A stretch of DNA of 64,000 nucleotides from Burkholderiales bacterium (lineage in GTDB: Bacteria; Pseudomonadota; Gammaproteobacteria; Burkholderiales; SG8-39). Positions 1 through 64,000 of the stretch are shown here, piece by piece. The stretch spans positions 20,025 through 84,024 of the forward strand of contig DASVDO010000017.1 of NCBI GenBank assembly GCA_036381055.1. The letters run 5' to 3'. Both the position numbers and the translations under genes were made by a program. Below the pieces are notes generated by a model. That model had not been told where the DNA came from, did no database searches, and was given only the letters and a program-made list of their open reading frames with translations. Numbering within the stretch: the stretch's first letter is position 1; each line of letters opens with the position of its first letter.

Positions 1-2
1 TC

Positions 3-488
3 GAGCGGCTCGCCGAGCTGCACTGCCGGCGCTGGGCGGCGCACGGCGGCAGCGAGTCCTTCGGCAGCCCGGAGTACCTGGAATTCCATCGCCGCGTGAT
101 GAAGGCGTGCCTGCCGCGCGGCTGGCTGCGCCTGTATTGCCTGCAGATCGCGGGCGAGCCGGCCGCCATGATCTACGCCTACCGCTTCCGCAACGCCATC
201 TACTGGATGCAGTCGGGGTTCGATCCGGACCATGGCCGCCTCGAGCCGGGCAACGTACTGCTCGGCTACGCTTTCGAGCATGCGATCGGCGAGGGCAACG
301 CGGTGTTCGATTTCCTGCGCGGCGACCACGGCTACAAGGACCAGCTCGCCACGGACCATCGCGAGACCGTGAGCGTGCGCGTGTTCCGCGCCACCCCCGG
401 CGCGCTCGCCTACCGGCTGCGCCGGGTCTGGCTGCCGCGCTGGAAGGCGCGCCTGCTCCGCCGTCCCGCGCCGAAGCTGCGGCCATGA
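3..488 (+). CDS. GNAT family N-acetyltransferase, CelD/BcsL-like (5'-truncated by window edge)
   Basis: Frame open from base 3 (ERLAELHCRRW...EFHRRVM); typical C-terminus YWMQSGFDP...PGNVLLGYAFEHAIGEG...FDFLRGDHGYK; stop overlaps next ATG (ATGA). Confidence 0.8.
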   Translation, partial: ERLAELHCRRWAAHGGSESFGSPEYLEFHRRVMKACLPRGWLRLYCLQIAGEPAAMIYAYRFRNAIYWMQSGFDPDHGRLEPGNVLLGYAFEHAIGEGNAVFDFLRGDHGYKDQLATDHRETVSVRVFRATPGALAYRLRRVWLPRWKARLLRRPAPKLRP

Positions 489-1609
489 AGGCGAGGGTCG
501 AGCTGTTGCGCGACGCCGAGGCGCTGCGCCGCCTGGTGCCGCAATGGGAGGCGCTCGCCGCCGAGGCGGCCGAGCCCAACCCGTTCTACGAGCACTGGAT
601 GCTGCTGCCCGCGCTCGCCGCGTTCGGCGCGGGCGGCGGGTTCCGCTGCGCCGCGGTCTGGCTCGACGGCACGCTCGCGGGCCTCTTTCCGCTGGCGCTC
701 GAGCGCCGCTGGCGCGGCCTGCCGGTGCGCTGCGCGCGCTCCTGGCGCCACCGCAACATGGTGATCGGCACGCCGCTGGTGCGGGCGAAGACGGCGCGCG
801 AGTGCTGGCGCGCGCTGCTCGAGGCGCGCGTCGCGCCGCTGCTCGAGCTGGAGTGGACCGCGGCCGACGGGCCGCTCTACGGCGCGCTCGCCGAGGCGGC
901 GGGCGAGGGCGGCCATCCGTGGCTCGTCACCGACGCGTACACGCGCGCGGTGCTCGTGCGCGGGCGAGATCCGCGCCAGCGCTTCAACTCGAACATGAAG
1001 AACAACGTGCGCCGCTGGCTGGCCAAGCTCGCCGCGCAGGGCGCGGTGCGCGCGGTGCAGCTCGGGCCCGACGGCGACGCCATGGCCTGGCTCGACGAGT
1101 TCGTGCGCCTGGAGGCGAGCGGCTGGAAGGGCGCCGCGGGCACCGCGCTCGCCTGCCGCGACGACGACCGGCGCTTCGTGAGCGAGGTTTTTCCCGAGGC
1201 GTTCCGGCGCGGCCGCCTGATCATCACCGGCCTCGACCTCGACGACAAGCCGCTCGCGCGCCACTGCATGCTCGCGGCGGGCGAGGGCGCGTTCACCTTC
1301 AAGATCGCCTACGACGAGCGCTACGCGAGCTGCTCGCCCGGCATCCTCGCCGACGTGGAGAACGTGCGCTGGTTCATGGAGACGCCCGGGCCGGCGTGGA
1401 TCGACTCTCACACCTCGCGCGAGAACACGAGCTACGGCCGGGTGTGGAAGGACCGGCGCACCGTGCAGCGCGTGGCGATCGGCATGACGGCCGCCGGCCG
1501 CTTCGCGGTAGCCGTGCTGCCGCTCGTGCGGCTGGCGAAGTCGCTGCTGCCGCGCAGGAAGCCGGAGCCCGCGCAGCCGGCGGCGCGCCCGGCGGCGGCG
1601 GCGCCATGA
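485..1609 (+). CDS. GNAT family N-acetyltransferase, CelD/BcsL-like
   Basis: ATG at 485 in ATGA overlap; NPFYEHW N-terminus, LEASGWKG, FKIAYDERYASCSPGIL motifs. Confidence 0.8.
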   Translation: MKARVELLRDAEALRRLVPQWEALAAEAAEPNPFYEHWMLLPALAAFGAGGGFRCAAVWLDGTLAGLFPLALERRWRGLPVRCARSWRHRNMVIGTPLVRAKTARECWRALLEARVAPLLELEWTAADGPLYGALAEAAGEGGHPWLVTDAYTRAVLVRGRDPRQRFNSNMKNNVRRWLAKLAAQGAVRAVQLGPDGDAMAWLDEFVRLEASGWKGAAGTALACRDDDRRFVSEVFPEAFRRGRLIITGLDLDDKPLARHCMLAAGEGAFTFKIAYDERYASCSPGILADVENVRWFMETPGPAWIDSHTSRENTSYGRVWKDRRTVQRVAIGMTAAGRFAVAVLPLVRLAKSLLPRRKPEPAQPAARPAAAAP

Positions 1610-2787
1610 TCCCGGTCGTGCTGTGGGGAGGGATCCCCCTCGTGCGCGCGCTCGGCATGGCGCGCATCCCGGTGCTGGTCGCCTCGCTCGAGCGCGACAC
1701 GCCCTCGATGGCGTCGCGCTACTGCCGCGGCACGGTGGAGCTGCCGCCCGCGGCCGGCCGCGAGGCGACCGTCGAGGCGCTGGTGCGCGCCGGCCGCCGG
1801 CTCGCCGAGCAGCACGGCCGGCCGGTGCCGCTCTTCTACGACAACGACGACCGCCTGGCGCTGGTGCAGGACTTCCGCGACGAGCTGTCGCCGCATTTCG
1901 CGCTGCTGCTGAACGAGCCGCCGCTCGCCGACGCGCTGCTCGACAAGGCGCGCTTCCAGGCGCTCGCCGAGCGGCGGCGCCTGCCGGTGCCGCGGCGCAT
2001 CGACTGGTCGGCGCTCGCCGAGGAGCGCGGGCCGGTGCTGGTCAAGCCGAAATCGCGCACCCGCTGGGACGACTCGCCGGTGCGCGCGCAGCTCTTCGGC
2101 GGCCACGGCAAGGCGCGCGTCTTCCCGAGCGGCCGCGAGGCGCGCCTCGATCCGCTGGTGCAGAGCCTCGCGCTGCAGCTCCAGTTCCAGGAATACGTGC
2201 CCGGCGGCGACGACGCGATCTGGTCCTACCACGGTTTCGCGGCGCCGGGCGGCGAGGTGCTCGAAGGCTTCGTCGGGCGCAAGATCCGCACTTATCCGCC
2301 GCTCACCGGGGACAGCTCCTATCTGCGCCTGGCGCGCGATCCGCAGCTCGTGACGCTCGGCCGGGACATCGCCGCGCGCCTGGGCCTCGCCGGCATCTTC
2401 AAGATGGACTTCAAGCGCCATCCGCAGAGCGGGCGCTACTACCTGCTCGAGATCAACACGCGCTTCAACCTCTGGCATTACCTCGGCGCGAAGAACGGCG
2501 TGAACCTGCCGCGCGTGGCGTACGAGTTCCTGCTCTACGGGCGGCGCCCGCAGCCCGCCTGCGGCTCGACGCGCTACCGCTGGCTCGCCTGGCGCTACGA
2601 CCGGCGCGCCTTCCTCGAGCTGCGCGCGAGCCGCGAGCTCGGCGCGGCGCGCTGGCTGTGGTCGCTCGTGCAGGCGCCCAAGGTCTACGAGTACTTCGCC
2701 TGGGACGACCCGATGCCGCTCGTGCGGTTGCTGCAGGGGCGGGTCAACCGGAAATGGCAGCGCCTATGGCACTCTATGGCGTCCTAG
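1606..2787 (+). CDS. ATP-grasp domain ligase (D-aspartate-ligase / carboxylate-amine ligase-like)
   Basis: ATG at 1606 in ATGA overlap; PVLVKP, QFQEYVPG, FKMDFK...YYLLEINTR ATP-grasp motifs. Confidence 0.8.
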   Translation: MIPVVLWGGIPLVRALGMARIPVLVASLERDTPSMASRYCRGTVELPPAAGREATVEALVRAGRRLAEQHGRPVPLFYDNDDRLALVQDFRDELSPHFALLLNEPPLADALLDKARFQALAERRRLPVPRRIDWSALAEERGPVLVKPKSRTRWDDSPVRAQLFGGHGKARVFPSGREARLDPLVQSLALQLQFQEYVPGGDDAIWSYHGFAAPGGEVLEGFVGRKIRTYPPLTGDSSYLRLARDPQLVTLGRDIAARLGLAGIFKMDFKRHPQSGRYYLLEINTRFNLWHYLGAKNGVNLPRVAYEFLLYGRRPQPACGSTRYRWLAWRYDRRAFLELRASRELGAARWLWSLVQAPKVYEYFAWDDPMPLVRLLQGRVNRKWQRLWHSMAS

Positions 2788-3527
2788 GCGACATCCACGG
2801 CAACCTCGAGGCGCTGCGCGCGGTGCTGGCGGCGCTCGACGCGCGCGGCGTGCGCGAGCTGCTGTGCGTCGGCGACGTGGTGGGCTACAACGCCGACCCG
2901 GACGAATGCGCCGCGCTGCTGCGCGCGCGCGGCGCGCGCACCATCGCCGGCAACCACGACCTGATCGCCACGCGGCGCCTGGGCTTCGAGCGCTGCGCGA
3001 ACAACGCGCGCTACGCGCTCGAGCGTACCCGGCGCGCCATCTCGCCGCAGACCGCCGCGTGGCTGAGCGCGCTTCCCGACATCCTGGTGATCGACGAGAC
3101 GATCGTCCTGGTGCACGGGGGCGTGCAGGACGTGCAGCTCTACATGCGCACGCCGCAGACCATCGAGCGCAACGCCGAGCTGCTGCGGCTGGAGCACCCG
3201 GCGGCGCGCCTGTGCTTCTTCGGTCACAGCCACGTGCAGAAAGTCTACGAGGTCGGCGAGCGCGCCACCGAGCGCGAGCTCTCCGCCGCCCTGGACCGCG
3301 ACAAGCTCTACTTCGTCAATCCGGGCTCGGTAGACGCCCAGCGCAAGCACGATCACAAGCTCGCCGAATGCGCGGTGCTCGACACCGACGCGTGGGCGCT
3401 CGAGTTCCTGCGCTTGCCCTACGAAGCCGCCGCGACCGAGGCGAAGGCGGCGGTAGGCGGCTACCGCATACCGCCGCTCTTCGACCGGGTCTACACCTGG
3501 CGACGCCGGCTGATGCCCAGCTTCTAG
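2766..3527 (+). CDS. Metallophosphoesterase (calcineurin-like, YfcE-type)
   Basis: GDIHGN, GDVVG, GNHD, VHG, GHSH, NPGS motifs; overlaps end of ATP-grasp gene. Confidence 0.9.
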   Translation: MALYGVLGDIHGNLEALRAVLAALDARGVRELLCVGDVVGYNADPDECAALLRARGARTIAGNHDLIATRRLGFERCANNARYALERTRRAISPQTAAWLSALPDILVIDETIVLVHGGVQDVQLYMRTPQTIERNAELLRLEHPAARLCFFGHSHVQKVYEVGERATERELSAALDRDKLYFVNPGSVDAQRKHDHKLAECAVLDTDAWALEFLRLPYEAAATEAKAAVGGYRIPPLFDRVYTWRRRLMPSF

Positions 3528-3868
3528 TACCGGCTCCCGGAGCTGCCGCTCGAGGCGCCGTCATCGGTGCGATGTCTGCCGCCGTGGCGCTCGTCGTTCT
3601 CGCCGTGGCCTTTGCCTTGCGTCCAGCCCTTGTGCTTGCCGCGGTCGGCGTGCTCATCGCGCTCTTCGCTCGTGGCTCCGGCCGCTGAGCTCCGCTCCTG
3701 GCTCTGCTCCCTGTTCCGCACGTTCGGCGAGACGCTGACGTCGGCGTCCTTGTTCAGCTCGACGCTCGCGCCGGTGTCGGCCTGGCCCTGCACGCTTACC
3801 TGTGCTGCGGCGAGCTGGCTGAACGACACCGCGAAAATACCGGAGACGATGGCGGGGAAAAGCTTCAT
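3524..3868 (-). CDS. Hypothetical secreted low-complexity protein
   Basis: ATG with AGGAGG SD; signal peptide MKLFPAIVSGIFAVSFSQLAAA; charged tail with HKGW..GKG motif. Confidence 0.7.
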   Translation of the reverse strand: MKLFPAIVSGIFAVSFSQLAAAQVSVQGQADTGASVELNKDADVSVSPNVRNREQSQERSSAAGATSEERDEHADRGKHKGWTQGKGHGENDERHGGRHRTDDGASSGSSGSRY

Positions 3869-3963
3869 GAAATCCTCCTGACGATGGTTGGAACCGCTAT
3901 GCGGCGATGCCGCAAGGCCCGTTCCCGCCTCGCCAGCAGGGCTTAGGGGAATATCCGTAAATC

Positions 3964-4647
3964 CTAGAAGCGGTACGCGAGACCGAGGGTGGCGTAGCTT
4001 GCGGAGCGCTGCTCGGCGAGCGGGCTGCGCATCGCGTGGTCGGTGAGGCGCCGGCGTTCGACGCTGCCGACCAGGACCCAGTGGCGCGCGAGATCGAAGG
4101 AGGCGAGCGCGCCCACGCTGCCGTAGAGCACACCGCTTTGCCTCACGTCGTAGTAGGCGCGGTAGTAGTCCTGGTTGGCGAAGGTGAGCTGCGTGAACAC
4201 GCCGGCGAGCAGGCCGTGGCCCTGATAGACGCCGGCCGTCAGGCGCAGGTCGACCTGCAGGCCGCGCTCGGTGTCGAGGTGCTGGCGCACGCGCAGCAGC
4301 AGGTCGAGCGGCATCGGGCCGAGCCGGCCGTCCCACTCGGCATGCGCGCCGAGCGACGCGCCGGGATCGCGGTCGCGCGGGCCCTGCTCGTAGGCGAGCT
4401 GCGCGCCGATCACGGTGCCCTCGCCGATCCTCAAGCGCGCGCCGCCTTCGAGCATGCCCTGCGTGGTGCGCAGGAACCACGGCTCGCCGTAGTAGCGCAG
4501 CACCGGCACGAGATCGGTCTCGCGCTCGGAAAAGCCGTCGAACTCGGGCCGGCTGCGCACGCCGGCGCCGAACAGGATATCGCCCTGCGCGCAGGCCTCG
4601 CCCGCGCAGAGGAGCGCTAGCGAAAACGCGACTGCGCTAAGGCGCAT
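3964..4647 (-). CDS. MipA/OmpV family outer-membrane protein
   Basis: Signal peptide, RPEFDGFSE...VP, YYRAYYDV, C-terminal aromatic residue (AYRF). Confidence 0.8.
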   Translation of the reverse strand: MRLSAVAFSLALLCAGEACAQGDILFGAGVRSRPEFDGFSERETDLVPVLRYYGEPWFLRTTQGMLEGGARLRIGEGTVIGAQLAYEQGPRDRDPGASLGAHAEWDGRLGPMPLDLLLRVRQHLDTERGLQVDLRLTAGVYQGHGLLAGVFTQLTFANQDYYRAYYDVRQSGVLYGSVGALASFDLARHWVLVGSVERRRLTDHAMRSPLAEQRSASYATLGLAYRF

Positions 4648-5038
4648 TGCGCCAGCGATCGACGCTCCAGGGGCCGGGCCCGGCCGCGGCGATGTAGAGG
4701 AAGACGAAGCAGTACAGGATCGCCGCGTCGCCGCCGTTCAGCACCGGCCAGAAGGCCTTCGGCGCGTGCCCGATGAAGTAGGCGAACGCCATCTCGCCCG
4801 ACAGGATGAACGCCACCGGGCGGCTGAACAGACCGATCATCACCAGCGCGCCGCCGAACAGCTCGAGCAGCCCGGCCACGCCGATCATGGAGAAGAGCGT
4901 CACCGGCATGGGAAAGGGCGCCGGGAAGCCGAGCAGCTTCTGTGCGCCGTGCAGGAGGAAGATGAAGCCCGAGACGATGCGCAGGATGCTCAGCAGGCGC
5001 GGCGACCAGGCGTCGGTGAATGCTGCGAGAGCGGGCAT
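4637..5038 (-). CDS. DoxX family membrane protein
   Basis: LRIVSGFIFLLHGAQK, AGLLELFGG, GPGPWSVD motifs. Confidence 0.9.
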   Translation of the reverse strand: MPALAAFTDAWSPRLLSILRIVSGFIFLLHGAQKLLGFPAPFPMPVTLFSMIGVAGLLELFGGALVMIGLFSRPVAFILSGEMAFAYFIGHAPKAFWPVLNGGDAAILYCFVFLYIAAAGPGPWSVDRWRNAP

Positions 5039-5080
5039 GGCGACTCCTTTCGGGGGTGAAGTCCCGCCGCATTCTAGAGC

Positions 5081-6073
5081 CTAGATCTTGAAGGCTTCCA
5101 GCGTCTCCCGGGCGAAGATCTCTTCGGGCCGCAGGCGCCGCTTCGACAGCCCCTGCTCGTGGTGGTAGCGCAGGAAGGTGTCGAGCACGTGCCGGTTCGG
5201 CTCGAGCCCGTACGGCCACCAGTCCTCGCCGAGGATGGCGCGCGCCTCGTCCACGTGCGCGACCAGCCAGGGCAGCATCGCCGGCATCGCCGCCGTCTGC
5301 TGGTAGAGCGCCATCGCGATTCCCTTGGCCGCCTCGAGCGCCTTGTACAGCGACTGCGCGACCCACGGCTGGCGCTCGTACACGTCGCGCCGGATCACCA
5401 CCGTGTGCATGATCGGGAATATGCGCGTCTTCTGGAAATAGGCCTTCTCGGCGGCGACGTAGTCCGGGAACAGGCGCTTCACCGCGTCGGGCCGCGCGCG
5501 GAAGGTGGACGGAGTGCGCGCCGTGACCAGCGCGTCGATCTCGCCCTCGGCGAGCATCTGCGACAGGGTCTGGGTCGCGCCGATCGCGCGCAGCCTTATG
5601 CCGGCGGGCAGGTCGAGCTTCAGCTTCTCCTCGCGGCCCGGCTCTTCCTCGCCGCCCGACAGGTGCTCGTAGTCGGTCGCCTTCACGCCGTAGTCGTCGG
5701 ACAGGATGCCGCGGATCCACACCGGCGCGGTCATCTGGTATTCCGGCACGCCCACGCGCTTGCCCTTCAGGTCCTCGGGCCTGCGGATGCCGCTTTTCGC
5801 CGAGACGAAGATGCACGAGTGGCGGAAGAAGCGCGACGGGAACACCGGGATGGCGACGAACGGCGGATCGGCGCGATTGAGCGAGGCGACGTACGAGGAG
5901 AGCGACATCTCGGAGCACTCGAACTCGCGGTAGCGCGCCATGCGGAAGAACGTCTCCTCGACCGGCAGGTTGAGGTAGGTGAGGTCGATGCCGTCGGGCC
6001 GTACCCGGCCGTCGGCGAGCGCGCGCGTGCGGTCGTAGTCCCAGCAGGCGAAGGTCAGCTTGAGCTTGCTCAT
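5081..6073 (-). CDS. 4,5-dihydroxyphthalate decarboxylase family (OphC/PhtD-like)
   Basis: LTFACWDYDRTRAL, FPSRFFRHS, VGVPEYQMTAPVWIRG, FPIMHTVVIR, WWPYG motifs; next to Rieske oxygenase and dihydrodiol dehydrogenase. Confidence 0.85.
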   Translation of the reverse strand: MSKLKLTFACWDYDRTRALADGRVRPDGIDLTYLNLPVEETFFRMARYREFECSEMSLSSYVASLNRADPPFVAIPVFPSRFFRHSCIFVSAKSGIRRPEDLKGKRVGVPEYQMTAPVWIRGILSDDYGVKATDYEHLSGGEEEPGREEKLKLDLPAGIRLRAIGATQTLSQMLAEGEIDALVTARTPSTFRARPDAVKRLFPDYVAAEKAYFQKTRIFPIMHTVVIRRDVYERQPWVAQSLYKALEAAKGIAMALYQQTAAMPAMLPWLVAHVDEARAILGEDWWPYGLEPNRHVLDTFLRYHHEQGLSKRRLRPEEIFARETLEAFKI

Positions 6074-6091
6074 GGGAGGCGAGTATAGCGA

Positions 6092-6529
6092 TCAGGCGCG
6101 CCGGGCATCCCCGGCGAGGTTGTCGATGATGGTCATCAGCGCGCGGCGCACCGCGGCGCGCTCGCGCGCCTTGAGGCCGCGCAGGCCGATCTCGTTCACC
6201 TGCTCGGCGAGCGGCACCAGCTTCTTCTTCAGCGCGCGGCCTTTCGGCGTGAGGTGCACGTACACGTTCTTGCGGTTGCGCGGCAGGCGCCGGCGCTTCA
6301 CGTAGCCCTTCTTCTCCATCGCCCGGATGGCGGCGAAGGTGGAGGGCTCCATCACGCCCGCTTCCTCCGAGAGCTCGCGCTGCGTGAGGCCGTCGCGCTC
6401 CCACAGGATGCGCAGGAACGTCCAGTGGCCGAACGGCACGCGGTGCGCGGCGAGCCGCCGCGCCAGCGCGCGCACGAAGCCGCGCCACGCCTCCTTGGTG
6501 AGGTGCGCTACCCGGTCGGGGCGGCTAAT
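6092..6529 (-). CDS. MarR family transcriptional regulator (OphR-like); start uncertain, ATT proposed
   Basis: FGHWTFLRILWERDGLTQRELS...VYVHLTPKG wHTH. No in-frame ATG; ATT at 6529 follows AAGGAG by 5 nt; alternative GTG at 6475. Confidence 0.8.
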   Translation of the reverse strand: MSRPDRVAHLTKEAWRGFVRALARRLAAHRVPFGHWTFLRILWERDGLTQRELSEEAGVMEPSTFAAIRAMEKKGYVKRRRLPRNRKNVYVHLTPKGRALKKKLVPLAEQVNEIGLRGLKARERAAVRRALMTIIDNLAGDARRA

Positions 6530-7659
6530 GCGATCTCCTTGCCTTCGCGTGCCGAGCGCAGGATGGCGAGGCAGGCCTGCACGGTCGCCATGCCCCAGGC
6601 GCCGTCGTGCAGGGGCGCTTTCGCCCCGACCACCGCGGCGTACAGCTCGTCGATCACGCCGGCGCGCGGCGCGGCGCCCGGCGGCATCGCTTCGAAGCGC
6701 TTCTCGCGCTCGCCGTAGATCCAGACGCCCTGCGGCGTCGGGCGCAGGTCGGCCTTCTCGCACGAGGCGACGAGCAGGCCGAAGTGCGGATGCGCGGCAG
6801 GGGCCGGCGGCGGGGCGAAGCGCGGGCCGCCGTAATTCCTTTCGTTCTTCGTTGCGGATTCGTCGCCCGCCAGCGCCGCTCTTGCCGCGCCGTAGCGCTC
6901 CGGGTCCTTGCGCTGGCCGCCTTCGCCGATCCAGCCGAGCAGCTCGTCGGAGTCGAAGCGCCCGTAGCCGCTGTAGGCGATCGTGGCGAAGGCGCCGCCG
7001 GCGAGGCCGAGCAGGGCGGCGTAGGCGCCTTCCACCGGGCGCGCCGGATCCCAGGCGCCGGTCATCGCGCGCACGCTCGTCACCTCGCCGCCGAGCAGGC
7101 GCACCACGTCGACGTGATGCGCCGCCTGGTTCATCACCGCGCCGCCGCCTTTCGCCGGGTCGAGCTCCTCCGGCCGGCGCGGCCGGTAGAGGAAGTCGGT
7201 GTAGTTCATCGCCGTCAGCATGCGCAGCCGGCCGAAGCGGCCGCTTGCGATCAGCTCGCGCGCGCGCGCCACCGGCGCGTCGAAGCTGTGGCTGTGGCCG
7301 ACCACCAGGCGCACGCGGTGGCGCGCCGCAGCGTCGATCATGGCGCGGCATTCCTCGAGCGCGAGCGCCATCGGCTTCTCGACCAGCACGTGCTTGCCGC
7401 GGCTCGCGGCGAGGCAGGCGTGCTCGGCATGGCGCTCGTGCGGCGTCGCAACGTAGACCGCGTCGAGCGCGTCGTCGGCGCACAGCGCCTCCACCGTGTC
7501 GTAGGCGCGGCCGCCGAACTCCTCGCAGAACCGCCGCCGCGCCTCCGGCCGCGGGTCGCTCGCGGCGACCAGCGCGACCCGGCTGTCGGCGGCGAGCGTC
7601 GGCGCCATGAGCGAGAACGCGCGCCCGAGCCCGGCGGCGCCGAGGTTGAGTTTCCGCAT
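6508..7659 (-). CDS. Gfo/Idh/MocA oxidoreductase (phthalate 4,5-cis-dihydrodiol dehydrogenase-like)
   Basis: GAAGLGRA, HVLVEKPMA, GHSHSFD, DFLYRPRRPEEL, HHVDVVR motifs. Confidence 0.85.
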   Translation of the reverse strand: MRKLNLGAAGLGRAFSLMAPTLAADSRVALVAASDPRPEARRRFCEEFGGRAYDTVEALCADDALDAVYVATPHERHAEHACLAASRGKHVLVEKPMALALEECRAMIDAAARHRVRLVVGHSHSFDAPVARARELIASGRFGRLRMLTAMNYTDFLYRPRRPEELDPAKGGGAVMNQAAHHVDVVRLLGGEVTSVRAMTGAWDPARPVEGAYAALLGLAGGAFATIAYSGYGRFDSDELLGWIGEGGQRKDPERYGAARAALAGDESATKNERNYGGPRFAPPPAPAAHPHFGLLVASCEKADLRPTPQGVWIYGEREKRFEAMPPGAAPRAGVIDELYAAVVGAKAPLHDGAWGMATVQACLAILRSAREGKEIALAAPTG

Positions 7660-7670
7660 GGCGGCACTAT

Positions 7671-7686
7671 ACTTAGCTGCCTAAGT
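7671..7686. promoter_or_regulatory. Palindromic operator candidate (MarR) in the divergent promoter
   Basis: ACTTAG-CTGC-CTAAGT perfect 6-bp inverted repeat in the 43-bp intergenic gap; touches a TATAGT -10 box (minus strand 7666-7671). Confidence 0.55.
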
Positions 7687-7702
7687 TTATGGCGAGCCTG
7701 CC

Positions 7703-9013
7703 ATGCTGACCGCCGAGCAGAACGAGCTGCTGTGCCGCGTCGAGGGCGATGCGCCGATGGGCGGCATCATGCGCCGGCACTGGCTGCCGGTGTGCCTGTC
7801 GGAGGAGGTGGCCGAGCCCGACGGCGCGCCGGTCAAGTCGCGCCTGGTGGGGGTCGACCTGGTGGCGTTCCGCGACTCGCGCGGGCGGCTCGGCGTGCTC
7901 GACGAGCGCTGCCCGCACCGCAACGCCTCGCTGGTCTTCGGCCGCAACGAGGAATGCGGCCTGCGCTGCCTCTACCACGGCTGGAAGTTCGACGTCCACG
8001 GCAACATCCTGGAGATGGCGTCGGAGCCCGACGGCGCGGCGCTCAAGGCCTCGCTGAAGCACCGCGCCTACCCGGTGCGCGAGTCGGGCGGCTTCGTCTG
8101 GGCGTGGCTCGGGCCGCGCGACCAGGTGCGCGAGTTCCAGCCGCCGGCCTGGGCGCCGCAGCCCGGCATCCGCTACGCGATCGTCAAGATGCACGCCGCG
8201 TGCAACTGGGCGCAGGTGCTGGAAGGCTCGATCGACTCGGCGCACAGCTCGAGCCTGCACTCGACCAACATGCCGGCCGCCGACGTCGCGGGCGCGAGCG
8301 CCACCGACGAGGCGTGGCCGCGGCCCTCGAACGACAAGGCGCCGCGCCTGGTGTTCGAGACGACCTCGTACGGCTTCCGCTACGCGGCGCTGCGCCGGCC
8401 GATCCGCAACCCCGAGACCCACCAGTACGTGAGGACCACGCTGTTCATCGCGCCCTTCACCGTGCTGATACCGCCCAACGACCGGTACCACCTGGCGCAG
8501 ATGCTGGTGCCGATGGACGACGTGAACACCATGTTCTACTGGATCGCCTGGCATCCCGACCCGGCGAAGGGCATCTCGCAGGAGAAGTGGCGCCGCTTCT
8601 GCGCCGCCACCGTGGGCGAGGACCTGAACCCCGACTTCACCAAGAAGCGCACCCTGCAGAACCGCTATCTCCAGGACCGCGAGAAGATGAAGCGCGGCGA
8701 CTTCACCGGCATCGTCGGCATCCCGACGCAGGACATGGCGATGTGGGAGTCGATGGGGCCGATCGTCGACCGCAGCCGCGACCATCCGGGCGCGAGCGAC
8801 CTCGCGGTGGTGCAGTTCCGCCGCATGATGGTCGCCGCGGCGAAGAAGTTCGCCGCCGGCGGCCCGGCGATCGGCACCGAGGGCTGGAGCGAGGAGCCGC
8901 TCGTTCCCTACGTGCAGCTCGCCTCGTACGAGGGCGTGGTGCCGAAGACGGTCGACTGGCGCACGCTCGGCGCGCCGCCGCAGGCCTCGCTCAGCCCGCC
9001 GCAGGCTGCTTGA
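7703..9013 (+). CDS. Rieske non-heme iron oxygenase alpha subunit, phthalate 4,5-dioxygenase/CbaA-like family
   Basis: Rieske CPH...CLYH; EGSIDSAHSSSLH iron site; QDMAMWESMG; similar from recall to 3-chlorobenzoate 3,4-dioxygenase CbaA. Confidence 0.9.
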   Translation: MLTAEQNELLCRVEGDAPMGGIMRRHWLPVCLSEEVAEPDGAPVKSRLVGVDLVAFRDSRGRLGVLDERCPHRNASLVFGRNEECGLRCLYHGWKFDVHGNILEMASEPDGAALKASLKHRAYPVRESGGFVWAWLGPRDQVREFQPPAWAPQPGIRYAIVKMHAACNWAQVLEGSIDSAHSSSLHSTNMPAADVAGASATDEAWPRPSNDKAPRLVFETTSYGFRYAALRRPIRNPETHQYVRTTLFIAPFTVLIPPNDRYHLAQMLVPMDDVNTMFYWIAWHPDPAKGISQEKWRRFCAATVGEDLNPDFTKKRTLQNRYLQDREKMKRGDFTGIVGIPTQDMAMWESMGPIVDRSRDHPGASDLAVVQFRRMMVAAAKKFAAGGPAIGTEGWSEEPLVPYVQLASYEGVVPKTVDWRTLGAPPQASLSPPQAA

Positions 9014-9773
9014 GCACGCGGGAGATGACCTCGGCGAGCAGGTTCCTGCTGTAGGGCTTGGTGATGTAGCCGTCGGCGCCGAGCCGCAGGCCGGTGCGGA
9101 TGTCGGCGAGCTCGGCCTTCACGGTGAGCAGCACCACCGGCAGCAGCGCGTACTCCGGGCGCGCGCGCAGCTTGCCGAGCACGTCGAAGCCGTCGCCGTC
9201 GGGCAGCATCACGTCGAGCAGCAGCAGGTCGGGGCGGGACTGCTCGCGCAGCGCGCGCGACAGCTCCTTCGACGAGTGCGCCACGCGCACCACGTAGCCG
9301 GCCATCTTCAGGCGCAGCTCCGCGAGCGCCACCTGGTCGGGGTCGTCCTCGACGAGCTGGATCACGGTCTCGCCCGGGCGCTTGCCGAGCGGCGGCAGGT
9401 TGGCGATGCGGTCGTCGGCGAGGTAGCTGCCCTCGCGCACCAGCGTGGCCCCGGCGATGACGCTGCGCTTGGCGAGGTGCAGGCTGTCGACGTCGAGCAG
9501 CGGCGGCAGCGACGGCGGGCGCCGGCCGGTGAAGGTGATGTCGTCCAGCGGCTCGGCGGCGCGGTGGCCGATCAGGCCGAGCTCTTCCAGCTCCTGCAGC
9601 CACTCGTCGATGAGCTGGTCCGGGAAGCGGCGCAGGCGGCTGCGGATCACCTCCGAGTGTCCCTGGAACTCGACCGCGGCGAGGATGCGCTTGTACTCCA
9701 CGGGCACCGAGCCCGTGTCCTTCGCGAACAGCGCCGAGCGTCCGGCAGGCGTCAGAAAATAGGTGCGGTCCAT
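8991..9773 (-). CDS. Response regulator with C-terminal receiver and uncharacterised N-terminal domain
   Basis: LVEDD, LLLLDVMLPDGDG, VVLLT, YITKP in the C-terminal ~120 aa. Confidence 0.8.
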   Translation of the reverse strand: MDRTYFLTPAGRSALFAKDTGSVPVEYKRILAAVEFQGHSEVIRSRLRRFPDQLIDEWLQELEELGLIGHRAAEPLDDITFTGRRPPSLPPLLDVDSLHLAKRSVIAGATLVREGSYLADDRIANLPPLGKRPGETVIQLVEDDPDQVALAELRLKMAGYVVRVAHSSKELSRALREQSRPDLLLLDVMLPDGDGFDVLGKLRARPEYALLPVVLLTVKAELADIRTGLRLGADGYITKPYSRNLLAEVISRVLKQPAAG

Positions 9774-9914
9774 CGCGGCGCGATTGTGTCGCCGCCAAGC
9801 ATAGGCGGCCGTGCACTAGTTCGTAACGCTCGTCAGGGTTTGTTCGGCGACTGTTTCGACGGCCGTATTCCGGGAGCGAACGGGCGCCGGGTGTTTCCGT
9901 GATTAAATTTGCCC

Positions 9915-10943
9915 ATGGCCCACCGCGTCGTTCTCAAGCCGAGCGGCCATGCCTTCGAAGTTCCTGACGGGCAAAGCATTTTGCAGGCCGGCCTGGACGC
10001 CGGATACCAGCTGCCCTACAGCTGCCGCGAGGGGGTGTGCCGCACCTGCCGCGGCACGATCCACGAAGGCAAGGTCGACTACGGCAACGTCCATCCCAAT
10101 TACCTTTCCGAAGCCGACAAGGCGAAGGGCTATGCGCTGCTCTGCCAGGCGAAGCCGCTCAGCGACCTCGTCGTCGAGGTGCACGAATTGCAGGGGCTCG
10201 CGGGCATCCGGCCGCGCAAGATCCCGGCGCGGGTCGAGCGCCTGGAGAAGCCGGCGCCCGACGTGGCGGTGCTCGGCCTGAAGCTGCCGGCGAACGAGCA
10301 GTTCAAGTTCGTCGCCGGCCAGTACATCGACCTGCTGCTCAAGGACAACAAGCGGCGCAGCTACTCGATCGCCAACGCGCCGAAGCCCGAGGGCGTGAAC
10401 GCGCTCGAGCTGCACATCCGGCACACGCCGGGCGGGCTGTTCACCGACCAGGTGTTCGGCAGCCTGAAGGTGCGCGACCTGCTGCGCTTCGAGGGGCCGC
10501 TCGGCACGTTCTACCTGCGCGAGGAGTCCGACAAGCCGATCATCCTGCTCGCGAGCGGCACCGGCTTCGCGCCGATCAAGGCGATCTGCGAATACGCCTT
10601 CGCCAAGGGCATCACGCGGCCGATGACGCTCTACTGGGGCTGCCGCGCGAAGCGCGACCTCTACATGCTCGAGCTGCCGGCCTCCTGGCGCGCGCCCAAC
10701 TTCCGCTTCGTCCCGGTGCTCTCCGAGCCGACCGCCGAATGCGCCTGGGACGGGTGCACCGGCTTCGTGCACCGCGCGGTGATGGCCGACTTCCCCGACC
10801 TCTCGGGGCACCAGGTCTACGCCTGCGGCGCGCCGGTCATGGTCGAATCGGCGCGGCGCGATTTCAGCGAGCAGTGCAAGCTGCCGCCGGAGGAGTTCTA
10901 CGCCGACTCGTTCCTCACCGCGGCGGACCTGGCGGTGAAATGA
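9915..10943 (+). CDS. 2Fe-2S ferredoxin-FAD-NAD(P) reductase (often annotated CDP-6-deoxy-delta-3,4-glucoseen reductase)
   Basis: CREGVCRTC...C plant-type ferredoxin; RSYS; ASGTGFAP; ACGAPVM. Confidence 0.9.
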   Translation: MAHRVVLKPSGHAFEVPDGQSILQAGLDAGYQLPYSCREGVCRTCRGTIHEGKVDYGNVHPNYLSEADKAKGYALLCQAKPLSDLVVEVHELQGLAGIRPRKIPARVERLEKPAPDVAVLGLKLPANEQFKFVAGQYIDLLLKDNKRRSYSIANAPKPEGVNALELHIRHTPGGLFTDQVFGSLKVRDLLRFEGPLGTFYLREESDKPIILLASGTGFAPIKAICEYAFAKGITRPMTLYWGCRAKRDLYMLELPASWRAPNFRFVPVLSEPTAECAWDGCTGFVHRAVMADFPDLSGHQVYACGAPVMVESARRDFSEQCKLPPEEFYADSFLTAADLAVK

Positions 10944-11001
10944 GCCGCCGGGCGGACAATAGCCCGCCGCGGCAAGGTTCGTGCCGCGGCGGCGCGCTGC
11001 G

Positions 11002-11676
11002 CTAGGGCCGCTCGAACGCGACGTCCTTCATCGAGCCGGCGAAGCCGTAGAAGATCTCGTGCACCTTGCTCCAGGAGCGCAGGCCCTTCATGCGCCGGTA
11101 CCAGCGCTCCAGGTTCGGATAGGCGCCGAAGTCGCAGCGGATGAACTCGGCGAGGCTGACGAACGAGGAGCCGAAGTAATCGGCGATGGTGATGGCCGAG
11201 CCGCACAGGTAGTCGTTCTTCGGCCCGATCAGGCTCTCGTCGAGCACCTTCATCCAGCCGCGCGCGCGCTCCCTGGCCCAGGCGAGGGTGCCTTTCTGCA
11301 GCTCCTCCGAGGGCCGCTTGTGGCCGGGGAAGATCTGGGGGTAGACGAGGCCGTAGGCGAGGTCGCGGCAGAGCTGGGTGTTGATCCAGTCCATCGCCTC
11401 GTTCACGCGCGCCCGCGCCTTGAGCTCGCCCGGGTAGGCGGGCGACTGGAAGCGCTCGGCGAGGTACTTGAGGATCGCCGAGCTCTCGGTGAGCCGGAAA
11501 TCGCCGTCCTCGAGCAGCGGCACCAGGCGGTTGGGGTTGAGCGCGGCGTAGGCCGGCTGATAGTGCTCGCCCTTCATCAGGTCGACGAGCTGGAACTCGA
11601 CCGGCAGCCGGTTCTCCTCCGCGAAGAGCATGAGCGGGCGGCTGGTCGTCGATACCGGGTGATAATAGATTTTCAT
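11002..11676 (-). CDS. Glutathione S-transferase family protein
   Basis: ATG after AGGAGGAG; NPNRLVPLL, LTESSAILKYL, ITIADY motifs. Confidence 0.9.
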   Translation of the reverse strand: MKIYYHPVSTTSRPLMLFAEENRLPVEFQLVDLMKGEHYQPAYAALNPNRLVPLLEDGDFRLTESSAILKYLAERFQSPAYPGELKARARVNEAMDWINTQLCRDLAYGLVYPQIFPGHKRPSEELQKGTLAWARERARGWMKVLDESLIGPKNDYLCGSAITIADYFGSSFVSLAEFIRCDFGAYPNLERWYRRMKGLRSWSKVHEIFYGFAGSMKDVAFERP

Positions 11677-11709
11677 GGCGGTCTCCTCCTGCGGGGAAGC
11701 CGATATTAA

Positions 11710-12132
11710 ATGAAGCCGCGCATCACGCTCATCACGCTGGGCGTCGACGACCTGGAGCGCGCCGTGCGCTTCTACCGCGACGGCCTGGGCTGGAATACCG
11801 ACGGCATCGTCGGCACCCAGTTCGCGCACGGCGCGGTGGCCTTCTTCGACCTGGCGGGCGGCCTGCGGCTCGCGCTCTGGCCGCGCCCGAGCCTCGCCCA
11901 CGACGCCGGCCTGCCGGTCTCGGCGGGCGCGCCGACCGACTTTTCCCTCGCGCACAACGTCGCCTCGCGCGCCGAGGTGGACTCGGTCATGGCGACCGCG
12001 CAGAAGGCGGGCGCGCGCATCGTCAAGCGCGCGCAGGACACTTTCTGGGGCGGCTACGCCGGCTATTTCCAGGATCCCGAGGGCCATCTCTGGGAGGTGG
12101 CCTGGAATCCGCAGCTCCTGCCGGCGCAGTGA
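11710..12132 (+). CDS. VOC/glyoxalase family protein
   Basis: ITLITLGVDDLERAVRFY...WGGYAGYFQDPEGHLWEVAWNP. Confidence 0.9.
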   Translation: MKPRITLITLGVDDLERAVRFYRDGLGWNTDGIVGTQFAHGAVAFFDLAGGLRLALWPRPSLAHDAGLPVSAGAPTDFSLAHNVASRAEVDSVMATAQKAGARIVKRAQDTFWGGYAGYFQDPEGHLWEVAWNPQLLPAQ

Positions 12133-12842
12133 GGCGCTGCCTGGCGCTTGCGGCGCTCGTCGCGTCGGCGGCAGCGCACGCCGACCATCCCCTGATCACC
12201 GAGGACACCGGCGTGCTCGGCGCCGGCGTGTGGCAAATCGAGCTGCACGGCGAGCGCGTGCGGGACGGCGGCGCGCGCCGCACGCACCTCGGCGCGACGC
12301 TCGGCCGCGGCGTGACCGAGCGCCTCGACCTGCAGCTCGACCTACCTTACGAGCGGCTCGAGCACGAGTCGGGGCTGCAGGACGTCTCCCTCGCGACGAA
12401 GTGGCGCTTCTTCCAGCGCGGCGGCACCAGCGCGATGCTCAAGCCGGAGCTCTCGCTGCCGACCGGCCGCGAGCAGGACGGCCTCGGCGCGGGGCGCGTC
12501 GGCTGGAGCGCGGGCGCGGCGCTCGCGCAGCAATGGCGCAGCTTCGAGCTGATCGGCCACCTGCGCTACACCGCGAACCGCAACCGCGTCGGCGAGCGCG
12601 AGGCGCTGCGCCATGCCTCGGCGGCGCTCGTCTGGAGCGCGGCCGAGCGCTTGCGGCTCGTGCTCGACTACGCGCGCGACACGAGCCCGGACCCGGCGCG
12701 CTCGGCGCCCGAGCGCACCCTCGTGCTCGGTGCGCTGTTCGCGCTGTCGGACACGGCCGAGCTCGGCATCGGCCAGGCGCAGGGGCGCAGCGCGAGCGCC
12801 GAGGACCGCAGCCTGCGCGCCGGCGTCAAGCTGCGCTGGTAG
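12129..12842 (+). CDS. Outer-membrane beta-barrel / transporter family protein
   Basis: GTGA overlap; signal peptide; HPLITEDTG, DVSLATKWRF, LSLPTG; ends in W. Confidence 0.65.
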   Translation: MRRCLALAALVASAAAHADHPLITEDTGVLGAGVWQIELHGERVRDGGARRTHLGATLGRGVTERLDLQLDLPYERLEHESGLQDVSLATKWRFFQRGGTSAMLKPELSLPTGREQDGLGAGRVGWSAGAALAQQWRSFELIGHLRYTANRNRVGEREALRHASAALVWSAAERLRLVLDYARDTSPDPARSAPERTLVLGALFALSDTAELGIGQAQGRSASAEDRSLRAGVKLRW

Positions 12843-12845
12843 CGC

Positions 12846-13346
12846 CTAGGGCAGCTCGTAGCGCACGCGCAGCAGCACGAAGTTGATTCCCGGGTTGGGA
12901 TCGCGGATGCCGCCGTTCGACAGGTGCTGCAGCCGCAGGCCGATGTCGTAGCGGCCGTGCAGGAAGCCGACGCCGATGTGGTCGCCGAACTGGAAGCGCG
13001 TGCTGGTCTCGCGGTTGCGCTGGAACTCCAGGTTGGACACGGCGTGGAAGCCGATCGCCGCCTCGAAGTAGGGCGAGCCCGCCGAGCGCTCGAAGCGGAA
13101 GACCGGCGTCAGGCCGAGGTCGTAGACCGTGTCCTCGCCGTTGTACCAGCCGCCCAGCGTCAGGTCGATGTAGTGCGCGATGCGCCAGCTCGAGCCCTCG
13201 AACCATTTCGTGTGGCCCCGCCATTGCAGGCCGACGCGCAGCAGGTCGGTCTGCCCGTTGCCGCGCCCGGCCTCGAGCGACACGCCGTCGAGCGCGGCCG
13301 CAGTGCACGGCGCCGCGAGCAGCGCGATGAGCAGGAATCGTTTCAT
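12846..13346 (-). CDS. pagL: Lipid A 3-O-deacylase PagL (acyloxyacyl hydrolase)
   Basis: Signal peptide; LGLTPVFR, FQFGDHIG, QHLSNGGI..PNPGIN catalytic His/Ser motif. Confidence 0.85.
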   Translation of the reverse strand: MKRFLLIALLAAPCTAAALDGVSLEAGRGNGQTDLLRVGLQWRGHTKWFEGSSWRIAHYIDLTLGGWYNGEDTVYDLGLTPVFRFERSAGSPYFEAAIGFHAVSNLEFQRNRETSTRFQFGDHIGVGFLHGRYDIGLRLQHLSNGGIRDPNPGINFVLLRVRYELP

Positions 13347-13378
13347 GGGGAGCTCGGCGGCGCCATTTATCATAGGGC

Positions 13379-15031
<1,653 letters not shown>

Positions 15032-15034
<3 letters not shown>

Positions 15035-15055
15035 TTCGGGGACGGAGCCCGAACT
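15032..15055 (+). repeat. REP-like hairpin repeat, left end of module 1
   Basis: TAATTCGGGGACGGAGCCCGAACT; internal hairpin TTCGGG/CCCGAA; exact reverse complement of 15457-15480; begins with ettA stop TAA. Confidence 0.9.
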
Positions 15056-15078
15056 CCGAACGCTGAGTCAGTCCTTCT

Positions 15079-15396
15079 GTGCGCATCTGGTATCCACTAG
15101 CTTTCGTTGCCGGCGGCACAATCGGGGCTGCGGCGCTGTCTTTTTTGGCGCAGGAACAATTCGAAGTACTCGTCTTCGTCTCGTTCTTTGCCGCAATCCT
15201 GCTTGGATGGGTGACCTTGTTTGAAAACCGGGCAGTGCGGTATGCAGGACTTTTCAGCAGGTGGGGGCTCTTTCGGCCGGTCTGGCGGCAATGGCTATCG
15301 CCTGCTCGTCCATCATGGTCCATCGTCGCGCTTTTGTTTGTTGTCGGTCTCGTCGGGGGAGGGTGCGTTCGTATCCTTCTGCTATCTGAGATCTAA
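15079..15396 (+). CDS. Orphan hydrophobic protein, gene-cassette-like cargo (may be 5'-truncated)
   Basis: 105-aa ORF with about three hydrophobic segments; ~57% GC by hand count over 15061-15420; stop TAA lies inside ATCTAAC. Confidence 0.55.
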   Translation: MRIWYPLAFVAGGTIGAAALSFLAQEQFEVLVFVSFFAAILLGWVTLFENRAVRYAGLFSRWGLFRPVWRQWLSPARPSWSIVALLFVVGLVGGGCVRILLLSEI

Positions 15397-15456
15397 CAGG
15401 GCGTTGGTACGGACACGCGGCGAGCCGACAAGTCGATTCAGGCGACGTACCGCGGA
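15391..15456 (+). other. Truncated integron attC-like site
   Basis: RYYYAAC inverse core ATCTAAC, 5-nt spacer, GTTGGTACGGAC left arm, inner stem CGCGG/CCGCG; no GTTRRRY core because the REP begins at 15457. Confidence 0.5.
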
Positions 15457-15480
15457 AGTTCGGGCTCCGTCCCCGAATTA
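15457..15480 (-). repeat. REP-like hairpin repeat, right end of module 1
   Basis: AGTTCGGGCTCCGTCCCCGAATTA, perfect 24-bp inverse of 15032-15055; contains the cls stop TAA. Confidence 0.9.
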
Positions 15481-16887
15481 GAGGTAGGGGGCGAAGAGGC
15501 GCGCGACGCCGTCGCGCAGGCGCACGGGAAGGCTGCGCTGGGTGTCGTCGGCGAGGGTGTAGCGGCGGGCGCCGGCGATGCGCGCCTGCACCAGGCCCTC
15601 GAGATGCGCGCCGAGCTCGACGCTGTAGCACTCGACGTCGAGCTCGAAGTTGAGCCGCAGGCTGCGCGCGTCCCAGTTCGCCGAGCCGAGCAGCGTCCAG
15701 GCGCCGTCGACCACCATCAGCTTGGAATGGTCGAACGGGCCCGGCCGCAGCCAGACGCGGCAGCCGCGCTCGAGCACCTGCCAGATCTGGCCGAACGCCG
15801 CCCAGTGCACGTGCGGCAGGTCGCTCTTCTCGGGCAGCACGATGTCGACCTCGACGCCGCGCAGCGCCGCCGCGTCGAGCGCGGTGATCAGCGACTGGTC
15901 GGGCAGGAAGTAGGGCGTCATGATCTTCACGGAGCGCTGCGCGGCGCTCAGGCCGCCGATGATCACCCAGCGCAGGCGCTCGAAGCTCTCGTCGGGGCCC
16001 GCCTCGATGCCGCGCGCCAGGATCTCGCCCGCCGGCGCGAGCCGCGGGAACCACTTCTCGCCGCGCAGCGCCACCCCGGTGGTGAAGTGCCAGTCGTCGG
16101 CGAACACTTCCATGAGCTGCGCGAGCACCGGGCCGCGCAGGCGGAAATGCAGGTCGCGGTAGGCTTCCTCCGGGGCCTCGGGCCGCCAGTAGCGGCAGTC
16201 GACGTTGATGCCGCCGGTGAACCCTTCGACGCCGTCGACCACCAGAATCTTGCGATGGTTGCGCAAATTGAGCGCGTGCAGCCGCGCCGGCAGGAGCGGC
16301 GGATTGAACACCGCCACGTCGACCCCGGCGCGGCGCAGCGGCTTCACCGCGCTCGAGCGGGAAAAGCGCGCGTCGACATCGTCGATCAGCACGTGCACCT
16401 CGGCGCCGCGCCGCGCCGCCGCGGCGAGCGCCTCGACGAACTGCGCGCCGACGCCGTCGCCGTCGAAGATGTACGACGACATGGCGATCGAGCGCTGCGC
16501 GCGCCCGATCGCCTCGAGCATCGCCGGGAAGGCGTGCGCGCCGTCGATCAACGCCTCGACCTGGTTGCCGGGCGTGAGCGGGCGCCCCACCACCTGGCCC
16601 ACCAGGCGCGCGAGCGGCGTGAAGTGCCTGCCCGGCTCGCTCGACGGGAACTGCGCCTCGGTGCGATGGCGCACCATGCGGCGGCGCAGCCGCGTGGCGC
16701 GGCGCTCCACGCGGTTGACGCCGATGGTGAGATAGAGCAGCGCGCCGATCGCCGGCAGCAGCCAGACGACCGCGAGCCACAGGGTGGCCGAGCGGCTTTC
16801 GCGCTTGTAGAGCACGGCGTGCGCCGAAGCGACCACCGCGGCGACGAGCACGGCCGCCGCGAAGGCCAGGTCGACGACATCGCGCAT
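15478..16887 (-). CDS. cls: Cardiolipin synthase (phospholipase D family)
   Basis: N-terminal PLDc_N TM hairpin (WLAVVWLLPAIG); two HKD motifs NHRKILVVD and DHSKLMVVD. Confidence 0.9.
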   Translation of the reverse strand: MRDVVDLAFAAAVLVAAVVASAHAVLYKRESRSATLWLAVVWLLPAIGALLYLTIGVNRVERRATRLRRRMVRHRTEAQFPSSEPGRHFTPLARLVGQVVGRPLTPGNQVEALIDGAHAFPAMLEAIGRAQRSIAMSSYIFDGDGVGAQFVEALAAAARRGAEVHVLIDDVDARFSRSSAVKPLRRAGVDVAVFNPPLLPARLHALNLRNHRKILVVDGVEGFTGGINVDCRYWRPEAPEEAYRDLHFRLRGPVLAQLMEVFADDWHFTTGVALRGEKWFPRLAPAGEILARGIEAGPDESFERLRWVIIGGLSAAQRSVKIMTPYFLPDQSLITALDAAALRGVEVDIVLPEKSDLPHVHWAAFGQIWQVLERGCRVWLRPGPFDHSKLMVVDGAWTLLGSANWDARSLRLNFELDVECYSVELGAHLEGLVQARIAGARRYTLADDTQRSLPVRLRDGVARLFAPYL

Positions 16888-16905
16888 GCAGGCGCGAGCA
16901 TGCCT

Positions 16906-16932
16906 GAACTCGGCGCGCCGCGGCGGGTCTTG
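16906..16932 (+). promoter_or_regulatory. Possible sigmaE/AlgU-type promoter
   Basis: GAACTC-N16-TCTTG, an imperfect match to GAACTT-N16-TCTnA, 5 nt before the GTG start. Confidence 0.25.
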
Positions 16933-16937
16933 TTTAC

Positions 16938-17975
16938 GTGCGCGCCATCACCCTGCAGCCGCGCAGCGCCGGCTCGCTGCGCCTGGAAGACATCCCCGAG
17001 CCCGCGGGCGCTGGCAGCCTGCGCGTTCGGGGGCTCGCGGTGGGCGTGTGCGGCACCGACCGCGAGCTGATCGAAGGCGAGCACGGCGAGGCGCCGGCCG
17101 GCCGCAGCCGCCTGGTGATCGGGCACGAGTCGCTCGGCCGGGTGCTGGAAGCGCCGGCCGGGAGCGGCTTCTCGCCGGGCGACATGGTGGTCGGCGTGGT
17201 GCGCCATCCCGACCCGGTGCCGTGCGCGAGCTGCGCGCTCGGCGAATGGGACATGTGCCGCAACGGCCTGTACACCGAGCGCGGCATCAAGCAGGCCGAC
17301 GGCTTCTGCGCCGAGGTGTGGACCACGGCGCCCGGGTTCGCGGTGCGCGTGAGCGGCTCGCTCGGCCTCGCCGCCGTGCTGCTCGAGCCGGCGAGCGTGC
17401 TCGCCAAGGCCTGGGCCCATGTCGACAGCATCGCCGCGCGCACCGCGTGGCGCCCGCGGCGCGCGCTCGTCACCGGCGCCGGGCCGGTCGGGCTGCTCGC
17501 CGCGCTGCTCGGCACGCAGCGCGGCCTGGAGGTGCACGTCTACGACCGCCACGACGCCGGCCCCAAGCCGCGCCTCGTACGCGCCCTCGGCGCGCGCTAC
17601 CACACGGAGTTCCCGAGCCTCGAGTTCGACGTCGCCCTGGAATGCACCGGCGCGGCGAAGGTGGTGCGCGACGCCGTCCTGTCGGCCGCGCCGGGCGGCA
17701 TCGTCTGCCTCACCGGCCTGGGCGGCGTGAAGCACCGGGCGACGTTCGATGCCGCGACGCTCAACGACGCGCTGGTCATGGAGAATCGCGTCGTGTTCGG
17801 CAGCGTCAACGCCAACCTGCGCCACTACCGCGCCGCCGCCGAGGCGCTCGCCGCGGCCGACCGCGCCTGGCTCGACGGTCTGATCACACGCAAGGTGCCG
17901 CTCGCACGCTGGCGCGAAGCTTACGAGAAGCGTCCCGACGACGTGAAGGCGGTGCTGGTCTTCGACGAATCATGA
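16938..17975 (+). CDS. Zn-dependent glucose 1-dehydrogenase-like (MDR family)
   Basis: GVCGTD, GHESLG, CASC...DMC structural Zn, GAGPVG, GSVNANLRHY. Confidence 0.85.
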   Translation: MRAITLQPRSAGSLRLEDIPEPAGAGSLRVRGLAVGVCGTDRELIEGEHGEAPAGRSRLVIGHESLGRVLEAPAGSGFSPGDMVVGVVRHPDPVPCASCALGEWDMCRNGLYTERGIKQADGFCAEVWTTAPGFAVRVSGSLGLAAVLLEPASVLAKAWAHVDSIAARTAWRPRRALVTGAGPVGLLAALLGTQRGLEVHVYDRHDAGPKPRLVRALGARYHTEFPSLEFDVALECTGAAKVVRDAVLSAAPGGIVCLTGLGGVKHRATFDAATLNDALVMENRVVFGSVNANLRHYRAAAEALAAADRAWLDGLITRKVPLARWREAYEKRPDDVKAVLVFDES

Positions 17976-18292
17976 GCGTCGCGTATGCGGTGAAGGAGCC
18001 GAAGCGCGCCGAAGTGGACGCGCTCGCCGGCCCGGCGCTTCTCGAGTTCGGCAGTCCGGGGTGCGGCTATTGCCGTCGCGCAGAACCGCTGATCGACGCA
18101 GCGATGGCTCGACATCCCCGAGTACGTCACCTCAGGATCGCCGACGCGAGCGGCCGGCGCCTGGGCCGCTCGTTCGGCGTCAAGCTGTGGCCGACGCTGG
18201 TTTTCCTGGCCGACGGCCGCGAGGCGGCGCGCCTGGTTCGCCCGACCGACGCCGGCGCGATCGCCGAATTGCTCGCTACAATCGACCCCTGA
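17972..18292 (+). CDS. Thioredoxin family protein
   Basis: ATGA overlap; CGYC active site; VKLWPTLVF cis-Pro motif. Confidence 0.85.
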   Translation: MSVAYAVKEPKRAEVDALAGPALLEFGSPGCGYCRRAEPLIDAAMARHPRVRHLRIADASGRRLGRSFGVKLWPTLVFLADGREAARLVRPTDAGAIAELLATIDP

Positions 18293-18294
18293 CC

Positions 18295-18531
18295 ATGGAC
18301 ATCACCATCACCTACTGCGGCGCCTGAAACTACCTGCCTCGGGCTGCCAGTCTGGCGGCCACACTTAAGGAGGCGCTCGGCGTCGAGCCGCGGCTCGTCA
18401 GGGGCGGGGGCGGCATCTTCGACGTCTCGGTGGACGGCGCGCTCCTCTTCTCCAAGCATCGCGACGGCGCCTTCCCCGCCGAGGAGGCGGTGGTGGCGCG
18501 GCTCAGGGAAAAGGCGGGCAGGCAAGGCTAG
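18295..18531 (+). CDS. SelW/SelT/SelH (Rdx family) selenoprotein, UGA at codon 11 read as Sec
   Basis: MDITITYCGA-U-NYLPRAASLAA...GGGGIFDVSVDG.LLFSK..DG.FP; the frame continues past TGA (18325-18327) with an intact Rdx fold to TAG 18531. Confidence 0.9.
18342..18360 (+). promoter_or_regulatory. Bacterial SECIS element
   Basis: GGCUGCCA-GUC-UGGCGGCC hairpin starting 14 nt after UGA; apical CAGUCUG resembles the fdhF-type SECIS apex. Confidence 0.7.
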
Positions 18532-18722
18532 CGGGGCGACGTCGCGCGGTACTGCGCTTCCAGCAGCCCGGCGAGATCGACGCCCATGAAGCGCGTGCCC
18601 GGCTTGAATCGGGCGCCCGGCGCCACCTGGATGCGACCGCTTTCGAGATAGGTTTCCGCCGGCTCGACGCAAACCCACGTCCCGTCGGGCTGGCGCACGA
18701 AGTCTTTTATGAACTCGCCCAT
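18528..18722 (-). CDS. Small hypothetical protein (64 aa)
   Basis: ATG start, plausible codon use, converges on the Rdx gene with a 4-nt overlap. Confidence 0.6.
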   Translation of the reverse strand: MGEFIKDFVRQPDGTWVCVEPAETYLESGRIQVAPGARFKPGTRFMGVDLAGLLEAQYRATSPR

Positions 18723-18752
18723 GGCGCGGTCCGTGAGGGCGCGGTCCGTGAG
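18723..18752. repeat. 15-bp tandem duplication
   Basis: GGCGCGGTCCGTGAG x2, directly upstream of the 18722 ATG. Confidence 0.85.
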
Positions 18753-18804
18753 CGGGGCGGAGGATCGATACGGAGATGGCGGCTTTCAAGCCCCGTTTCA
18801 AGCC

Positions 18805-18832
18805 CTTGAAAGGGGGCGCGCCGACCCCAGAT
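18805..18832 (+). promoter_or_regulatory. Sigma32 (RpoH) promoter of hsp20
   Basis: CTTGAAA-N13-CCCCAGAT matches the RpoH consensus, upstream of a small heat-shock gene. Confidence 0.75.
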
Positions 18833-18868
18833 CGGACGTCGAACAAACCTTGCAATGGAGGCTACGCT

Positions 18869-19291
18869 ATGAATGAACTCGTCCGCTGGGATCCGTTCAA
18901 GGCGATCGCCCCCTTCGAGAGCCTTTTCGACGTTCCGAGCCTGCTGCGGCCGATGCGCTCCGTGATCTCCGCCGGCCCGCGCATGGACGTGGCGGACTAC
19001 GACGACGCCTACGAGCTCGCGGTGGAGCTGCCGGGCGTGAAGAAGGAAGCGATCCAGGTGAGCGTGCACGAGAACCGCGTCACCGTGTCGGCCGAGCTGC
19101 CGGCGCCGCAGGACGAAGGCAACGGCCAGTGGCTGCTGCGCGAGCGCGACTACGGCAAGTTCTCGCGCACCCTCTCGCTGCCCGAGGCGGTCGACGAGGA
19201 AGCTTCGCAGGCGCGCTACAGTGACGGGGTGTTGACCCTCACCCTGCGCAAGAAGGCCGCGAGCCGGCAGAAGCGCCTCACGATCCACTGA
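18869..19291 (+). CDS. Hsp20/alpha-crystallin small heat-shock protein
   Basis: GGAGG SD; RWDPF, MDV, ELPGVKKE, ERDYGKFSRTLSLP, ARYSDGVLTLTL. Confidence 0.95.
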   Translation: MNELVRWDPFKAIAPFESLFDVPSLLRPMRSVISAGPRMDVADYDDAYELAVELPGVKKEAIQVSVHENRVTVSAELPAPQDEGNGQWLLRERDYGKFSRTLSLPEAVDEEASQARYSDGVLTLTLRKKAASRQKRLTIH

Positions 19292-20406
19292 GAAAGGATC
19301 GCACCGCCGAAGTCGTGGGCGGCGGCTTCGCGGGGCTCGCCGCCGCCTGCGCGCTGGCCCGGCGTGGCTGGCGCGTCCGCGTGCACGAGCGCGCGGACCG
19401 CCTGCGCACTGCCGGCGCCGGCATCAACCTCTACGAGAACGGCCTGCGCGTGCTGGAAGCGCTCGGCGCCCTGGAGGACGCCGTGCGCGACGGCGCGCGC
19501 GCGCGCCTGCGCGAGACGCGCGACGAGCGCGATCGATTGCTCTCCACGCATCCGTGGGGCGAGGCGCGCGTGTTCGGCGTGCTGCGCCAGCGCCTGATCG
19601 ACGCGCTGGCGGCGGCGGCGCGCCGCGCCGGGGCCGAGATACTGACCGAATCGGAAGGGGTGTCGGCCTCGCCGGAAGGCGGCCTGACGCTCGCCGGCGG
19701 CGAGCGTCTGCAGGCCGACCTCGTCGTCGCGGCCGACGGCGTCAATTCGCGCATCCGCGACTCGCTCGGGCTGCTCGCGCATCGCCGCTTCCTGCCCGAC
19801 GGCTGCATCCGCGCGCTGATTCCCAAGGTCGACCCGGCGGAAGGCACCGACGGGCGCACCATCGAGTACTGGTCGGGCAACCGCCGGCTGCTCTACAACC
19901 CCTGCAGCGGCACGCACCTCTATCTCGCGCTCACCATGCTGCACGAGGACGAGCCGGCGCGCATGCTGCCGCTGCGCAAGGAGCTCTGGAAGGCCTCGTT
20001 CCCGCGCCTCGCGCCGCTCGTCGAGCGCATCGGCGAGGAAGCGCGCTACGACCGCTTCGAGTACATCCGCCTCAAACGCTGGTCGGCGGGGCGGGCGGCG
20101 GTGATCGGCGACGCCGCGCACGCCATTCCGCCGAACATCGGCCAGGGCGCCGGCTGCGCGATGATGAACGCCCTGTCGCTCGCGTTCTACCTCGACCGGC
20201 ACGCCACGGTGGAAGAGGCGCTGCACGCCTGGGAGCGCGCCGAGCGGCCGCTGACCGACCATACGCAGCGCATCTCGCTGCTTTTCGGCATGCCGGCGTT
20301 CTGGCCGCCGCGGCTGCGCCGGCTCTTCTACGCGGCGGCGGCGCGCTCGAGGTGGCTCGACGAGCAGCGCACGCGCACCGCGCGCCACATTCCCACGGGC
20401 GCCTAG
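19288..20406 (+). CDS. FAD-dependent monooxygenase (MHPCO/3-hydroxypyridine oxygenase-like group A); start uncertain, CTG proposed
   Basis: AEVVGGGFAGL, ADLVVAADG, IGDAAHAIPPNIGQGAGCAM. The GTG at 19315 lies inside the Rossmann beta-1 strand, so CTG in a CTGA overlap is proposed. Confidence 0.85.
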   Translation: MRKDRTAEVVGGGFAGLAAACALARRGWRVRVHERADRLRTAGAGINLYENGLRVLEALGALEDAVRDGARARLRETRDERDRLLSTHPWGEARVFGVLRQRLIDALAAAARRAGAEILTESEGVSASPEGGLTLAGGERLQADLVVAADGVNSRIRDSLGLLAHRRFLPDGCIRALIPKVDPAEGTDGRTIEYWSGNRRLLYNPCSGTHLYLALTMLHEDEPARMLPLRKELWKASFPRLAPLVERIGEEARYDRFEYIRLKRWSAGRAAVIGDAAHAIPPNIGQGAGCAMMNALSLAFYLDRHATVEEALHAWERAERPLTDHTQRISLLFGMPAFWPPRLRRLFYAAAARSRWLDEQRTRTARHIPTGA

Positions 20407-21404
20407 ACGAGCAGCGGGGGACGGTCGAGGCCGGCGGTCTCGGGCTGGCCGGTCATGACGTTGGCGTTCTGCACCGCCTGGCCGGCGGCGCCCTTGCCGA
20501 GGTTGTCGATCGCCCCGAGCGCGATGACCCATCCGGTGCGCGGGTTGACCGCGTACGAGACGAACGCCAGGTTCGAGCCGCTCGCCCAGGCGGTATGCGG
20601 GCCGCGGCCTTGCTCCGGCGGCATCAGCTTCACGAACGGCGTCTGCGCGTAGCAGCGGCGCGCCGCTTCGTAGAGCCGCGGCGCGCTCGCGGCGCCGCCG
20701 CGAGCCCGGGCGTAGCAGGTGGCGAGGATGCCGCGCGACATCGGCACGAGGTGCGCGGTGAAGGCGAGCGCGCTCGCCCGTGCGCCGACCTGCTGCAGCG
20801 CCTTCTCCATTTCCGGCACGTGCGGATGCGCCTCCAGCCCGTAGGCGAAGGCGTCCTCGTTGGTCTCCACGTAGCCGTAGCCGCTCGCGCCGCCGCGCCC
20901 CGTGCCGGTGACGCCGCTCTTCGCGTCGACGACGACGCCCTCCGACTCGATCAGGCCTTCGGCGACGAGCGGCGCGAGCGCGAGCAGCGCCGCCGCGGCA
21001 TAGCAGCCCGGGTTGGCGATGCGGCTCGAGCGCGCGATCTTCTCGCGCTGCCCCGGCAGCTCGGTGAGGCCGTAGGTCCAGCCCTCGGCGAAGCGATGGT
21101 CGCCGCCGACGTCGACGATCTTCACCGACCCGGGCACGCGCGCGAGCAGCCCGCGCGACACGCCGGTCGGCAGCGAGACGAAGAGCAGGTCGAGGCCGCG
21201 CACCTCCTCGGGGACGAAGCGCTCGATCACCAGCGCGCCGTGCGGCTCGCCGGAGAGCGCGGGAAAGCGCTGCGCGAGCGTCTGCCCCGCGCTGCGCTCT
21301 GCCGCGACGTAGGCGATGCGAAAGCCGGGATGCGCGGCGCACAGGCGAAGCAGCTCCGCGCCGCCGTAGCCGCTCACGCCGACGATGCCGATGCGCAGCG
21401 CCAG
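20403..21404 (-). CDS. argC: N-acetyl-gamma-glutamyl-phosphate reductase; start uncertain, CTG proposed
   Basis: IGIVGVSGYGG, IANPGCY, DAKSGVTGTGR, IDNLGKGAAGQAVQN; GGAG SD 7 nt before CTG 21404. Confidence 0.9.
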   Translation of the reverse strand: MALRIGIVGVSGYGGAELLRLCAAHPGFRIAYVAAERSAGQTLAQRFPALSGEPHGALVIERFVPEEVRGLDLLFVSLPTGVSRGLLARVPGSVKIVDVGGDHRFAEGWTYGLTELPGQREKIARSSRIANPGCYAAAALLALAPLVAEGLIESEGVVVDAKSGVTGTGRGGASGYGYVETNEDAFAYGLEAHPHVPEMEKALQQVGARASALAFTAHLVPMSRGILATCYARARGGAASAPRLYEAARRCYAQTPFVKLMPPEQGRGPHTAWASGSNLAFVSYAVNPRTGWVIALGAIDNLGKGAAGQAVQNANVMTGQPETAGLDRPPLLV

Positions 21405-21408
21405 CGCG

Positions 21409-21810
21409 CTACTCCCCGGTGCCGATCCAGCCCTTCTGCGAGATGTCGAAGATCACGCCGTCCGGATCGCGGAACTTCATCTCGAAGTTGGCTTCGTCCT
21501 GGGTCTTGCCGAGGGTGAAGAAGAACTGGCCGCCCGCGGCCTCCACGCGCCGGCGCGCTTCCTCGAGGTCGTCGACCTGGAAGCCGAAGTGGTGCGCGCC
21601 CACGAAGCCCGCCGCGTCCTTCAGGCCGGAGCCGGTCTCGCCCTTGTACTTGAGCAGGGCGAGGTTGATCACCCCGTCGGAGAGATAGATGCCCGAGCCC
21701 ATCTCGAGGTGCTCCTCGCCGACGCGCTTGAGGTCGAACACCTTCTCGTAGAAGGCCGCCGCCCTCTCCAGGTCCTTCACCACCACCGCGATGTGCCGCA
21801 GCCGCGCCAT
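21409..21810 (-). CDS. VOC/glyoxalase family protein
   Basis: LRHIAVVV..LERAAAFY, HHFGFQVDD, FRDPDGVIFDI. Confidence 0.9.
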   Translation of the reverse strand: MARLRHIAVVVKDLERAAAFYEKVFDLKRVGEEHLEMGSGIYLSDGVINLALLKYKGETGSGLKDAAGFVGAHHFGFQVDDLEEARRRVEAAGGQFFFTLGKTQDEANFEMKFRDPDGVIFDISQKGWIGTGE

Positions 21811-21854
21811 GGCTCCCAGTATAAGACGCTATCGCGGCCGGCTGAACGGGCAGC

Positions 21855-22733
21855 CTAGGCGAGCGCCTTCTGCGTGATCGGCGCCTTCGGCCGCGCGCTC
21901 TCGCCCGGCTCCAGGACGAAGGTGAACTGCAGCTCGTAGCCGCCCGTGGCGGTGCGGGTGAAATTGCCGATCAGCGCGCGCGTCACGCCGAACTGCGAGT
22001 CGGTCTCGAGGTACGGATCCTCCGGGTCGTACACCTGCGAGGCGATGGTCTTGAAGCCCGGCTTGTGGATCAGGAAATGCAGGTGCGCCGGGCGCATGTT
22101 GTGGCGCTTCTGGGCGGCGAGCAGCGTGCCGGTCGGCCCCTCGGTCGGCACCGGGTAGCCCGCGGGCTTGACGCTGCGGAAGCGGAACGACCCGTCGGCC
22201 TCGGTGACGAAGCGGCCGCGCAGGTTCATCTCGGCCTGCGTCGGGTCCTGGTTCTCGTACAGGCCCTTGGGCGAGGATTGCCAGACGTCGACCTCGGCGC
22301 CGGCGATCGGCTTGCCGGCCTCGTCCTTCACCCATCCCTTGAACGTCAGCTCGGGGCCCGGCGTGGGCGAGCGCACGATCGAGTCGCCGTTCGCGCATAG
22401 CGGGCTGCCCGCGCGATAGAACGGCCCGAGGTTGTTCGCCTGGGTCGGCCGGGCGCCGCGCGCGCCGTTGTTGAGCAGGCACACCAGGTTGGAGACGCCG
22501 AGCGCGCCGGCAAGCAGCATCGCCTCGTTGTGGCTGGGCGTCGTGTGCTTGCCGATGGCGTTCACCAGCGCGATCGCCTCCTGGAACTCCTTCTCGGTGA
22601 GGCGCGCTTCGCGCACGAAGGCGTGCAGGTGCTTGACCAGCAGCTCGAGCAGCTCGCGCGTGCGCGGGTTGGGCGTGCGGTGCATCTCGGCGAGCACCGC
22701 CTTGGTGACGTCTTCCTGGCTCTCGATGATCAT
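21855..22733 (-). CDS. Intradiol ring-cleavage dioxygenase (hydroxyquinol/catechol 1,2-dioxygenase-like)
   Basis: N-terminal linker helix; LGPFY, VWQSSPKGLY, GYPVP, MRPAHLHF iron ligands. Confidence 0.9.
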   Translation of the reverse strand: MIIESQEDVTKAVLAEMHRTPNPRTRELLELLVKHLHAFVREARLTEKEFQEAIALVNAIGKHTTPSHNEAMLLAGALGVSNLVCLLNNGARGARPTQANNLGPFYRAGSPLCANGDSIVRSPTPGPELTFKGWVKDEAGKPIAGAEVDVWQSSPKGLYENQDPTQAEMNLRGRFVTEADGSFRFRSVKPAGYPVPTEGPTGTLLAAQKRHNMRPAHLHFLIHKPGFKTIASQVYDPEDPYLETDSQFGVTRALIGNFTRTATGGYELQFTFVLEPGESARPKAPITQKALA

Positions 22734-22734
22734 C

Positions 22735-22760
22735 GACTTTCTCCGGCGAAGGAGAAAGTC
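22735..22760 (-). promoter_or_regulatory. Perfect 10-bp hairpin covering the dioxygenase Shine-Dalgarno
   Basis: Minus strand GACTTTCTCC-TTCGCC-GGAGAAAGTC, 1 nt before ATG. Confidence 0.6.
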
Positions 22761-22774
22761 TAACAGCCGCTCGG

Positions 22775-23638
22775 CTAGCGCCGGCCGCGCATGCGGCCGC
22801 CGTGGCCGCCGCGCTGGCCGCCATGGTGTGCGCGGTGATGCGCGCGGTGGCCGCGGTCGGGGAAGCCGTGATCGGCGCGCTCGCGCGACAGCGGCGCGCC
22901 GCGGACGATCGGCGAGTCCAGGCTGCCCACGATCGGCCGGTGCTGCGCGTGCGGCACCGGACGGTGCGGCTTCAGCGTCGGGGCCTTGCGGTGGTGGTGC
23001 CGGTGCCCATGCCGGTGCAGCGTCGGCACGACGACGATGCGCGTCACGAAGTGCGGCCGCGACACCCACGGCCGCCATGACCACGGGCGATGCGTCCACG
23101 TCCAGCCGCCGTAGACCACGTAGGGGTCGTACCAGCGAACGTAGACGAGCTGCGGATGCACCGGCTGCACGACGATTGCCCCGCCCTCCCGGCTAACGGC
23201 GTACTGATCGTCCGATCTCAGGTAGCCCGAGGCCTGCGCGCGCTGGCGCAGCACCTGGACCGTCGCCATGACTTCTCCCGGGTACGCGCTGTACGCTTCG
23301 CCGAGGTCGTGCAGCCATTGCGGGCTTTCCGCCATGCGCTCGAGCACTTCCGGATAGGCGACGAGCGCCTTCACGCTCGGCGCCCAGGCGGTGGATTGCA
23401 CGGTGGCGAGTGCCGCGTCGCCGGAGAGCTGCGGATTGGCCCGCACCCACGCCGCGGCGGCGGCGACGTCGTCCGGGTAGCGCGCCGCGTCGAGGATCTG
23501 CGACAGCAGCGGGTCGGGATGCAGCGCCACCGGCGCGAGCAGCGACTCGAGCTCGCCCGGGGAGTAGGCGCGCTGCGCGTGCGCGCCCGTCGCGCACACG
23601 GCGAGCAGCAGCACGGCGGCGGCGCGAAGAAGCTTCAT
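22775..23638 (-). CDS. DUF3300 domain protein
   Basis: Signal peptide; LLAPVALHPDPLLSQIL.AARYP, VMATVQVLRQRA, YVRWYDP.VVYG.W; His/Arg-rich tail. Confidence 0.85.
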   Translation of the reverse strand: MKLLRAAAVLLLAVCATGAHAQRAYSPGELESLLAPVALHPDPLLSQILDAARYPDDVAAAAAWVRANPQLSGDAALATVQSTAWAPSVKALVAYPEVLERMAESPQWLHDLGEAYSAYPGEVMATVQVLRQRAQASGYLRSDDQYAVSREGGAIVVQPVHPQLVYVRWYDPYVVYGGWTWTHRPWSWRPWVSRPHFVTRIVVVPTLHRHGHRHHHRKAPTLKPHRPVPHAQHRPIVGSLDSPIVRGAPLSRERADHGFPDRGHRAHHRAHHGGQRGGHGGRMRGRR

Positions 23639-23725
23639 GCGAGCACCGTACGCCTCGTCAGCGCGCCTCGCTGCATCAATGTGTAACCAGATGCTTCCGG
23701 CATGCTTTTCGCTCGCCCCGCGGGC

Positions 23726-24073
23726 ATGCGCCTCGTCTGCCTGCTCCTGCTCCTCGCGGCGTCGGCCGCGGGGGCGCAGGAGGCGAGCGTGCGGTTCCTG
23801 ATCCTCGATTTCGACTCCGACGGCTACGTGTCGCTCGCCGAGGCGGCGGGCATCGAGGACGTGGTGCTGCGCTTCGACCGCGCCGACCGCGACCGCGACG
23901 GCCAGCTTTCCTCGCGCGAGTTCGACCGCCTGGAGCGGATCAGGCCGCGCAGCGTCAGCATGAAGCGACACCAGATCCGCGCCACCGTATCCCGCGACGC
24001 CCGCGCCGTGGAGCGCGAGGCGGCCCTCGAGGCCGCCGCTGCCGAAGCCGCCTCCGGCGCCAGCCAGCAGTAA
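23726..24073 (+). CDS. Secreted EF-hand domain protein
   Basis: Signal peptide; DFDSDGYVSLAE and DRDRDGQLSSRE EF-hand loops; alternative ATG at 23702. Confidence 0.75.
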   Translation: MRLVCLLLLLAASAAGAQEASVRFLILDFDSDGYVSLAEAAGIEDVVLRFDRADRDRDGQLSSREFDRLERIRPRSVSMKRHQIRATVSRDARAVEREAALEAAAAEAASGASQQ

Positions 24074-24087
24074 GCGACCCCCCGTCG

Positions 24088-24861
24088 TCACGCGACCTTG
24101 ATTCGCGGGATCTGCGCGGCGGCGGCGGCGCTTTCGGGGGCGATGATGGCCTTGACCGGAAGGTGGTCGGACGCGATGGCGGCGAGCGGCGAGCGATGCG
24201 CCTTGAAGGCGAGCAGCGCGTGGCGCGGCCGCACCCAGACGCGGTCGAGCGCGACGATCGGCCAGCGCGCGGGGAAGGTGCGTTCGGCCACCGAGCGGCC
24301 GAGGATGCCGTTCAGCCAGCGCAGCGGCCGGCTGAGCGGCAGCCACTCGTTCATGTCGCCGAGCACCACGATGCGCTCCTGCATAGGGTTGCCGCGGATG
24401 ATCTCGAGCAGCTTGCGCATCTGGTAGCGGCGCTCCGCGGCGAACAGGCCCAGGTGGGTGACGATCACGCGCAGCGGCCGGCCGCCGACCTCGAGGTCGA
24501 CGTCGAGCGCGTTGCGCGGCTCGCGCCGCCCGTAGCCGAAGGCGAGCCGCCGCACCTCGAGGATGCGCCGGCGCGTGAGCAGCGCGTTGCCGAACGGCCC
24601 GTCGTGGCGCAGCAGCGTGAGTCCCGGCACGGCCTGCATGCCGAGCCGCATGGCGATGTAGTCGAGCCGGTAGTCCACTTCCTGCAGGCCCACGGTGTCG
24701 CACTGCAGCTCGGCGATCACCGCGGCGATGCGCGCCGCGTCCTTGCGCCCGTCGGCGCCGATGCAGCTATGGACGTTGTAGGAGGCGATCCTCAGGCACG
24801 ACGGGCTGAGGTGCTCGGAGAGCGCCGTCCAGTTAGCTAGGCTGGCGGCCGGATTCGGCAT
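24088..24861 (-). CDS. Endonuclease/exonuclease/phosphatase family protein (YbhP-like)
   Basis: SYNVH, GLQEV, THLGL, GDMNE, LDRVW, SDHLP. Confidence 0.9.
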   Translation of the reverse strand: MPNPAASLANWTALSEHLSPSCLRIASYNVHSCIGADGRKDAARIAAVIAELQCDTVGLQEVDYRLDYIAMRLGMQAVPGLTLLRHDGPFGNALLTRRRILEVRRLAFGYGRREPRNALDVDLEVGGRPLRVIVTHLGLFAAERRYQMRKLLEIIRGNPMQERIVVLGDMNEWLPLSRPLRWLNGILGRSVAERTFPARWPIVALDRVWVRPRHALLAFKAHRSPLAAIASDHLPVKAIIAPESAAAAAQIPRIKVA

Positions 24862-27049
24862 GCAGGCGGCGTCCCATGCGCGTAAACCAGCGCTTCACCA
24901 CCCAGATGCCGCCGCCGAGCAGGCCGACGGTGGCGGCGACGAGCCACCAGTTCACGTCGCCCGTGCCGGTGAGCGCGGTCTCCATCGCCTCGCCGAACAC
25001 CGTGGTGGCGAGCGTCCCCGGCAGCAGGCCGATCGCGGTGCCGATCACCACGTCGCGCAGCCGCATGTGGATCGCGCCGGCGACGATGCTCTCCACCGCG
25101 AACGGCGCGATCGGTACCAGGCGCAGCAGCGTCATGGCGAGCAGGCCGTGGCGCTTCAGCACGTCGATCATGCGGTCGAGCTTCGGCCCGGCGAGCCGGC
25201 GCACCGTGTCGCGGCGCATGCGCCGGCCGATGCAGTAGGTGACGACCGCCGAGCCGCAGATGCCGGCGAGCGCGTAGCCGAAGCCGAGCCACGGGCCGAA
25301 GGCGATCACCGCGGCGAGCGTGATCAGCGGCCGCGGGAACATCACCAGGGAGGCCGGCGTATAGGACGCCATCACCACCAGCGGCGCCCACCAGCGGCTG
25401 CCGAAGTCGTGCGCCCAGCCGATCGCCCGCTCGGGCGTCACGACCTGCGCGAGCGGCGTGAAGCGCCAGGCGGCGGTGAGCGCCGCGAGGGCGAGGAAGA
25501 TCAGCGCGAGCTGGCCCCACGCCGTCTTGTGCGGCGCCTCGGTTTCCTCGTGGCTGCGCTCGAGCAGCAGCGCGTCGAACGCGATCGGCTCCTCCGGGTC
25601 GGCGACCGCCGCGACCGAGAGCACGGCGTCGGACCACTCGGGCAGGCCGTCCAGCTCGCGCAGGCTGCGCCCTTCGCCTTTCAGCGCGGCGATTGCCGCG
25701 TGCAGCGATCCCGAGCGCTCGATCTCCTCCTCGAGCTTCGCCTGCGGCACGCCGAGGTGCTCGGCGAGCAGCCGGTCGCGGAAGCTGCGGATGCGCTCGG
25801 CGACCGAGGACCGGCCGCGCGCCTCGATCGCCACGTCGGCCTCGCTGTCCAGGCCGAACGAGCGGTTGCACAGGTTGGCGCTGCCCACGCGCAGCACGCG
25901 CTCGTCGACGATCATCAGCTTGGAGTGCACGTCGAGGCAGCAGCCGTCGGGCAGCCCGGGCACGTGCGGGTAGTAGACGCGGAAGCGCCCGTAGCGGTCG
26001 TTCTTGCGCAGCCGCTCGATCAGGCGCGTGCGCAGCACGTGCATGGTGTGCTCCTCGAGCCAGCCGTGCGAGAGCAGGCGCAGCACCAGCACCACTTCCG
26101 GGCCGTCGGGCTCGGCGAGCCGCTTCTCGAGCGCGGCGGCGATGCGCGGCGCGGTGAAATACTGGTTCTCGATGTAGATCGCCTTGCGCGCCGCGGCGAT
26201 CATGTCGAGGTAGAGCCGCTCGATCTCGCGCACCGCGGGCGCCTCGCCGCGCGGCGGCATGGTGCGCGCGATCGCCACCTCGACGCCCGAGAGCTCGGGC
26301 TCGAGCGCCGGCGGCCACGGATCGTGCTCGTCGCGCCGCACGCCCGGCGGCTTGAGGCGCTGGCCGGTGGCGTTCAGCCAGCGCTCGCGCGCCAGCGCGC
26401 CGAGGCTCCTCGCCGCGTCGCCGTCGAGCGCGACCATCGCGTCGTGGAACGGCGGGTAGGGCTCGTCGTCCGCGGTGCGGCGTGGATCGTCCGGCATGTG
26501 CGTCGGCTCGTCCCAGCGGCGCACCGTGAGGTCGATGCCGCCGATGAACGCCACCTCGTCGTCGATCACCACGATCTTCTGGTGATGCGAGCCGGCGACC
26601 GGATGCGTGTCGTCGTAGCGCAGGTGGACGCGGCGCGACGGCGTCCAGCCGAAGCCGTAGAGCGGCGGGAACTCGCGGTCGGTGCCGAACACCATCGGGT
26701 AGTCCCAGTTCAGCACGTGCACGTGCAGGCCGGCGCGCCGGCGCACCAGGTAATTCAGGAAGTCGCCGAGGAGCGCGGGCGGGCCGTGCTCCTCTACCGG
26801 GTCGAAGTGCAGGCGGGTCTGGCTGTTGAAGTCCCAGCCGAGGATGACGATCGAGCGGCGCGCGCGCAGCGCCGCCTGGTGGAAGGCGCGGAAGTAGGCC
26901 GCGGCGTCGACGAGCAGCGCGACCCGCTCGGCGCGCGCCACCGTCCAGCAGTTATAGCCCGGGCGAAACAGCGTGCCCGGCCGGGGTTCGGCGCTGCGCG
27001 GCGCGCTTCGGCGGCGCGGTCCGCGGTCGAGGTAGAGCACGCTGCCCAC
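24833..27049 (-). CDS. Phospholipase D family protein fused to a VTT (DedA/TVP38) domain
   Basis: HHQKIVVID and VHSKLMIVD HKD motifs; C-terminal VTT with LLRLVPIAPF. Confidence 0.9.
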   Translation of the reverse strand: MGSVLYLDRGPRRRSAPRSAEPRPGTLFRPGYNCWTVARAERVALLVDAAAYFRAFHQAALRARRSIVILGWDFNSQTRLHFDPVEEHGPPALLGDFLNYLVRRRAGLHVHVLNWDYPMVFGTDREFPPLYGFGWTPSRRVHLRYDDTHPVAGSHHQKIVVIDDEVAFIGGIDLTVRRWDEPTHMPDDPRRTADDEPYPPFHDAMVALDGDAARSLGALARERWLNATGQRLKPPGVRRDEHDPWPPALEPELSGVEVAIARTMPPRGEAPAVREIERLYLDMIAAARKAIYIENQYFTAPRIAAALEKRLAEPDGPEVVLVLRLLSHGWLEEHTMHVLRTRLIERLRKNDRYGRFRVYYPHVPGLPDGCCLDVHSKLMIVDERVLRVGSANLCNRSFGLDSEADVAIEARGRSSVAERIRSFRDRLLAEHLGVPQAKLEEEIERSGSLHAAIAALKGEGRSLRELDGLPEWSDAVLSVAAVADPEEPIAFDALLLERSHEETEAPHKTAWGQLALIFLALAALTAAWRFTPLAQVVTPERAIGWAHDFGSRWWAPLVVMASYTPASLVMFPRPLITLAAVIAFGPWLGFGYALAGICGSAVVTYCIGRRMRRDTVRRLAGPKLDRMIDVLKRHGLLAMTLLRLVPIAPFAVESIVAGAIHMRLRDVVIGTAIGLLPGTLATTVFGEAMETALTGTGDVNWWLVAATVGLLGGGIWVVKRWFTRMGRRLHAESGRQPS

Positions 27050-27058
27050 GTCCGGTTC

Positions 27059-27760
27059 TTAGCGGTCGCCGAGCCCGCGGCGCGGCGTCGCGGCCGGCGC
27101 GGCCGCGGCAGGTGCGGTCGCCGGCCCGCGCAACGCGTCGGCCGAGGGCGCGGGCGGCGCGCCGAAGCCGGCGCCGGGCGCCGGCGCGGCGCCCGCCACG
27201 CCCGCGCCGGGCGGCCGGATCGGCGTGTCGGCGATGCCGCGCGGCAGCGGGCTGTCGCTGCGCGAGAAGCGCGGCGTCTGCTGCAGCACCTGCGCCGGGC
27301 TCGCCGTTGCGCCGGCGACCGAGGCGTTCAGCGGACCGCTGCCGGCGATCAGGCCGTTCACCGGCGTCGTGCCGAGCGCGGTGGGCAGCGAGCCGCCGTT
27401 CAGGATCACACCGAGCTGCTGCGCGGTCGGCGCGGCGATGCCGTTGGCGATCGCCACCTGCCGCGCGTTCTCCAGCGTCTGCGCGATTTGCAGCGGGGTC
27501 AGGGTGCCGGCCGGCGTGAAGCTCACGACCTCGAGCAGGCCGCCGGGGAGCGGCGTGGTCAGCGTGACCGGCAGGCCGAGCGCGAGGCCGTTCACCAGGT
27601 TCTGGAAATTCACCTCGCCGCCGGCGAACGGCACGAGCTGCGGCGCGAGCCGCTGCACCTCGGCCGCCGGCGGCACGCCGACCTGCGTGCCCTGGAACAC
27701 CTGCGCGTGCGCGGACAGTGACAGGCAAAGGAACAGCAGCAGCAACAATGTGCGTCTCAT
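27059..27760 (-). CDS. Hypothetical secreted protein (paralog A)
   Basis: Signal peptide; QNLVNGL..G..VTLTTP core; Pro/Ala-rich tail. Confidence 0.7.
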   Translation of the reverse strand: MRRTLLLLLFLCLSLSAHAQVFQGTQVGVPPAAEVQRLAPQLVPFAGGEVNFQNLVNGLALGLPVTLTTPLPGGLLEVVSFTPAGTLTPLQIAQTLENARQVAIANGIAAPTAQQLGVILNGGSLPTALGTTPVNGLIAGSGPLNASVAGATASPAQVLQQTPRFSRSDSPLPRGIADTPIRPPGAGVAGAAPAPGAGFGAPPAPSADALRGPATAPAAAAPAATPRRGLGDR

Positions 27761-27767
27761 GGCGACC

Positions 27768-28244
27768 TCATCTGGGAGCAGGGTGGGAGGCCGAGCCGCC
27801 GCTCGCCGCCGACGCCGGCGCGGGCACCTGCGGCGCGCCGGCGACCAGGATCTCGGTCGTGACGAGCGGGCGCTCTCCGGTGAGCGGCAGCACGCCGGGC
27901 AGGTGCTGCGGACCGTCGCGTGTCTCGATGCTGCCGCCGACCAGCGCGCGGGCGAGCTGGCTCGCGGTCGGCACCGGGATGTCGAGCATGCGAAGCTGCT
28001 CTCGCGCGACGACGACCGCCGCCTCGGCCTCCGCGCGCGGCAGCGGCACCGGCGGCGTGAAGCGCGTCACCTCGACAAGGCCGTAGCCGAGCGGCGTGTA
28101 GAGCACCACCTCGCTGCCGCGGGTCAGCCCGGCGAGCAAGTTTTGCATGGCGAGGTCGGGCCCCTGCGCGAGGGCGCCGCGCCATGCCGAAAAGACTACG
28201 ACGAGCAGCGCGAGAGTTGCGAGGCGGGCCGGCACGGCCCGCAA
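27768..28244 (-). CDS. Hypothetical secreted protein (paralog B); start uncertain
   Basis: TTG 28244 or GTG 28235; signal-like stretch; QNLLAGL..G..V.LYTP core aligns with 27059-27760. Confidence 0.6.
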   Translation of the reverse strand: MRAVPARLATLALLVVVFSAWRGALAQGPDLAMQNLLAGLTRGSEVVLYTPLGYGLVEVTRFTPPVPLPRAEAEAAVVVAREQLRMLDIPVPTASQLARALVGGSIETRDGPQHLPGVLPLTGERPLVTTEILVAGAPQVPAPASAASGGSASHPAPR

Positions 28245-28252
28245 GCTGCAAT

Positions 28253-29221
28253 TTACATACCGAGCTTGAGCAGGCGCCGCGCGTTGCCGCCGAGGATCTT
28301 TTCGCGGTCTTCCGGCGACAGCGGCGCCTCGCGCATCCACTTCACGCCCGGGGTGTTGGGCACGAAGGGGTAGTCCACCGAGAACAGAATCCGGTCGGCA
28401 CCCATCTCCAGCACGCAGCACAGCAGCGCCGGCGTGGAGAAGTTGCCGCTGGTGGTGATCCAGAAATGGCTGCGGAAGGCGTCGCGGAACGCGCTCGCGC
28501 GCTTGCCGGGGCCGGCGCCCGGCCGGGCGAGCGCCATGTCGATTCGCCACGCGGAGAAGGGCAGCGACTCGCCGAGATGGCCGAGGATCATCTTCAGGTT
28601 CGGGTAGGCGTCGAAGACGCCCGAAAGAACCATGCGCAGGCCCTGGGTCGCCGTCTCGACGGTGAAGCCCCAGGCGGCGGTGAGCAGCCCGGGGTAGCGC
28701 TCGAGATAGTCGCGGTAGTACGCATCGACCACCGCGGGATGCGGCATCGCGGGATGGAGATAGATCGGCACGTCGAGCGCCGCGGCGCGCTCGTAGATCG
28801 GCCAGAAGCGCTTGAGGTCGAGGAACTCGCCCTTGTGCGTGAGGCCGTGCAGCATGGCGCCGTGGAAGCCGAGCCGCGTCACGCAGCGCTCGAGCTCGTC
28901 GGCGGCGGCTTTCGGGTCGTCGGTGGGGAGCTGGGCGAAGCCGCCGAAGCGGTCGGGGTGGCGGAGGATCGTCTGGTGCAGCCGGTCGTTCGCCTTGCGC
29001 GCGAGCGGGACCGCCACCTCGCCCTCCAGGCGCTGCAGCGACGGCGCGCCGTGCGAGAGCACCTGGAAGTCGATGCCCGCCTCGTCCATCTCGCGCAGGC
29101 GCAGCGCGCCGAGGTCGAACAGCCGCTCCTGCAGCGCCGCGCCCATGCCGCGCTCGGCGAAGTGCGACGCGACCTCGCGGTCGAAGTAATGCTCCTCGAG
29201 GGCGACGACGCTAGCGGCCAA
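28253..29221 (-). CDS. Amidohydrolase-2 family non-oxidative decarboxylase (2,3-dihydroxybenzoate/LigW-like)
   Basis: VALEEH, PIYLHP, AWGFTVET, ILGHLGE.LPF, ITTSG, FSVDYPF. Confidence 0.85.
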   Translation of the reverse strand: MAASVVALEEHYFDREVASHFAERGMGAALQERLFDLGALRLREMDEAGIDFQVLSHGAPSLQRLEGEVAVPLARKANDRLHQTILRHPDRFGGFAQLPTDDPKAAADELERCVTRLGFHGAMLHGLTHKGEFLDLKRFWPIYERAAALDVPIYLHPAMPHPAVVDAYYRDYLERYPGLLTAAWGFTVETATQGLRMVLSGVFDAYPNLKMILGHLGESLPFSAWRIDMALARPGAGPGKRASAFRDAFRSHFWITTSGNFSTPALLCCVLEMGADRILFSVDYPFVPNTPGVKWMREAPLSPEDREKILGGNARRLLKLGM

Positions 29222-29804
29222 AGGGGAACCCCCGCCTGCGGTACTGGATCATCAGCCAGCCGCCGAGCATGCCGCCGAGGTGCGCGAAGTGCGCGACGCC
29301 CGACGCGGTCTGGGTGACGCCGAAGAACAGCTCGAGCAGCGCGAAGCCGAAGACGAACACGCGCGCCGGCATCGGGATCGGCGGGAACAGCAGCAGCACG
29401 CGACGGTGCGGGAAGTAGATGCCGAAGGCGAGCAGCAGGCCGTACACGCCGCCCGAGGCCCCGACCATCGGCGCCAGCGGCGCGCCCATCCACGAGGTGA
29501 CGATCAGGTGCGTGAGCGCGGCGGTGACCACGCTGGCGAAGTAGTACGAGACGTAGAAGCGCGTGCCGAACAGCCGCTCGATCTCGCCGCCGAACATGTA
29601 CAGCGCCAGCATGTTGAAGAAGATGTGGCCGAGGCTCGCGTGCAGGAAGCTGTAGGTGACGAGCTGCCAGGGCGCGAAGCCCGATTCGAAGCCGCCCGGC
29701 GGCCACAGCGCGAACGCGTCGATCGGCACGGTGCCGGTCTGCGACAGGAAGAAGATCGCCACGTTGGCGATCAGCAGCCACTGCGTGGCGGGCGGCAGGT
29801 TCAT
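29211..29804 (-). CDS. Rhomboid family intramembrane serine protease
   Basis: FLH...HIFFNM, GASGG catalytic Ser, AHFAHLGG catalytic His. Confidence 0.95.
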   Translation of the reverse strand: MNLPPATQWLLIANVAIFFLSQTGTVPIDAFALWPPGGFESGFAPWQLVTYSFLHASLGHIFFNMLALYMFGGEIERLFGTRFYVSYYFASVVTAALTHLIVTSWMGAPLAPMVGASGGVYGLLLAFGIYFPHRRVLLLFPPIPMPARVFVFGFALLELFFGVTQTASGVAHFAHLGGMLGGWLMIQYRRRGFPFGR

Positions 29805-30607
29805 CGGGATTTCATCTCCGCAAGCACTCGGTCAGGATAATCGCTGATGATGCCGTCGACGCCCCAGCCGATCAGCCGCGCGATGTCGCGCGGCTCGTTG
29901 ACCGTCCAGGCGACGACGCGCATGCCGGCGGCGTGCGCCTGCTCCACCGCCTCGCGGGCGAGCGCCCGGTAGTCCGGCGACCAGGTCTTGGCGCCGGCCG
30001 CGCGCGGCTTGTCGACGGTGGAGTCCTTGAGCTCGGTGAGGTAGGCGGTGGCGATCTCCGGCGCCTCGCGCTCGACCGCCGCGAGGGCGCGCCAGTCGAA
30101 CGACTGCAGGGTCGTGCGCGCGGCCATGCCGTGCCGGCGCACCTCGGCGATCACGGCGCGCGCGAACGGCTCGGGCGGCAGCGTCTCGTCGGGATGCGTC
30201 GGCAGCAGCTTCAGCTCGATGTTGAAGCGCACGCGCGTCTTGCCCGCCATCTCGAACAGCTCGGCGAGGCGCGGGATGCGCGTGCCGTCCACCGGCTGCT
30301 GGTGCGGGAAGCGCGCCGCGTACTCGCTGCCCGGGCGGATGCGCCCCACGTCGTAGCGCAGCAGCGCTTCGTAGGTGAGCGAGTGCAGCGGCGGCGTCGG
30401 CCACTCGACCCACCGGCCGTCCGGCCCGCGCGCGAGGTCCGGGTTGAGGCGCCGGTCGTGGTGCACCACCACGACGCCGTCGCGCGTCACGCCGACGTCG
30501 AGCTCGAGCGTGCTCACGCCCATCTCGATCGCCAGGCGGAACGCCGGCAGCGTGTTCTCGGGCAGGTGGCCGCGCGCGCCGCGATGGCCCTGGACATCCA
30601 GGCTCAC
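29801..30607 (-). CDS. Glycerophosphodiester phosphodiesterase
   Basis: GTGA overlap; GHRGARG..PENTL, ELDV, FNIELK, AWTVN, GIISDYP. Confidence 0.9.
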   Translation of the reverse strand: MSLDVQGHRGARGHLPENTLPAFRLAIEMGVSTLELDVGVTRDGVVVVHHDRRLNPDLARGPDGRWVEWPTPPLHSLTYEALLRYDVGRIRPGSEYAARFPHQQPVDGTRIPRLAELFEMAGKTRVRFNIELKLLPTHPDETLPPEPFARAVIAEVRRHGMAARTTLQSFDWRALAAVEREAPEIATAYLTELKDSTVDKPRAAGAKTWSPDYRALAREAVEQAHAAGMRVVAWTVNEPRDIARLIGWGVDGIISDYPDRVLAEMKSR

Positions 30608-30981
30608 AGGATGATCTGCGTCTGCGTGGTCACGGAAAGCAGCCTGCCCGCCTCGTCGGTGATGCGCGTCTCCCATACGTGGGTGCGCTTGCCCCTGTGG
30701 ATCGGCGCCGCCTCGGCGCGCAGGGTACCCGCGCGGCAGCCGGCGATGAAGTTGGTCTTCGACTCGAGCGTCGCGGTGCGCTGGCCTTCCTGCAGGTTCG
30801 CCACCGTGCCCGCCGCGCCGATGGTATCGGCGAAGGCCATCAGCGTGCCACCGTGCACGGTGCCGCCCACCGTCATCAGGCGCTCGTCGACCTTCAGGCG
30901 GGCGACCACCCGGTCGGGGGTGACCTCCTCGAGCTCGATCCCCAGGTGGGCGATCAGCCCCGTGTTCCATTCGACCTTCAT
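30604..30981 (-). CDS. PaaI family thioesterase (hotdog fold)
   Basis: VHGGTLMAFAD, TLESKTNFI, IHRGKRTHVW. Confidence 0.9.
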   Translation of the reverse strand: MKVEWNTGLIAHLGIELEEVTPDRVVARLKVDERLMTVGGTVHGGTLMAFADTIGAAGTVANLQEGQRTATLESKTNFIAGCRAGTLRAEAAPIHRGKRTHVWETRITDEAGRLLSVTTQTQIIL

Positions 30982-32150
30982 CGCGACCTCGTCATGAAAA
31001 GCATCGTCGCCGTGAGCGCGAGCAGCGCGGCGGCGGAAAGCCCGAGCGACCAGTGTATGCCGATCAGGCTGCCGCCCAGCCCGACGGTCACGCCGCTGAA
31101 GGCGCGCAGCCCGAGCGCCGACATGGTGAACAGGCCGATCACCCGGCCGCGCACCTCCCCGGGCGCGTTCATCTGCACCAGCGTTTGCGCCATGGCGAAG
31201 AAGGCGAGCTCGAGGAAGCCGGCGGCGAAAAGCAGCGCCAGCGCGAGCGGATACGACGTCGAGGCGGCGAAGCCGCCGATCGCCAGGCACCAGGCGAGAG
31301 CGAGCGCGAGCGCGGTGCGCGGATGGGGCGGCAGCAGGCCGCGGCCCTCGAGCACCAGGCCGGCGATCAGCGCGCCGGCGGCATCGGCGGCGAGCAGCGC
31401 GCTGTAGGTGAGGCCGCCCTCGGCGTGGCCGAGGTCGTGCGCGAACTCCGGCATCTGCGCCTGGTAGGCGTTGCCGACGACCAGCGACGCCGCGCCGACC
31501 AGCACGGTCATCGAGATGATCACCCGGTTGCCTGCCACCGCTTTCCATGTCGCCACCACGTCGGCGAACGCACGGACCGATTTTTCCTTCCCGACCGGTT
31601 TTCTTTTGTAAGGCGCGCGCGCCAGCCAGACGATGAACGGCAGGTAGATGAGCGCGTTGAAGAGGATGCCCCACGCCGGGCCGAGCGCGAGCAGGATCAC
31701 TCCGCCGACCGCCGGGCCGAACAGCAGGCCGAGCCAGCGCGCGGTGGCGGTGAGCCGGATCGCGCTGTAGAGGTCCTTCTCCCCGACCAGGTCGTGGATG
31801 AACACCTGCGCCGCCGGGCTCCACAGCACCCCGGCGAGGCCGTGCAGCACGAGCAGGGCCGCGGCATGCCACATCTGCAGCGCGTCGGCGAGGAAGAGCG
31901 CGCCCCAGCCCACCGACACCGCCATGAACAGCGCCATGCCCGCCTGGATGATGCGCCGCGGATCGAAGCGGTCGGCGAGCGCGCCCGACCACAGCGAGAA
32001 GACGAGGAACGGCACCCAGTGCGAGATCACCGCGAAGCCGGCGAGCGCCGGCGAGCGGAACTTCTCGAACATGATCCAGTAGCTGATCACGTGCTCGATC
32101 GAGTCGGCCATCATGGCCGAGGCGGCGCCGAAGAAGTAGGCGCGAAACAC
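30978..32150 (-). CDS. MFS transporter
   Basis: Many TM segments, GALADRFDPRR motif A; start may extend upstream (frame open to 32216). Confidence 0.9.
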   Translation of the reverse strand: MFRAYFFGAASAMMADSIEHVISYWIMFEKFRSPALAGFAVISHWVPFLVFSLWSGALADRFDPRRIIQAGMALFMAVSVGWGALFLADALQMWHAAALLVLHGLAGVLWSPAAQVFIHDLVGEKDLYSAIRLTATARWLGLLFGPAVGGVILLALGPAWGILFNALIYLPFIVWLARAPYKRKPVGKEKSVRAFADVVATWKAVAGNRVIISMTVLVGAASLVVGNAYQAQMPEFAHDLGHAEGGLTYSALLAADAAGALIAGLVLEGRGLLPPHPRTALALALAWCLAIGGFAASTSYPLALALLFAAGFLELAFFAMAQTLVQMNAPGEVRGRVIGLFTMSALGLRAFSGVTVGLGGSLIGIHWSLGLSAAALLALTATMLFMTRSR

Positions 32151-32188
32151 GGGCTGGCGCAGCGCGGCGAAGGCGCGCGGCGCGGCGG

Positions 32189-32203
32189 GATTCGGGGTCA
32201 GGG
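32189..32203 (+). repeat. Partial solo copy of the REP-like repeat
   Basis: GATTCGGGGTCAGGG, 15/15 identical to 38701-38715, intergenic between GST and MFS. Confidence 0.5.
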
Positions 32204-32216
32204 CTGCGAGCTCCGG

Positions 32217-32894
32217 TCAGTCTCGATCGAGCTCGGGATAGTGGCGGAAAATGCCCTGCCGGTTGAAGGCGATTCGCCTTTCGGAACGCAGGTAGGCCGC
32301 GAGCCGCGGCCGCGCCGCGACGCGCTCGTGCAGCGCGAGCAGCTTCGGTATCCCGCCTTCCAGCCGGCGCAGGGTGCGCGGAAACGCGTAGCGCAGGCCC
32401 TCGATCATCTGGAAGAGCGAGAGATCGAGGTACGTCGTGCCGCGCGGCCGCGGCAGCGTCTCGAAGTAGCGCAGGAACTTCGGCAGCCGGCGGGCGCGGA
32501 AGTCGGCGGCGCGCCGCAGCGCCTCGCGCTTCTGCGCTTCGTAGTAGAGCCCGCTGCCGATCGGATGATGGGTGTCGTGCACCTCGGCGAGCCAGTCGGC
32601 GATGGTGAGCTGCTGCTGGTGCAGCCACAGGCGCGCCGCCTCGTTCTTCGGCGCGAGGCCGAGGCGCGGGCCGAGGTAGAAGAGGATGTTCGCGGTCTGC
32701 GCCACGGCGAGCCTGCCGTGCACCAGGAAGGGCGGCGCGAAGATGTGCCGCCTGGCCATTTCCTTCTCCATGGCGGCGACGCCGCGCGGCCCGCGCGCCA
32801 CGTCCTCGTAGCGCGCGCCGGCGTCCTCGAGCGCGAGGCGCACGAACTCGCCGCGTCCCTGGATCGACGGCCAGTAGTAGAGGCGGTAGCTCAC
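32217..32894 (-). CDS. Glutathione S-transferase family protein
   Basis: GTGA overlap; YWPSIQGRGEFVRLALE, FAPPFL, AQTANIL, HDTHHP, YLDLSLFQ. Confidence 0.9.
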   Translation of the reverse strand: MSYRLYYWPSIQGRGEFVRLALEDAGARYEDVARGPRGVAAMEKEMARRHIFAPPFLVHGRLAVAQTANILFYLGPRLGLAPKNEAARLWLHQQQLTIADWLAEVHDTHHPIGSGLYYEAQKREALRRAADFRARRLPKFLRYFETLPRPRGTTYLDLSLFQMIEGLRYAFPRTLRRLEGGIPKLLALHERVAARPRLAAYLRSERRIAFNRQGIFRHYPELDRD

Positions 32895-33886
32895 GCGGCG
32901 CGCTTTTCGCGCCAGCCGGCGGGCGAGACGCCGACGTGGCGCTTGAAGGCGCGGCTGAACGCCGCCTCGGATTCGTAGCCGACGCGCTCGGCGAGCGCCG
33001 CCATGCCGAGCTGCGTGCGGCGCAGCAGGTCGGCGGCGAGCTGCAGGCGCCACTGCGTGAGATAGCGCATCGGCGAGACGCCGAGCAGGCGGCGGAACCG
33101 CTCGGCGAGCACCGAGCGCGACACCGCGACGCGGCGCGCCAGGCCTTCCACCGTCCACGCCGCCTCGGGCCGGGCGTGCAGCAGGACCATCGCCCGGCCG
33201 ATCACCGGGTCCCTGAGCGCGGCGAGCCAGCCCGTCTGCTCGGGCGGCATCTGCTCGACGTGCTGGCGCAGGCAGTCGGCGAGCACCGCCTCGAGCAGGC
33301 GTGCGGCGAGCGCCTCGCCGCCCGGACGGCCGGCGCTCTCGAGCGTGTAGCGCACGCTCGCGGTGCGCCACTGCGCGGCGGAGGGCGAGCTCGGCCGCAG
33401 GTGCAGCAGCCGCGGCAGCGCCTGCAGTATCGGGCTGAAGAGCAGATCGGCGCAGCTCAGGTAGCCGCACAGCAGGCGCGTCGGCGCGCCGCCGCCTTCG
33501 CTGCGGCACACGACGGGCAGCTCGCTCCAGGGCGGCGGCGGCAGCAGCTCGACGATCGGCACCGCCTGCGCGTCGTCGGGAAAGCGCACCGTGTGCACGT
33601 CGCAGTACGGCAGCACGACCGCGTCGCCTTCGCTCGCCTGCGCGCTTTCGCCGCTCGCCAGGCTGATGCGGAAGCGGCCCTCGACCGCGACGTGCAGGAG
33701 CACGAGCCGCTGCGCGCCGGGCACCAGCACGCGGGCGAGCGTCGCCTCGTCGGCGGAGACGAAGCCCCAGGGCGCGCTGAACTCGCCGCGCAGGAACACC
33801 GCGCTCGCGAGGTGCATGCGGCGCAGGACGTCGGAGAGCAGGTCCAGATTCGGCGTCTCGAGCATGTGATCCGGCGTCCCTGCCAT
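32891..33886 (-). CDS. AraC family regulator with N-terminal cupin
   Basis: DLLSDVL, WTVEGLARRVAVSRS, GYESEAAFSRAFKR; alternative ATG at 33865. Confidence 0.9.
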   Translation of the reverse strand: MAGTPDHMLETPNLDLLSDVLRRMHLASAVFLRGEFSAPWGFVSADEATLARVLVPGAQRLVLLHVAVEGRFRISLASGESAQASEGDAVVLPYCDVHTVRFPDDAQAVPIVELLPPPPWSELPVVCRSEGGGAPTRLLCGYLSCADLLFSPILQALPRLLHLRPSSPSAAQWRTASVRYTLESAGRPGGEALAARLLEAVLADCLRQHVEQMPPEQTGWLAALRDPVIGRAMVLLHARPEAAWTVEGLARRVAVSRSVLAERFRRLLGVSPMRYLTQWRLQLAADLLRRTQLGMAALAERVGYESEAAFSRAFKRHVGVSPAGWREKRAA

Positions 33887-33944
33887 GGCGCGAGGCCGCC
33901 GCGCGGTCAATAGTAGCGCCGTCATTCACACCAGGAGAACGGCG

Positions 33945-34217
33945 ATGCCGAAATTCGTGATCGAGCGGGAGATTCCCGGCGCCGGCCGGATGAGCGCGAT
34001 GGAGCTTAAGGGCGCGGCGCAGAAATCGTGCAGCGTGCTGCGCGGCATGGGACCGAAGATCCAGTGGCAGCAGAGCTACGTCACCGACGACAAGCTCTAT
34101 TGCGTCTACCTCGCCGAGAGCGAGCGCGACGTGCTCGAGCACGCGCGCACCTCCGGATTTCCCGCGAGCCGCGTGAGCGCGGTGCGCGCGGTGATCGACC
34201 CGGCCACGGCGGAGTGA
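33945..34217 (+). CDS. DUF4242 domain protein
   Basis: AGGAG SD; MPKFVIEREIPGAG, WQQSYVTDDKLYCVY, HARTSGFP. Confidence 0.85.
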   Translation: MPKFVIEREIPGAGRMSAMELKGAAQKSCSVLRGMGPKIQWQQSYVTDDKLYCVYLAESERDVLEHARTSGFPASRVSAVRAVIDPATAE

Positions 34218-34218
34218 C

Positions 34219-34707
34219 CTAGAGCCGCGCCGGCTTGTCCGGCAGCTCGTTCGGGTTGACGCCGCGCGCCGGGAAATGGCGCTCGAGGATGCGCGTCACG
34301 CCCTCGATCGCCTCGAGCGCGCCGGCGAGGTACGCCTTGCCGCGGAAGCGCGCCTGCATGGCGCGGCAGATCGCGTCCCACTCCGGCTGCGGCACGCGCG
34401 CGGCGATGCCGCGGTCGGCGACGATCTCGATGCGGTGGTCGAGGAGCTGCACGTAGATCAGCACGCCGGTGTTCTCCTCGGTGTCCCACACGCCGAGCTG
34501 CGCGAACACCTCGCGCGCCCGCTCGCGCGTCGGCTGGCGCAGCCGGTCGAGGGGCAGCGTGCCTTCGACGGCGAAGCGGATCTCGCCGCGGTGGCGGCGC
34601 TCGGAAGCCTTGATCGCCGCCTCGATGGCGGCGAGCGCCGACGCGGGGAAGGGCCGCTCGGCGATCCACGGCGGCAGCAGCAGGTGCTTGAGCACGCGGC
34701 TCACCAT
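34219..34707 (-). CDS. TPM domain protein (short, cytoplasmic type)
   Basis: ERRHRGEIRFAVE, GVWDTEENTGVLIY, IVADRGI. Confidence 0.85.
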   Translation of the reverse strand: MVSRVLKHLLLPPWIAERPFPASALAAIEAAIKASERRHRGEIRFAVEGTLPLDRLRQPTRERAREVFAQLGVWDTEENTGVLIYVQLLDHRIEIVADRGIAARVPQPEWDAICRAMQARFRGKAYLAGALEAIEGVTRILERHFPARGVNPNELPDKPARL

Positions 34708-35585
34708 GAGCCGCTCGCGCCGCCGCCGCCCGAGGCGCCGCCGCCGCCGCCGAAGCCGCCGCCGCCGAAGCCGCCGCCGAAGCCGCCGCCGCCGAAGCCG
34801 CCGCGGCCCCAGTAGCCGCCGCCCAGCCCGCCGTAGCCGCCGAGCCGGCGGCGCCGCGGCATGCCGCCGATGCCGCCGGTGAGGAGCAGGATGAAGAAGG
34901 CGGCGACGCCGATCAACGCGGCGACCGCCGCCGAGCCGAGCAGCATCCAGCTCGCGAACCCGGCGACGCCGCTGCCGAAGCCCGCGCCGAGGAAGCGCCC
35001 GAACATCGCGCGCAGCGCGCCGCCCGCGACCAGCACGAAGAAGAAAAGGAAGATCAGCACGTCGGGCTGGAAGCGCGACGACCCCGGGGGCCCGTGCGCC
35101 GCGGGCGGCGGCAGCTTCTCGCCTTCGATGACGCGGATGATGCGGTCCACGCCGGCGCGCAGGCCGCCGTAGAAGTCGCCGGCGCGGAAGCGCGGCGTGA
35201 TGTCGTTGTCGATGATGCGCTTGGCGATCGCGTCGGGCAGCGCGCCTTCCAGGCCGTAGCCGACCTCGATGCGCAGCCGCCGGTCGTCCTTGGCGACCAC
35301 CAGCAGCACCGAGTCGTCGACGCCCTTGCGGCCGAGCTTCCAGACCTCCTCGACGCGCACCGCGTACTGCTCGATCGTCTCGGGCCGCGTGCTCGGCACC
35401 ATGAGCACCGCCACCTGCGCGCCCTTGCGCGCCTCGAGCTCGGCGAGCGTCTGCTCGAGCGCCGCGCGCTGCTGCGCGCTCAGCGTGCCGGTGAGGTCGG
35501 TGACGCGCGCCTCGAGCGGCGGCACCTCCGCGGCGAAGGCGAGCAGGGGCGCGAGCAGCAGGAACGCCCACGGCGCGCCGGTCAC
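34701..35585 (-). CDS. TPM domain membrane protein (YgcG-like) with Gly-rich tail
   Basis: GTGA overlap with lemA; VTDLTGTL, GRKGVDD, RIEVGYGLEG; GGGFGGGG..SGGGGASGSW tail. Confidence 0.9.
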   Translation of the reverse strand: MTGAPWAFLLLAPLLAFAAEVPPLEARVTDLTGTLSAQQRAALEQTLAELEARKGAQVAVLMVPSTRPETIEQYAVRVEEVWKLGRKGVDDSVLLVVAKDDRRLRIEVGYGLEGALPDAIAKRIIDNDITPRFRAGDFYGGLRAGVDRIIRVIEGEKLPPPAAHGPPGSSRFQPDVLIFLFFFVLVAGGALRAMFGRFLGAGFGSGVAGFASWMLLGSAAVAALIGVAAFFILLLTGGIGGMPRRRRLGGYGGLGGGYWGRGGFGGGGFGGGFGGGGFGGGGGASGGGGASGSW

Positions 35586-36172
35586 TTCTTGCCCGTCCCG
35601 AAGTCGACCGTGGGCGGCCGTGCGATCGCCTTCTCGTCCTCCACCGTGAACTGCGCCTTCGGCTCGAAGCCGAACAGCATCGCCGTCAGGTTGCTCGGGA
35701 ACTGGCGCACCGTGACGTTGTATTCCTGCGTCGCCTCGATGAAGCGCCGGCGCGCCACGGCGATGCGGTTCTCGGTGCCCTCGAGCTGCGCCTGCAGCTC
35801 GCGGAAGTTCTGGTCGGACTTGAGCTGCGGATAGTTCTCGGCCACCACCAGCAGGCGCGACAGCGCGCCGGTCAGCTCGCCCTGCGCCTGCGCGAAGCGC
35901 TGCATCGCCTGCGGATCGTCGACCATGTCGCGCGTCACCTGCACCGAGCCGACGCGCGCGCGCGCCTCGGTCACGCCGAGCAGCACGTCCTTCTCCTGCT
36001 GCGCGTAGCCCTTCACGGTGTTCACCAGGTTGGGAATCAGGTCGGCGCGGCGCTGGTACTGGTTGATCACTTCGGACCACGCCGCCTTCACCTGCTCGTC
36101 CTGCCGCTGCAGGGTGTTGTAGCCGCAGCCGGACAGGAATAGCACTACAGACAGGGCGAGGATAGTGCGCAT
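35582..36172 (-). CDS. lemA: LemA family protein
   Basis: GCGYN, QYQRRADLIPNLV, ENYPQLKSDQNF, LEGTENRIAVAR, FPSNL. Confidence 0.95.
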   Translation of the reverse strand: MRTILALSVVLFLSGCGYNTLQRQDEQVKAAWSEVINQYQRRADLIPNLVNTVKGYAQQEKDVLLGVTEARARVGSVQVTRDMVDDPQAMQRFAQAQGELTGALSRLLVVAENYPQLKSDQNFRELQAQLEGTENRIAVARRRFIEATQEYNVTVRQFPSNLTAMLFGFEPKAQFTVEDEKAIARPPTVDFGTGKK

Positions 36173-36245
36173 CGGGGGACGACCTCCGCAGAAGGACGAA
36201 ATATAGAGCAGGAACCGCGCCTCGGCCGGGCTGGTCGAAAAGCGC

Positions 36246-36851
36246 ATGGCCGACGTGGTGCTCTCCTGCGAGACCTGCGGGCTGCCGCAGCGTGTCGAGC
36301 CGCTGCCGCCCGGCACCGTCGCCGAGTGCGCGCGCTGCGGCTACCCGGTGACCTCGCACGGCGCCGGCCTCGACGTCGCCGCGGCGCTCGCGCTCGCGGC
36401 GCTGGTGCTGTACGTCCCCGCGAACCTGTATCCGATCCTGCGCATGGAGATCTACGGCGCCTACTCGGAAAGCACCGTGTGGGACGGCGTGGTGAGCCTG
36501 TGGCAGTACGGCGAGTACTTCGTGGCGATCGTCGTGTTCCTGGCGAGCATCGTCGTGCCGCTGCTCAAGCTGCTCGGCCTCTTCTTCCTCGTGGCGAGCG
36601 TCAAGTGGGGCCGCGGCCGGCGGCTGCGCGGCCGCACGCGCATCTACAAGTTCATCGACGCGATCGGCCCGTGGGCGATGCTCGACGTGTTCCTGCTGGC
36701 GGTGCTGGTGGCGCTGGTCAAGCTCGGCAGCCTCGGACAGGTCGTTCCCGGGCCGGGGCTGCTCGCCTTCTGCCTGGTCGTGGTGCTGACGCTGCTCGCC
36801 TCGCAGGCGTTCGACACCAAGCTCATCTGGGAGAGCCATGAGCGGCGATGA
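36246..36851 (+). CDS. pqiA: Paraquat-inducible protein A (single-repeat form)
   Basis: CETC...CARC Zn ribbon; LYVPANLYPI; VPLLKL; IGPWAMLDVF. Confidence 0.85.
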   Translation: MADVVLSCETCGLPQRVEPLPPGTVAECARCGYPVTSHGAGLDVAAALALAALVLYVPANLYPILRMEIYGAYSESTVWDGVVSLWQYGEYFVAIVVFLASIVVPLLKLLGLFFLVASVKWGRGRRLRGRTRIYKFIDAIGPWAMLDVFLLAVLVALVKLGSLGQVVPGPGLLAFCLVVVLTLLASQAFDTKLIWESHERR

Positions 36852-37704
36852 GATGCCGCGCGCGCGCGTGCGGCGCCGCCGGCGGGTGCGCTGGGTGTGG
36901 GTGGTGCCGCTGGTCGCCGTGGCGGTGGCGGCGTGGCTGGTGTTCCAGCGCATCGAGCAGCGCGGCCCGGAGATCACCGTGACCTTCGAGGACGGCGCGG
37001 CGCTGCGCGTCGGCCAGACGCCGCTGCGCTATCGCGGCGTGCAGATCGGCGAGGTGTCGGGCGTGGGCCTGTCCGAGGACGAGCAGCACGCCGTGGTGCG
37101 CATCCGCCTGCACCGCGACGCGGGGCGGATCGCGCGCGAAGGCTCGCGCTTCTGGATCGTGCGCCCGCGCGTCGGCTGGGGCAGCTTCAGCGGGCTGAAC
37201 ACCGTGCTGTCGGGACCCGAGATCCAGGTGATCCCGGGCAGGCCCGACGCGCCGCGGCAGACCGAGTTTGCCGGGCTCGAGGCGCCGCCGGCGGCCATCG
37301 AAGGCGGCCTGCACATCGTGCTGCGCGCCGAGCGGCCGAAGATGCGCCCCGACGCGCCGGTGTACTACCGCGGCGTCGAGGTCGGCACGGTGCAGAAGCT
37401 CGACCTCGCGCCGAACGCGCTCTCGGCCGACGTGCACGTGATCATCTACCCGCGCTTCGCCGCCCTGGTGCGCGAAGGCTCGGCGTTCTGGGACGTGAGC
37501 GGCGTGGCGGTGAAGGGCGGCATCTTCAAGGGCATGCAGGTCGAGCTCGAGTCGTTGCGCTCGTTCATCACCGGCGGCGTCGAGTTCGCGACGCCGCCCG
37601 GCACGCGGCGCGCCAAGCCCGGGACCGTGTTCTTCCTCTACGACCAGCCCAAGCCGGAGTGGCTCGCCTGGGCGCCGAAAATTCCCATCCCCGGGGAAAA
37701 GTAG
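36838..37704 (+). CDS. pqiB: PqiB/MlaD family MCE protein (two MCE domains)
   Basis: WVWVVPLVA, GPEITVTF, LRYRGVQIGEV, FWIVRPR, PVYYRGVEVGTV, FITGGVEFATP. Confidence 0.8.
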   Translation: MSGDEMPRARVRRRRRVRWVWVVPLVAVAVAAWLVFQRIEQRGPEITVTFEDGAALRVGQTPLRYRGVQIGEVSGVGLSEDEQHAVVRIRLHRDAGRIAREGSRFWIVRPRVGWGSFSGLNTVLSGPEIQVIPGRPDAPRQTEFAGLEAPPAAIEGGLHIVLRAERPKMRPDAPVYYRGVEVGTVQKLDLAPNALSADVHVIIYPRFAALVREGSAFWDVSGVAVKGGIFKGMQVELESLRSFITGGVEFATPPGTRRAKPGTVFFLYDQPKPEWLAWAPKIPIPGEK

Positions 37705-37745
37705 TTAGGCTTCGCCCCGTGGCGCAGGCGGCGAAGAGATCGGGC

Positions 37746-38702
37746 ATGAAGCGCGCGCCGGCGCGGCGCCGGCCGCGCAAGGCGAAAGCGCACTCGCGCG
37801 GCCGCGCCGCCGCCGAGTGCCGCGTCGACACGCTGTCGCCCGAAGCCGATCAGGCGAGGATCCGCGTCGAGAACGAGGGCGGCTACGTGCTCGGCTGCTA
37901 CGCCGATCCGCTCGGCGGGCAGCCGGTGCTGGTGGCGGTGCTGCCGATCGACGCGGTGGAGCCGACGCCTTTCCAGCGCGACCTGTCGCAGGCGCACCAC
38001 CGCAAGCTCGCCGACGTGCTCGACCGCACCGGCATCTTCCTCGATCCGATCATCGCGGTCAGCGCGCCGGAGAAGGGCTTCTGGACGCCGAACGGGCGCC
38101 ACCGCCTGGAGGCGATGCGCCGGCTCGGCGCGAGGGCGATCACCGCGCTGGTGGTGCCCAAGCGCGAGATCGCGTGGCAGATCCTCGCCCTCAACACCGA
38201 GAAGGCGCACAACCTGCGCGAGCGCGCGCTCGAGGTGATTCGCATCTACCGCGGGCTGATCGACGAAGACGGGCGGCGCGCCGAGTCGTCGTTCGCGTTC
38301 TACCTGGAGGAGGCCTCGCTCGTGACGATCGGCGTGTGCTACGAGCGCAACCCGAAGTTCGCCGGCGCGGCCTACCACCCGATCGTGCGCCGCCTGCTCG
38401 CCTTCAGCGACGAGCCCGTGGCGAAGGCGATCAAGGCGCACGAGCGCTACGCCGCTCTGCTGCTCGAGCTCGACGAGCGCGTCAACGAGGTGATCAAGAA
38501 GCTGAAGGCGCGCGGCTTCACCAGCCCGTACCTGCGCGCCTTCGTCGTCGCGCGCATCAACCCGCTGCGCTGGATCCAGGGCGAGCCGCCGCCGCTCGAG
38601 GGCGTGCTCGAGACCATGCGCGAGCGCGCCGCGCGCTTCAACACCGACAAGGTGCGCCAGGAGGATCTCGCCGCAGCCGGCGGCCCGGCCGACGAGGACT
38701 GA
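37746..38702 (+). CDS. ParB N-terminal (ParB/Srx) domain protein
   Basis: PTPFQRDLS, FLDPII, TPNGRHRL, ALNTEKAHNLRER. Confidence 0.8.
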   Translation: MKRAPARRRPRKAKAHSRGRAAAECRVDTLSPEADQARIRVENEGGYVLGCYADPLGGQPVLVAVLPIDAVEPTPFQRDLSQAHHRKLADVLDRTGIFLDPIIAVSAPEKGFWTPNGRHRLEAMRRLGARAITALVVPKREIAWQILALNTEKAHNLRERALEVIRIYRGLIDEDGRRAESSFAFYLEEASLVTIGVCYERNPKFAGAAYHPIVRRLLAFSDEPVAKAIKAHERYAALLLELDERVNEVIKKLKARGFTSPYLRAFVVARINPLRWIQGEPPPLEGVLETMRERAARFNTDKVRQEDLAAAGGPADED

Positions 38703-38724
38703 TTCGGGGTCAGGGTCGTAATTC
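38700..38724 (+). repeat. REP-like repeat, left end of RAYT module
   Basis: TGATTCGGGGTCAGGGTCGTAATTC; perfect inverse of 39559-39583; begins with the ParB-gene stop TGA. Confidence 0.9.
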
Positions 38725-38759
38725 GTCAACCGGCCGGGCGCCTCGCGCGTTGTGCAGTC

Positions 38760-39316
38760 ATGGCGAGGCATCCGCGAGTCACTCTACCCGGCGTAGCGCT
38801 GCACGTCCGGCAGCGAGGCGTCGACGGGACGGCGTGCTTTCGCGAGGAGGCCGACAGGCTCGTTTATCTGTCTGCCCTGCGCGAGCTCCTCGGGAGGTCG
38901 CAGTGCGCCTTGCACGCGTACTGCCTGATGACTAACCACGGCACGGTCGCACGGGGACGTTGTGGGACGGCCGGTTTCGCTCGTGCCTGGTCGAATCGCG
39001 CGAATACGTGCTCGCGTGCCACCGCTACACAGAGCGCGATCCGGTCCGTGCCGGCATGGTTGCCTGTCCTTCGGCGTACCGCTGGTCGAGCTTCAAGGCG
39101 AACAGCGGTGAAGCCGAGGCTGCATTCGTTTCCGCGCTGCGTGAAGCGACCGACGGCGGTCTGCCGATGGTCGGACAGGCGCTGCGTTCCCGGCTGGAAG
39201 CCATGGGATGGCGCGTGGAGAAGGGCAAGCCGGGAAGGCGATCGGCGCCGACGCCCGATACGGCGCCGCTCAACGCCGAGCCGCAGTTCTCAGCGCGGCG
39301 AGAATTACGACCCTGA
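38760..39316 (+). pseudogene. REP-associated tyrosine transposase (RAYT, HUH/Y1) pseudogene
   Basis: Frame 1 MARHPRVTLPG..HVRQRG...HAYCLMTNH; frameshift near 38940 into HGRTGTLWDGRFRSCLV...RYTERDPVRAGMV....YRWSS; the second His of HUH and the following helix are deleted. Confidence 0.85.
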
Positions 39317-39325
39317 CCCCGATTC
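39302..39325 (-). repeat. REP-like repeat, internal copy
   Basis: GAATTACGACCCTGACCCCGATTC; 21-bp perfect inverse of 38704-38724; direct repeat of 39559-39582 with one mismatch. Confidence 0.9.
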
Positions 39326-39562
39326 CGCCTCGCAGGCGGCGGCTTCGCTGCGACAGCGCTGCTGGCAGGCCTGGTTCTCCGGGGCCTCGGTGGTGGTCTT
39401 GCGGCAATTGGCGATGCAGGCGTTGAGCGCGGCGCGGCAGCTCGGCGGCGCTTCGCTCTCGGCGCCGAGGTACTGCTGGTAGACGTAGTAGCCGATCACG
39501 GCGAGGGCGATCAGCACGATCAGCGTGCCGACCGCTCCGCCGCGCTGGCTGCGAGGAAGAAT
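39305..39562 (-). CDS. Small pilin-like / Cys-rich membrane-anchored protein; start uncertain
   Basis: Frame reads ILPRSQRG-GAVGTLIVLIALAVIGYYVY...C...C...C...C...C...C...ESGSGS*; stop supplied by the internal REP; ATT 39562 or GTG 39517. Confidence 0.6.
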   Translation of the reverse strand: MLPRSQRGGAVGTLIVLIALAVIGYYVYQQYLGAESEAPPSCRAALNACIANCRKTTTEAPENQACQQRCRSEAAACEAESGSGS

Positions 39563-39583
39563 TACGACCCTGACCCCGAATCA
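39559..39583 (-). repeat. REP-like repeat, right end of RAYT module
   Basis: GAATTACGACCCTGACCCCGAATCA, 25/25 inverse of 38700-38724; contains the GST stop TGA. Confidence 0.9.
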
Positions 39584-40201
39584 GAGCTTGAGGGCGCGCT
39601 GTACGCCGGGGCGGGCGCCGATCTCGGCGTCCCAGCGCTCGAGGTTGGCCATGCCGGCGACGAGCTCGGGGAAGGCGCCCCTGGTGCGCCAGTAGCCGGC
39701 GTAGAGCGAGAGGTCGGCGATGGTCACCTCGTCGCCGGCGGCGTACTTGTGCTTCGCCAGCTTGTCGTCCCAGACCTTGAAGTAGTTCTTCAGCCGCCCC
39801 TTGAACATGTCGGCCGACGCCGCGTGCGCCGCGGGCTCCTTGGCGCGCACGCAGGCGTTCACCGCGCCGAACATCGGCGTGATGTCGGTCGAGGCGCTCA
39901 TGTAGGCCTCGAGCATCGCCGCGCGCTTCGCCGGGTCCTTCGGGACCAGCCGGCCGGCCTTCTCGGCGCAGTACATGAGGATGGCGCTCGACTGGCTGAT
40001 CGTGAGCTTCTGCCCGCCGGGCCCGTCGTGGTCGACGATCACCGGGATCTGGCCGTTCGGGTTGAGCGCCAGGAACTGCGGCGTCTTGTGCTCGCCCTTG
40101 GCGAGGTCGATGGGATGCCAGTTGTACTTGAGCTCGCATTCCTCGAGCGCGATGCGCGCGCGCATGCCGTTCGAGGTGCCCGCGGCGTAGAGATCGATCA
40201 T
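39581..40201 (-). CDS. Glutathione S-transferase family (YfcG-like)
   Basis: LYAAGTSNG, NPNGQIPVIVD, SQSSAILMY, TIADLS. Confidence 0.9.
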   Translation of the reverse strand: MIDLYAAGTSNGMRARIALEECELKYNWHPIDLAKGEHKTPQFLALNPNGQIPVIVDHDGPGGQKLTISQSSAILMYCAEKAGRLVPKDPAKRAAMLEAYMSASTDITPMFGAVNACVRAKEPAAHAASADMFKGRLKNYFKVWDDKLAKHKYAAGDEVTIADLSLYAGYWRTRGAFPELVAGMANLERWDAEIGARPGVQRALKL

Positions 40202-40229
40202 GCCTTCCTCCCTCGCGAAATGTCCGATG

Positions 40230-40604
40230 TTAGAACAGCCGCGGGCCGAAGACGACGACGCCGATCGAAACGGCCGCCAGCATGGCGATCAGCACCGCGC
40301 CGGCGGCGACGTCCTTGGTCTTGCCGGCGAGCGGGTGGAATTCCGGGGAGACGAGGTCGGTCAGCCGCTCGACGGCGGTGTTGAGCGTCTCGGCGACCCA
40401 CACCAGCGCGAGCGCGGCGATCGCCGCGCACCACTCCAGGCGCGACAGGCCGAGCCACGCGCCGGCGGCGACGACCGCGGCGCTGACCGCGAGAAGCAGC
40501 CGCGTGTTGCGCTCGGCGAGCATGAAGCCGACGCCGCGCAGCGCGTAGCGCAGCGCCGGCAGCGGCCGCCAGGGCACGCCCTTTGCTCGGCCGATGTCAC
40601 CCAT
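40230..40604 (-). CDS. Prokaryotic diacylglycerol/undecaprenol kinase family
   Basis: YALRG, ERNTR, ETLNTAVERLTD, KTKDVAAGAVL. Confidence 0.85.
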   Translation of the reverse strand: MGDIGRAKGVPWRPLPALRYALRGVGFMLAERNTRLLLAVSAAVVAAGAWLGLSRLEWCAAIAALALVWVAETLNTAVERLTDLVSPEFHPLAGKTKDVAAGAVLIAMLAAVSIGVVVFGPRLF

Positions 40605-40620
40605 TTCCCCCGGAGGCCGC

Positions 40621-40878
40621 ATGACTCCCGATCCCATGCGGGGCGACAACCCCGCTTACCGCGATGATATCCGCGACTTCCAGGAAGACGCGGACGCGGC
40701 GCTGCGCTCGGCGAAAGAGCAGCTTACCGAGGTGCTCGACGGCATCAGCGAGCGCGCCCGCGAGTACGGGCGCTACGCCGACGAGCAGGTCCAGGCCAAT
40801 CCCTGGGCCGCGGTGGGCGTGGGGTTCGGGATCGGCGTGGCGATGGGCGTGCTGCTCGCGATCGCGGCGCGCCGCTGA
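40621..40878 (+). CDS. DUF883/ElaB-YqjD family tail-anchored protein
   Basis: ADEQVQANPWAAVGVGFGIG...RR C-terminus. Confidence 0.85.
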   Translation: MTPDPMRGDNPAYRDDIRDFQEDADAALRSAKEQLTEVLDGISERAREYGRYADEQVQANPWAAVGVGFGIGVAMGVLLAIAARR

Positions 40879-40968
40879 GGCGCGATAGCCTGTCGCCGCC
40901 ATGCGACGGCGCTTTGCGGGCGGCGCGACTTCCGGGCGGCGCGGCGCGCCGATAGCCTTGTTTCCGCC

Positions 40969-41154
40969 ATGACGCCGCCGCAGCCGCCCGCTCCCCCGGC
41001 CGCCGAGATCCTCGCCAAGCTGGCGCAGGTCGAGCAGAACGCCTGGATGCTGTTCAGCGAGCTGCCGCCGTGCGGCGCGAAGACGCGCGCGCTGCACGTC
41101 TACCTCGACGCGAAGGCGATCAAGTCTCGGCTGCAGGCGCCGGCGCCGACGTAG
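40969..41154 (+). CDS. Small hypothetical protein
   Basis: 61-aa ORF filling the gap, with typical codon use. Confidence 0.5.
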   Translation: MTPPQPPAPPAAEILAKLAQVEQNAWMLFSELPPCGAKTRALHVYLDAKAIKSRLQAPAPT

Positions 41155-41164
41155 CGGCCGCCGC

Positions 41165-41980
41165 CTAGAGCATCGGCCCGGGCTGGCCGAGCGCGTGCTC
41201 GGCGAGGCGGTGCACGATCCACTGGTAGGCCTCGTCCACCGAGTCGGTGCGGAACATGAGCTCGATGTCGCGCGGCTCGATCATGCCGGCGCTCGCGAGC
41301 TTGTCGAAGTTGATCACGTCCTTCCAGTACTCGGTGCCGAACAGCACGATTGGCATCGGCTTGCGCAGCTTGCCGGTCTGCACCAGGGTGAGCAGCTCGA
41401 ACAGCTCGTCGAGCGTGCCGTAGCCGCCCGGGAACACCAGCACCGCCTTCGCCAGGTAGGCGAACCAGAATTTGCGCATGAAGAAGTAGTGGAAGTGGAA
41501 CGCCAGCTCGCGCGTCACGTACGGGTTGTCGAACTCGGTGCGCGGGATGGAGATGGTGAGGCCGACGTTCACGCCGTGCGCCTCGGCGGCGCCGCGGTTG
41601 GCCGCTTCCATGATGCCCGGCCCGCCGCCGGTGCACACCACGAAGCGCTTTTCCTTGCGGTCGAGCTCCTTCGACCACTTGGTGAAGCGGAACGCCAGCT
41701 CGCGCGCCGCCTCGTAGTACACCGACATCTTGAGCGCCGTGCGCGCGCGCGCCACGTCGCCGCCGGTCGCCTCGGCCGCGCGCAGCGCCTCCTCGGCCGC
41801 CGCCTGCGAGAGGATGCGCGCCGAGCCCATGAAGACGATGGTGTCCTCGACCTTGTGGTAGTCGAAGCGGCTCTTCGGCTCGAGGTACTCGGCGAGGATG
41901 CGCAGCTCGCGCGCGTCCCTGGAGTTCAGGAAGCCGAGGTTGTGGTAGGCGTGGTCACGGGTTCGCTTGCGTTCGCTCAT
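41165..41980 (-). CDS. LOG family protein (TIGR00730 Rossmann fold)
   Basis: VFMGSAR, TGGGPGIMEAANRGA, FFMRKFWF, FPGGYGTLDE. Confidence 0.9.
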   Translation of the reverse strand: MSERKRTRDHAYHNLGFLNSRDARELRILAEYLEPKSRFDYHKVEDTIVFMGSARILSQAAAEEALRAAEATGGDVARARTALKMSVYYEAARELAFRFTKWSKELDRKEKRFVVCTGGGPGIMEAANRGAAEAHGVNVGLTISIPRTEFDNPYVTRELAFHFHYFFMRKFWFAYLAKAVLVFPGGYGTLDELFELLTLVQTGKLRKPMPIVLFGTEYWKDVINFDKLASAGMIEPRDIELMFRTDSVDEAYQWIVHRLAEHALGQPGPML

Positions 41981-41996
41981 TGCATAATCGTAGCGG

Positions 41997-43070
41997 ATGA
42001 CGCCCTTGCGCCTGGCGATCGACGAACGCCAGCTCGACGACCTGCGGGCGCGCCTCGCGCGCACCCGCTTTCCCGACGAGCCGCCGCTCGCGCCATGGTC
42101 GACGGGCACGAGCCTCGCTTACATGCGCGAGCTGGTGCCCTACTGGCAGGAGCGCTTCCGCTGGCGCGACTGGGAGGCGCGGCTCAACGCCTTCGCGCAG
42201 TACCGCGTGCCGCTCGGCGGCATCGAGCTGCATTTCCTGCACCGGCCGTCGCGCGACCCGGACGCGATCCCGCTCCTGCTGCTGCACGGCTGGCCGGGCT
42301 CGGTGGTCGAGTTCCTCGAGCTCATCCCGCTGCTCGGGCCCGGCTTCAGCGTGGTGGCGCCGTCGCTGCCGGGGTTCACGCTGTCCTTCCGGCCCGGCCA
42401 GCCGCGCTTCGGCGTCGAGGAGATGGCCGACCTGCTCGCCGAGCTGATGCAGCGGCTGGGCTACCCGCGCTTCGCGGTGCAGGGCGGCGACTGGGGTGCG
42501 TTCATCGCCTCGCGGCTCGCCGCGACGCGGCCGCAGCAGGTCCTGGGCATCCATCTCAACCTGCTCGCGGTGCGGCGCGACGCGAAGCGCCCCGCCGAGA
42601 GCGCCGAGGAGGCCGCCTACCGCGAGCGCCTGGCGGTGTGGCTGAAGGAGGAGACCGGTTACCAGTGGATCCAGGGCACCCGGCCGCAGACGCTCGCCTA
42701 CGCGCTTAGCGACTCGCCGGCCGGGCTCGCCGCGTGGATCGCCGAGAAGTTCCGCGCCTGGAGCGACGGGCCGGTGGATCGCGACGCGATGCTCGCCAAC
42801 ATCTCGCTCTACTGGTTCACCGGCGCGATCGGCTCCTCGTTCTGGCCGTACTACGCGCGGCACCACCGCGGCTGGCCGTTCGAGGCGGTCGACGTGCGCA
42901 CCGGCTACGCGCAATTCCCGAAGGAGATCCTGCGGCCGCCTCGCTCGCTCGCCGGCCGCATGTACCGGCGGCTGGAGCGCTGGACGGTGATGGCGCGCGG
43001 CGGGCACTTCGCGGCGCTGGAGGAGCCGCAGGCGCTCGCCGCGGAGATCAGGGCCTTCTTTGGTCGATGA
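41997..43070 (+). CDS. Epoxide hydrolase (microsomal EHN type)
   Basis: LRARLARTRFP, LLHGWPGS, QGGDWG nucleophile, GGHFAALEEP. Confidence 0.92.
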   Translation: MTPLRLAIDERQLDDLRARLARTRFPDEPPLAPWSTGTSLAYMRELVPYWQERFRWRDWEARLNAFAQYRVPLGGIELHFLHRPSRDPDAIPLLLLHGWPGSVVEFLELIPLLGPGFSVVAPSLPGFTLSFRPGQPRFGVEEMADLLAELMQRLGYPRFAVQGGDWGAFIASRLAATRPQQVLGIHLNLLAVRRDAKRPAESAEEAAYRERLAVWLKEETGYQWIQGTRPQTLAYALSDSPAGLAAWIAEKFRAWSDGPVDRDAMLANISLYWFTGAIGSSFWPYYARHHRGWPFEAVDVRTGYAQFPKEILRPPRSLAGRMYRRLERWTVMARGGHFAALEEPQALAAEIRAFFGR

Positions 43071-43245
43071 GGCCGGTCACCGGCAGCAGGCCGGGGCGGC
43101 TCGGCGTGGCGCCGGTGTCGACCACGCAGTTGCCGGCGTCGCAGTGCTCGCAGCGGGCGTAGGTGACTCCGTCGCGCGTCTTCTCGAAGCGGCGTACGTG
43201 GGAGAGGCCGCTGCACTGCTTGCAGACGAACTGCTGGGCGCGCAC
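43048..43245 (-). CDS. Possible small Zn-ribbon protein
   Basis: CKQC...CEHC pair in a 65-aa ORF; GTG start inferred; overlaps the 3' end of the epoxide hydrolase. Confidence 0.45.
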   Translation of the reverse strand: MRAQQFVCKQCSGLSHVRRFEKTRDGVTYARCEHCDAGNCVVDTGATPSRPGLLPVTGLIDQRRP

Positions 43246-43356
43246 TCGCGATGGCGGGCCGAAAGGTGAGGCTGACCATGCTAGCGGGGGAGGGCGCGCC
43301 GTCAAGGGAAATAATGCTTGGCGTTAAGGTACGATGGCGCGAGGAGGTGGAATTCC

Positions 43357-44322
43357 ATGACCGGAAAGATCATCGGCGTGTGCCTGGGTGCGGTGCTCGG
43401 CATCGCCGCGCCGCAGGCATTCTCGCAGTCCTACCCGGCGGGGCCGATCAACCTGGTGATCCCGCTCGCGCCGGGCGACGCCACGGACACGGCCGCGCGC
43501 GCCATGGCCGACGCGCTCGCCCGGGAGCTGAAGGTGGCGATCGTGCCGGTCAACAAGCCGGGCGCGGGCGGCGCGCTCGGCACGCAGTTCCTGGTGCAGG
43601 CGCCCAAGGACGGCCACACCATCAGCCTCACCAACAACGCCGCGCTGGTCTACCGCGCGATCCTCGAGCCGCAGGTGGCGTCGTACGATCCTTTCAAGGA
43701 CCTGACGCCGCTCGCGCTGGCGATGCGCTCGCCGTCGATCCTGGTGGTGGGCGCCGAGCAGCCGTTCAAGACCTTCGGCGAGCTGGTCGCGCACGCGCGC
43801 AAGAACCCGGGCAAGGTGCGCATCGGCACCGCCGGCCTCGGCTCGGTGGGCGATTTCTGCGTGCGCACGATCAACTCGCTCACCGGCGCCGACATCACCA
43901 TGGTGCCCTTCAAGGGCGCGGCGCCGGCCGTCACCGCGATGCGCGGCGGCCATATCGAGGGCGTGGTGCTCGCGCTCGGCACGATGGTGCCGCTGCTCAA
44001 GCAGGGGGCGGTGCGCGGCCTCGTCATCTCGAGCAAGTGGCCCGACATGCCCGAGCTGCCGACGATGCAGGAGCTGGGCTACCAGCAGCCGCTGTTCGGG
44101 GTCTGGACCGGGTTCTTCGCGCCGGCCGGCGTGCCTCCGGCGGCGACCAGGGTGCTGGTGCCGGCCCTGGAGCGCTCGATCCGCTCGCCCGAGGTCGGGG
44201 CGCGCCTGAAGGCGCTCGGCATCGCCGCCGACTACGCCCCGCCCGAGAAGCTGGTCGCCGAGATGCGCGACGAGCGCGAGCGCGTGCTGGAGATCGCCAG
44301 GAAGGCCGGCCTGGTGAAGTGA
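43357..44322 (+). CDS. Bug/TctC tripartite tricarboxylate transporter substrate-binding protein
   Basis: GAGGAGG SD; YPAGPINLVIPLAPG..TD, NKPGAGG..G, PDMPELPT. Confidence 0.9.
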   Translation: MTGKIIGVCLGAVLGIAAPQAFSQSYPAGPINLVIPLAPGDATDTAARAMADALARELKVAIVPVNKPGAGGALGTQFLVQAPKDGHTISLTNNAALVYRAILEPQVASYDPFKDLTPLALAMRSPSILVVGAEQPFKTFGELVAHARKNPGKVRIGTAGLGSVGDFCVRTINSLTGADITMVPFKGAAPAVTAMRGGHIEGVVLALGTMVPLLKQGAVRGLVISSKWPDMPELPTMQELGYQQPLFGVWTGFFAPAGVPPAATRVLVPALERSIRSPEVGARLKALGIAADYAPPEKLVAEMRDERERVLEIARKAGLVK

Positions 44323-44359
44323 CTTAGTTGCTTCCGGCCGCGGCGAGCGCGGGCTTACC

Positions 44360-44764
44360 ATGCCGCGCATGGCCGCGCCGCAAGCCTTCGATCGAAGCAC
44401 CCGGCAGCAGGGCGCGCGGGTGCTCGTCATCGACGACGACCGCGCGATCCGCGAGCTGCTGCGCCTGCACCTCGCCAACCAGGGCTACGAGGTGGCCACC
44501 GCGGAGGACGCGATCGTCGGCGGCAAGATGGCGCTCTCGGCGCGGCCGCAGCTCATCATCATCGACGTCAACCTGCCCTATCTCGACGGGCCGGAGTTCG
44601 TCGCCGCGCTGAAGGGCGACCCGGAGACGCGCGACATCCCGGTCGTCTTCCTCACCAGCGACGGCGACGTCGCCGACCGCGCCGGCGCGCTGGGCGCGGT
44701 GGCCTGCCTCACCAAGCCGATCATGGCCGACCGGCTGCTCGACGTCGTCGCGCGCGCGATCTAG
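44360..44764 (+). CDS. Single-domain response regulator (CheY-like)
   Basis: VLVIDDD, IIIDVNLP.LDG, VVFLT, CLTKP. Confidence 0.9.
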   Translation: MPRMAAPQAFDRSTRQQGARVLVIDDDRAIRELLRLHLANQGYEVATAEDAIVGGKMALSARPQLIIIDVNLPYLDGPEFVAALKGDPETRDIPVVFLTSDGDVADRAGALGAVACLTKPIMADRLLDVVARAI

Positions 44765-44768
44765 CTTC

Positions 44769-46115
44769 CTATCGGGCGGTGACCTGCAGCGGCACGCCGC
44801 CGCGCGGCAGGAGCGTGACGCGCGCGATCGGGTAGGGGTCGCGGCCGGCCACGCAGGAGAAGCGCGCATGCTGCAGGAACGTGGCGAGCATCGCGGTCGC
44901 CTCGATCATCGCGAACGCCATGCCGATGCAGATGCGCGGGCCGCCGCCGAAAGGCAGGTACTGGAAGCGCTCGATGCGCGCCTCGTTGCGCGGCGAGAAG
45001 CGCTCCGGGTCGAAAACGTCCGGATCGCGCCAGCGCGCGGCGTGGCGGTGGATGGCGTAGATCGGCAGGACCGCCGACATGCCGCGGCGCAGCGGCACGC
45101 CGCCGAGGGTCGTGTCCTCGGCTGCCTGACGGCCCATCATCGGCACCGGCGGATAGAGGCGCATCGATTCCTTGAGCACCTGTTGCACCACCCCCAGGCG
45201 CTCGATGTGCTCCGGCTGGACCGGCGCGCTGCCGGCGACCGCGGCCACCTCGTCGGCGGCGCGCGCCTCCCACGCGGGAAAGCGCGCGAGCAGATACAGC
45301 GTCCAGGCGAGCGCGCGCGCCGTCGTCTCGTGGCCGGCGAGGTAGAACGTGAGCAGGTTGTCGACGAGCTGGCGCTCGTCCATCGTGCGGCCGCTGTCCG
45401 GGTCGCGCGCGAGCATCAGGCGATGCAGCAGGTCGTCGGGGCGCTCGCCCGCGGCGCGGCGCTGCGCGACCACCTCGTGCGTCGCGGCGCGCAGCACGCG
45501 CACGGCGCGCGCGGCCGAGAGCATGCCGGGCCGCGGCAGCCATCCCGGCAGTCCCATCGAGGCGTAGAGGATTCCCCAGCCGGCGGCGTGCTGGAAGGTG
45601 CCCATCGAGCGCTCGAACACCGGCGCCAGGCTGTCTTCCGCGGAAGGCAGCAGGGTGGACGAGATCACCTCGAAGGTGGCGCGCGTCATGTCTCGGTCGA
45701 TCGCCTGCACGCCGGGCGAAGCGCGCCAGCGCGCGACCACACGCATCGCCGCCCGCACGAACGCCGGCACCAGGCGCAGCAGGTCCGGCTGGCGGAAGGC
45801 CGGCGCGCTCGCCTGGCGCTGCCATTTCCACTCGGCGCCCTCGCTCGTCAGGATGCCGCGGCCGAGCAGCGGCCCGAGCAGGCGGATGGTCGAGAGCTTG
45901 CGGTAGCGGCTGCGCCCGTCGAGCAGCACCTCGCGGAGCAGCGCCGGCGCGGTGATCCACACCCGGCCGCCGTAGGCCACGGCGTCGCGCTGGTACACCT
46001 CGCGCGGTATCGCCTCGAGCGGGTTGCGCACGAACGCGGCCGTGAAAGCGAGCCGCCCGAGCGGCGCGGCAGGCGGCTCGACCCGGGGCGGCAGGCTGTC
46101 GGCTAGCGTAGCGAT
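44769..46115 (-). CDS. Cytochrome P450; start uncertain, ATC proposed
   Basis: LAGHETT I-helix, ESMR ExxR, FGGGPRICIG heme motif; first canonical in-frame start is GTG 46031. Confidence 0.9.
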   Translation of the reverse strand: MATLADSLPPRVEPPAAPLGRLAFTAAFVRNPLEAIPREVYQRDAVAYGGRVWITAPALLREVLLDGRSRYRKLSTIRLLGPLLGRGILTSEGAEWKWQRQASAPAFRQPDLLRLVPAFVRAAMRVVARWRASPGVQAIDRDMTRATFEVISSTLLPSAEDSLAPVFERSMGTFQHAAGWGILYASMGLPGWLPRPGMLSAARAVRVLRAATHEVVAQRRAAGERPDDLLHRLMLARDPDSGRTMDERQLVDNLLTFYLAGHETTARALAWTLYLLARFPAWEARAADEVAAVAGSAPVQPEHIERLGVVQQVLKESMRLYPPVPMMGRQAAEDTTLGGVPLRRGMSAVLPIYAIHRHAARWRDPDVFDPERFSPRNEARIERFQYLPFGGGPRICIGMAFAMIEATAMLATFLQHARFSCVAGRDPYPIARVTLLPRGGVPLQVTAR

Positions 46116-46594
46116 GACTCGAGCAGCTCCAGGGCGTGCAGCGCGAAAGCGTGCATGTTGGCTTGCCGGTCGGCGCTCGCGGTGCGAACCGTGTGTGCCC
46201 GGTCGACAGCGCCGTGTACCGCGAGGCAGGCATGTCCGGCAGGATCGCCGTAGCGGTTGCCGGACGGTCCGGCGGCGCCCGTCTCGGCGAGTCCCCAGCT
46301 CGCGCCGAGCCGCTCGCGCACTCGGCGGGCGAGCAGCCGCGCCATCGGCTCGGTGGCCGAGCGCATGCCTTCGATCTCGGAAGGCTGGATACCGAGCAGC
46401 GCTTCGCGGCTTGCCGCCGTGTAGATGACCGCGCCGCCGAGGTAGTAGGCCGATGCCCCAGGAACACCGACCAGCGCCGCGTTGATCAGGCCGCCGGCCG
46501 AGGACTCGGCGACGGCGAGCGTTTCTCCGCGGCGCTTCAGCAGCTGCGCCACGGCCGCGGCGAGCGCGGCCAGGCTGTGCGACGGACCGCCCAT
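46103..46594 (-). CDS. CinA C-terminal family (nicotinamide-nucleotide amidohydrolase-like)
   Basis: LAVAESSAGG, PGASAYYLGG.V.Y, ETGAAGP.G. Confidence 0.85.
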   Translation of the reverse strand: MGGPSHSLAALAAAVAQLLKRRGETLAVAESSAGGLINAALVGVPGASAYYLGGAVIYTAASREALLGIQPSEIEGMRSATEPMARLLARRVRERLGASWGLAETGAAGPSGNRYGDPAGHACLAVHGAVDRAHTVRTASADRQANMHAFALHALELLESSLR

Positions 46595-46624
46595 GGGCGG
46601 CACCGATTATGGCCCAAGCCGGGC

Positions 46625-48499
46625 TCAGGCGGCCTGGCTGAGCGGCGCCGGCGAGAGCGACCCGGCCGGCTCGTGGCCGAGGAAGCCGCCCGACTGGTGG
46701 CGCCAGAGCTTCTCGTAGTGTCCGCCGAGGCGCAGCAGCTCGGCGTGCGAGCCGGTCTCGACGATGCGGCCCTGCTCGAGCACCACCAGGCGGTCCATGC
46801 GCGCGATGGTGGAGAGGCGGTGGGCGATGGCGATCACCGTCTTGCCCGCCATCAGCTCGAGCAGCTCCTCCTGGATCGCCAGCTCGACCTCGCTGTCGAG
46901 CGCCGAGGTGGCTTCGTCGAGCACCAGGATCGGCGCATCCTTCAGCAGCACGCGCGCGAGCGCGATGCGCTGGCGCTGCCCGCCGGAGAGCTTCACCCCG
47001 CGCTCGCCGACGTGCGCGGCGTAGCCGAGGTTGCCTTTCCAGTCTCTCAGGCCGACGATGAAGTCGTGCGCCTGCGCCTTGCGCGCCGCCGCCTCGACCT
47101 CGGCGTCGCTCGCTGCGGGGCGCCCGTAGCGGATATTGGCGGCGATCGAGCGGTGCAGCAGCGACGTGTCCTGCGTCACCATGCCGATCGCCGCGCGCAG
47201 GCTCTCCCGGGTGACCTGCGCGACGTCCTGGCCGTCGATCAGGATGCGCCCGCGCTCCGGGTCGAAGAAGCGCAGCAGCAGGTTGACCAGCGTCGACTTG
47301 CCGGCGCCCGAGCGTCCGACCAGGCCGATCCGCTCGCCGGGCTTCACGGTGAAGGTGAGGTCGTCGAGCACCGGCGGCGCGTCGCGCCGGCCGTAGGCGA
47401 AGGTCACGTTCTCGAAGCGGATCTCGCCGTGCGACACCTCGAGCGGCCGCGCATCGGGCCGGTCGACGTGGCTGTGCGGCACGGCGATCGACTGCATGCC
47501 CTCCTGCACCACGCCGATGTTCTCGAAGATGCCGGTCACCTCCCAGCTCACCCAGCCCGACACGTTGGCGACCTGCCAGGTGAGCGGCAGCGCGGTGGCG
47601 ACCGCGCCGGCGCCGATCGCGCCGCTCGCCCAGAGCGCGATGCCGATCGCCGCCGTGGCGACCAGCAGCACGGCGTTCATCAGCGTGAGCGAGAAATGGA
47701 AGCGGGTGAGGAGGCGCATGTGGCGTCCCATCGCCTGCTGGTGCTCGTCGATGCTCTCGCGCACGTAGGCGTCCTCGTCGGCGAGCCGGGCGAACAGCTT
47801 GACCGTCAGGACGTTGGTGTAGCTGTCGACCACGCGCGCCATGACGAGCGAGCGCACCTCCGAGCTCGCCTTGGCGAGGTCGCGCATGCGCGGCACGAAG
47901 TGGCGCAGGAAGAACAGGTAGGCGAAGAACCAGAGCAGCGTCGGCGCCGCGAGGCGCCAGTCGAGCGCCGCCATCAGGCCGAGCGCGCTCGCGCCGTAGG
48001 CGCCGATGTAGAACACCGCGCGGATGCTCGCCATCGTGCTCTCGCGCAGCGCGTGCGCCGTCGTCATCACGCGGTTGGCGATGCGCCCGGCGAAGTCGTT
48101 CTGGAAGAACGGCCAGCTCTGGCGGATGACGTGCCAGTGGCTCTGCCAGCGGATGAGCGAGGTCGCCCCCGGGATCAGCGCGTTGTGCCGGATCGCCACG
48201 TCGCAGAGCAGCGCGAGCGGCCGCACCCCCAGCACCAGCGCCGCCATGCCGGCGAGCAGGGGCCACTCGTCGTGGAGCGCGCGCACGCGGTCGGTCGCCT
48301 CCATCAGCGAGACCAGGCGGCCGATGAAGAGCGGGATCACCGTGTCGAGCAGCGCCACGGCGAGGCTCGCGGCAAAGAGCGCCGCGAACCACCCCTTGGC
48401 CTGGCCGATGAAGTGCCAGTAGAAGGCGAGCAGGCCCTGCGGCGGCGCGCCCGGCCCTGGGCTCGCCGTGCCCCGGATGCTTCCCTGGAAAAGCTTCAA
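46625..48499 (-). CDS. ABC exporter, fused permease/ATP-binding (MsbA-like)
   Basis: FFQNDFAGRIAN, GRSGAGKST, LSGGQRQR, LDEATSALD, IAHRLST; TTG start inferred. Confidence 0.9.
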   Translation of the reverse strand: MKLFQGSIRGTASPGPGAPPQGLLAFYWHFIGQAKGWFAALFAASLAVALLDTVIPLFIGRLVSLMEATDRVRALHDEWPLLAGMAALVLGVRPLALLCDVAIRHNALIPGATSLIRWQSHWHVIRQSWPFFQNDFAGRIANRVMTTAHALRESTMASIRAVFYIGAYGASALGLMAALDWRLAAPTLLWFFAYLFFLRHFVPRMRDLAKASSEVRSLVMARVVDSYTNVLTVKLFARLADEDAYVRESIDEHQQAMGRHMRLLTRFHFSLTLMNAVLLVATAAIGIALWASGAIGAGAVATALPLTWQVANVSGWVSWEVTGIFENIGVVQEGMQSIAVPHSHVDRPDARPLEVSHGEIRFENVTFAYGRRDAPPVLDDLTFTVKPGERIGLVGRSGAGKSTLVNLLLRFFDPERGRILIDGQDVAQVTRESLRAAIGMVTQDTSLLHRSIAANIRYGRPAASDAEVEAAARKAQAHDFIVGLRDWKGNLGYAAHVGERGVKLSGGQRQRIALARVLLKDAPILVLDEATSALDSEVELAIQEELLELMAGKTVIAIAHRLSTIARMDRLVVLEQGRIVETGSHAELLRLGGHYEKLWRHQSGGFLGHEPAGSLSPAPLSQAA

Positions 48500-48641
48500 G
48501 ACTTTCTCTTTCTTCCCACGGCGACGATACCAGAAAGGCACAGGGCGTCGCCGGGTGCGAGCGCCCTGCGCGCAGGCGGCTACGCGCTATCCGACGAACG
48601 GGCGCACCGCCCGATGCCCGGTGCCGGGGCCTGCGCTCGGC

Positions 48642-49409
48642 TTACGGAACGACGATCGATAGGTCGCCGAGACGGGAGAAGCGCGCCTCGACGCGATCCG
48701 CGGCAGCGACCGCGGCGTTGGCGAGGATCGAGCCCGTCATGACCACCATGCCTGCCCTGAGCGATTGCCCGACGCGGGCAAGCTGGTTGGCGACGAACGC
48801 GACCGCACGCAGGGGATGACCGAGCACTTCTATCGCGGTCGCGGAGCCGCGGACCTCGCCGTTCACCGAGAGCACGACGCCTTCGCTGCGCAGATCGAGG
48901 CCGTGCAGCGGCTTCAGGGTTTCGCCGAAGGCGAAGGCACCCGCGAAATTGCTCGCCACGATGCGCGCCGGGTGGCTCGGTCTGGGCCCCTCGCGCATCG
49001 ACAGGATCTCGAACGCCGGGAAGGCGCCCTCGACGGCGGCGTGCGCGTCGATCAGGTTCACGCCCGGCCCGGAGAGATCCTTGCCGACGAGGACGCCGAT
49101 CTCGGCCTCGATCGCGCGCCTGCCGGCGATGGCGGGAACGCGTTCGCCCAGCACGCGCGAGCGCATGATGCAGCCCATGATCGGGCCCTCGACGTGCTCG
49201 TCCTTGCGCACGGCGAGGCTCGAGCCGGCGACCTTGTAGCCCGCCAGCGCATCGCCTGCGGCGACGCGGCGACGGACCAGCTCGGCGCGCGCGGCGTAAG
49301 CCTGGTCGTCGGAAAAATCCGGCACGCGGCCGACGACGTCCTCGAACGGCGCGCCGCCGAAGATCTGCGCCTCGAGCCAGTCCAGCAACGGCTTCGGCGG
49401 CGAGCTCAA
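48642..49409 (-). CDS. 2-keto-4-pentenoate hydratase / FAH superfamily (MhpD-like)
   Basis: GYKVAGSS, EAEIG, PAFEI, LGHPLRAV, VMTGS; TTGA overlap. Confidence 0.85.
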   Translation of the reverse strand: MSSPPKPLLDWLEAQIFGGAPFEDVVGRVPDFSDDQAYAARAELVRRRVAAGDALAGYKVAGSSLAVRKDEHVEGPIMGCIMRSRVLGERVPAIAGRRAIEAEIGVLVGKDLSGPGVNLIDAHAAVEGAFPAFEILSMREGPRPSHPARIVASNFAGAFAFGETLKPLHGLDLRSEGVVLSVNGEVRGSATAIEVLGHPLRAVAFVANQLARVGQSLRAGMVVMTGSILANAAVAAADRVEARFSRLGDLSIVVP

Positions 49410-50173
49410 CGGAATCGCGCTCGTACGCGGCCGAGGCGGGTGAACTCGACCTCGACCGCGTCTCCGGGGGCGACCGGCACGGCCTGCACGATCGATCCGG
49501 TCATGACGATCATCCCCGCTTCGAGCTTCGTGTCGAAGCGGGCCAGTATGTTGGCGATCTCGGCGACGACGTTGATCGGGTCGCCGAGCACTTCCACGCC
49601 GGTGCCGGAGCCGCGCGGCTCGCCGTTCAGGCGGATCACCGCGCCCTCGACCCGAAGATCGATGCCCGGCGCGCTCATCGGGCTGCCGATGACGATGCCC
49701 CCGGTGGACTTGTGGATGGCGATGCCCATCTGCCTGCTGCGCTGCTTGCCGCCGACCGACCAGTCGGCGAACTCGATCGACGGAAACAGGCCGCCGATCG
49801 CCGAGCGCGCCTGCAGGGGCGTGACCCCCGGGCCGGCGAGATCCCTGGCGAGGAGCACGGTCACTTCGGGCTCCGCGATGGTGTGTATCCCGGGCTTGAG
49901 CCGGATCGGCTCGTCCTCGGCATGCAGCCCGGATTGCATCAGGCAGCCGATGATCGGCTCGTCCATGCCGTTCGCCTTCTGCATCGCCTTGCTGGTGTAG
50001 GCGGCCTTGTAGCCGATCAGGCGGTCGCCGCGCGCGCTCTTGCGCCTCGCGAGCGCCAGCATGAGGCGATACGCGTCGTCGATCGTGATGCCCGGCACCT
50101 TCTCGACGATGTCGGTGTAGGGCTCGCTGCCGGCGATCTGGCGCTCGAGGTAGTCGAGAATCTCTTCGCTCAC
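49406..50173 (-). CDS. 2-keto-4-pentenoate hydratase / FAH superfamily paralog
   Basis: DDAYRL, GYKAAYTS, AEPEV, PSIE, LGDPIN, VMTGS. Confidence 0.85.
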   Translation of the reverse strand: MSEEILDYLERQIAGSEPYTDIVEKVPGITIDDAYRLMLALARRKSARGDRLIGYKAAYTSKAMQKANGMDEPIIGCLMQSGLHAEDEPIRLKPGIHTIAEPEVTVLLARDLAGPGVTPLQARSAIGGLFPSIEFADWSVGGKQRSRQMGIAIHKSTGGIVIGSPMSAPGIDLRVEGAVIRLNGEPRGSGTGVEVLGDPINVVAEIANILARFDTKLEAGMIVMTGSIVQAVPVAPGDAVEVEFTRLGRVRARFR

Positions 50174-50176
50174 CGC

Positions 50177-50914
50177 TTACCCTTTCAGCTGTCGGCCGAA
50201 CATCGCGAAAATCTTCTCCCAGGAGCGCTCGGCCGCCCGCTCCTGGTAGACCTCACGCCCCGGGAACGAGTACCCGTGGTGGGCTCCCTCGTGGATCTCG
50301 GCTTCCCAGCGCGCCTTACAGTGCTTCTTCAGCAGGTCGATGAACTCGTGCGCTTGCGGCAACGGCAGCGCGTAGTCGTGCTCGGCGAAACCGAAGTAGA
50401 TCTCGCCGCGCAGCCGGTCGAGCAGCTTGTGCGGCGAATCCTCGGCGTCCGTGATCATGCGCGTGCCGAACAGCGAGCCGTTGGCGACGAAGACGTCGGG
50501 GAAGAAGGCCCCCGCCTGCACCGAAAAGCGCCCTCCCATGCAGAATCCGACGGTCCCCTTGGCCCCCTTTCGCGCGAACGGGTCCTTTTCGAGGTGCTCG
50601 AGCACTGCGCGGGTGTCGGCCATCACCCCCGTGTCGGTCAGGCTATCGAGGATTACCTTGCGGAGCGCCATGACGTGCGGATGCTTGTTGTCCGGGTCGA
50701 TGACGATCCTGCCGAGCCGGTAGTACAGATCGGGCAGGGCGCAGTAATACCCGTTAGCGGCCACCCTGCGGGCAAGGTCCATCAGCACGGGGCTCAGGCC
50801 ACCCACGTTCTGGTACATCAGGACGACCGGAAACGGGCCCTTGCCGTCCGGGCGGGCGACGAAGACGGGCATCACACCGTCCGGGGTCTTTACCTCCGCG
50901 AATTGCTCTTGCAT
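50177..50914 (-). CDS. Dienelactone hydrolase family protein
   Basis: ALPDLYYR, VGFCMGG nucleophile, AHHGY..PGR. Confidence 0.9.
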   Translation of the reverse strand: MQEQFAEVKTPDGVMPVFVARPDGKGPFPVVLMYQNVGGLSPVLMDLARRVAANGYYCALPDLYYRLGRIVIDPDNKHPHVMALRKVILDSLTDTGVMADTRAVLEHLEKDPFARKGAKGTVGFCMGGRFSVQAGAFFPDVFVANGSLFGTRMITDAEDSPHKLLDRLRGEIYFGFAEHDYALPLPQAHEFIDLLKKHCKARWEAEIHEGAHHGYSFPGREVYQERAAERSWEKIFAMFGRQLKG

Positions 50915-50926
50915 CCGCCCGGCTCC

Positions 50927-51886
50927 CTATTCGTGCTTGATGCCGGCATCGCGCACGACGGCGGCCCACTTATCCAGCTCTTCGTTCACGAATCGAGCGA
51001 AGTCCTCGGGCTTGCCGCCCACGGGCTCGAAGCCGTACTTGGCCAGGCTTTGGCGCGTCTCCTCGGAGGCGAGGATGGCGTCGATCTCGCGGTTGAGCAG
51101 CGCCACCGTTCCGGGTGGCGTGCGCGCCGGTGCAAGGATTCCCGACCACAGCGTGACGTCGAACCCCGGCACCGTCTCGGCAATCGCCGGCACGTCAGGG
51201 GCGGCGGCGGCGCGCTTGGCGGTGCTCACCCCGAGCGCCCGCAGCTTGCCGGTCGCCATGTGGGGAAGGGCGTTGGAGATCGGATTCAGCATGACCTGGA
51301 TACGGCCGGCGAGAAGGTCGGTCGTGGCCGGCGCCGCGCCCTTGTAAGGCACGTGATTCATGCGTACGCCGGCGCTCCGGGCGAGGAGCTCCATGCCAAG
51401 ATGGTTCGAGCTGGCGAGGCCCGCCGAGCCATAGTTGATCTGCCCGGGACGCGAGCGAGCGAGCTCGAGAAGCTCCTTGACGTTCTTCGCAGGCACCGAC
51501 GGATGGGCGGCCAGGACCATCGCGCCGGCCGCCGTATAGACGACCGGCGCGAAGTCCTTCCGCGGGTCGTAGGGCAGCGCCTTGTTCAGGCTGGGAACGG
51601 TGGCGAAGCCGATCGACACGAGGATCAGGGTATGTCCGTCCGGCTCGGCGCTCGCCACGGCGTTGGTCGCCAGGACACCGTCCGCGCCGGGACGGTTCTC
51701 CACGACCACGGACTGCTTGAGCCGCTCGGAGAGCTTCTGGGCGATCAGCCGCGCCTGGATGTCGATCGGGCCGCCCGGCGGGAAGCCGACCAGGAGGCGC
51801 ACCGGCCGGGTCGGGAACTCCGCAGCCTGGGCGGCGGCGCAGGCTGCGAATGCGAGCGTAGCGAACAGCGCGAAGATTTTCTTCAC
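50927..51886 (-). CDS. Bug/TctC substrate-binding protein
   Basis: GTG with GGAGG SD; FPTRPVRLLVGFPPGG, VPYKGAAPA..DLLAGRI. Confidence 0.9.
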   Translation of the reverse strand: MKKIFALFATLAFAACAAAQAAEFPTRPVRLLVGFPPGGPIDIQARLIAQKLSERLKQSVVVENRPGADGVLATNAVASAEPDGHTLILVSIGFATVPSLNKALPYDPRKDFAPVVYTAAGAMVLAAHPSVPAKNVKELLELARSRPGQINYGSAGLASSNHLGMELLARSAGVRMNHVPYKGAAPATTDLLAGRIQVMLNPISNALPHMATGKLRALGVSTAKRAAAAPDVPAIAETVPGFDVTLWSGILAPARTPPGTVALLNREIDAILASEETRQSLAKYGFEPVGGKPEDFARFVNEELDKWAAVVRDAGIKHE

Positions 51887-51894
51887 GGGACCTC

Positions 51895-52857
51895 CTATTC
51901 GATCTGGATGCCGAGCGCGCGGGTCATCTCGCCCCACTGCCCGACGTACGTGTGGATGAATTGCCGGAATTCGTCCGGCGTGCTCGACGCCTGGGGTATC
52001 GCACCCAGGGCGCGTATGCGTCGCTGGTATTCCTCCGAGCGCACTGCCGCGGTGAGCGCCTTGCCGAGCTTGTCGACTATCGCGGCCGGCGTGCCGGCCG
52101 GCGCGCACAGGCCGAGCCACGAACCGTTGACTACCGGGTAGCCCTGCTCGGTGAGGGTCGGCACGTCCGGAAGGAGCGATACCCTTTCGGCCGTCGCTAC
52201 GCCGAGGATCTTCAGCTTGCCGGCGCTGTGATAGCGGGCGGAGTTGCCGATGGCGTCGAACATGACGTGGATGCGGCCCGCCATCAGGTCCTGGATTGCC
52301 GCGGCGAGGCCGGTCTTGTACGGGACGGGCACCATCTCGATCCCCGCCATGCGAAGGAACCAGCGGCCGATGATCTCCTCGACCGAGGCGGGACCGAGGC
52401 TGCCGAGATTGAGCTCGCCCGGATGCGCCTTGGCGTAGTCCACCAGCTCGCGCGCCGACGCGACCGGCAAGCCGGGCGTGACGCTCATGACGAACGGGTT
52501 GAGGGCGATCAGGGTGAGCGGCGTGAAATCGTCGACCCGGAAGGCCGACCCGGTGCCGAGCGCGGCGGTAAGCATCGTGCTGCTCGTGCACTCGAAGAGT
52601 GTGTAGCCGTCCTTGGGCGCCCGGGCGACCTGCATGGCGGCCACCTTGGTCGCCGCGCCGGGCCGGTTCTCGACGACGATCCGGCCGCCCAGCGGCTCGG
52701 CGGCGAGCTCCGCCACCAGTCGGGCAGCGGTATCGGCGGGGCCGCCCGGCCCGTACGGCACGACCAGCGTTACCGGCTTGACGGGATAGGACTCGGCGAG
52801 CGCGCCCGCGCTGGCCACGAGCAGGGCGGCGCCGAAAGCTGCAGCTGTGGGATGCAT
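51895..52857 (-). CDS. Bug/TctC substrate-binding protein
   Basis: YPVKPVTLVVPYGPGG..D, VENRPGA, LLPDVPTL.E.G. Confidence 0.9.
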   Translation of the reverse strand: MHPTAAAFGAALLVASAGALAESYPVKPVTLVVPYGPGGPADTAARLVAELAAEPLGGRIVVENRPGAATKVAAMQVARAPKDGYTLFECTSSTMLTAALGTGSAFRVDDFTPLTLIALNPFVMSVTPGLPVASARELVDYAKAHPGELNLGSLGPASVEEIIGRWFLRMAGIEMVPVPYKTGLAAAIQDLMAGRIHVMFDAIGNSARYHSAGKLKILGVATAERVSLLPDVPTLTEQGYPVVNGSWLGLCAPAGTPAAIVDKLGKALTAAVRSEEYQRRIRALGAIPQASSTPDEFRQFIHTYVGQWGEMTRALGIQIE

Positions 52858-52877
52858 GAACAAAACCTCCTTGTTCC

Positions 52878-52900
52878 CTTGTTGCGCTATTCGCAACAAG
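52878..52900. promoter_or_regulatory. Operator candidate for the divergent IclR regulator
   Basis: CTTGTTGCG-CTATT-CGCAACAAG perfect 9-bp inverted repeat in the AT-rich divergent gap. Confidence 0.6.
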
Positions 52901-52919
52901 TCGCTCTAATCAACTTAGC

Positions 52920-53714
52920 ATGGCCAAAGGAGGTGCTTCGCGATACGGCATTCGCTCGGCGAGCCTGACGCTCGGCATCCTCGAGCAGCTCGCGCGCTCG
53001 CCGTTTCAGCAGGGCATCACGGAGCTGGCGCGCGCGCTCGGCACGAGCAAGTGGCGGCTGTTCCGGCACGTGCACTCGCTGCGCGAGGCGGGATACGTGA
53101 TTCAGGATCCGCGCACCGAGCGCTTCGAGCTCGGCACGCGCTTCTATGCCTTGACCCGGGCGATTCCCCGGCGCTTCGCGTTCGCCGATTTCGCCCGGCC
53201 GGCGATGGTGGAGCTACAGCGGGAAATCGGCCATACCGTGGTCATCGCGGCCCTGGTGCACGACCGCATGGTCGTGCTCGATACCGTCGCGGGCGAGGGC
53301 AACGAGCGCCTCGTCATCGCGCACGGCAAGCCGCACGATCTGCACGCGTCCGCCCACGGCAAGGTGGCGCTGGCGTTCGGCCCGCCGGGCCTCCTCGACG
53401 CGGTGACGGCGGCGCCGCTGCGCCGCTATACCGCCTACACGATCACCGATCCGGATCGCCTGCGCCGCGTTGTCGCGCAGGTGCGACAGCGCGGCTGGGC
53501 ATCGGCTTTCGAGGAGGGCCCGCGCACCGGCATGAACACGATCGCCGCGCCGCTCTTCGGCGCGGGCGGCCGGTTCGAGGGGAGCATGGGCTTCATCGTG
53601 CCCGGGGCTGCGCGCATCGTGCGCTCGCGGCTGTTCGAGGGCGACGTGGAGGCCCTGACCGCCGCGGCCCGGAAGGTGTCGGCGCGGCTCGGCTACCGCA
53701 GGCGTGCAGGCTAG
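52920..53714 (+). CDS. IclR family transcriptional regulator
   Basis: N-terminal HTH ([13 protein letters not shown]), [25 protein letters not shown]. Confidence 0.9.
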
Positions 53715-53980
53715 CGCTTGCGGTAGGTCGGCCGACGCGTCGCGGTCGGCGGCGGCGTCTCGTCCTTGTAGCGGTAGCTGATGCGCGCGCGCGTCAGATC
53801 GTAGGGCGACATCTCGAGCGCCACCTTGTCGCCGGCGAGCACGCGGATGCGGTACTTGCGCACCTTGCCCGAGGCGTAGGCGAGCACGCTCGCGCCGTTC
53901 GACAGCAGCACCCGGAACTGGGTATTGGGCAGGATTTCCTGGACCACGCCGTCCAGGGTCAGCATCGCTTCCTTGCTCAT
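53711..53980 (-). CDS. infA: Translation initiation factor IF-1 (stand-alone copy with C-terminal extension)
   Basis: MSKE....DGVV.E.LPN..FRV.L.NG....[33 protein letters not shown]. Confidence 0.95.
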
Positions 53981-54006
53981 GAAAGATCGACCTTGCCAAG
54001 GCTCAT
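53977..54006 (-). other. Candidate micro-uORF 2 (MSLGKVDLS)
   Basis: AAGGAG 6 nt before ATG; its TGA overlaps the infA ATG (ATGA). Confidence 0.5.
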
Positions 54007-54023
54007 GAATGGCTCCTTCGCAT
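54003..54023 (-). other. Candidate micro-uORF 1 (MRRSHS)
   Basis: Its TGA overlaps the ATG of uORF 2 (ATGA). Confidence 0.35.
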
Positions 54024-54183
54024 GAATGGGAAAATGACGCGCGCCGCTTGGCGGCGGCTCGAGCTGCGAGACTTGCTGCACCCTCTTATACAGGGTTAGC
54101 GCGCCGAGGTCCAACAATTTGATACAGACAGTAATAAGCCGGATGCCTACCATGCGCGCGAAACCGTCCGCTGGAGAACGGCA

Positions 54184-55752
54184 ATGAGCATTCGAGCAGG
54201 CGTCGTGGTGGCGGCCGCCGCGTTCGCGACCGGCGCGCTGGCGCAGGACATCGGCCGCGTGACGCGGGTCACGCTTTATCCGGGCAGCGCGACCGTCGAG
54301 CGCGCGGTGCGCGTCGGCGCGGGCAGCGGCCGCATCGAGATGACCGGCCTGCCGGCCGGCTTCGACGTGCGCACGCTGCGCGTCGAGGGCGATCCGGGCA
54401 TCCGCATCGGCGAGGTCGCCGTGCGGGACATCGGCCGCGCCGAGGCGCTCTCGGCGCGCGAGGCCGACCTGGAGAGCCGCATCCAGGCGCTCAAGGACGA
54501 GAAGGCCGAGCTCGAGGTCGACGCGAAGACCGCCGAGCTGGTGCGCAATTACCTCGCGTCGCTCGGCGCGCGCGGCGGCGACGAGAAGGCGCCTGCGCTC
54601 GACGCGAAGACGATCCCGGCGGTCGTCGAGGCGATCCGCCGCGGCGGTGCCGACGCCTACGGCACGATGCAGAAGGTCGAGGTGCGCAAGCGCGAGCTCG
54701 ACAAGCGCATCGCCGCGCTGGAGCGCGACCTCGCGCGCCTGCGCACCGGCGCGCGCGACGTGCGCAGCCTGTGGATCAGCTACAGCGCCGCCAAGGCCGG
54801 CGAGCTGCGCGCCGCCTACCACGTGAGCAACGCGGGCTGGAAGCCGCTGTACCGCGCCGAGCTCGACTCGCAGGCGTCGCGCATGACGCTCGAGCGGCAG
54901 GCCCTGGTGATGCAGCGCACCGGCGAAGACTGGCGCGGCGTGACGCTGCGGCTTTCCACCGGCGCGCCGCGCCAGACGCACGTGGTCGAGCCGCGGCCGT
55001 GGCAGCTCGTGATCCGCCCGCCGGCGCAGCCGCTGCCGCGCAGCGCGCCCGCCGAGCTCGCGGCGAGCGCGGTGCGCGAGCGGGCCGCGCGCGACGACGC
55101 GGCGCGCGAGGAGACGGTGGCGCAGTTCCAGAGCACCTACGCGACCGAGTTCGAGGTGCCGGGGCGGGTGGACGTCGCCTCCGACGGCCGCCAGGTCACG
55201 GTGCTGCTCTCCTCGCAGGAGATTCCGGTCGCGCAGCGCATCCGCGTCGTGCCGCGCTACGGGCTGGACGCCACGGTGACCGCCGAGGCCGAGCAGCCCG
55301 AAGGCGTGTGGATCCCGGGCCAGGTGCAGCTCTACCGCGACGGCAGCTACATCGGCACCACCTTCTGGAACGCGCAGGCGAAGGAGAAGATCGTGCTGCC
55401 GTTCGGCCGCGACGACCTCGTGCTCGTGAAGAGCGAGCGCGTCAAGAACCGCGGCGGCGAGACCGGCATCCTCGGCCGGCGCGGCGAGCGGCAGATCGCC
55501 GACCTCTACACCATCACCAGCCGCCACAAGGTGCCGGTCGAGCTGCTGGTGCTCGAGGCTTCGCCGGTGGCGGTGTCCGACCAGATCGGCGTCGAGGCGT
55601 CGTTCCAGCCCGAGCCGAAGATCAAGGAATGGCAGAATCGCCGCGGCGTGGTCGCCTGGCAGCAGCCGCTCAGGCCGGGCGAGACGGCCAACTTCACCGT
55701 CGACTACACGATCAGCTATCCCAGGGACGCCAACGTGATCGGACTGCCATGA
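54184..55752 (+). CDS. DUF4139/DUF4140 (MuiA-like) family protein
   Basis: Signal peptide; VTLYPGSATVER, NAGWKPLY, QRTGEDW.GV.LRLST, LPFGRD. Confidence 0.85.
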   Translation: MSIRAGVVVAAAAFATGALAQDIGRVTRVTLYPGSATVERAVRVGAGSGRIEMTGLPAGFDVRTLRVEGDPGIRIGEVAVRDIGRAEALSAREADLESRIQALKDEKAELEVDAKTAELVRNYLASLGARGGDEKAPALDAKTIPAVVEAIRRGGADAYGTMQKVEVRKRELDKRIAALERDLARLRTGARDVRSLWISYSAAKAGELRAAYHVSNAGWKPLYRAELDSQASRMTLERQALVMQRTGEDWRGVTLRLSTGAPRQTHVVEPRPWQLVIRPPAQPLPRSAPAELAASAVRERAARDDAAREETVAQFQSTYATEFEVPGRVDVASDGRQVTVLLSSQEIPVAQRIRVVPRYGLDATVTAEAEQPEGVWIPGQVQLYRDGSYIGTTFWNAQAKEKIVLPFGRDDLVLVKSERVKNRGGETGILGRRGERQIADLYTITSRHKVPVELLVLEASPVAVSDQIGVEASFQPEPKIKEWQNRRGVVAWQQPLRPGETANFTVDYTISYPRDANVIGLP

Positions 55753-55963
55753 ACAAAACCCGAGCCGCTCTTGCCGCCGCCGCTCTCATGCTGCTCGCCG
55801 CCTGCGCCTATCGCCCGGTGATCGACCCGAAAACCTCGGCGCACCCGGAGAGATTCCAGGCCGACCTCGCCGAATGCCGGCAGCTCGCGGGGATCGGCGC
55901 CGCGAGAGGCGCATGATCGTGCGCAACTGCCTCAAGGGGCGCGGCTACGCGGTGCTGAACTAG
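55749..55963 (+). pseudogene. Glycine-zipper-type lipoprotein remnant with internal deletion/frameshift
   Basis: Lipobox LLAAC, YRPVID, DLAECRQLA, stop at 55916; the C-terminal motif IVRNCLKGRGYAVLN lies in another frame ending 55963. Confidence 0.6.
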
Positions 55964-56835
55964 GCGAGGCCGAGCAGGCGGCGCGGGTTGTCGACGAGGA
56001 TGCGCCTGCGGATCGCGTCGTCGGGGACGAGGGCGGCGAAAGCGTCGAGCAGCGACGCGTCGTCGGGCATGCGCGCCGGGTCGAACACGCCGGTGTGCGG
56101 CCAGTCGCTGCCCCAGATCAGGCGGTCCGCGGCGATCTCCACCAGGGCTGCGGCGAAGGGCGCGACGTCGTCGTAAGGGAAGGGCCGGCGCGAGATGCGG
56201 TCCAGGCCGCTCAGCTTGACCCAGAAATTCGGGCGCTTCATCAGCTCGCGCAGGATGCGGAAGGGCTCCTGGTCGACGCCCTGGCCGGCGTCGACGCGGC
56301 CGATGTGGTCGATCACCACCACGGCGGGAATCGCCTTCAGCCAGCTCTCCAGCCCGGGCAGCGCTTCGGCCTCGAAGTGCAGCTCGACGAACCAGCCGAG
56401 CGGCGCCACCGCCTCCAGCACGCGCTCGAACGCCGCCTTGTCCAGGCTGCCGCCGTGCTCGGGGTTGAAGGCGAAGCGCACGCCGCGCGCGCCCGCCGCG
56501 TGCAGCTCGGCCGCGCCCGCGGCGGTGCAGCGCTCGTCGAGCCGCACCACGGCGAAGTAGCGGCCCTGCGAGCGCGCCACCGCGTCGAGGTCGACGCGGT
56601 TGTCGAAGCCGTGCGTGTTGGCATGCACGACCAGCCCGCGCTCGATGCCGAGCGCGCGGTGCGTCTCGAGCAGCCGCTCGAGCGGCGCGTCGGGCGGCGT
56701 GTAGCGGCGCGACGCCGCGTAGGGGAAGCGCGCCTGCGGCCCGAGCACGTGGAAATGCGTGTCCCAGGCGCCGGGCGGCGGCTTGCGGCGCGGCGCGGCG
56801 GGCGGCCGCGGCCCGAGGCAGGCGCGCGGTTCCAT
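55960..56835 (-). CDS. Amidohydrolase, 2-pyrone-4,6-dicarboxylate lactonase (LigI)-like
   Basis: WDTHFHV.GP...FPY, YTPPDAP, VIDHIG, WVKLSG, WGSDWPH. Confidence 0.85.
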   Translation of the reverse strand: MEPRACLGPRPPAAPRRKPPPGAWDTHFHVLGPQARFPYAASRRYTPPDAPLERLLETHRALGIERGLVVHANTHGFDNRVDLDAVARSQGRYFAVVRLDERCTAAGAAELHAAGARGVRFAFNPEHGGSLDKAAFERVLEAVAPLGWFVELHFEAEALPGLESWLKAIPAVVVIDHIGRVDAGQGVDQEPFRILRELMKRPNFWVKLSGLDRISRRPFPYDDVAPFAAALVEIAADRLIWGSDWPHTGVFDPARMPDDASLLDAFAALVPDDAIRRRILVDNPRRLLGLA

Positions 56836-56839
56836 CGCG

Positions 56840-57565
56840 CTACATGTCGACGAAGAACGGCGTCTCCGACGGCCCGCGCAGGACGATGTCGAAGACGTAG
56901 TGCTGCGCGCCGTCGGGCTCGTCGTCGGCGCGCCGCGCGATCAGGGCGGCGCGCTCGTCGAGGTTCTCGATGCCGTTCAGGATCGGGTCGATGTCGTTCA
57001 GCTCTTCGCCCGGGAAGTAGAGCTGCGTGATCAGCCGCTGCATCAGCCCGGCGGCGAAGATCGAGTAGTGGATGTGCGGCGGCCGGTACCAGTTGTCGTA
57101 GCCGGGGTTGGGGTAGGCGCCGGGCTTGATGGAGCGGAAGCTGTAGCGCCCCTCGTCGTCGGTCAGCATGCGCCCCCAGCCCTTGAAGTTCGGGTCGAGC
57201 GGCGCATCGGTGCGGTCGTCGGGATGCTCGTACTTGCCCCAGCGGTTCGCCTGCCAGACCTCGATCAGCGCCTTGCGCACCGGCTTGCCGTGCTCGTCGA
57301 GGACGCGGCCGCTGACCACGATCGGCTGGCCCTCGGCGCGCGGCCCGCCCGGCACCTTGCAGGCGAGGTCGCGGTCGGCGTCGCTCACCAGGCCGAGCGC
57401 GAAGAACGGCCCGATGGTCTGCGAAGGCGTCACCACGCGCACCGGCTTGGCCGGCGTGCGCGTCTCGTGCACGCGGTAGCCCTTGATCAGCTCGAGGCGC
57501 TTGGCGTCGAGGAAGACCGAGGGATGGGGAAGGTTCGGTGAAGTCGGTTTCGGGTTCGCGGACAT
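56840..57565 (-). CDS. Protocatechuate 3,4-dioxygenase beta-subunit-like intradiol dioxygenase
   Basis: GKYEH, PLDPNF.GWGR.LTD..GRYSFRSIKPGAYP, RPPHIH, RLITQLYF. Confidence 0.8.
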   Translation of the reverse strand: MSANPKPTSPNLPHPSVFLDAKRLELIKGYRVHETRTPAKPVRVVTPSQTIGPFFALGLVSDADRDLACKVPGGPRAEGQPIVVSGRVLDEHGKPVRKALIEVWQANRWGKYEHPDDRTDAPLDPNFKGWGRMLTDDEGRYSFRSIKPGAYPNPGYDNWYRPPHIHYSIFAAGLMQRLITQLYFPGEELNDIDPILNGIENLDERAALIARRADDEPDGAQHYVFDIVLRGPSETPFFVDM

Positions 57566-57572
57566 ATCGCCC

Positions 57573-58544
57573 TCAGTTTGCTTTGGCGCCGGTCTTGCGG
57601 ATCACCGCAGCCCAGCGCGGCGTTTCCCAGCGGATGTACTCGGCGAAGGCCTCGGGCGTGCTCGCCACGACCTCGAACTGGATGCTGGTCAGGCGCTGGC
57701 GCACGTCCGGCTGCTTCAGCTCGTCGACGAGGATCCGGTTGTAGCGATCGAGGATGTTGCGCGGCGTGCCGCCCGGCGCGAGGAAGCCGATCCAGGCGAT
57801 GGCCTCGAAGTCCTTGTAGCCGGACTCGATGAGCGTCGGCACCTCGGGCGTCGCGGGAAAGCGCTTTCTCCCGCTCACCGCCAGCACTTTCAGCCTCCCG
57901 TCCTTGAGGTGAGGCAGCACGTTGCCGGGAACGAAGAACGCCGCCTGCACGTTGCCCGCCAGCAGGGCGGTCACCGTCGGCGCGGCGCCCTTGAAGGGGA
58001 TGTTCACGATGTCCAGCCCCGCGGCGCTCTTGAACATCTCCATCGTCAGGTGCGAGGCGCTGCCGATCGAGATGGAGCCGTAGCTCAGCTTGCCCGGCCG
58101 CGCCTTCGCGTATTCCACGAACTCCGCCACCGTGTTGACCGGCAGGGACGGATGGACGGTCAGGAACTGCGGCGTGGTGACGGCGAGCGTGATCGGCGCC
58201 AGGTCCTTCTGCGGATCGTAGGGAAGGTGGTCGAACAGCGTGACGTTGACGGTGATCGGCGCGGTGTAGCCGACGAGGATGGTCTGCCCGTCGGGCTGCG
58301 CCTTCGCCACGAGGTCGGTGCCGATGTTGCCGCCCGCGCCCGGCTTGTTCTCCACGATCACCGGCTGCCCGAATTCCTTCTGCAGCCGGGGCGCGACCAG
58401 GCGCGCGAGCAGGTCCACCGTGCCGCCCTGGACGGGGACGATCAGGCGGACCGTCCCCGAGGGTTTCCATTCCTGCGCGGCCGCCGGCGCGGCAAGCGCG
58501 AGCGCGAGGACCGTCGACAGCAGCAATTGCGCTTTGGATCTCAT
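57573..58544 (-). CDS. Bug/TctC substrate-binding protein
   Basis: VENKPGAGGNIG, AQPDGQTIL, IPFKGAAP. Confidence 0.9.
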   Translation of the reverse strand: MRSKAQLLLSTVLALALAAPAAAQEWKPSGTVRLIVPVQGGTVDLLARLVAPRLQKEFGQPVIVENKPGAGGNIGTDLVAKAQPDGQTILVGYTAPITVNVTLFDHLPYDPQKDLAPITLAVTTPQFLTVHPSLPVNTVAEFVEYAKARPGKLSYGSISIGSASHLTMEMFKSAAGLDIVNIPFKGAAPTVTALLAGNVQAAFFVPGNVLPHLKDGRLKVLAVSGRKRFPATPEVPTLIESGYKDFEAIAWIGFLAPGGTPRNILDRYNRILVDELKQPDVRQRLTSIQFEVVASTPEAFAEYIRWETPRWAAVIRKTGAKAN

Positions 58545-58566
58545 CTGCGTCTCCTTGCGTGCTCGA

Positions 58567-59841
58567 TCAAACCGTGTACACGGGCTTCGACAGGCTGTCC
58601 TGCAGCGCCGCTTTCGCCCACTCGGTGGCCTTCTCCCTGCGGTTCAGCAGTATCGAGGCGGCGCGCACGCGCTGGGTCTTCGCGCTGAGCGCCGGCGGCG
58701 CGACGCCCTTTTCCAGATCGCGCGCGGCGCGGTAGAGCGCGCGCCGCGCCATGACGATCGCCTTGTCGGTCGGCACCAGGAACTCCTTTTCGTAGTCCTG
58801 GATCGGGCCCATGCTCTCCTGCAGCGACGAGTCCTGCATGCCGAAGCCCTGCACGCCGCTGTACAACCGCCCCTCGCGCTGCGCCTGCCGGTCGATCAGC
58901 CAGTCGTTGTCCTTGTTCGCGACCGGCCGGAAGGTGCCCGGGATGAGCTTCGCGTGGATGCCTTCGCCGCGCTTCATCGCCTCGAGCTCTTCCGGCGGCA
59001 GCGGCTTGTCGGGGAAGAAGTTGATGTTCCAGGTCCAGCAGCTCTCGTCGTCCCTGGGAATCCAGATGTGCCCGCCGAGCGCGTGCGGCCCGAAGGGCGG
59101 GATCAGCGTGAACCAGGGGAAGATCCACTGCGTGATGCGGTAGTAATAGGAGTCGTCCTCGCCGTTGCGGCGCCCGAAGATGGTGAGCCCGTGCTCGGCC
59201 TCGACGATGTCGAACACCGCGTTGCGGTCGGCCTTGATGTACTTGTTGGCCGGCGCGTGCCTGTGCATCGGGTCGGTGTCGAGCTCGTAGCGGTGCACCC
59301 AGGAGGCGTGCGTCGTGTCGATGCCGCCTTCCATGGACTGCAGCCAGCCGCACTCCTGGATGCGCTTGGAGACATAGCGCTGCTCGGGCGGCACCAGGGC
59401 CCATTCGAGCTCGGGCGGCTCCGGACGCTTCTCCGGCGGTCCCATGTAGGCCCAGACGATGTCGCCGCGCTCGATGCAGGGGTAGGCCTTGAGCTTCACC
59501 TTGCACGCGATCTGCGGCGCCGAGGGCAGCTCGACGCAGTTGCCGTGGATGTCGTACTTCCAGCCGTGGTAGGAGCAGCGGATGCCGCCTTCCTCGTTGC
59601 GTCCGAGGAAGAGCGACGCGCGGCGATGCGCGCAGAACTCGTCCACCAGGCCGGGGCGTCCCTCGCTGTCGCGGAAGGCGAGCAGCCGCTCGCCGAGCAG
59701 CTTGACGCGCACCGGCGGGCAGTCGGGCTCGGGGATCTCGCGCGAGAGCAGCGCCGGAACCCAGTAGCGCCGCATCAGATTGCCCATGGGAGTGCCGGGC
59801 CCTACGCGGACCAGGCATTCGATCATCTCGGGTGTCATCAT
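58567..59841 (-). CDS. Rieske oxygenase alpha subunit, phthalate 4,5-dioxygenase family
   Basis: VGPGTPMG.LMRRYW.P; CAH...CSYH; EGGIDTTHASWVH; QDSSLQESMGPI. Confidence 0.9.
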   Translation of the reverse strand: MMTPEMIECLVRVGPGTPMGNLMRRYWVPALLSREIPEPDCPPVRVKLLGERLLAFRDSEGRPGLVDEFCAHRRASLFLGRNEEGGIRCSYHGWKYDIHGNCVELPSAPQIACKVKLKAYPCIERGDIVWAYMGPPEKRPEPPELEWALVPPEQRYVSKRIQECGWLQSMEGGIDTTHASWVHRYELDTDPMHRHAPANKYIKADRNAVFDIVEAEHGLTIFGRRNGEDDSYYYRITQWIFPWFTLIPPFGPHALGGHIWIPRDDESCWTWNINFFPDKPLPPEELEAMKRGEGIHAKLIPGTFRPVANKDNDWLIDRQAQREGRLYSGVQGFGMQDSSLQESMGPIQDYEKEFLVPTDKAIVMARRALYRAARDLEKGVAPPALSAKTQRVRAASILLNRREKATEWAKAALQDSLSKPVYTV

Positions 59842-59872
59842 GGCATGAGGCTCGGTCGTTGGTTGGTTCGCA

Positions 59873-60841
59873 TCACTTCGTGCCGCTGGCCTTGATGCCA
59901 GCGCGCTTGACCACTTCCCGCCACTTGGCGGATTCGCGCTCCATGAGACGCAGCAGCTCGGCCGGGGTCGAGGGCTGAACCTCGAGGCCCTGCTTTTCCA
60001 GGCCGGCGCGCGTCTCCGGCTCGCCGAGGATCTCCGCTACCGTGCCGTTCAGCCTGGCCTGCAACGCGTCGGGCAATCCGGCCGGGGCGAGCATGGCGTA
60101 CCAGATATCCACCTCCGCGCCGGGCAGCCCCTGCTCGGCGAGCGTCGGGATCTCGGGCACGCTCGACGATCGCTGCGCGCTGCCGACGCCCAGCACGGTC
60201 AGCCGCGGGTTGCGCAGTTGCGGCCGCGCGACCGGGATGGGCACGAACATGGCATTGACCGTGTTCGAGAGGAGGCTGGTGACGGCCGCGCCCGTGTTCG
60301 AGTGCGGCACGTGGAGCAGCTCGATCTTCGCCAGCCCCTGGAAGAACTCCATCGCCAGGTGGTGCACCGTGCCGACGCCGGGCGTGCCGTAGGTGATGGC
60401 GCCCGGGCGCGCCTTCGCCTCGCGGACCAGCTGGTCGAGCGTCTTGATGCCGGTGTCGGCGTTGACGACCAGCAGCATGCGCGTCCAGCCGATCAGCGAA
60501 ACCGGCACGAAGTCGCGGAACGGGTCGTAGTTGGCCGCCTCCCCGTAGACATGCGGGTTGATGACATGCCCGCTGACCTGCATCAGCAGCGTGTAGCCGT
60601 CGCCGCTCGCGCGCGCGGCGAGGGCCGTGCCGACCACGCCGCTCGCGCCGGTCCGGTTCTCGACGACCACCGGCTGACCCCAGCGCGCCGAGAGCTTCTG
60701 GCCGACGGTGCGGGCGATGATGTCGATCGACGTTCCCGGGCTGTAGGGCACGATGATCTTTACCGGGCGCTCGGGATACGCCGGCTGGGCGGCCGCGGCC
60801 AGCGGAACGCACAGGCAAGCAAGGAGGAGGAGGGCTCTCAT
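59873..60841 (-). CDS. Bug/TctC substrate-binding protein
   Basis: YPERPVKIIVPYSPG, VVENRTGASG, PEIPTLAEQG. Confidence 0.9.
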   Translation of the reverse strand: MRALLLLACLCVPLAAAAQPAYPERPVKIIVPYSPGTSIDIIARTVGQKLSARWGQPVVVENRTGASGVVGTALAARASGDGYTLLMQVSGHVINPHVYGEAANYDPFRDFVPVSLIGWTRMLLVVNADTGIKTLDQLVREAKARPGAITYGTPGVGTVHHLAMEFFQGLAKIELLHVPHSNTGAAVTSLLSNTVNAMFVPIPVARPQLRNPRLTVLGVGSAQRSSSVPEIPTLAEQGLPGAEVDIWYAMLAPAGLPDALQARLNGTVAEILGEPETRAGLEKQGLEVQPSTPAELLRLMERESAKWREVVKRAGIKASGTK

Positions 60842-60842
60842 T

Positions 60843-61817
60843 TCAGTTGAGCTTCAGGCCGATTTCCTTGACGATCTTCGCGTAGCGCTGCACCTCGCCT
60901 TCCATGAACGCCTGGAACTGCTCGGGCGTCATGGGCGCGGGCTCGAAGCCCAGGCTGAACAGCCGGGTCTTCACGGCCTCGTCGGCGAGCGCCCGGTTGA
61001 GGGCGCGGTTGAGCTCGGCCATCACCTCGCGCGGCGTCCCGGCCGGCGCGAGCAGGCCCACGGTGAGCGGATAGGAAAAGCCCGGCACGGTCTCCGCGAT
61101 CGGCGGCACGCCCGGGAAGACCGGCGAGGGCCGCTCGGTGGTGACCGCCAGCGCGCGCATCTTGCCGGTCTTCACGTACTGCACGGCGGAGGCGTCCGCG
61201 GTCGAGAAGTCGACCTGGCCGGCGAACAATGCCGTCGTCGCGAGCGACGAGCCCTTGAAGGGAACGTGCAGGAACTTGACCCCCGTGGCGCGCGCCAGGA
61301 TCTCGGTCACGAGGTGCGGCCCGGCGCCCGCGCCGGACGAGGAGTAGCTCACGCCCTCGGGCTTCGAGCGCGCGCGCCCGATCAGGTCCTTCATGGTCTT
61401 GATGTCCGAGGAGGCGTTGACCACGATCGCGAACGGCGCCCGGCCGATCATTCCCACCGCGCTGAAGCTCTTCACCGCGTCGTAGCTCAGGTCCTTGTAG
61501 AGCGCCGACGACGTGGCGTGCGTGCCGGGGCCGACCAGCAGCAGCGTGTAGCCGTCCGGCGCCGCGGCGGCGACGTAGGCCGCGCCGATGGTCGTGCCGG
61601 CCCCCGCCCGGTTTTCCACGATGACCGGCTCCTTCCACTGCTCGCTCATCTTCTCGGCGACCAGGCGGGCCGTGATGTCGGAGGAGCCGCCCGGCGAGAA
61701 CGGCACGACGATCTTGACCGTGTGGTCGGGGAAGCCCGCGGCAAGCGCAGGCCCGGCCGCCGCGCTTCCCAGTGCCAGCGCCAGCGCGCCGATCCAGCCC
61801 ATTCTGCTCGATGCCAT
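60843..61817 (-). CDS. Bug/TctC substrate-binding protein
   Basis: FPDHTVKIVVPFSPGGSSD, VENRAGAG, HVPFKGS. Confidence 0.9.
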   Translation of the reverse strand: MASSRMGWIGALALALGSAAAGPALAAGFPDHTVKIVVPFSPGGSSDITARLVAEKMSEQWKEPVIVENRAGAGTTIGAAYVAAAAPDGYTLLLVGPGTHATSSALYKDLSYDAVKSFSAVGMIGRAPFAIVVNASSDIKTMKDLIGRARSKPEGVSYSSSGAGAGPHLVTEILARATGVKFLHVPFKGSSLATTALFAGQVDFSTADASAVQYVKTGKMRALAVTTERPSPVFPGVPPIAETVPGFSYPLTVGLLAPAGTPREVMAELNRALNRALADEAVKTRLFSLGFEPAPMTPEQFQAFMEGEVQRYAKIVKEIGLKLN

Positions 61818-61831
61818 TGCAGCTCCTTTCG

Positions 61832-62443
61832 TCACTCGTTGAGGTACGGCGGTTTGATGCTGATGTTTTCCTGGCGCTCGATGTGCCGGATGAACTTGTA
61901 CTTGTCCTCCACGCCGTCGCTCAGCTTTATCCGGTCCTTCGGGAAGTCGGTGAAAACGCCCGGCTCGATGCGCAGGTTGACGAAGCCCACCTGGTTGTCG
62001 GCGAGCATCGCCGAGACGTGGCGCGTGACCGCGTCCGGATCGCGCGCCGTCGCGGTGACCGGGATGCCGGCGCCGGCGGCGAGGCGCTCCAGGTCGACGT
62101 TGCGGCTGGTGTGCGTCGGATGGGTGCCGACGCCCTCGTACATCCGGTTGTCGAACACCAGGATGGTCAGGTTGGGCGGCAGCTCGTTCGCCATGGTGCA
62201 CAGCGCGCCGGGATTCATCAGGCAGCCGCCGTCGGTGTCGAACGCGAGCACGCGGCGGTGCGGCAGCGCGACCGCCAGCCCGAAGGCGAAGGGCACGACC
62301 CCGCCCATCAGCGAGAGGAAGAAGGTGCCGTCGCCGGGGGCGAGGCTGTACCACTCGTTCTTGATCGTGCCGACCGAGGTGACCACGAGGTCCTCGGCCT
62401 TGACCAGCTTGGCGATGCGCTGCAGCGCGTCGTAACGTTTCAT
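61832..62443 (-). CDS. ThDP-dependent decarboxylase beta subunit (sulfopyruvate/phosphonopyruvate decarboxylase ComE-like)
   Basis: ATGA overlap; MGGVVPFAFGLA, DTDGGCLMN...VFDNRMY ThDP motif. Confidence 0.8.
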   Translation of the reverse strand: MKRYDALQRIAKLVKAEDLVVTSVGTIKNEWYSLAPGDGTFFLSLMGGVVPFAFGLAVALPHRRVLAFDTDGGCLMNPGALCTMANELPPNLTILVFDNRMYEGVGTHPTHTSRNVDLERLAAGAGIPVTATARDPDAVTRHVSAMLADNQVGFVNLRIEPGVFTDFPKDRIKLSDGVEDKYKFIRHIERQENISIKPPYLNE

Positions 62444-62949
62444 ACGCCTTCTCCCACCAGGGGCCGCCTGAAGATGATCGCCACGTGATAGTGCGTGTTG
62501 GCGCCGTGCACCACGCCGCGCACGATGCGGGGAACGATGTCCTCCTCGCGCTCGATCATGATGTAGGGGATGCGCAGCGCGTTGAGCAGCGGCTCCATGG
62601 TGAGCCCGTGGTTGACGCCCCAGTGCACGCGCTCGCCGACGTCGCCGCGGTAGCCCATCAGCATGACCACCGGCAGCGTGTTCACCAGGCCGATGCGCGC
62701 GAGCGCCTCGCAGGCGACGCGCAGCCCGGAGTTCTCCATGATCAGCACCGCCCGCTTGCCGCCCGCCCAAGAGCCGGCGGCCACCGCCGCGCCCTCCGCC
62801 TCGTTCGTGACCGGGATGTAGCGGATCTGCTTGTCCTGCATCGCCGCGTTGTAGACCCCTCTGAGCAGCGAGTCGGGCAACGACGCCATCACCTGCACCC
62901 GCGCCTGCTTCAGCCCTTGCAGGACCAGCCCTGCCAGGCGTGCTTCCAT
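62440..62949 (-). CDS. ThDP-dependent decarboxylase alpha subunit (ComD-like)
   Basis: SLPDS, VTNEAEGAAVAAG, IMENSG, MLMGYRG. Confidence 0.8.
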   Translation of the reverse strand: MEARLAGLVLQGLKQARVQVMASLPDSLLRGVYNAAMQDKQIRYIPVTNEAEGAAVAAGSWAGGKRAVLIMENSGLRVACEALARIGLVNTLPVVMLMGYRGDVGERVHWGVNHGLTMEPLLNALRIPYIMIEREEDIVPRIVRGVVHGANTHYHVAIIFRRPLVGEGV

Positions 62950-64000
62950 CTAGTCGTTCCTCCCTGCTGTTGCGGTTTTCGAGAGCTCGCCCGTTACCTG
63001 CGAGCCGAGTCCGCAGGCCTCGTGGACCTGCAGGATCTGTGCGGCGACGGCCACGGCGATCGCCGCCGGCTCCTTGCTCGTGATGCCGCCCACGCCGATC
63101 GGGCAGGCCATGCGCGCGAGCGCCGTGCCGGGCAGGCCGCGCGCCGCGAGGCGCTGCTCGAAGCGCCGGCGCTTGGTCGCCGAGCCGATCAGGCCGAACC
63201 ATCGGAAATCGGCGCGCCTCAGAATCGCCTCGCTCAACTCGAAATCGAGGGCGTGGCTGTGCGTCATGACCAGGAAATAGGCGCCTGCGGGAGCGCGCCG
63301 CACCAGCGCGACGGGCGCGTCGGGCGATTCGACGACGACGTTGCCGGGGAGGCTTGGCGGAAACTCGCCGCTGCGCTCGTCGATCCAGACGATGCGGCAG
63401 TCGATGCCGGAGAGCGTGCGCACCAGCGCGCGGGCGACGTGCCCGGCGCCGAAAAGCCACAGCTCGAAGCCCGGCGCCGCGAGCGGCTCGAGCAGGAAGG
63501 CACGGCCTTCGTTGCCGCGCACGAGGCGCGCCGTGCGCTCCTGCGCGCGCAGCATGCCGGCAACCGCCGCCGCGATCGCCGGCTCGAGCCCGGCGGCCTG
63601 CGTCTCGGCCGCGACCACCCGCGGCTCGGCCGTGCCGGTCGTTTCGCGCACCAGCAGCGCCGGTTGCCCGTCCTGGACGGCGCGCGAAACCGCCGCCGGC
63701 CATTCGGCGCCCGCGCCGACGCGCTCGAAGAGCAGCTCGACGACGCCGCCGCAGCATTGGCCGAGGCTGGCGGCGAGCGGAAAGCGCCTCATTTCGCGCG
63801 CCTGCGGCACGCGCAGCAGGTCGCGGGCGATCTCGACCGCCCGGAACTCCAGGTGCCCGCCGCCGATCGTGCCGTGCGCTTCGCCGGGGGTCACGACCAT
63901 CGCGGCCCCGGCGTCGCGCGGCGCGGAGCCGCGCGTCGCGGCCACCGTCACCAGCACCGCGGCCTCTCGCCGTTGCTGCGCCTGCAAGAGGCAACTTGCC
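62950..64000 (-). CDS. xdhC: Xanthine dehydrogenase accessory protein XdhC (start probably beyond window)
   Basis: VTVAATRGSAPR..GA.M, GTIGGGHLE, LGQCCGG, FGAGHVA, VMTHSHALD, GLIGS, CPIG. Confidence 0.88.
   Translation of the reverse strand, partial: ASCLLQAQQRREAAVLVTVAATRGSAPRDAGAAMVVTPGEAHGTIGGGHLEFRAVEIARDLLRVPQAREMRRFPLAASLGQCCGGVVELLFERVGAGAEWPAAVSRAVQDGQPALLVRETTGTAEPRVVAAETQAAGLEPAIAAAVAGMLRAQERTARLVRGNEGRAFLLEPLAAPGFELWLFGAGHVARALVRTLSGIDCRIVWIDERSGEFPPSLPGNVVVESPDAPVALVRRAPAGAYFLVMTHSHALDFELSEAILRRADFRWFGLIGSATKRRRFEQRLAARGLPGTALARMACPIGVGGITSKEPAAIAVAVAAQILQVHEACGLGSQVTGELSKTATAGRND

Follow-up and report, generated by a model that had tools for sequence, protein, structure and literature searches.

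How does a small gene of foreign composition come to lie between two perfect inverted copies of a REP? The question is raised by a locus in the genome of an uncultured soil member of the Burkholderiales (G000, the source assembly; a MAG of 3.1 Mb in 103 contigs), within the 64-kb stretch of DNA, here called the window, that was analysed. An earlier note on this DNA had taken arms and gene together for a cargo unit mobilised by a RAYT. The evidence set out below points instead to a history in which the REPs would be the landing site of the gene and not its vehicle.

The REP arms between ettA and cls

A repeat search of the window places the inverted-repeat arms at 15032-15055 and 15457-15480; they are 24 nt long, 100% complementary and 401 nt apart, just as the earlier description of a perfect pair had it. 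The 24-mer is found at 2 places in the 64 kb, even with 3 mismatches allowed, with 0 expected from 100 shuffles, and its exact sequence has one further copy genome-wide, on contig C78. Taken singly, each arm folds into the hairpin that had been noticed in it, in which TTCGGG and CCCGAA enclose a 7-nt loop (-5.5 kcal/mol, z -2.5). The 401 bp between the arms have 57.9% GC, close to the 57% or so once counted by hand, the genome mean being 71.0% (sd 3.6%, 400-bp windows); only about 0.25% of the genome's 400-bp windows are as low, and the insert is indeed compositionally foreign. The Pfam domains on either side agree with the convergent flanking genes that had been named, ettA and cls (Table 1), and the TAA stop codons of ettA (15032-15034) and cls are the outermost 3 nt of their respective arms.

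Table 1. Features of the locus and of the decayed RAYT region, in window coordinates
Feature	Position	Strand	Basis and remarks
ettA-like ABC-F gene	13379..15034	+	ORF; Pfam ABC_tran x2 and ABC_tran_Xtn; orthologs in relatives 84-90% identical
Left arm, REP family A copy AATTCGGGGACGGAGCCCGAACTC	15032..15056	+	head on ettA stop; hairpin; about 45 genomic copies
Putative remnant of the original REP doublet	15057..15067	.	8-nt loop CGAACGCT (15057-15064) and GAG (15065-15067)
Solitary integron gene cassette, 391 bp	15068..15458	+	11-nt leader, ORF, attC-like tail; homology to L055, L057 and L200
105-aa small membrane protein gene	15079..15396	+	GTG start; three hydrophobic segments; pN/pS 0.19
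attC-like site	15391..15464	+	R''/L''/L'/hybrid R' by sequence; alignable with attC of the L055 copy
Right arm, inverted REP family A copy	15457..15480	-	head on cls stop (TTA, 15478-15480)
cls, cardiolipin synthase, convergent with ettA	15478..16887	-	ORF; Pfam PLDc_N, PLDc_2 x2
Decayed RAYT gene, family B REPs around it	38700..39583	+	B REPs at 38700-38725 (+), 39303-39324 (-) and 39559-39580 (-)

Both arms are consensus copies of a repeat family, here called A (AATTCGGGGACGGAGCCCGAACT), which has 45 core matches in G000 and shows the features of a REP, namely a short palindromic unit, many dispersed extragenic copies and inverted doublets. The earlier note had aligned the arms with the repeats around a RAYT gene 23 kb away. 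The head is common to both, but the latter are members of another family, B (AATTCGGGGTCAGGGTCGTAATT; about 65 matches genome-wide), whose unit is not self-palindromic, unlike the arms of family A. The AATTCGGGG head is all that the two families have in common, 16 of 24 positions being alike by our count. The RAYT gene itself is decayed: an intact RAYT of a relative, used as tblastn query, matches it in two frames. Adjoining it, between two B REPs of the same orientation, lies an ORF for a 70-aa Cys-rich protein (39305-39517, minus strand).

The members of both families are often found at the ends of genes. Indeed, the stop codon of a called gene lies within -1 to +1 nt of the ATTCGGGG head in 17 of 37 cases for A and 23 of 65 for B, counts that rest on a crude GC3-based gene call, and TAA, TGA or TAG is seen by eye at many further heads beyond the called genes. 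Genome-wide the junctions take the form T[AG]A|TTCGGGG or TGA|ATTCGGGG, with examples in the window at 15032, 15480, 38700 and 39583. Head-out A-A pairs number at least 8 in G000, where independent insertion would give about 0.2 by our own rough estimate. Their core-to-core spacers range from 14 to 411 nt, all differ in length and are mutually unrelated in sequence, so there is no sign that doublets are copied as units. Mixed B+/A- pairs are also present.

The enclosed gene is an integron gene cassette

The 105-aa protein encoded between the arms matched no Pfam or NCBIfam family. Its three hydrophobic segments agree with the earlier description as a membrane protein; the word orphan, however, has to be dropped, as homologs exist with 83% and 58% identity at identical length and with 70% over a partial sequence. 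A pN/pS of 0.19 against the closest of them (L055) indicates that the ORF is a real gene. A metagenome scan for further homologs yielded only one more locus. All homologs sit in integron cassette arrays, without REPs. In L055/L056 the homolog belongs to a one-directional row of small genes separated by five attC-like gaps, each with an R''-type site (RYYYAAC-like, such as GCATAAC or GCCTAAC) followed 70-95 nt on by R', which reads GTTAGGC in three gaps, GTTATGC in one and a degenerate GTACATG in one; one attC site of the L055 array folds at z -4.3. In L057 the homolog occupies the first cassette position and adjoins a divergent integron-integrase N-terminus (NF011946, E 5.5e-19; TIGR02249, 7.8e-17; PF13495), while in L200 it lies after another attC, in a further array.

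At the nucleotide level, the homology between the window cassette and the array copies amounts to 79% over 349 bp and continues past the stop codon into the attC. Its start is equally well defined, being G|TTAGGCCTC in L055 and L057, G|TTAGGCCCC in L200 and GAG|TCAGTCCTT in the window, so that the cassette boundary is G|TTAGGCC in the arrays versus GAG|TCAGTCC in the window, with 2 of 7 positions different. From this boundary to the start codon there are 11-13 nt in all four contexts, and the sequences upstream of it are unrelated. The left breakpoint of the cassette is thus canonical, and a breakpoint shared by four left contexts at the integrase crossover point would be hard to get by illegitimate recombination.

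The right end of the cassette carries the parts of an attC site, with R'' ATCTAAC at 15391-15397 (the stop codon lies inside it), L'' TGGTACG at 15405-15411 and L' CGTACCG at 15446-15452, the two 7-nt L elements pairing by 6 Watson-Crick and 1 wobble pairs. The fourth part is a hybrid R', G|TTCGGG (15458-15464, within ...GGAAG|TTCGGG), whose TTCGGG is the start of the right REP arm. The tail folds no better than its shuffles (z +0.6), which marks the site as degenerate, and the R' consists of GTT only, followed by REP sequence; such a reduction would be as expected for a hybrid of attC and genome.

Integrons are present in the lineage. In particular, an IntI above the curated TIGR02249 cut-off was found in 19 of 41 genomes of the same genus and in 0 of 14 control genomes. 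G000 itself holds an eroded intI (C43:142-836) with the N-terminus missing, a frameshift near position 384 and a truncated C-terminus. When G000 was scanned for R''/R' pairs with exact complementarity and a distance of 35-150 nt, none was found, and the assembly is therefore taken to contain no cassette array. In the relative G021, the array beside intI has the boundary G|TTAGGCCTC seen in L055 and L057 and a GC content of 58.4%, versus 67-68% for intI and its flank. Low GC was for this reason rejected as proof of a distant donor, cassette arrays of the same high-GC genus being also at about 58%.

How cassette and arms may have come together

The course of events that we favour, and consider probable, is that an integron integrase put the cassette at a G|TT site of a pre-existing REP doublet, in an attG-type event. 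An ordinary family A doublet would first have come to lie between the abutting stops of ettA and cls. A circular cassette, made up of the gene for the 105-aa membrane protein and its attC, would then have been inserted into the doublet by the integrase, with the crossover at G|TT where the right arm has its inner edge (GAG|TTCGGG), a non-classical site of the attG or secondary type. The insertion would have separated the arms by 401 bp, and the hybrid attC that resulted, being non-functional under this proposal, would leave the cassette fixed.

This course of events can be run backwards. In-silico removal of 15068-15458 yields TAATTCGGGGACGGAGCCCGAACTC-CGAACGCT-GAGTTCGGGCTCCGTCCCCGAATTA, which pairs perfectly over a 25-bp stem around a loop of 8 nt (-32.5 kcal/mol, z -10.4), the stem being 1 bp longer than the present inverted repeat; the reconstructed empty site between ettA and cls, 58 bp long, reads TAATTCGGGGACGGAGCCCGAACTCCGAACGCTGAGTTCGGGCTCCGTCCCCGAATTA. 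The GAG to the left of the cassette would accordingly be the inner end of the original right arm, parted from the remainder by the cassette. Recombination at GAG|TTCGGGCTCC predicts a left junction ...GAG|TT(AGGCC) and a right junction attC...G|TTCGGGCTCC, and both junctions are as predicted for this target, save two substitutions. From the sequence we infer the order of events, with the REP doublet first, the exact right crossover and IntI as the agent, the order being drawn from parsimony and the reconstructed palindrome.

Integron integrases can insert cassettes outside integrons at attG sites, which have a GWT motif and are cleaved after the G (Loot et al., preprint 10.1101/2022.09.11.507474). 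This type of insertion is cited as established in PMC12614218 and PMC12901181, the former citing Loot et al. as Nat Microbiol 2024. The reconstructed target GAG|TTCGGG fits GWT at -1 to +2, with cleavage after G. The CRGM at +6 to +9 that is the hotspot motif of IntI1 in E. coli (preprint 10.1101/2022.09.11.507474) is absent from it, the positions reading GCTC, and this motif may be enzyme-specific. Cassettes inserted at attG can also be domesticated by loss of attC (same preprint). Further caveats go with the proposal. In comparison with the L055 copy, the attC-like tail may have lost bases at its 3' end, and the right junction may accordingly have arisen by truncation and not by a clean crossover. 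The G000 assembly contains neither a functional IntI nor a cassette array, and an allele of the ettA-cls locus with the REP doublet alone was found neither among the relatives nor among the metagenome contigs described below.

The ettA-cls junction, compared across about 25 relatives of which the nearest are 75-84% identical in Cls, is either empty or differently filled. In eight relatives the two stops are 2-31 bp apart with nothing between them, while in G034, G015, L126, L131 and L120 the junction holds unrelated genes without REPs. On the ettA stop, REPs are of type A in G006 and G061, B in L123, B-like in G024, of another type in G025 and of yet another in L128; they are single copies of non-A types in L123 and L128, and the junction of G024 consists of a B-like doublet only. 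Over the various relatives, at least five REP types have come to lie on the ettA stop. This repeated occupation suggests stop-adjacent targeting or strong selection for the position. In G025 (L044, about 1910-2515) REPs of the type CGGGGTCAGAGCCCGATTT bracket a Phd/YefM antitoxin and a partial PIN-domain toxin; this insert was considered as a cassette and is not an obvious one, the toxin stop being 13 nt from the arm and no attC being found.

The relatives G061 and G006 bear most closely on the family A arms. At the locus L111 of G061 (G061:C152) an intact 242-aa RAYT (2472-3322; PF01797, E 8e-16; NF047646, E 8e-17) follows the ettA TAA and two A REPs and is in turn followed by an inverted A REP, which is the same as the right arm of the window in 25 of 25 nt. 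The arms are thus REPs of a RAYT-associated family, as had been supposed, and the enzyme of G061 is likely the cognate one of family A. The search for an intact RAYT was therefore successful in this relative; in G000 none is cognate to the arms. Indeed, the best match to the G061 enzyme among the RAYTs of G000 reaches 46% over the full length, no A- or B-type REPs were found within 900 bp of the three intact RAYTs of this genome, whose translated flanks suggest other repeats there, and its family B RAYT is a pseudogene. In G006 A REPs stand at the ettA stop with a spacer of about 95 nt and without a RAYT, and the downstream flank is homologous (85% over 76 nt). Given these two genomes, the clade has A-type arms at the ettA stop either recurrently or by inheritance, whatever lies between them.

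They also open a variant of the cassette insertion explanation, compatible with it, in which the doublet was the leftover bracket of a family A RAYT that had its home at the ettA stop in this clade and was deleted, as in G006, before or at the arrival of the cassette. The gene order of G061, the RAYT-less A REPs of G006 and the lack of a G061-type RAYT elsewhere in G000 would fit such a history, which we regard as possible though not the likelier one. Against it, the right arm in G061 and G006 is followed by a CelD-like gene and not by cls, whereas that of G000 is flush with the cls stop, a position that suits an independent insertion of the doublet between abutting stops; moreover, other REP types have reached the ettA stop independently, and no trace of a RAYT is left between the window arms.

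Other doublets of G000 show what may lie between two arms. A consensus search for inverted pairs, as had been suggested, did find long A-A pairs around single small genes: C57:17804-18074 and C78:18187-18540 are head-out pairs, each closed tightly round one small gene between convergent genes, for a 46-aa lipoprotein on C57 and a 95-aa DUF1232 protein on C78. Both genes have native GC3, however, and the spacers are unrelated. At the C57 junction, G063 shares both gene and left arm with G000 but has another palindrome on the right, and three relatives have a homologous small lipoprotein gene in the opposite orientation without REPs. The DUF1232 gene was considered as a traveller with its REPs and rejected, since in relatives 28 homologs were found without REPs of this kind close by, and the content of the junction varies. 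These two genes are no cassettes, so that bracketing does not always come about through cassette insertion.

The order of events might also be the reverse, the cassette having entered a bare ettA-cls junction before single A REPs hit each stop codon independently. Such a sequence draws on the genome-wide targeting of stop codons by REP heads, on the several REP types seen at the ettA stop and on the existence of mixed B+/A- pairs; the C57 junction, with its lipoprotein gene free of REPs in three relatives and its different right palindrome in G063, further shows that arms can be gained singly around an existing gene. We nevertheless deem it unlikely, as it takes three events instead of two, demands that the right REP landed exactly at the G|TT end of the cassette, leaves unexplained the GAG on the left that completes the palindrome, and has to face homotypic A-A pairs that are far commoner than independent hits predict.

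Insertion into an existing doublet, our preferred explanation, could be given a more general form, in which integron cassettes and other incoming DNA land preferentially in REP doublets. The long hairpin could mimic a folded attC, or the arms could offer a good double-stranded attG site. If this were true, two hairpin-based systems, RAYT/REP and integron, would be coupled, and doublets lying where convergent genes end would give the clade neutral docking sites for the gain of genes. One case does not establish REP doublets as favoured integrase targets, and the generalization is doubtful for now.

The idea of the earlier note, a non-autonomous REPIN-like element that is moved as single-stranded DNA by a RAYT and delivers small genes, has become very improbable: A-type arms do bracket an intact RAYT at the ettA stop in G061, so that an arm-recognising enzyme exists in the clade, another REP type brackets the toxin-antitoxin pair of G025, and the three long A-A pairs of G000 each enclose exactly one small gene, but the unit of arms and cargo is single-copy in G000 and absent from 60 relatives by DNA search, every homolog of the cargo is a REP-less integron cassette, the left end of the cargo is the integron crossover point, the A-A spacers are mutually unrelated, the 28 DUF1232 homologs lack such REPs within 120-140 nt, the RAYTs of G000 are at most 46% identical to the G061 enzyme over the full length or, for family B, a pseudogene, and eight metagenomes hold the filled allele only, with no excision joint at the locus. 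Indeed, a DNA search with the 401-bp spacer in G000 and the 60 relatives matched only the locus itself, and metagenome contigs from eight runs match the window allele with 0-2 differences and are all filled. No excision or REP-only joint at the locus was found in these eight runs, which otherwise contain empty junctions belonging to other species; the short joints seen at the arms are supported by 20-22 nt only and come from other REP doublets. Together with C57 and C78, the single-copy state and the metagenome results indicate that REP arms sit on the stop codons of convergent genes regardless of the DNA enclosed, and nothing was found to suggest that they mobilise genes.

For comparison, IS200/IS605-type elements with passenger genes move by single-strand peel-and-paste between end hairpins, through an HUH Y1 enzyme and with arbitrary DNA in between. 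This is how a cargo-carrying REPIN would work; a copy number above one, an occupied/empty polymorphism and a cognate enzyme were not found here.

Relation to known systems and further features of the REPs

Solitary attC sites without an integrase are a term of IntegronFinder. The locus resembles isolated cassettes at attG or secondary sites in that it consists of one promoterless ORF followed by an attC-type tail and lies a long way from any intI, with its left breakpoint at G|TT, a putative GWT target and an attC degenerate after the presumed fixation. It differs from them in the target, which would be one arm of a REP doublet, itself placed immediately between the stops of two convergent genes. 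Further differences are the host, an uncultured soil Burkholderiales with an eroded intI only, and the missing CRGM motif of IntI1 hotspots in E. coli.

As for the repeats, they are like REPIN/RAYT systems and REPtrons (Bertels & Rainey, PMC3116915; PMC3733652) in being short dispersed palindromes that form head-out doublets and lie extragenically at the 3' ends of genes, and the RAYT bracketed by family A repeats in G061 is a further likeness to REPtrons. They are unlike REPIN systems in that the doublet spacers are all different and no cognate RAYT is left in G000. GTAG REPs often provide or adjoin stop codons with their termini (Di Nocera et al., PMC3733652); unlike in those REPs, the head here is AATTCGGGG. 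TIRs with the motif GGGGWSAS flank the RAYT-like TIRYT genes (PMC3733652), and family B carries GGGGTCAG, which matches this motif.

The locus offers a natural, sequence-resolved example, from an uncultured soil bacterium, of a cassette that has become fixed outside integrons, with both junctions interpretable and an empty site that can be rebuilt, and it removes the tempting and unsupported idea that RAYT/REP systems ferry genes. A status of REP doublets as favoured targets, if true, would link two mobile-DNA systems. For work on REPs, what matters is the stop-codon habit of the heads in this clade, as well as the use of REPs as targets by an IS4-like element. REPs as landing sites for mobile DNA are known from REP-targeting insertion sequences such as IS1397 and ISPpu9/10. 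The present case, like that of the IS4-like element in G000, is similar in that REPs would be the landing sites; unlike in those cases, the incoming DNA is an integron cassette.

The IS4-like element (DUF4372 and DDE_Tnp_1, ends CAGTAGTGTCCGGTTAAA) is multi-copy and lies outside the window in G000. It interrupts four REP copies, of both A and B, at one common core position, and appears to be a REP-targeting IS; its sites are C29:32467, C49:20370 and 21678, C54:28606 and C102:6155, and the assembly breaks there. The two REP families also combine into nested composite palindromes of the order B+ A+ A- B-, in which the B REP surrounds an A core hairpin whose loop is T-rich; they recur at C26:5319-5401, C26:23193-23293, C65:25995-26089 and C67:22436-22537.

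Follow-up and report, generated by a model that had tools for sequence, protein, structure and literature searches.

Four copies of the motif TRATTCGGGG in a 64,000-nt stretch of DNA from a Burkholderiales bacterium (the window) raise the question of why repeat ends should lie exactly on the stop codons of host genes. They occur at 15032 and 38700 on the plus strand and at 15480 and 39583 on the minus strand, against 0.15 expected from shuffled sequences, and all four TRAs are in-frame stops of high-scoring open reading frames (ORFs), encoding EttA, cardiolipin synthase, a 328-aa protein and a glutathione S-transferase (GST). The first-pass annotation had noticed this docking, which held at 4/4 ends, and had taken the four as the outer ends of two elements. 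Its remark that the host proteins keep normal C-termini was borne out by comparison with orthologues from 4 to 13 species of the same genus: for each of the four genes they end at the same residue, and the C-termini are therefore native, the relatives compared being different species and the host or element origin of individual junction bases not certain.

Repeats at the two loci of the window

The gene ettA, for an ABC-F translational throttle protein (13388..15034, plus strand), matched the NCBIfam EttA equivalog NF008775 (E 1e-290) to the end of the profile, at position 555 of 556. It ends with KPLKT and a TAA stop at 15032-15034, the position shared with orthologues ending in KALKK or KALKS. 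A family A repeat unit (TTCGGGGACGGAGCCCGAACT, 15035..15055, plus strand) lies flush against this stop, and an inverted unit (15457..15477, minus strand) lies flush against the stop of cls, the cardiolipin synthase gene (15478..16878, minus strand; TIGR04265, aligned to 483/483). The ettA-side arm forms a perfect 24-nt inverted repeat with 15457-15480. The cls stop is TAA (TTA on the plus strand, 15478-15480) and follows FAPYL; the relatives end in FAPLL, FAPFL or FAPYL, with TGA or TAG as stops. Between the arms lies a 401-nt insert (15056..15456, no strand assigned) with 58% GC compared to 71% in the genome. In blastn searches of the bacterium's own genome the insert had no second copy, only the arms matching, and its 104- to 105-aa ORFs had no Pfam match. 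A 1.27-kb insert at the same site in the relative G006 was considered as related cargo and rejected, as blastn again matched only the arms. The ettA and cls stops abut or overlap in the relatives G007, G009 and G001. The locus is one junction event, in which a family A pair encloses 401 nt of foreign DNA between abutting stops.

The second locus begins with the gene for the 328-aa protein (37716..38702, plus strand; stop TGA at 38700-38702). It had been labelled ParB-like, a label that found no support, since the protein matched neither Pfam nor NCBIfam; it is conserved in the genus, with orthologues in 11 further genomes ending in PDED, PDEAD or PDEE. Flush on its stop lies a family B unit, B1 (38703..38724, plus strand), the left arm of a cassette that contains a decayed gene for a RAYT, a Y1/HUH transposase (38760..39313, plus strand). 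Compared by blastx with the genome's three intact RAYTs, the decayed gene showed 53-60% identity and was split over two frames, with residues 1-60 in one, about 92-154 in another, and about 61-91 deleted. The right arm, B2 (39302..39323, minus strand), is an ATCGGGG variant. It supplies both the C-terminal ESGSGS and the stop codon of a small Cys-rich membrane ORF (39305..39562, minus strand) that had no family match in Pfam or NCBIfam, is native to the locus and is conserved in the relatives G003 and G006, where its tails are CEQKR and CEARKR, respectively. Its native start, a GTG overlapping the GST TAG in G003 and an ATG in G006, has here been lost to a third unit, B3 (39559..39580, minus strand), an independent single copy flush on the stop of the GST gene (39581..40231, minus strand; Pfam GST_N/GST_C; TGA, read as TCA on the plus strand at 39581-39583). 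The GST C-terminus, LKL, matches that in G003, where the stop is TAG, and in G006, where it is TGA. In G006, another AATTC-footed palindrome lies flush on the same GST stop.

The decayed cassette B1-RAYT-B2 is one junction event, between the stops of the 328-aa gene and the small ORF, and B3 is a separate one, a single copy between the GST stop and the small ORF start. The four ends thus belong to three junction events, not to two elements, and to two families, A (TTCGGGGACGGAGCCCGAA) at the ettA-cls locus and B (TTCGGGGTCAGGGTCGTAATTC) at the cassette and GST locus, not to a single repeat.

Five repeat families and their transposase genes

Repeat families were identified by counting 14-mers in intergenic DNA only, as counting over the whole genome was swamped by GC-rich coding words. 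Five short-repeat families (A to E) were found, each with its own RAYT-type Y1 transposase gene. A tblastn search gave three intact and two decayed RAYT genes in the genome. The intact PF01797 genes lie on contigs C56, between inverted family E copies, C9 (family C) and C90 (family D), while the decayed ones belong to family B (in the window) and family A (contig C2). Besides the one transposase gene per family, many gene-less extragenic copies are dispersed over the genome, giving copy numbers of 43-46 for A, 61 for B, 39 loci for C, 37 for D and 32 for E.

The units share a layout of an A/T-rich foot around a G-rich core of the GGGG(A/T)C(A/G)G type. Families B and D carry GGGGTCAG, a form of the GGGGWSAS motif described for TIRtrons/TIRYT repeats (Di Nocera, De Gregorio and Rocco 2013, PMC3733652), and families A (GGGGACGG), E (AGGGACAG) and C (GGTGACAG) carry one-base variants of it. 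The tetranucleotides GTAG and CGTC were absent from the ends of all five family consensuses, and we therefore filed the families as TIR type rather than as GTAG REPs. Among 80 related RAYT loci from other phyla, 61 also carry inverted repeats with AAAAGGGGACAG-type cores, in keeping with the GGGGWSAS repeats of PMC3733652; the repeat conserved across these phyla includes the A-run, which pairs with a 3' T-run. The closest RAYT relatives outside the genus are 35-52% identical and scattered over many phyla. Judged from these sequences, the repeats are RAYT-associated, IS200/IS605-related HUH elements of the TIRtron/REPtron kind, in agreement with the enzyme class first proposed.

Single units differ in predicted folding. 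Family C units reach -11.1 kcal/mol (z -5.9) and family A units a modest -5.5 kcal/mol (z -2.2), whereas single B, D and E units (-0.6 to -2.8 kcal/mol) fold no better than shuffles. The suggestion that REP hairpins replace the native terminator is weakened accordingly, family C being the only one with strong folding.

Docking on stop codons across the genome

The genome is compact (3.1 Mb, 71% GC). Genes were called with a purpose-built codon-bias caller rather than a standard annotator, with robust stops but less robust starts, and a repeat end was counted as docked when a gene stop codon lay 0 to 3 nt from its conserved 5' edge. By this measure 71 of 254 repeat ends were docked, compared with 1.55% of random intergenic positions, so the enrichment at stops extends genome-wide. 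Docking was seen in every family (A 21/46, B 23/61, C 9/78, D 10/37 and E 8/32). The docked genes were high-scoring, with a median codon score of 191 and at least 60 in 67 of the 71. Family B copies dock in the same pattern in the sister species G001. Native stop positions were also found for Sua5 and for a docked gene on contig C9, which has the same end residue in 14/14 genus members.

About 30 further genes read into a repeat and end inside it or just beyond its 3' edge, and read-in genes have lost 1-6 native C-terminal residues; for one on contig C66 the orthologue search gave only paralogues of at most 54% identity, which say nothing about its native end. The internal TAA of family B ends 14 genes, giving tails of (N/D)SGSGS, and the internal TGA of family C ends 7. 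Both halves of the proposal that the element targets or supplies stops therefore have a counterpart, native stop positions fitting the former and these genes the latter. The rule that coding sequence is never disrupted holds for the four intact window genes but not for the shortened read-in genes or for the small ORF that lost its start to B3.

Docking also depends on the stop codon. A repeat lies within 12 nt of 11.4% of TAA, 2.9% of TGA and 1.75% of TAG stops, and docked TGA stops are preceded by C in 37/43 cases, against a background of 54% (p = 7e-6). A guide-target duplex between CTGA of the host and TCAG of the B/D core was considered and rejected as not specific, since families with other cores show the same CTGA enrichment, and for these repeats no pairing between a guide and a target was identified.

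Possible origins of the docking and relation to known repeats

We consider it probable that repeats of RAYT-associated families have become fixed at the 3' boundaries of ORFs, their exactness arising from insertion bias together with purifying selection. The junction falls within or directly after the stop codon, where the purine-rich 5' end of the repeat (RA in A and B; AAAA in C, D and E) overlaps the last one or two stop bases, and a host T or TG followed by the repeat's A(A) gives a stop at the native position. In this way many docked stops have probably turned into TAA; where cls and the C9 gene have a docked TAA, their relatives have TGA or TAG. In family B, moreover, G stands at -2 almost only within TGA (10/13). 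A junction one to a few codons upstream leads to read-in, with a stop in or just past the repeat, such as the B TAA or the C TGA. The first cause would be an insertion bias towards A-rich, stop-like sites (TAA > TGA > TAG), in which the TGA sites, mostly CTGA, recall the published specificity of RAYTs for cleavage at C|T (PMC8266576). The second would be strong purifying selection against non-flush insertions, only flush ones surviving because convergent genes natively have no spacer.

Selection by itself, acting on insertions without site preference, would make flush docking a matter of survivorship, the survivors being those that fell exactly between stops or cost few codons. In convergent pairs that lack repeats the median gap is -4 nt, and 67% of these pairs have a gap of at most 5 nt; flush fits are forced because such genes normally abut, as ettA and cls do in three relatives. 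Much of the exactness of the docking follows from this compaction. Furthermore, in other taxa with less compact genomes, flanking stops are flush with only about 6-8 of the 61 RAYT cassettes, so docking is not intrinsic to the enzyme family, and undocked family B copies show no excess of T at -3. On these comparisons, selection and compaction may contribute more to docking than targeting does. However, repeats lie flush on stops even where they need not: of 35 copies in co-directional spacers offering 30 nt or more of free sequence, 15 were flush against 3.3 expected, a test open to bias in that selection may hold repeats off downstream promoters. Zero-gap junctions, moreover, offer about 1-3 permissible positions each and yet make up about 40% of the repeat-containing intergenic regions, the other intergenic DNA amounting to tens of kb. 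The strong bias among stop types and the CTGA bias also stand against selection as the whole explanation, which we regard as unlikely.

The repeat might instead be kept after the stop for the benefit of the host, possibly through tuning of termination or expression, protection of mRNA 3' ends, or termination between convergent genes. Repeats occupy 57/437 convergent junctions (13%), 74/2211 co-directional (3.3%) and 8/409 divergent ones (2%), a four- to six-fold enrichment at convergent junctions, and hairpins flanked by A and T runs are strong in family C units and in inverted pairs. Moreover, E. coli REPs at most 15 nt from a stop are reported to stall ribosomes and lower expression (PMC12306157; 10.1101/2024.07.17.603846). 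However, single B, D and E units dock as often despite their poor folding, and the single-nucleotide exactness, the shift to TAA and the CTGA bias would be left unexplained, which makes such functional placement rather improbable.

Very unlikely is the literal form of the first proposal, in which a guide-directed, IS200/IS605-style enzyme takes T(A/G)A as its target and inserts on its 3' side without exception. It would fit the HUH relationship, the lack of target-site duplications at the repeat flanks, and the family B flanks, where A stands at -1 in 60/61 copies and a purine at -2 in 59/61. However, T stands at -3 in only 19/61 family B copies and in 4 of about 40 undocked ones, no commoner than background, so that away from real stops the T is not required. 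The 11 flush copies of family A comprise 4 at TAG, 4 at TAA and 3 at TGA, so that TAG is used no less often than TAA, and family B units that follow a TAG stop lie 3-6 nt beyond it, where the first AA occurs. Since the A-run is conserved in the repeat across phyla and pairs with the 3' T-run, the RA probably belongs to the element and not to the target. Of the T(A/G)A rule, the genome-wide docking stands and the fixed triplet does not. AATTC, which forms a direct repeat (AATTC...AATTC) at the ends of B units, was also considered as target and is absent from the relatives' empty sites TAA|TCA, TAA|CTA and CTAG. Finally, although the ettA-cls element can be read as TA-[ATTCGGGG...CCCCGAAT]-TA, the idea that the repeats have nothing to do with the RAYT genes and are MITEs of an IS630/Tc1-type DDE transposon that duplicates TA targets is hardly tenable, as the empty site so defined leaves cls without a stop, other copies are flanked by TGA, CAA, GAA or TAG with no direct repeat, and each family flanks its own Y1, not DDE, transposase gene.

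A bolder reading, which we regard as unlikely, is that strand transfer by the RAYTs found in this lineage takes place at C|T between the third-position C of the last sense codon and the T of the stop, so that the repeat's A-rich end would be joined inside the stop codon (C-T|AA...). If true, this would account for the preference for CTGA, for the change of docked stops to TAA and for the precision to a single nucleotide, and would amount to sequence-directed stop-codon docking, the first concrete target rule for the spread of REP/TIR repeats. A variant in which insertion at C|T displaces the native stop to the 3' side was rejected, as no stop triplets follow the docked units.

The docking confirmed here is a clear further example of a published habit of REPs, and the supply of stops by REP ends was already known. 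How REP/REPIN-type repeats choose their landing sites is still poorly understood (PMC8266576), and this genome offers a clean natural data set, with five families, their enzyme genes and about 250 repeat ends, more than a quarter of them joined to stops at single-base precision. Its biases (TAA > TGA > TAG, and CTGA) offer explicit substrates for cleavage and strand-transfer assays and a modest clue to landing-site choice. For annotation, the consequence is that about 30 proteins end in tails encoded by a repeat (NSGSGS, for example), some genes are damaged, as is the small ORF without its start, and the identity of the stop at docked genes is partly repeat-derived.

Among known systems, the IS200/IS605 family has a related enzyme and likewise no target duplication, and the near-invariant dinucleotide 5' of the B unit is a further likeness; here, however, there is no fixed T(A/G)A target, and the transposase gene is single-copy and apparently immobile. 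The CTGA bias at docked TGA stops is comparable to RAYT cleavage at C|T (PMC8266576). GTAG REPs and REPINs (REPtrons) are likewise extragenic and enriched between convergent or co-directional genes, lie mostly within 20 bp of ORF 3' ends, as the present repeats lie near 3' ends, and may follow RAYT genes whose stop codons are near, or immediately before, the downstream REP (PMC2817692). In contrast to them, the present repeats lack the GTAG tag, share with the stop an A-rich end that gives TAA or TGA rather than TAG, and are mostly not palindromic as single units. Many E. coli REPs also lie a few nt from the upstream stop (Liang, Rudd and Deutscher, cited in PMC12306157), but those at most 15 nt from stops act as RNA hairpins lowering translation, whereas most units here do not fold on their own. 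TIRtrons, as described in the accessible text of PMC3733652, likewise have a Y1 gene between inverted repeats, no GTAG tag, a GGGG(A/T)(C/G)A(C/G) core, moderately abundant gene-less copies as singles and dimers, and several families and transposase genes per genome, for example in S. maltophilia; that text reports stop supply by repeat ends only for GTAG REPs. Compared to the TIRtrons described there, the present genome adds five families of 30-60 copies each in which docking on stop codons is quantified.

Docking of repeat ends on gene stops

The sequence TRATTCGGGG matches the window at four sites (15032+, 15480-, 38700+ and 39583-; 0.15 expected), and in every case a strong ORF terminates in frame at the TRA, as judged by sequence reading and by gene calls from our own codon-bias caller. 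Such genes, whose stop lies within 0 to 3 nt of the conserved 5' boundary of a repeat, are referred to here as docked. Two of them encode EttA and cardiolipin synthase (Cls), whose NCBIfam equivalogs align through the final profile position. The third is a GST gene, and the fourth encodes a 328-aa protein (37716-38702) that is conserved within the genus, with 64 to 81% identity across 11 further genomes. The name "ParB-like", given to this gene in the first-pass annotation, is unsupported because the protein has no match in Pfam or NCBIfam.

The observation that all four sites end exactly on host gene stops was confirmed, and the distance check proposed along with it showed that the habit is general across the genome. 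For each end of five families of short repeats associated with RAYT (Y1/HUH transposase, PF01797) genes, we measured how far the conserved 5' boundary lies from the stop codon of the closest gene on the same strand. Docked ends amounted to 21/46 in family A, 23/61 in B, 9/78 in C, 10/37 in D and 4/32 in E, with 4 more in E once its longer ACCC boundary was applied. The total of 71/254 compares with 1.55% of 200,000 random intergenic positions. Gene calls at docked ends are well supported: the median score is 191, and 67 of the 71 genes score at least 60.

A further 31 genes run into a repeat unit. Fourteen genes end with (N/D)SGSGS at the internal TAA of B, and seven end at the TGA within GGTGAC of C. 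All three frames relative to B are in use (TRA flush, 14; TGA-A, 7; read-in, 14), and family B shows the same docking pattern in G001, a sister species. RAYT cassettes dock likewise, for example as TAA-E...E-TTA on contig C56. Two intact RAYT genes (C9:8172-8864 and C90:8637-9383) run into their own downstream repeat, one stopping at its 3' edge (TAG) and the other within the unit (TGA); thus, the repeats also supply stops to the transposases.

Native positions and codon identity of the docked stops

Orthologues from the same genus served as approximate empty sites. The stops of ettA and cls abut in two relatives (TAA-TCA in G007 and TAA-CTA in G009) and overlap in a third (CTAG in G001), whereas in the genome under study 443 bp (TTCGGGG...CCCCGAA) sit exactly between TAA and TTA, and the C-termini of EttA and Cls are unaltered compared to the orthologues. 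The 328-aa and GST genes also keep their native ends in this comparison, a docked gene on contig C9 terminates at the same residue in 14/14 genus members, and the Sua5 terminus matches that of G001. This agreement of C-termini between orthologous sequences indicates that the positions of the docked stops are native.

The identity of the stop codon, on the other hand, is often not native. The docked stop of cls is TAA, as opposed to TGA or TAG in relatives, and that of the C9 gene is TAA, where 12 relatives have TGA and one has TAG. Genome-wide, a repeat lies within 12 nt of 11.4% of TAA, 2.9% of TGA and 1.75% of TAG stops. Since the A-run belongs to the repeat in distant taxa, the simplest reading is that a docked stop would be composed of a host T (or TG) and the A(A) of the repeat. 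At position -2 of B, G was found almost exclusively inside TGA (10/13), which argues that these copies retained a native TGA. At TAG stops, B is placed at the first AA, 3 to 6 nt downstream, and family A adjoins TAA, TAG and TGA alike. The first-pass proposal that the element targets or supplies stops therefore holds in part on both counts: the native positions fit targeting, and the A(A) and the internal TAA and TGA of the repeats represent supply. Stop usage in this genome is unusual for 71% GC (TGA 54%, TAG 36%, TAA 10%), and the proportions are unchanged among top-scoring genes.

The first-pass proposal also stated that coding sequence is never disrupted. However, the read-in genes have lost a little of their native C-terminal ends: the ELPLA terminus of a histidine kinase is missing its last A and the stop, an EAL protein is 1 to 6 residues short, and the small ORF between the RAYT cassette and the GST gene lacks its (Q/R)KR end. 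Furthermore, the B copy next to the GST gene (B3) removed the start codon of this small ORF, which in relatives is a GTG overlapping the GST stop (G003) or an ATG (G006). These losses make the statement untrue. In the stretch 39535-39583, B3 occupies the expected start of the Cys-rich small ORF. No start other than ATT or an internal GTG is left, which may have silenced the ORF or made it start in an unconventional way.

The ettA-cls junction is a recurrent insertion hotspot. In the closest relative (G006, contig C418; retrieved locus L006, 2095-2260), an A-family pair lies flush on the same ettA TAA, with a different interior of about 110 nt and an extra A copy, and a 1.1-kb gene absent from the genome under study lies between the A copies and cls (2260-3380). 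On G006:C124 (about 4935-4972; L054), the stop of the orthologous GST gene directly adjoins a different palindrome, ATTCCGGACGACGTCCGTAATT, whose AATTC feet are the same (TGA-ATTCC...); either this stop was docked on independently or the families have turned over. On G003:C25 (L048, 2098-2125), the space from the TAA that ends the 328-aa gene to the TCA of the small ORF is exactly filled by a diverged B/A-like unit of 20 nt, TTACATACCTGTCCCCGATT, possibly a solo remnant where the genome under study has the RAYT cassette.

Compaction and a proposed insertion bias

Replacement of the native terminator by REP hairpins, as first suggested, is unsupported for single repeats; inverted pairs and family C may act in this way. 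Single units of C and A folded at -11.1 and -5.5 kcal/mol, respectively, those of B, D and E did not fold, and A and B have no U-tracts. A terminator consensus scan gave marginal matches in one of the A arms and in a hybrid hairpin that the end of the GST gene forms with B3.

A strict T(A/G)A target is also contradicted, because T at -3 was not enriched in B copies away from real stops. Compaction explains part of the exactness, but not all of it. Convergent genes in this genome typically overlap by about 4 nt (repeat-free pairs: median gap -4 nt; 67% at 5 nt or less), so only insertions that are flush at either end could be tolerated between them, and the four window dockings thus represent only three junction events. 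RAYT cassettes are rarely flush in other, less compact taxa. Where the spacer between co-directional genes leaves 30 nt or more free, 15/35 repeats were still flush with the upstream stop (3.3 expected). Repeats are present in 13% of convergent junctions but only 2 to 3% of others.

C precedes the docked TGA in 37/43 cases (54% background, p = 7e-6). Considering that published RAYTs cleave between C and T (PMC8266576), repeats may be joined at the C-T step that the last codon forms with the stop. A simple model of this kind predicts that the native stop is shifted to the 3' side of docked units, which was not seen. We infer that the exactness arose from strong purifying selection combined with a bias of insertion towards A-rich, stop-like sites.

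Repeat families and known systems

The window corresponds to C17:20025-84024 in a draft genome of 3.1 Mb and 71% GC, and its two loci bear distinct families, A (TTCGGGGACGGAGCCCGAA, 43 to 46 copies) and B (TTCGGGGTCAGGGTCGTAATTC, 61 copies, 44 perfect across the 18-nt core). Intergenic word counts and the flanks of the Y1-transposase genes of the genome yielded families C (AAAAnGGTGACwGTCACCnTTTT), D (AAAAAGGGGTCAGAGCAATTTTCC) and E (ACCCnAAAAnCAGGGACAGACCACGTTTT). Intact PF01797 genes lie between inverted E copies on C56, between C copies on C9 and between D copies on C90. The RAYT of family B (38760-39313) is decayed, lying in two frames with residues about 61-91 deleted, and a second decayed RAYT lies between A-like units on C2. 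Inverted repeats with AAAAGGGGACAG-type cores flank related RAYTs in many phyla (61/80 loci).

Nested palindromes of the form B(+), A-core(+), T/A-rich loop, A-core(-), B(-) were observed at C26:23194-23292, C65:25996-26088, C67:22437-22536 and C25:3729-3793, with convergent genes docking on, or running into, the outer B ends. Two further A pairs have long interiors (C78:18188-18539, 352 nt; C57:17805-18073, 269 nt), and a called ORF lies in one of them. Together with the module at 15035-15477, they may represent a small class of A-flanked "cargo" elements.

Several aspects of the repeat-at-stop habit are already published. RAYT stops adjoin their REPs (PMC2817692), and for E. coli it has been proposed that, of 496 REPs, about half are located no more than 15 nt from a stop and affect translation (PMC12306157). 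The present families, which are GGGGWSAS-type and lack the GTAG tag, have the arrangement that Di Nocera et al. 2013 (PMC3733652) described as "TIRtron/TIRYT", with its GGGGWSAS motif. What is new is five such GTAG-less families with the same habit on TAA and TGA, and the quantification of the biases.

Follow-up and report, generated by a model that had tools for sequence, protein, structure and literature searches.

A probable SelW-like selenoprotein gene, missed by ORF calling, next to a Patrx2-like thioredoxin gene in a Burkholderiales bacterium

A short gene in the draft genome of a Burkholderiales bacterium very probably encodes a selenoprotein of the bacterial SelW-like (Rdx, SelT/SelW/SelH) family, its eleventh codon, UGA, being decoded as selenocysteine (Sec). 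The gene lies on contig C17, within a stretch of 64,000 nt (GCA_036381055.1, DASVDO010000017.1:20025-84024; hereafter the window, whose numbering is used wherever no contig is named), in close succession to a dehydrogenase gene and a thioredoxin gene (Table 1). Bacterial SelW-like proteins are a well-described selenoprotein family, to which the gene adds one member; all testable defining features of a SelW-like selenoprotein gene are present, with the exception of selD in the draft assembly, which comprises 3.10 Mb in 103 contigs at an estimated completeness of 98.2%.

Table 1. Coordinates of the genes and elements discussed, in the window or on other contigs (C) of the same assembly
Feature	Position	Strand	Basis or score
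Zn-dependent medium-chain dehydrogenase, archaeal glucose-1-dehydrogenase type, 345 aa	16938..17975	+	PF16912 Glu_dehyd_C, E = 8.6e-61; ADH_N
Patrx2-like atypical thioredoxin, predicted cytoplasmic, 106 aa; C31-G-Y-C34 at 18062-18073	17972..18292	+	PF00085, E = 6.6e-9
Putative SelW-like / Rdx-family selenoprotein gene	18295..18531	+	Readthrough translation; PF10262; TIGR02174; homology to 2FA8, 2OKA, 2OBK
Predicted Rdx redox motif Cys8-Gly-Ala-Sec11 (TGC GGC GCC TGA)	18316..18327	+	From sequence; UGA at 18325-18327
Putative bacterial SECIS-type hairpin within the coding region, 8-bp stem, apical loop GUC	18342..18360	+	Fold and covariation
selA	C83:2549-3859		576 bits, above cut-off
selB	C83:3874-5652		425 bits, above cut-off
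tRNA-Sec (selC)	C83:5693-5789		ARAGORN, anticodon tca; Rfam RF01852 at 69.7 bits, above cut-off
AhpD-like/CMD gene, 182 aa, AAINGCPFUVD	TGA at C26:92511-92513	minus	PF02627 spans TGA, E = 7.6e-11
Glutaredoxin-DinB_2 fusion, 255 aa, PGUSSC (UxxC)	C42, ATG at 4273, TGA at C42:4312-4314	plus	PF00462, residues 7-64, spans TGA, E = 2.3e-13

An Rdx-family gene interrupted by UGA

The reading frame begins at the ATG at 18295 with ATG GAC ATC ACC ATC ACC TAC TGC GGC GCC TGA AAC TAC and closes with TAG at 18529-18531. When TGA is read as Sec, the translation gives 78 residues, MDITITYCGAUNYLPRAASLAATLKEALGVEPRLVRGGGGIFDVSVDGALLFSKHRDGAFPAEEAVVARLREKAGRQG, with the motif YCGA-U-NY. ORF finders miss the gene because codon 11 is UGA, and the sole frame given at the locus in the standard ORF list is one of 88 aa (18061..18327) that ends at the TGA. 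A preliminary description of this DNA, made from the sequence alone, had pointed to a hidden 78-aa Rdx/SelW gene absent from the ORF track, and readthrough translation together with profile searches confirms it.

With Cys put in place of Sec, and with the curated Pfam and NCBIfam cut-offs, residues 3-71 match PF10262 (Rdx) at E = 6.6e-17 (61.9 bits, cut-off 22.6), and TIGR02174 (CXXU_selWTH, ‘SelT/SelW/SelH family protein’) is matched at 52.7 bits (cut-off 34.2). The PF10262 alignment crosses the TGA, in agreement with the earlier statement that the fold carries on past this codon. The U of the CxxU near the N-terminus aligns with the Cys of Cys-form homologs (YCTQCNW in genome G041, and PDB 2FA8/2OKA), and solved Rdx-fold proteins (2FA8, 2OKA, 2OBK and others) can be aligned from end to end, CGAU falling opposite their CxxC, a likeness that supports a thioredoxin-like fold for the predicted product.

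Conservation of the UGA codon and of a SECIS-type hairpin

TGA occupies the same codon in all 15 close Rdx homologs, which represent at least seven phyla. A six-frame search of 60 related genomes recovered seven Rdx homologs with a single TGA, at this codon; these same-genus or same-order sequences are 37-63% identical to the protein described here and form two sub-clades, YCxxUNY and YCAAUGY. Scanning one genome per species added eight homologs with the same TGA, in MAGs whose records are labelled as Acidobacteria, Gammaproteobacteria (two), Deinococcus, Limisphaerales, Eisenbacteria, Desulfobacteraceae and Campylobacteraceae. The alignment of Cys and Sec forms that had been proposed as a check accordingly has TGA in these 15 homologs, and Cys (YCTQCNW) replaces Sec in more distant Rdx homologs and in the PDB chains.

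The hairpin GGCUGCCA-GUC-UGGCGGCC begins exactly 14 nt past the TGA, and its coordinates, 18342-18360, bear out the SECIS-like structure previously noted at this distance. Folded as a lone sequence, it is no more stable than its shuffles (z = -0.67), a statistic that is uninformative because the DNA is 71% GC. When the 72 nt around the TGA of all 16 genes are aligned, without gaps, 87.5% of cells in the 8-bp helix are paired, against 25-45% when the partner is slid by 1-3 columns; compensatory (double) changes occur at five of the eight pairs, the loop opens with an invariant G and U, and none of 500 shuffles matched the observed covariation score. Compensatory changes in the consensus structure had also appeared in an earlier version of the alignment with eight sequences. 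A scan of the whole window with Rfam gave no family reaching its gathering score. The conserved, covarying hairpin looks like a bacterial SECIS inside the coding region, and SelB binding is predicted for it. As in the E. coli fdhF-type SECIS, the stem-loop follows directly on the UGA within the ORF and has a conserved G and U in its apical loop, ∼23-27 nt from the UGA; it differs from that element in sequence, in its shorter stem and in having no evident bulged U.

As a SECIS, the hairpin would recruit SelB with Sec-tRNA(Sec), leading to insertion of Sec at the UGA and hence to a small protein of thioredoxin-like fold that has a CxxU redox centre at its start and would cycle between selenol/thiol and selenylsulfide forms. 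Most likely, this protein serves as a thiol/selenol oxidoreductase of the cytoplasm; to our knowledge, no function has been established for bacterial SelW-like proteins.

Genomic context

The dehydrogenase upstream has its best solved relatives in the archaeal glucose dehydrogenases 2B5W (E = 2.4e-41) and 2CD9, and the thioredoxin aligns over its full length with Patrx2 (PDB 2LRC, E = 7.9e-33), with which it shares Cys residues at positions 31 and 34 in a PDI-like CG[H/Y]C motif, the His of the Pseudomonas aeruginosa protein being replaced by Tyr. As the preliminary description had it, the CGYC thioredoxin gene overlaps the glucose-dehydrogenase-like (GDH-like) gene and precedes the Rdx gene: the dehydrogenase stop overlaps the thioredoxin start in ATGA, and the TGA of the thioredoxin gene is separated by 2 nt from the Rdx ATG. 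Co-transcription of the three genes is likely from this packing, and translational coupling of the Rdx gene to the gene upstream is probable, because the gap is only 2 nt and no Shine-Dalgarno sequence is found ahead of the Rdx ATG. Neither a sigma-70 promoter nor an intrinsic terminator was found in a scan of 16600-19000.

The order dehydrogenase-thioredoxin-Rdx is a peculiarity of this genome and not a conserved module. Thioredoxin orthologs (49-70% identity, active sites CG[H/Y/F/W]C) occur in ∼40 of 301 genomes sampled from the order, with no GDH-like or Rdx gene within 1.5 kb at any of the 29 loci retrieved; a thioredoxin or GDH neighbour is likewise found at none of the 15 Rdx homologs, and clustering of conserved neighbours around the thioredoxin orthologs and Rdx homologs produced shadow ORFs only. 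The Rdx gene had been described as the end of a redox operon, of which the tight three-gene packing stands and the recurrence of the arrangement in other genomes does not.

The same description read the three genes as a relay module, in which NAD(P)H generated by the dehydrogenase would serve the thioredoxin and, through it, the Sec protein in a dedicated electron transfer. This reading is unlikely and the comparative data leave it unsupported: the order is unique to this genome (0/29 and 0/15 loci, as above), and no NAD(P)H-dependent (flavoprotein) disulfide reductase is present within the three-gene unit, although the three genes all encode redox proteins and their one-strand packing implies co-transcription. 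The thioredoxin would itself be an awkward intermediate, since its homolog Patrx2 (PA2694), a cytoplasmic thioredoxin with a PDI-like CGHC motif, is oxidizing (-170 mV) and has limited disulfide reductase and good isomerase activity (PMC12830090). The lower GC3 of the thioredoxin gene (0.80, against 0.89-0.96 in its neighbours) further hints at a separate history.

Three other features of the region were recorded. The codon score of the thioredoxin gene is 0.11 per codon, with 0.35-0.68 in the flanking genes, which together with its GC3 may point to a separate origin or to weak expression. On the minus strand, an ORF of 64 aa (18528-18722) converges on the Rdx gene, the two stop codons overlapping; its coding score is moderate (GC3 0.85), it matches no Pfam or NCBIfam model, and it is found near no thioredoxin ortholog. 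Further upstream, between ettA-like and cardiolipin-synthase-like genes, a perfect 24-nt inverted repeat, TAATTCGGGGACGGAGCCCGAACT, at 15032-15055 and 15457-15480 bounds ∼400 nt and looks like a MITE or REP-type element.

Selenocysteine machinery and other probable selenoprotein genes

The genes selA, selB and tRNA-Sec are contiguous and arranged head to tail (C83:2549-5789) on a contig whose composition is normal for the genome. The expectation that the genome should encode selABCD thus held for selA, selB and selC and failed for selD, which is not in the assembly. No match to TIGR00476 above cut-off was found in the assembly, its AIRS-family matches being ThiL and PurM alone; tblastn of the assembly with a congener's SelD returned ThiL and nothing else; and inspection in this genome of both sites that hold selD in congeners did not find it. 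In most congeners inspected, selD adjoins selU (ybbB), the gene for tRNA 2-selenouridine synthase, which is intact here at C8:2666-3739. Its neighbour in this genome is a transglutaminase-like gene (C8:1356-2678, minus strand), with contiguous sequence across, and the end of this gene abuts the start of selU so that no room is left for selD there.

Two more TGA-containing genes were singled out, beyond ordinary same-frame gene junctions, by a scan for in-frame TGAs with coding signal on both sides, based on a codon log-odds score trained on 597 long ORFs. In the AhpD-like/CMD gene, a hairpin, CUCCGUC-CGUGU-GACGGAG, begins 11 nt downstream of the TGA; in the glutaredoxin-DinB_2 fusion gene (Grx-DinB), which sits just downstream of two tRNA-like matches, the hairpin CGAAAGA-GUU-UCUUUCG begins 16 nt downstream of the UGA (Table 1). 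Both hairpins have G-U in the loop. AhpD-like proteins and glutaredoxins are known bacterial selenoprotein families (Table 1 of PMC1794560). A search of the genome for a Sec-type formate dehydrogenase (TIGR01553) gave no match above cut-off and no internal stops. The genome would therewith contain at least three selenoprotein genes (SelW-like, AhpD-like and Grx-DinB), all predicted to be of thiol-oxidoreductase type, a count that is a lower bound because the scan is heuristic and biased towards Cys-adjacent UGA, and one that argues for a working Sec system.

SelD is the selenophosphate synthetase, indispensable for Sec-tRNA synthesis. An assembly gap is the likeliest cause of its absence here: since the genes that depend on selenophosphate are all intact, selD is most likely to be sought in sequence that was not assembled or binned, and a gene missing from a draft of 103 contigs need not be missing from the organism. 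Among the congeners, 21 of the 24 searched have selD, including every well-assembled one, and the three without it are merely 60-81% complete.

Recent loss of selD would turn the gene into a young relic, its UGA terminating translation after 10 residues in a Sec trait that is starting to decay. We consider this improbable. The absence of the gene from an assembly of 98.2% completeness would fit such a loss, as would the contiguous sequence across the place where congeners have the selD-selU neighbourhood, but no decay is visible: selA, selB, tRNA-Sec, selU and the three TGA-containing genes are intact, with open frames and preserved hairpins. Against it, too, are the presence of selD in every well-assembled congener and the unremarkable nature of a single missing gene in a draft of this kind. 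More improbable still is a true absence of selD from an organism that keeps selA, selB, tRNA-Sec and selU along with three or more intact selenoprotein genes, or, in a milder version, a Sec trait sustained by small thiol-oxidoreductase-type selenoproteins alone (SelW-like, AhpD-like, Grx-DinB), neither FdhA nor SelD being among the selenoproteins; were selD truly absent, activated selenium would have a source other than SelD.

A nonsense pseudogene, in which a chance mutation to TGA had inactivated an earlier CxxC Rdx gene and for which the Cys-form Rdx homologs of the same order might plead, is effectively excluded by the occurrence of the same TGA in 15 independent homologs across phyla and by the covarying hairpin at a fixed distance from it, the frame past the TGA also being intact and conserved at the protein level. 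The preliminary description had named a genome with no Sec machinery and no Cys/TGA conservation as the sign of such a pseudogene, and the genome clearly departs from it on both counts, with selA, selB and tRNA-Sec present and the TGA/Cys position conserved.

Distribution within the genus

Of the 37 genomes of the genus, this one counted, eight have selB, seven have a TGA-containing Rdx gene and six have both (Fisher p = 8e-5), the one genome with the TGA-containing Rdx gene and no selB being a draft of 470 contigs. In congener G015 (contig C19:89000-101000), the TGA-containing Rdx gene precedes selA, tRNA-Sec and selB by ∼1.1 kb on the same strand. Across the genus, Sec decoding is accessory and patchily distributed, and it travels with the SelW-like gene. 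The near-universal presence of selD in the genus, mostly beside selU, points to a widespread selenouridine trait.

Comparison with known selenoprotein families

SelW-like proteins are among the 25 bacterial selenoprotein families considered by Zhang et al. in 2006 (PMC1794560) and constitute a classical family (PMC1794560; PMC1088965, PMC2398784). With the other members of the family the protein described here shares its length (∼75 aa), the CxxU at the N-terminal beta-strand/loop and the in-frame stem-loop after the UGA; SelW-like genes stand alone in most genomes, whereas this one is packed with genes for a Patrx2-like thioredoxin and a GDH-like dehydrogenase. Each selenoproteome examined in the 2006 survey was found to include FdhA or SelD with Sec (PMC1794560), in contrast to the present genome, which is without a Sec-type FdhA and, in the assembly, without selD of either Sec or Cys type.

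Cys-form Rdx proteins of solved structure (Atu0228, 2FA8; 2OKA; 2OBK; 2P0G) align with the whole length of the protein (E = 1e-10 to 1e-4) and differ in having Cys for Sec, in being ∼25 residues longer and in lacking a SECIS. The best-scoring NCBIfam model is NF041051, SelTWH_Campy (75 bits, E = 4e-21), and the Campylobacteraceae homolog begins MDITITYCGxU, as does the protein here; the score is below the equivalog cut-off of 88, which places the protein outside that narrow subfamily.

Significance

The annotation of this genome is to be corrected in that standard ORF calling hides the Rdx gene and at least two further predicted selenoprotein genes. The selenoproteome found here consists of small thiol-oxidoreductase-type proteins only, with no Sec-type FdhA found, and the case is mildly unusual in combining a genome-specific three-gene unit, no Sec-type FdhA and a selD that is not in the draft. 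The comparative data give no grounds to expect a conserved pathway for the dehydrogenase-thioredoxin-Rdx unit; the adjacency of the Rdx gene to that of a PDI-like thioredoxin nevertheless offers a cheap means of searching for a physiological partner of bacterial SelW-like proteins.

Follow-up and report, generated by a model that had tools for sequence, protein, structure and literature searches.

Between a ParB/Noc-like gene and a convergent glutathione S-transferase (GST) gene of a soil Burkholderiales genome (GCA_036381055.1, DASVDO010000017.1:20025-84024; this 64,000-nt stretch, analyzed as a whole, is hereafter called the window), positions 38700-39583 carry three copies of a short repeat, a broken RAYT gene and a microgene. 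Such a succession raises the question of whether the locus is an array that grew by acquiring repeat-bounded genes, a single mobile element, or what is left of a resident transposase gene and its repeats. Our analyses lead us to conclude that it is very probably the site of the cognate RAYT of the REP-A family, present at an ancestral position and killed by two deletions, that the third repeat was inserted separately, and that REP-A has been orphaned. The source organism is a member of a genus-level group of soil Burkholderiales that has no cultured representatives, and its genome is a 103-contig MAG of 71% G+C that is 98% complete.

Results

Organization of the locus

The features of the locus are listed in Table 1. 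Positions 38700-38724 (TGATTCGGGGTCAGGGTCGTAATTC) and 39559-39583 are exact reverse complements of each other, which yields a perfect 25-bp inverted repeat, and the internal copy has the orientation of the right-hand one, from which it differs by a single base (96%). A search of the window for the 19-mer core of the repeat, allowing 3 mismatches at most, gave three hits, compared with none in 100 shuffles. The initial annotation had described precisely this arrangement, i.e. perfect 25-bp inverted repeats with a third internal copy, in the order REP, RAYT, inverted REP, microgene on the minus strand and a further inverted REP, and both the repeats and the layout were recovered as it gave them.

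Table 1. Features of the locus and of its two flanking genes (positions in the window)
Feature	Position	Strand	Remarks
ParB/Noc-like gene	37701..38702	+	ORF; weak domain match: Pfam ParB_N E=0.076, NCBIfam noc E=0.0019
REP1, REP-A copy (GATTCGGGGTCAGGGTCGTAATTC)	38701..38724	+	with T38700 added, perfect 25-bp inverted repeat with REP3
Conserved RAYT leader motif	38725..38751	+	GTCAAC (38725-30), 17 nt, CGTT (38748-51); fixed spacing to ATG
RAYT pseudogene, N-terminal fragment (MARHPRV...YCLMTNH)	38760..38938	+	stops at deletion 1
Deletion 1 junction	38938..38941	.	91 nt absent relative to L065, L064 and G017; frameshift; CG microhomology
RAYT pseudogene, C-terminal fragment, other frame (TGTLWDGRF..RYTERDPVRAG..YRWSS...)	38941..39316	+	NCBIfam REP_Tyr_transpos E=1e-6; orthologue alignments
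Deletion 2 junction	39108..39109	.	99 nt (33 codons) gone, in frame
REP2, internal REP-A copy	39302..39325	-	1 mismatch to REP1 and REP3
Microgene, predicted TM-helix and six-Cys protein	39305..39556	-	listed ORF from GTG 39517 (70 codons); homologous codons extend to REP3
REP3, REP-A copy within the microgene-GST spacer	39559..39582	-	no counterpart in L064, L065
Glutathione S-transferase gene	39581..40201	-	Pfam GST_N/GST_C, best E 5e-15; converges with the ParB-like gene

The repeats reach into the ends of the neighboring genes. The TGA stop of the ParB-like gene (38700-38702), orthologues of which were found at 80 loci (63-86% identity), overlaps the outer end of REP1, whereas REP3 abuts the TGA stop of the GST gene (39581-39583) and forms with its flank a weak terminator-like hairpin. 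REP2 is the source of two stop codons: the TGA that ends the RAYT C-terminal fragment falls within it, and the final six residues and the stop of the microgene derive from it. Downstream of REP1, the GTCAAC-N17-CGTT leader is found in 34 of the 35 RAYT 5′ regions of the genus, and it has 23 matches in the genome against 2 for a reversed control. It is a possible promoter; a scan of the locus for sigma-70 promoters found none.

The RAYT gene and its two deletions

The RAYT coding sequence between REP1 and REP2 is distributed over two frames, the first being MARHPRVTLPGVALHVRQRG...HAYCLMTNHG and the second TGTLWDGRFRSCLVESREYVLACHRYTERDPVRAG...YRWSS. Translation yields MARHPRV..HVRQRG..HAYCLMTNHG in frame 2, followed in frame 1 by TGTLWDGRF..CHRYTERDPVRAG..YRWSS, in which every RAYT motif named by the initial annotation is present. 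Both deletions were sized on intact orthologues by protein alignment, by DNA alignment to G017 and by DNA alignment to the closest syntenic loci, L065 and L064. Deletion 1, found in the alignments to all three and in the protein alignment, comprises 91 nt at AACCA[CG]GCACGG; it takes out (V/I)H(L/M)L..RRY..NRR, including the second HUH His, and shifts the frame. A frameshifting deletion with loss of this His had been proposed and is confirmed, but the CACG microhomology thought to accompany it is not, since the orthologues support only the 2-nt CG. The second, in-frame deletion suspected near GEA|EAAF also appears at that point (39108|39109) in the orthologue alignments, as a gap of 99 nt located 3′ of ...ANSG.

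The remnant keeps the first HUH His (TNH) and has lost the second along with the next ~30 residues. The Tyr motif persists as RYTERDP, in which the family-invariant N of YIExNP has become D; HUH motif and catalytic Tyr are not both present. Out of 48 positions conserved in at least 93% of 32 intact RAYTs, 44 are retained, which indicates that point decay of the remnant is still light. The gene is a pseudogene, a non-working member of the RAYT family.

The source being a short-read soil MAG, the deletions could in principle be artefacts of metagenome assembly or binning that conceal a gene that is really intact. However, a 236-nt stretch spanning both junctions recurs in soil metagenome contigs of four studies (1.00, 0.88, 0.88 and 0.82 of sampled 31-mers), and for a 1.3-kb stretch the share reaches 0.98 and 0.95 in two of these metagenomes. 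Recurrence of both junctions in four studies argues against a one-off assembly artefact, and an intact gene is exceedingly unlikely.

Profile searches returned no Pfam match for the separate RAYT fragments or for their read-through product. The latter scored 28.7 bits (E=1e-6) against NCBIfam REP_Tyr_transpos (NF047646), a low value that is attributable to the deletions. The intact syntenic orthologue L065 reached 55.5 bits against Pfam Y1_Tnp (PF01797; cut-off 23) and 72.6 bits against NF047646, just below the curated cut-off of 80, and matched PDB 4ER8 (E. coli TnpA-REP) with E=0.003; the NCBIfam IS200 model gave 22 bits on the intact orthologue, against a cut-off of 55. The source genome has one A-type RAYT locus, and the site is syntenic in L064, L065, L099, L108 and L111. 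As is characteristic of a RAYT, the gene is flanked by the inverted REP1 and REP2, and the repeat is dispersed genome-wide (~60-79 copies). RAYTs in general are HUH/Y1 transposases that belong to the IS200-like superfamily and are present as single copies.

The ParB-GST junction among relatives

The window shares with L064, L065, L099 and L108 the gene order MCE-ParB-[REP>RAYT<REP]-microgene(-)-GST(-)-Dgk-YqjD, and in these four relatives the RAYT at the site is intact. It has degenerated independently in L111. A solo REP is all that remains in L105 and L122, in L127 the microgene directly adjoins ParB, and an MFS transporter gene occupies the site in L126 and L140. Yet another organization is seen in L106 and L130, where the microgene lies on the opposite strand, overlapping the ParB stop (TGATG), and is followed by an intact RAYT. 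The junction thus does vary among relatives, with the RAYT intact, decayed, reduced to a solo REP or missing altogether.

In a maximum-likelihood tree, the window remnant is sister to the syntenic gene of L065 (92/91), with a longer branch. The RAYT of L064, although in the same position, falls outside the group formed by the window and L065 (weak support), and replacement at the site is therefore possible in this case. G013 also has an A-type RAYT, interrupted by a stop and a frame break. Synteny and phylogeny together indicate that the position of the RAYT between the ParB-like gene and the microgene is old and was passed on vertically, and that loss of the RAYT from this site is recurrent.

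In G006, an A-like RAYT is located elsewhere, off the syntenic site. G006:C191 was considered as an orthologue of the window gene and dropped: on the basis of its neighbors, the corresponding site in the source genome is empty without a relic, and closer genomes revealed the syntenic L065 gene to be the sister. We also discarded the notion that a single recombination between inverted REPs flipped the microgene in G017 and G044: this event would have flipped the RAYT too, and ParB is not separated from the microgene by a REP in these genomes.

The microgene and the third REP

Alignment of the microgene product across 12 species reveals a basic N-terminus, a hydrophobic helix ending in GYY, an EAP motif and the pattern PPSC-x6-C-x3-C-x12-C-x3-C-x6-C with six invariant Cys. 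The product is a conserved six-cysteine protein with a predicted membrane anchor. The microgene was found at the junction in 14 of the related loci examined, with or without REPs; it is kept next to REPs and a RAYT (L064, L065, L099, L108), next to one REP (L105, L122) and where there is none (L127), and two species show translational coupling of the microgene to ParB. In the window, the codons of its conserved N-terminus remain in frame, no ATG, GTG or TTG is available upstream of GTG 39517, and the region matching the start codon of the relatives has been displaced by REP3.

REP3 corresponds to an insertion of ~27 nt in the spacer between the microgene and the GST gene, absent from L064 and L065, the two closest loci. 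A third REP occupies the same spacer in L108, where it is of the genome's own family, and in L099, where it is of another family. The spacer is thus a repeated landing site for REPs rather than an inherited array element.

This evidence bears directly on the proposal of the initial annotation that the module grew through the addition of units made of a REP and a gene, in the manner of a cassette array built from REPs. Accretion of a REP and microgene unit is in keeping with the REP-gene-REP-gene-REP layout, which is real, with the differences seen at the junction among relatives, and with the presence of another small gene (15032-15480) between two REPs. However, a microgene that resides at 14 related loci whether REPs are there or not, and that is even coupled to ParB in translation, excludes a cassette consisting of a REP plus a gene. 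In the closest relatives both the RAYT and the microgene exist and REP3 is missing, relatives never carry different genes in REP-delimited slots, and neither an integrase nor an attC-like site is involved. Across relatives, the microgene is constant, and what varies is the state of the RAYT and the number of REP copies, not the number of REP-gene units. In an integron-like cassette array, unrelated genes delimited by repeats would be present at one site in numbers that vary among relatives, which is not what we observed, and growth by accretion is highly improbable.

A perfect 25-bp inverted repeat located exactly at the stop codons of two convergent genes could also be taken for the ends of one composite or IS-like mobile element, spanning 38700-39583, that brought in the RAYT and the microgene together. 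Several observations make this very unlikely: the 24-nt unit occurs ~60-80 times, mostly alone; L064 and L065 have both genes but lack the right-hand terminal copy; the microgene stays where the RAYT is absent; and the 0.9-kb unit has no second copy in the genome. A resident RAYT with its own two REPs, next to which REP3 was inserted separately, remains the reading that we favor.

REP-A in the source genome

REP-A (AATTCGGGGTCAGGGTCGTAATTC) is present in about 60-80 copies in the 3.1-Mb soil Burkholderiales MAG, i.e. 61 when up to 5 mismatches are allowed, 71 with a 16-nt core and 79 with a looser core. The initial annotation would have been contradicted by repeats confined to this locus and by an invariant locus in relatives; instead, the repeat is numerous and the ParB-GST junction varies. 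Among the five REP families of the source genome, REP-A has the most copies and the greatest uniformity: its master sequence accounts for a share of 0.38, the highest of the five, against 0.18 for REP-B. The unit measures exactly 24 nt, with sharp borders and unconserved flanks. A T precedes 19 of 70 copies, so that TAA or TGA abuts TTCGGGG, and 16 of these 19 stop-abutting copies close ORFs of >100 codons (gene calls are lacking for the other copies). Comparison of REP3 with the empty site of L065 shows that the inserted DNA begins at TTCGGGG, directly 3′ of the host TGA, which suggests that the leading RA is derived from the target. Within the window, a REP-A copy at 31900-32500 is degenerate.

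Taken singly, the 24 nt of REP-A have next to no folding energy (-0.1 to -0.4 kcal/mol, z = 0 to -2) and do not form the imperfect palindrome expected of a REP; the corresponding values are -5.5 kcal/mol for REP-B and -3.4 kcal/mol for the REP of G017. Only ~5 doublets occur among the ~70 copies of the source genome, which are therefore not organized as REPIN doublets, and some three quarters of them lack any sign of a partner at a distance of up to 120 nt. In congeners with the same REP (G013, G020, G021, G015 and others), 55-90% of the copies are paired as inverted doublets around a palindromic spacer (83-90% in G013, G020 and G021), and the doublet of the relatives folds at -34.7 kcal/mol. 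REP-A is also mostly in the form of singlets in G047 and G048, the nearest relatives, which have intact RAYTs. This rules out that the singlet state resulted from the death of the RAYT.

RAYT paralogues and other REP families

Three intact RAYT paralogues (231-249 aa; contigs C90, C9 and C56) are encoded in the source genome, as is another broken one, on C2. As the initial annotation had led us to look for, each of the three intact genes carries its own inverted REP pair, and the same is true of many RAYTs in relatives. The REPs that flank RAYTs in relatives grade into each other (GGGGTCAGGTTCAC in L065, GGGGTCAGAGCCC in L064, GGGGACAGGTACG in L099, CCGTACCAAGTACG in L108 and CCGTACCCGGTACG in G017). 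The C90 REP, GGGGTCAGAGCAATTTTCC, has the GGGGTCAG core in common with REP-A.

This common core, and the fact that REP-A is the most numerous and uniform family despite its dead gene, could mean that REP-A is not orphaned at all and that an intact paralogue such as C90 moves it in trans, the loss of the cognate gene being inconsequential. We find this doubtful, because RAYTs of the genus pair specifically with their REPs in all cases where the pairing is readable, the C90 protein stands on a very long branch, and a recent loss explains the uniformity equally well, with 44 of 48 conserved residues still in place. It is also unlikely that REP-A of the subclade moves as a ~22-nt singlet (TTCGGGG...GTAATTC) placed after RA, with a resulting preference for TAA and TGA stop codons, and is still copied in trans by a paralogue; if true, singlet mobility and trans copying would represent a mode of REP mobilization distinct from the REPIN model, plus a rescue across families. 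A second intact A-type RAYT may possibly lie in an assembly gap of the 103-contig MAG. Orphaning of REP-A by the loss of its cognate RAYT is the interpretation retained below.

Module 15032-15480 belongs to another family. Its inverted repeats are REP-B (AATTCGGGGACGGAGCCCGAA), which has 37-45 copies, often in doublets, and which in relatives (L044, L048; genomes G003, G014) is found on both sides of a RAYT lineage of its own. The RAYT remnant on C2 lies between truncated REP-B copies and is more decayed than that of the window, its first ~34 codons and a central block being missing. Since the module is bounded by REP-B, which has its own RAYT remnant on C2, the window RAYT is not its enzyme. 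The suggestion that 38700-39583 represents the enzyme family behind this module therefore holds at the level of the family and fails for this particular locus. The greater divergence of REP-B relative to REP-A (0.18 against 0.38) fits an older loss.

Discussion

A proposed history of the locus

The following sequence of events would account for our observations. The RAYT would have been inherited vertically between the ParB-like gene and the gene of the small membrane protein, framed by its own inverted REPs. As inferred from its family, the enzyme in its active period presumably cleaved REP DNA in single-stranded form and joined it again, thereby spreading REP-A. New copies would often have been placed directly 3′ of an RA dinucleotide, many of them ending up against TAA or TGA. 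One of them, REP3, would have landed between the microgene and the GST stop, creating the three-REP layout and displacing the ancestral start of the microgene. In the lineage of the window, the 91-nt frameshift deletion, with which the second HUH His disappeared, and the 99-nt in-frame deletion probably killed the RAYT, leaving REP-A orphaned, yet large and uniform. That REP-A is still in this condition indicates that the loss of the RAYT is recent relative to REP decay. It also suggests a recent burst of REP-A followed by loss of the gene, as in the published conflict scenario.

The site offers a clean natural series for the REPIN-RAYT life-cycle model in soil Burkholderiales MAGs, a group without cultured members. 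A single syntenic site is found across species in four states: intact RAYT, freshly broken RAYT, solo-REP relic and empty. Moreover, one genome combines two stages of orphaned REPs, REP-A being large and uniform with a lightly damaged gene and REP-B being diverged with a heavily deleted one. The locus also illustrates how REP insertions affect neighboring genes, by providing stop codons and by displacing the start codon of the microgene.

Comparison with known systems

Like the TnpA proteins of IS200/IS605, the RAYT family studied here belongs to Pfam Y1_Tnp, and insertion of REP-A next to a short target motif, the RA dinucleotide, is plausible. Unlike IS200/IS605 elements, the window RAYT is not multi-copy, has no IS ends and no TnpB, and is syntenic across species. 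The orthologue matches E. coli TnpA-REP (YafM, PDB 4ER8) over the HUH and Tyr region (E=0.003), although identity is low and the E. coli protein, for which activity has been shown, has 165 aa as opposed to ~240 aa here. As a member of its family, the transposase presumably acted on REP-A.

A close parallel is the REPIN-RAYT system of Pseudomonas and Enterobacteria (Bertels & Rainey 2011, PMC3116915), which likewise consists of a single-copy Y1/HUH transposase framed by an inverted short repeat with tens of dispersed copies, with one REP family per RAYT paralogue and the same chromosomal position across related species. Three differences stand out. The window gene is dead; here and in the nearest relatives, most REP-A copies are 24-nt singlets that scarcely pair with themselves, while more distant congeners have the same REP as hairpin doublets; and the proteins of this group have ~100 extra C-terminal residues past the Y1_Tnp domain.

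Vertical inheritance at a fixed position and repeated loss have been described for RAYTs elsewhere, including a frameshifted RAYT in Neisseria gonorrhoeae, RAYT-less strains of E. coli and P. chlororaphis, and decaying REPINs (Bertels & Rainey preprint, 10.1101/2021.07.10.451892). The locus is consistent with these published scenarios of RAYT loss and adds no new mechanism: as in N. gonorrhoeae, E. coli and P. chlororaphis, loss of the RAYT within a lineage orphans the repeats and recurs among relatives (10.1101/2021.07.10.451892). It differs from those cases in that two deletions, not a point frameshift, broke the gene, and in that the orphaned REP-A shows no decay yet, REP-B and the C2 remnant representing the later, decayed stage.

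Decay of RAYT genes and repeat structure

The source genome (G000) carries a second RAYT pseudogene, which has lost approximately the first 34 codons as well as the central TLWEGRF..NPVRAG block. On its left side, this remnant is joined to a truncated copy of REP-B, a family different from the REP-A repeat of the window RAYT (junction TAGTTCGGGACGG/CGTTTATCTC), and on its right side it terminates at another truncated REP-B. RAYT decay has also occurred independently in two other species: the gene of L111, a related locus with RAYT at the same syntenic site as in the window, carries internal deletions and its right REP is truncated, and the A-type RAYT of G013, the genome of a relative, contains a TGA and a frame break while still being surrounded by REP-A doublets.

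Four composite repeats of the source genome contain a REP-B copy within the spacer of a REP-A inverted pair (A> B< A<). A REP-A copy elsewhere in the window (GATTCGGGGTCAGGGCTGCGAGCTC) is degenerate, its right half having diverged. At the locus itself, REP3 and the GST stop make up a hairpin of 9 pairs with CGTAATTCTT after it, giving a weak terminator-like site; this hairpin is the single such site in window 38500-39800, against 0.6 expected by chance.

Coordinates of RAYT-associated features
Feature	Location	Strand
Composite REP-A/REP-B repeat	G000:C25:3729-3793	
Composite REP-A/REP-B repeat	G000:C26:23194-23292	
Composite REP-A/REP-B repeat	G000:C65:25996-26088	
Composite REP-A/REP-B repeat	G000:C67:22437-22536	
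Second RAYT pseudogene	G000:C2:150-700	minus
Decayed RAYT	L111 5059-5640	
Decayed A-type RAYT	G013:C12:1741-2423	
Degenerate REP-A copy	window 32189-32212	
REP3/GST stop hairpin	window 39567-39587	minus
Microgene	window 39305-39556	minus
Microgene	L106 3247-3480	
Microgene	L130 2652-2885	
Mirror-image locus	L100 1649-5892	
RAYT 5′ motif	window 38725-38751	
Motif match upstream of YraN-like gene	G000:C6:55316	

Rearrangement of the neighbourhood

Many relatives (L073, L075, L079-L081, L083, L084, L086, L089, L131 and others) have a GST gene (64-77% identity) in the interval from the MCE gene to the ParB-like gene rather than downstream of ParB, so this region has undergone more than one rearrangement. 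In two species (L106 and L130), the microgene is encoded on the strand opposite to that in the window and flanks RAYT on the other side, its ATG overlapping the ParB stop (TGATG), an arrangement that a single inversion between REPs does not explain. L100 displays a mirror-image order about the ParB-like gene (YqjD- Dgk+ GST+ micro+ RAYT- ParB+ RAYT+ micro-), reflecting either a genuine inverted duplication or a chimeric assembly at the REPs.

A conserved motif upstream of RAYT genes

GTCAAC-N15-18-CGTT is found in 34 of 35 RAYT 5′ regions of the genus (window, L033-L062, L064, L065, L099, L108 and L130), with both elements at a fixed spacing from the RAYT ATG (about −41 and −17, respectively). 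The RAYT paralogue on contig C90 has GTAAC in place of GTCAAC. The source genome contains 23 matches to the motif, one of them upstream of a YraN-like gene, versus 2 for the reversed control. ECF-type promoters have AAC at −35 and CGT at −10, and the RAYT 5′ motif, as a candidate only, recalls their shape.
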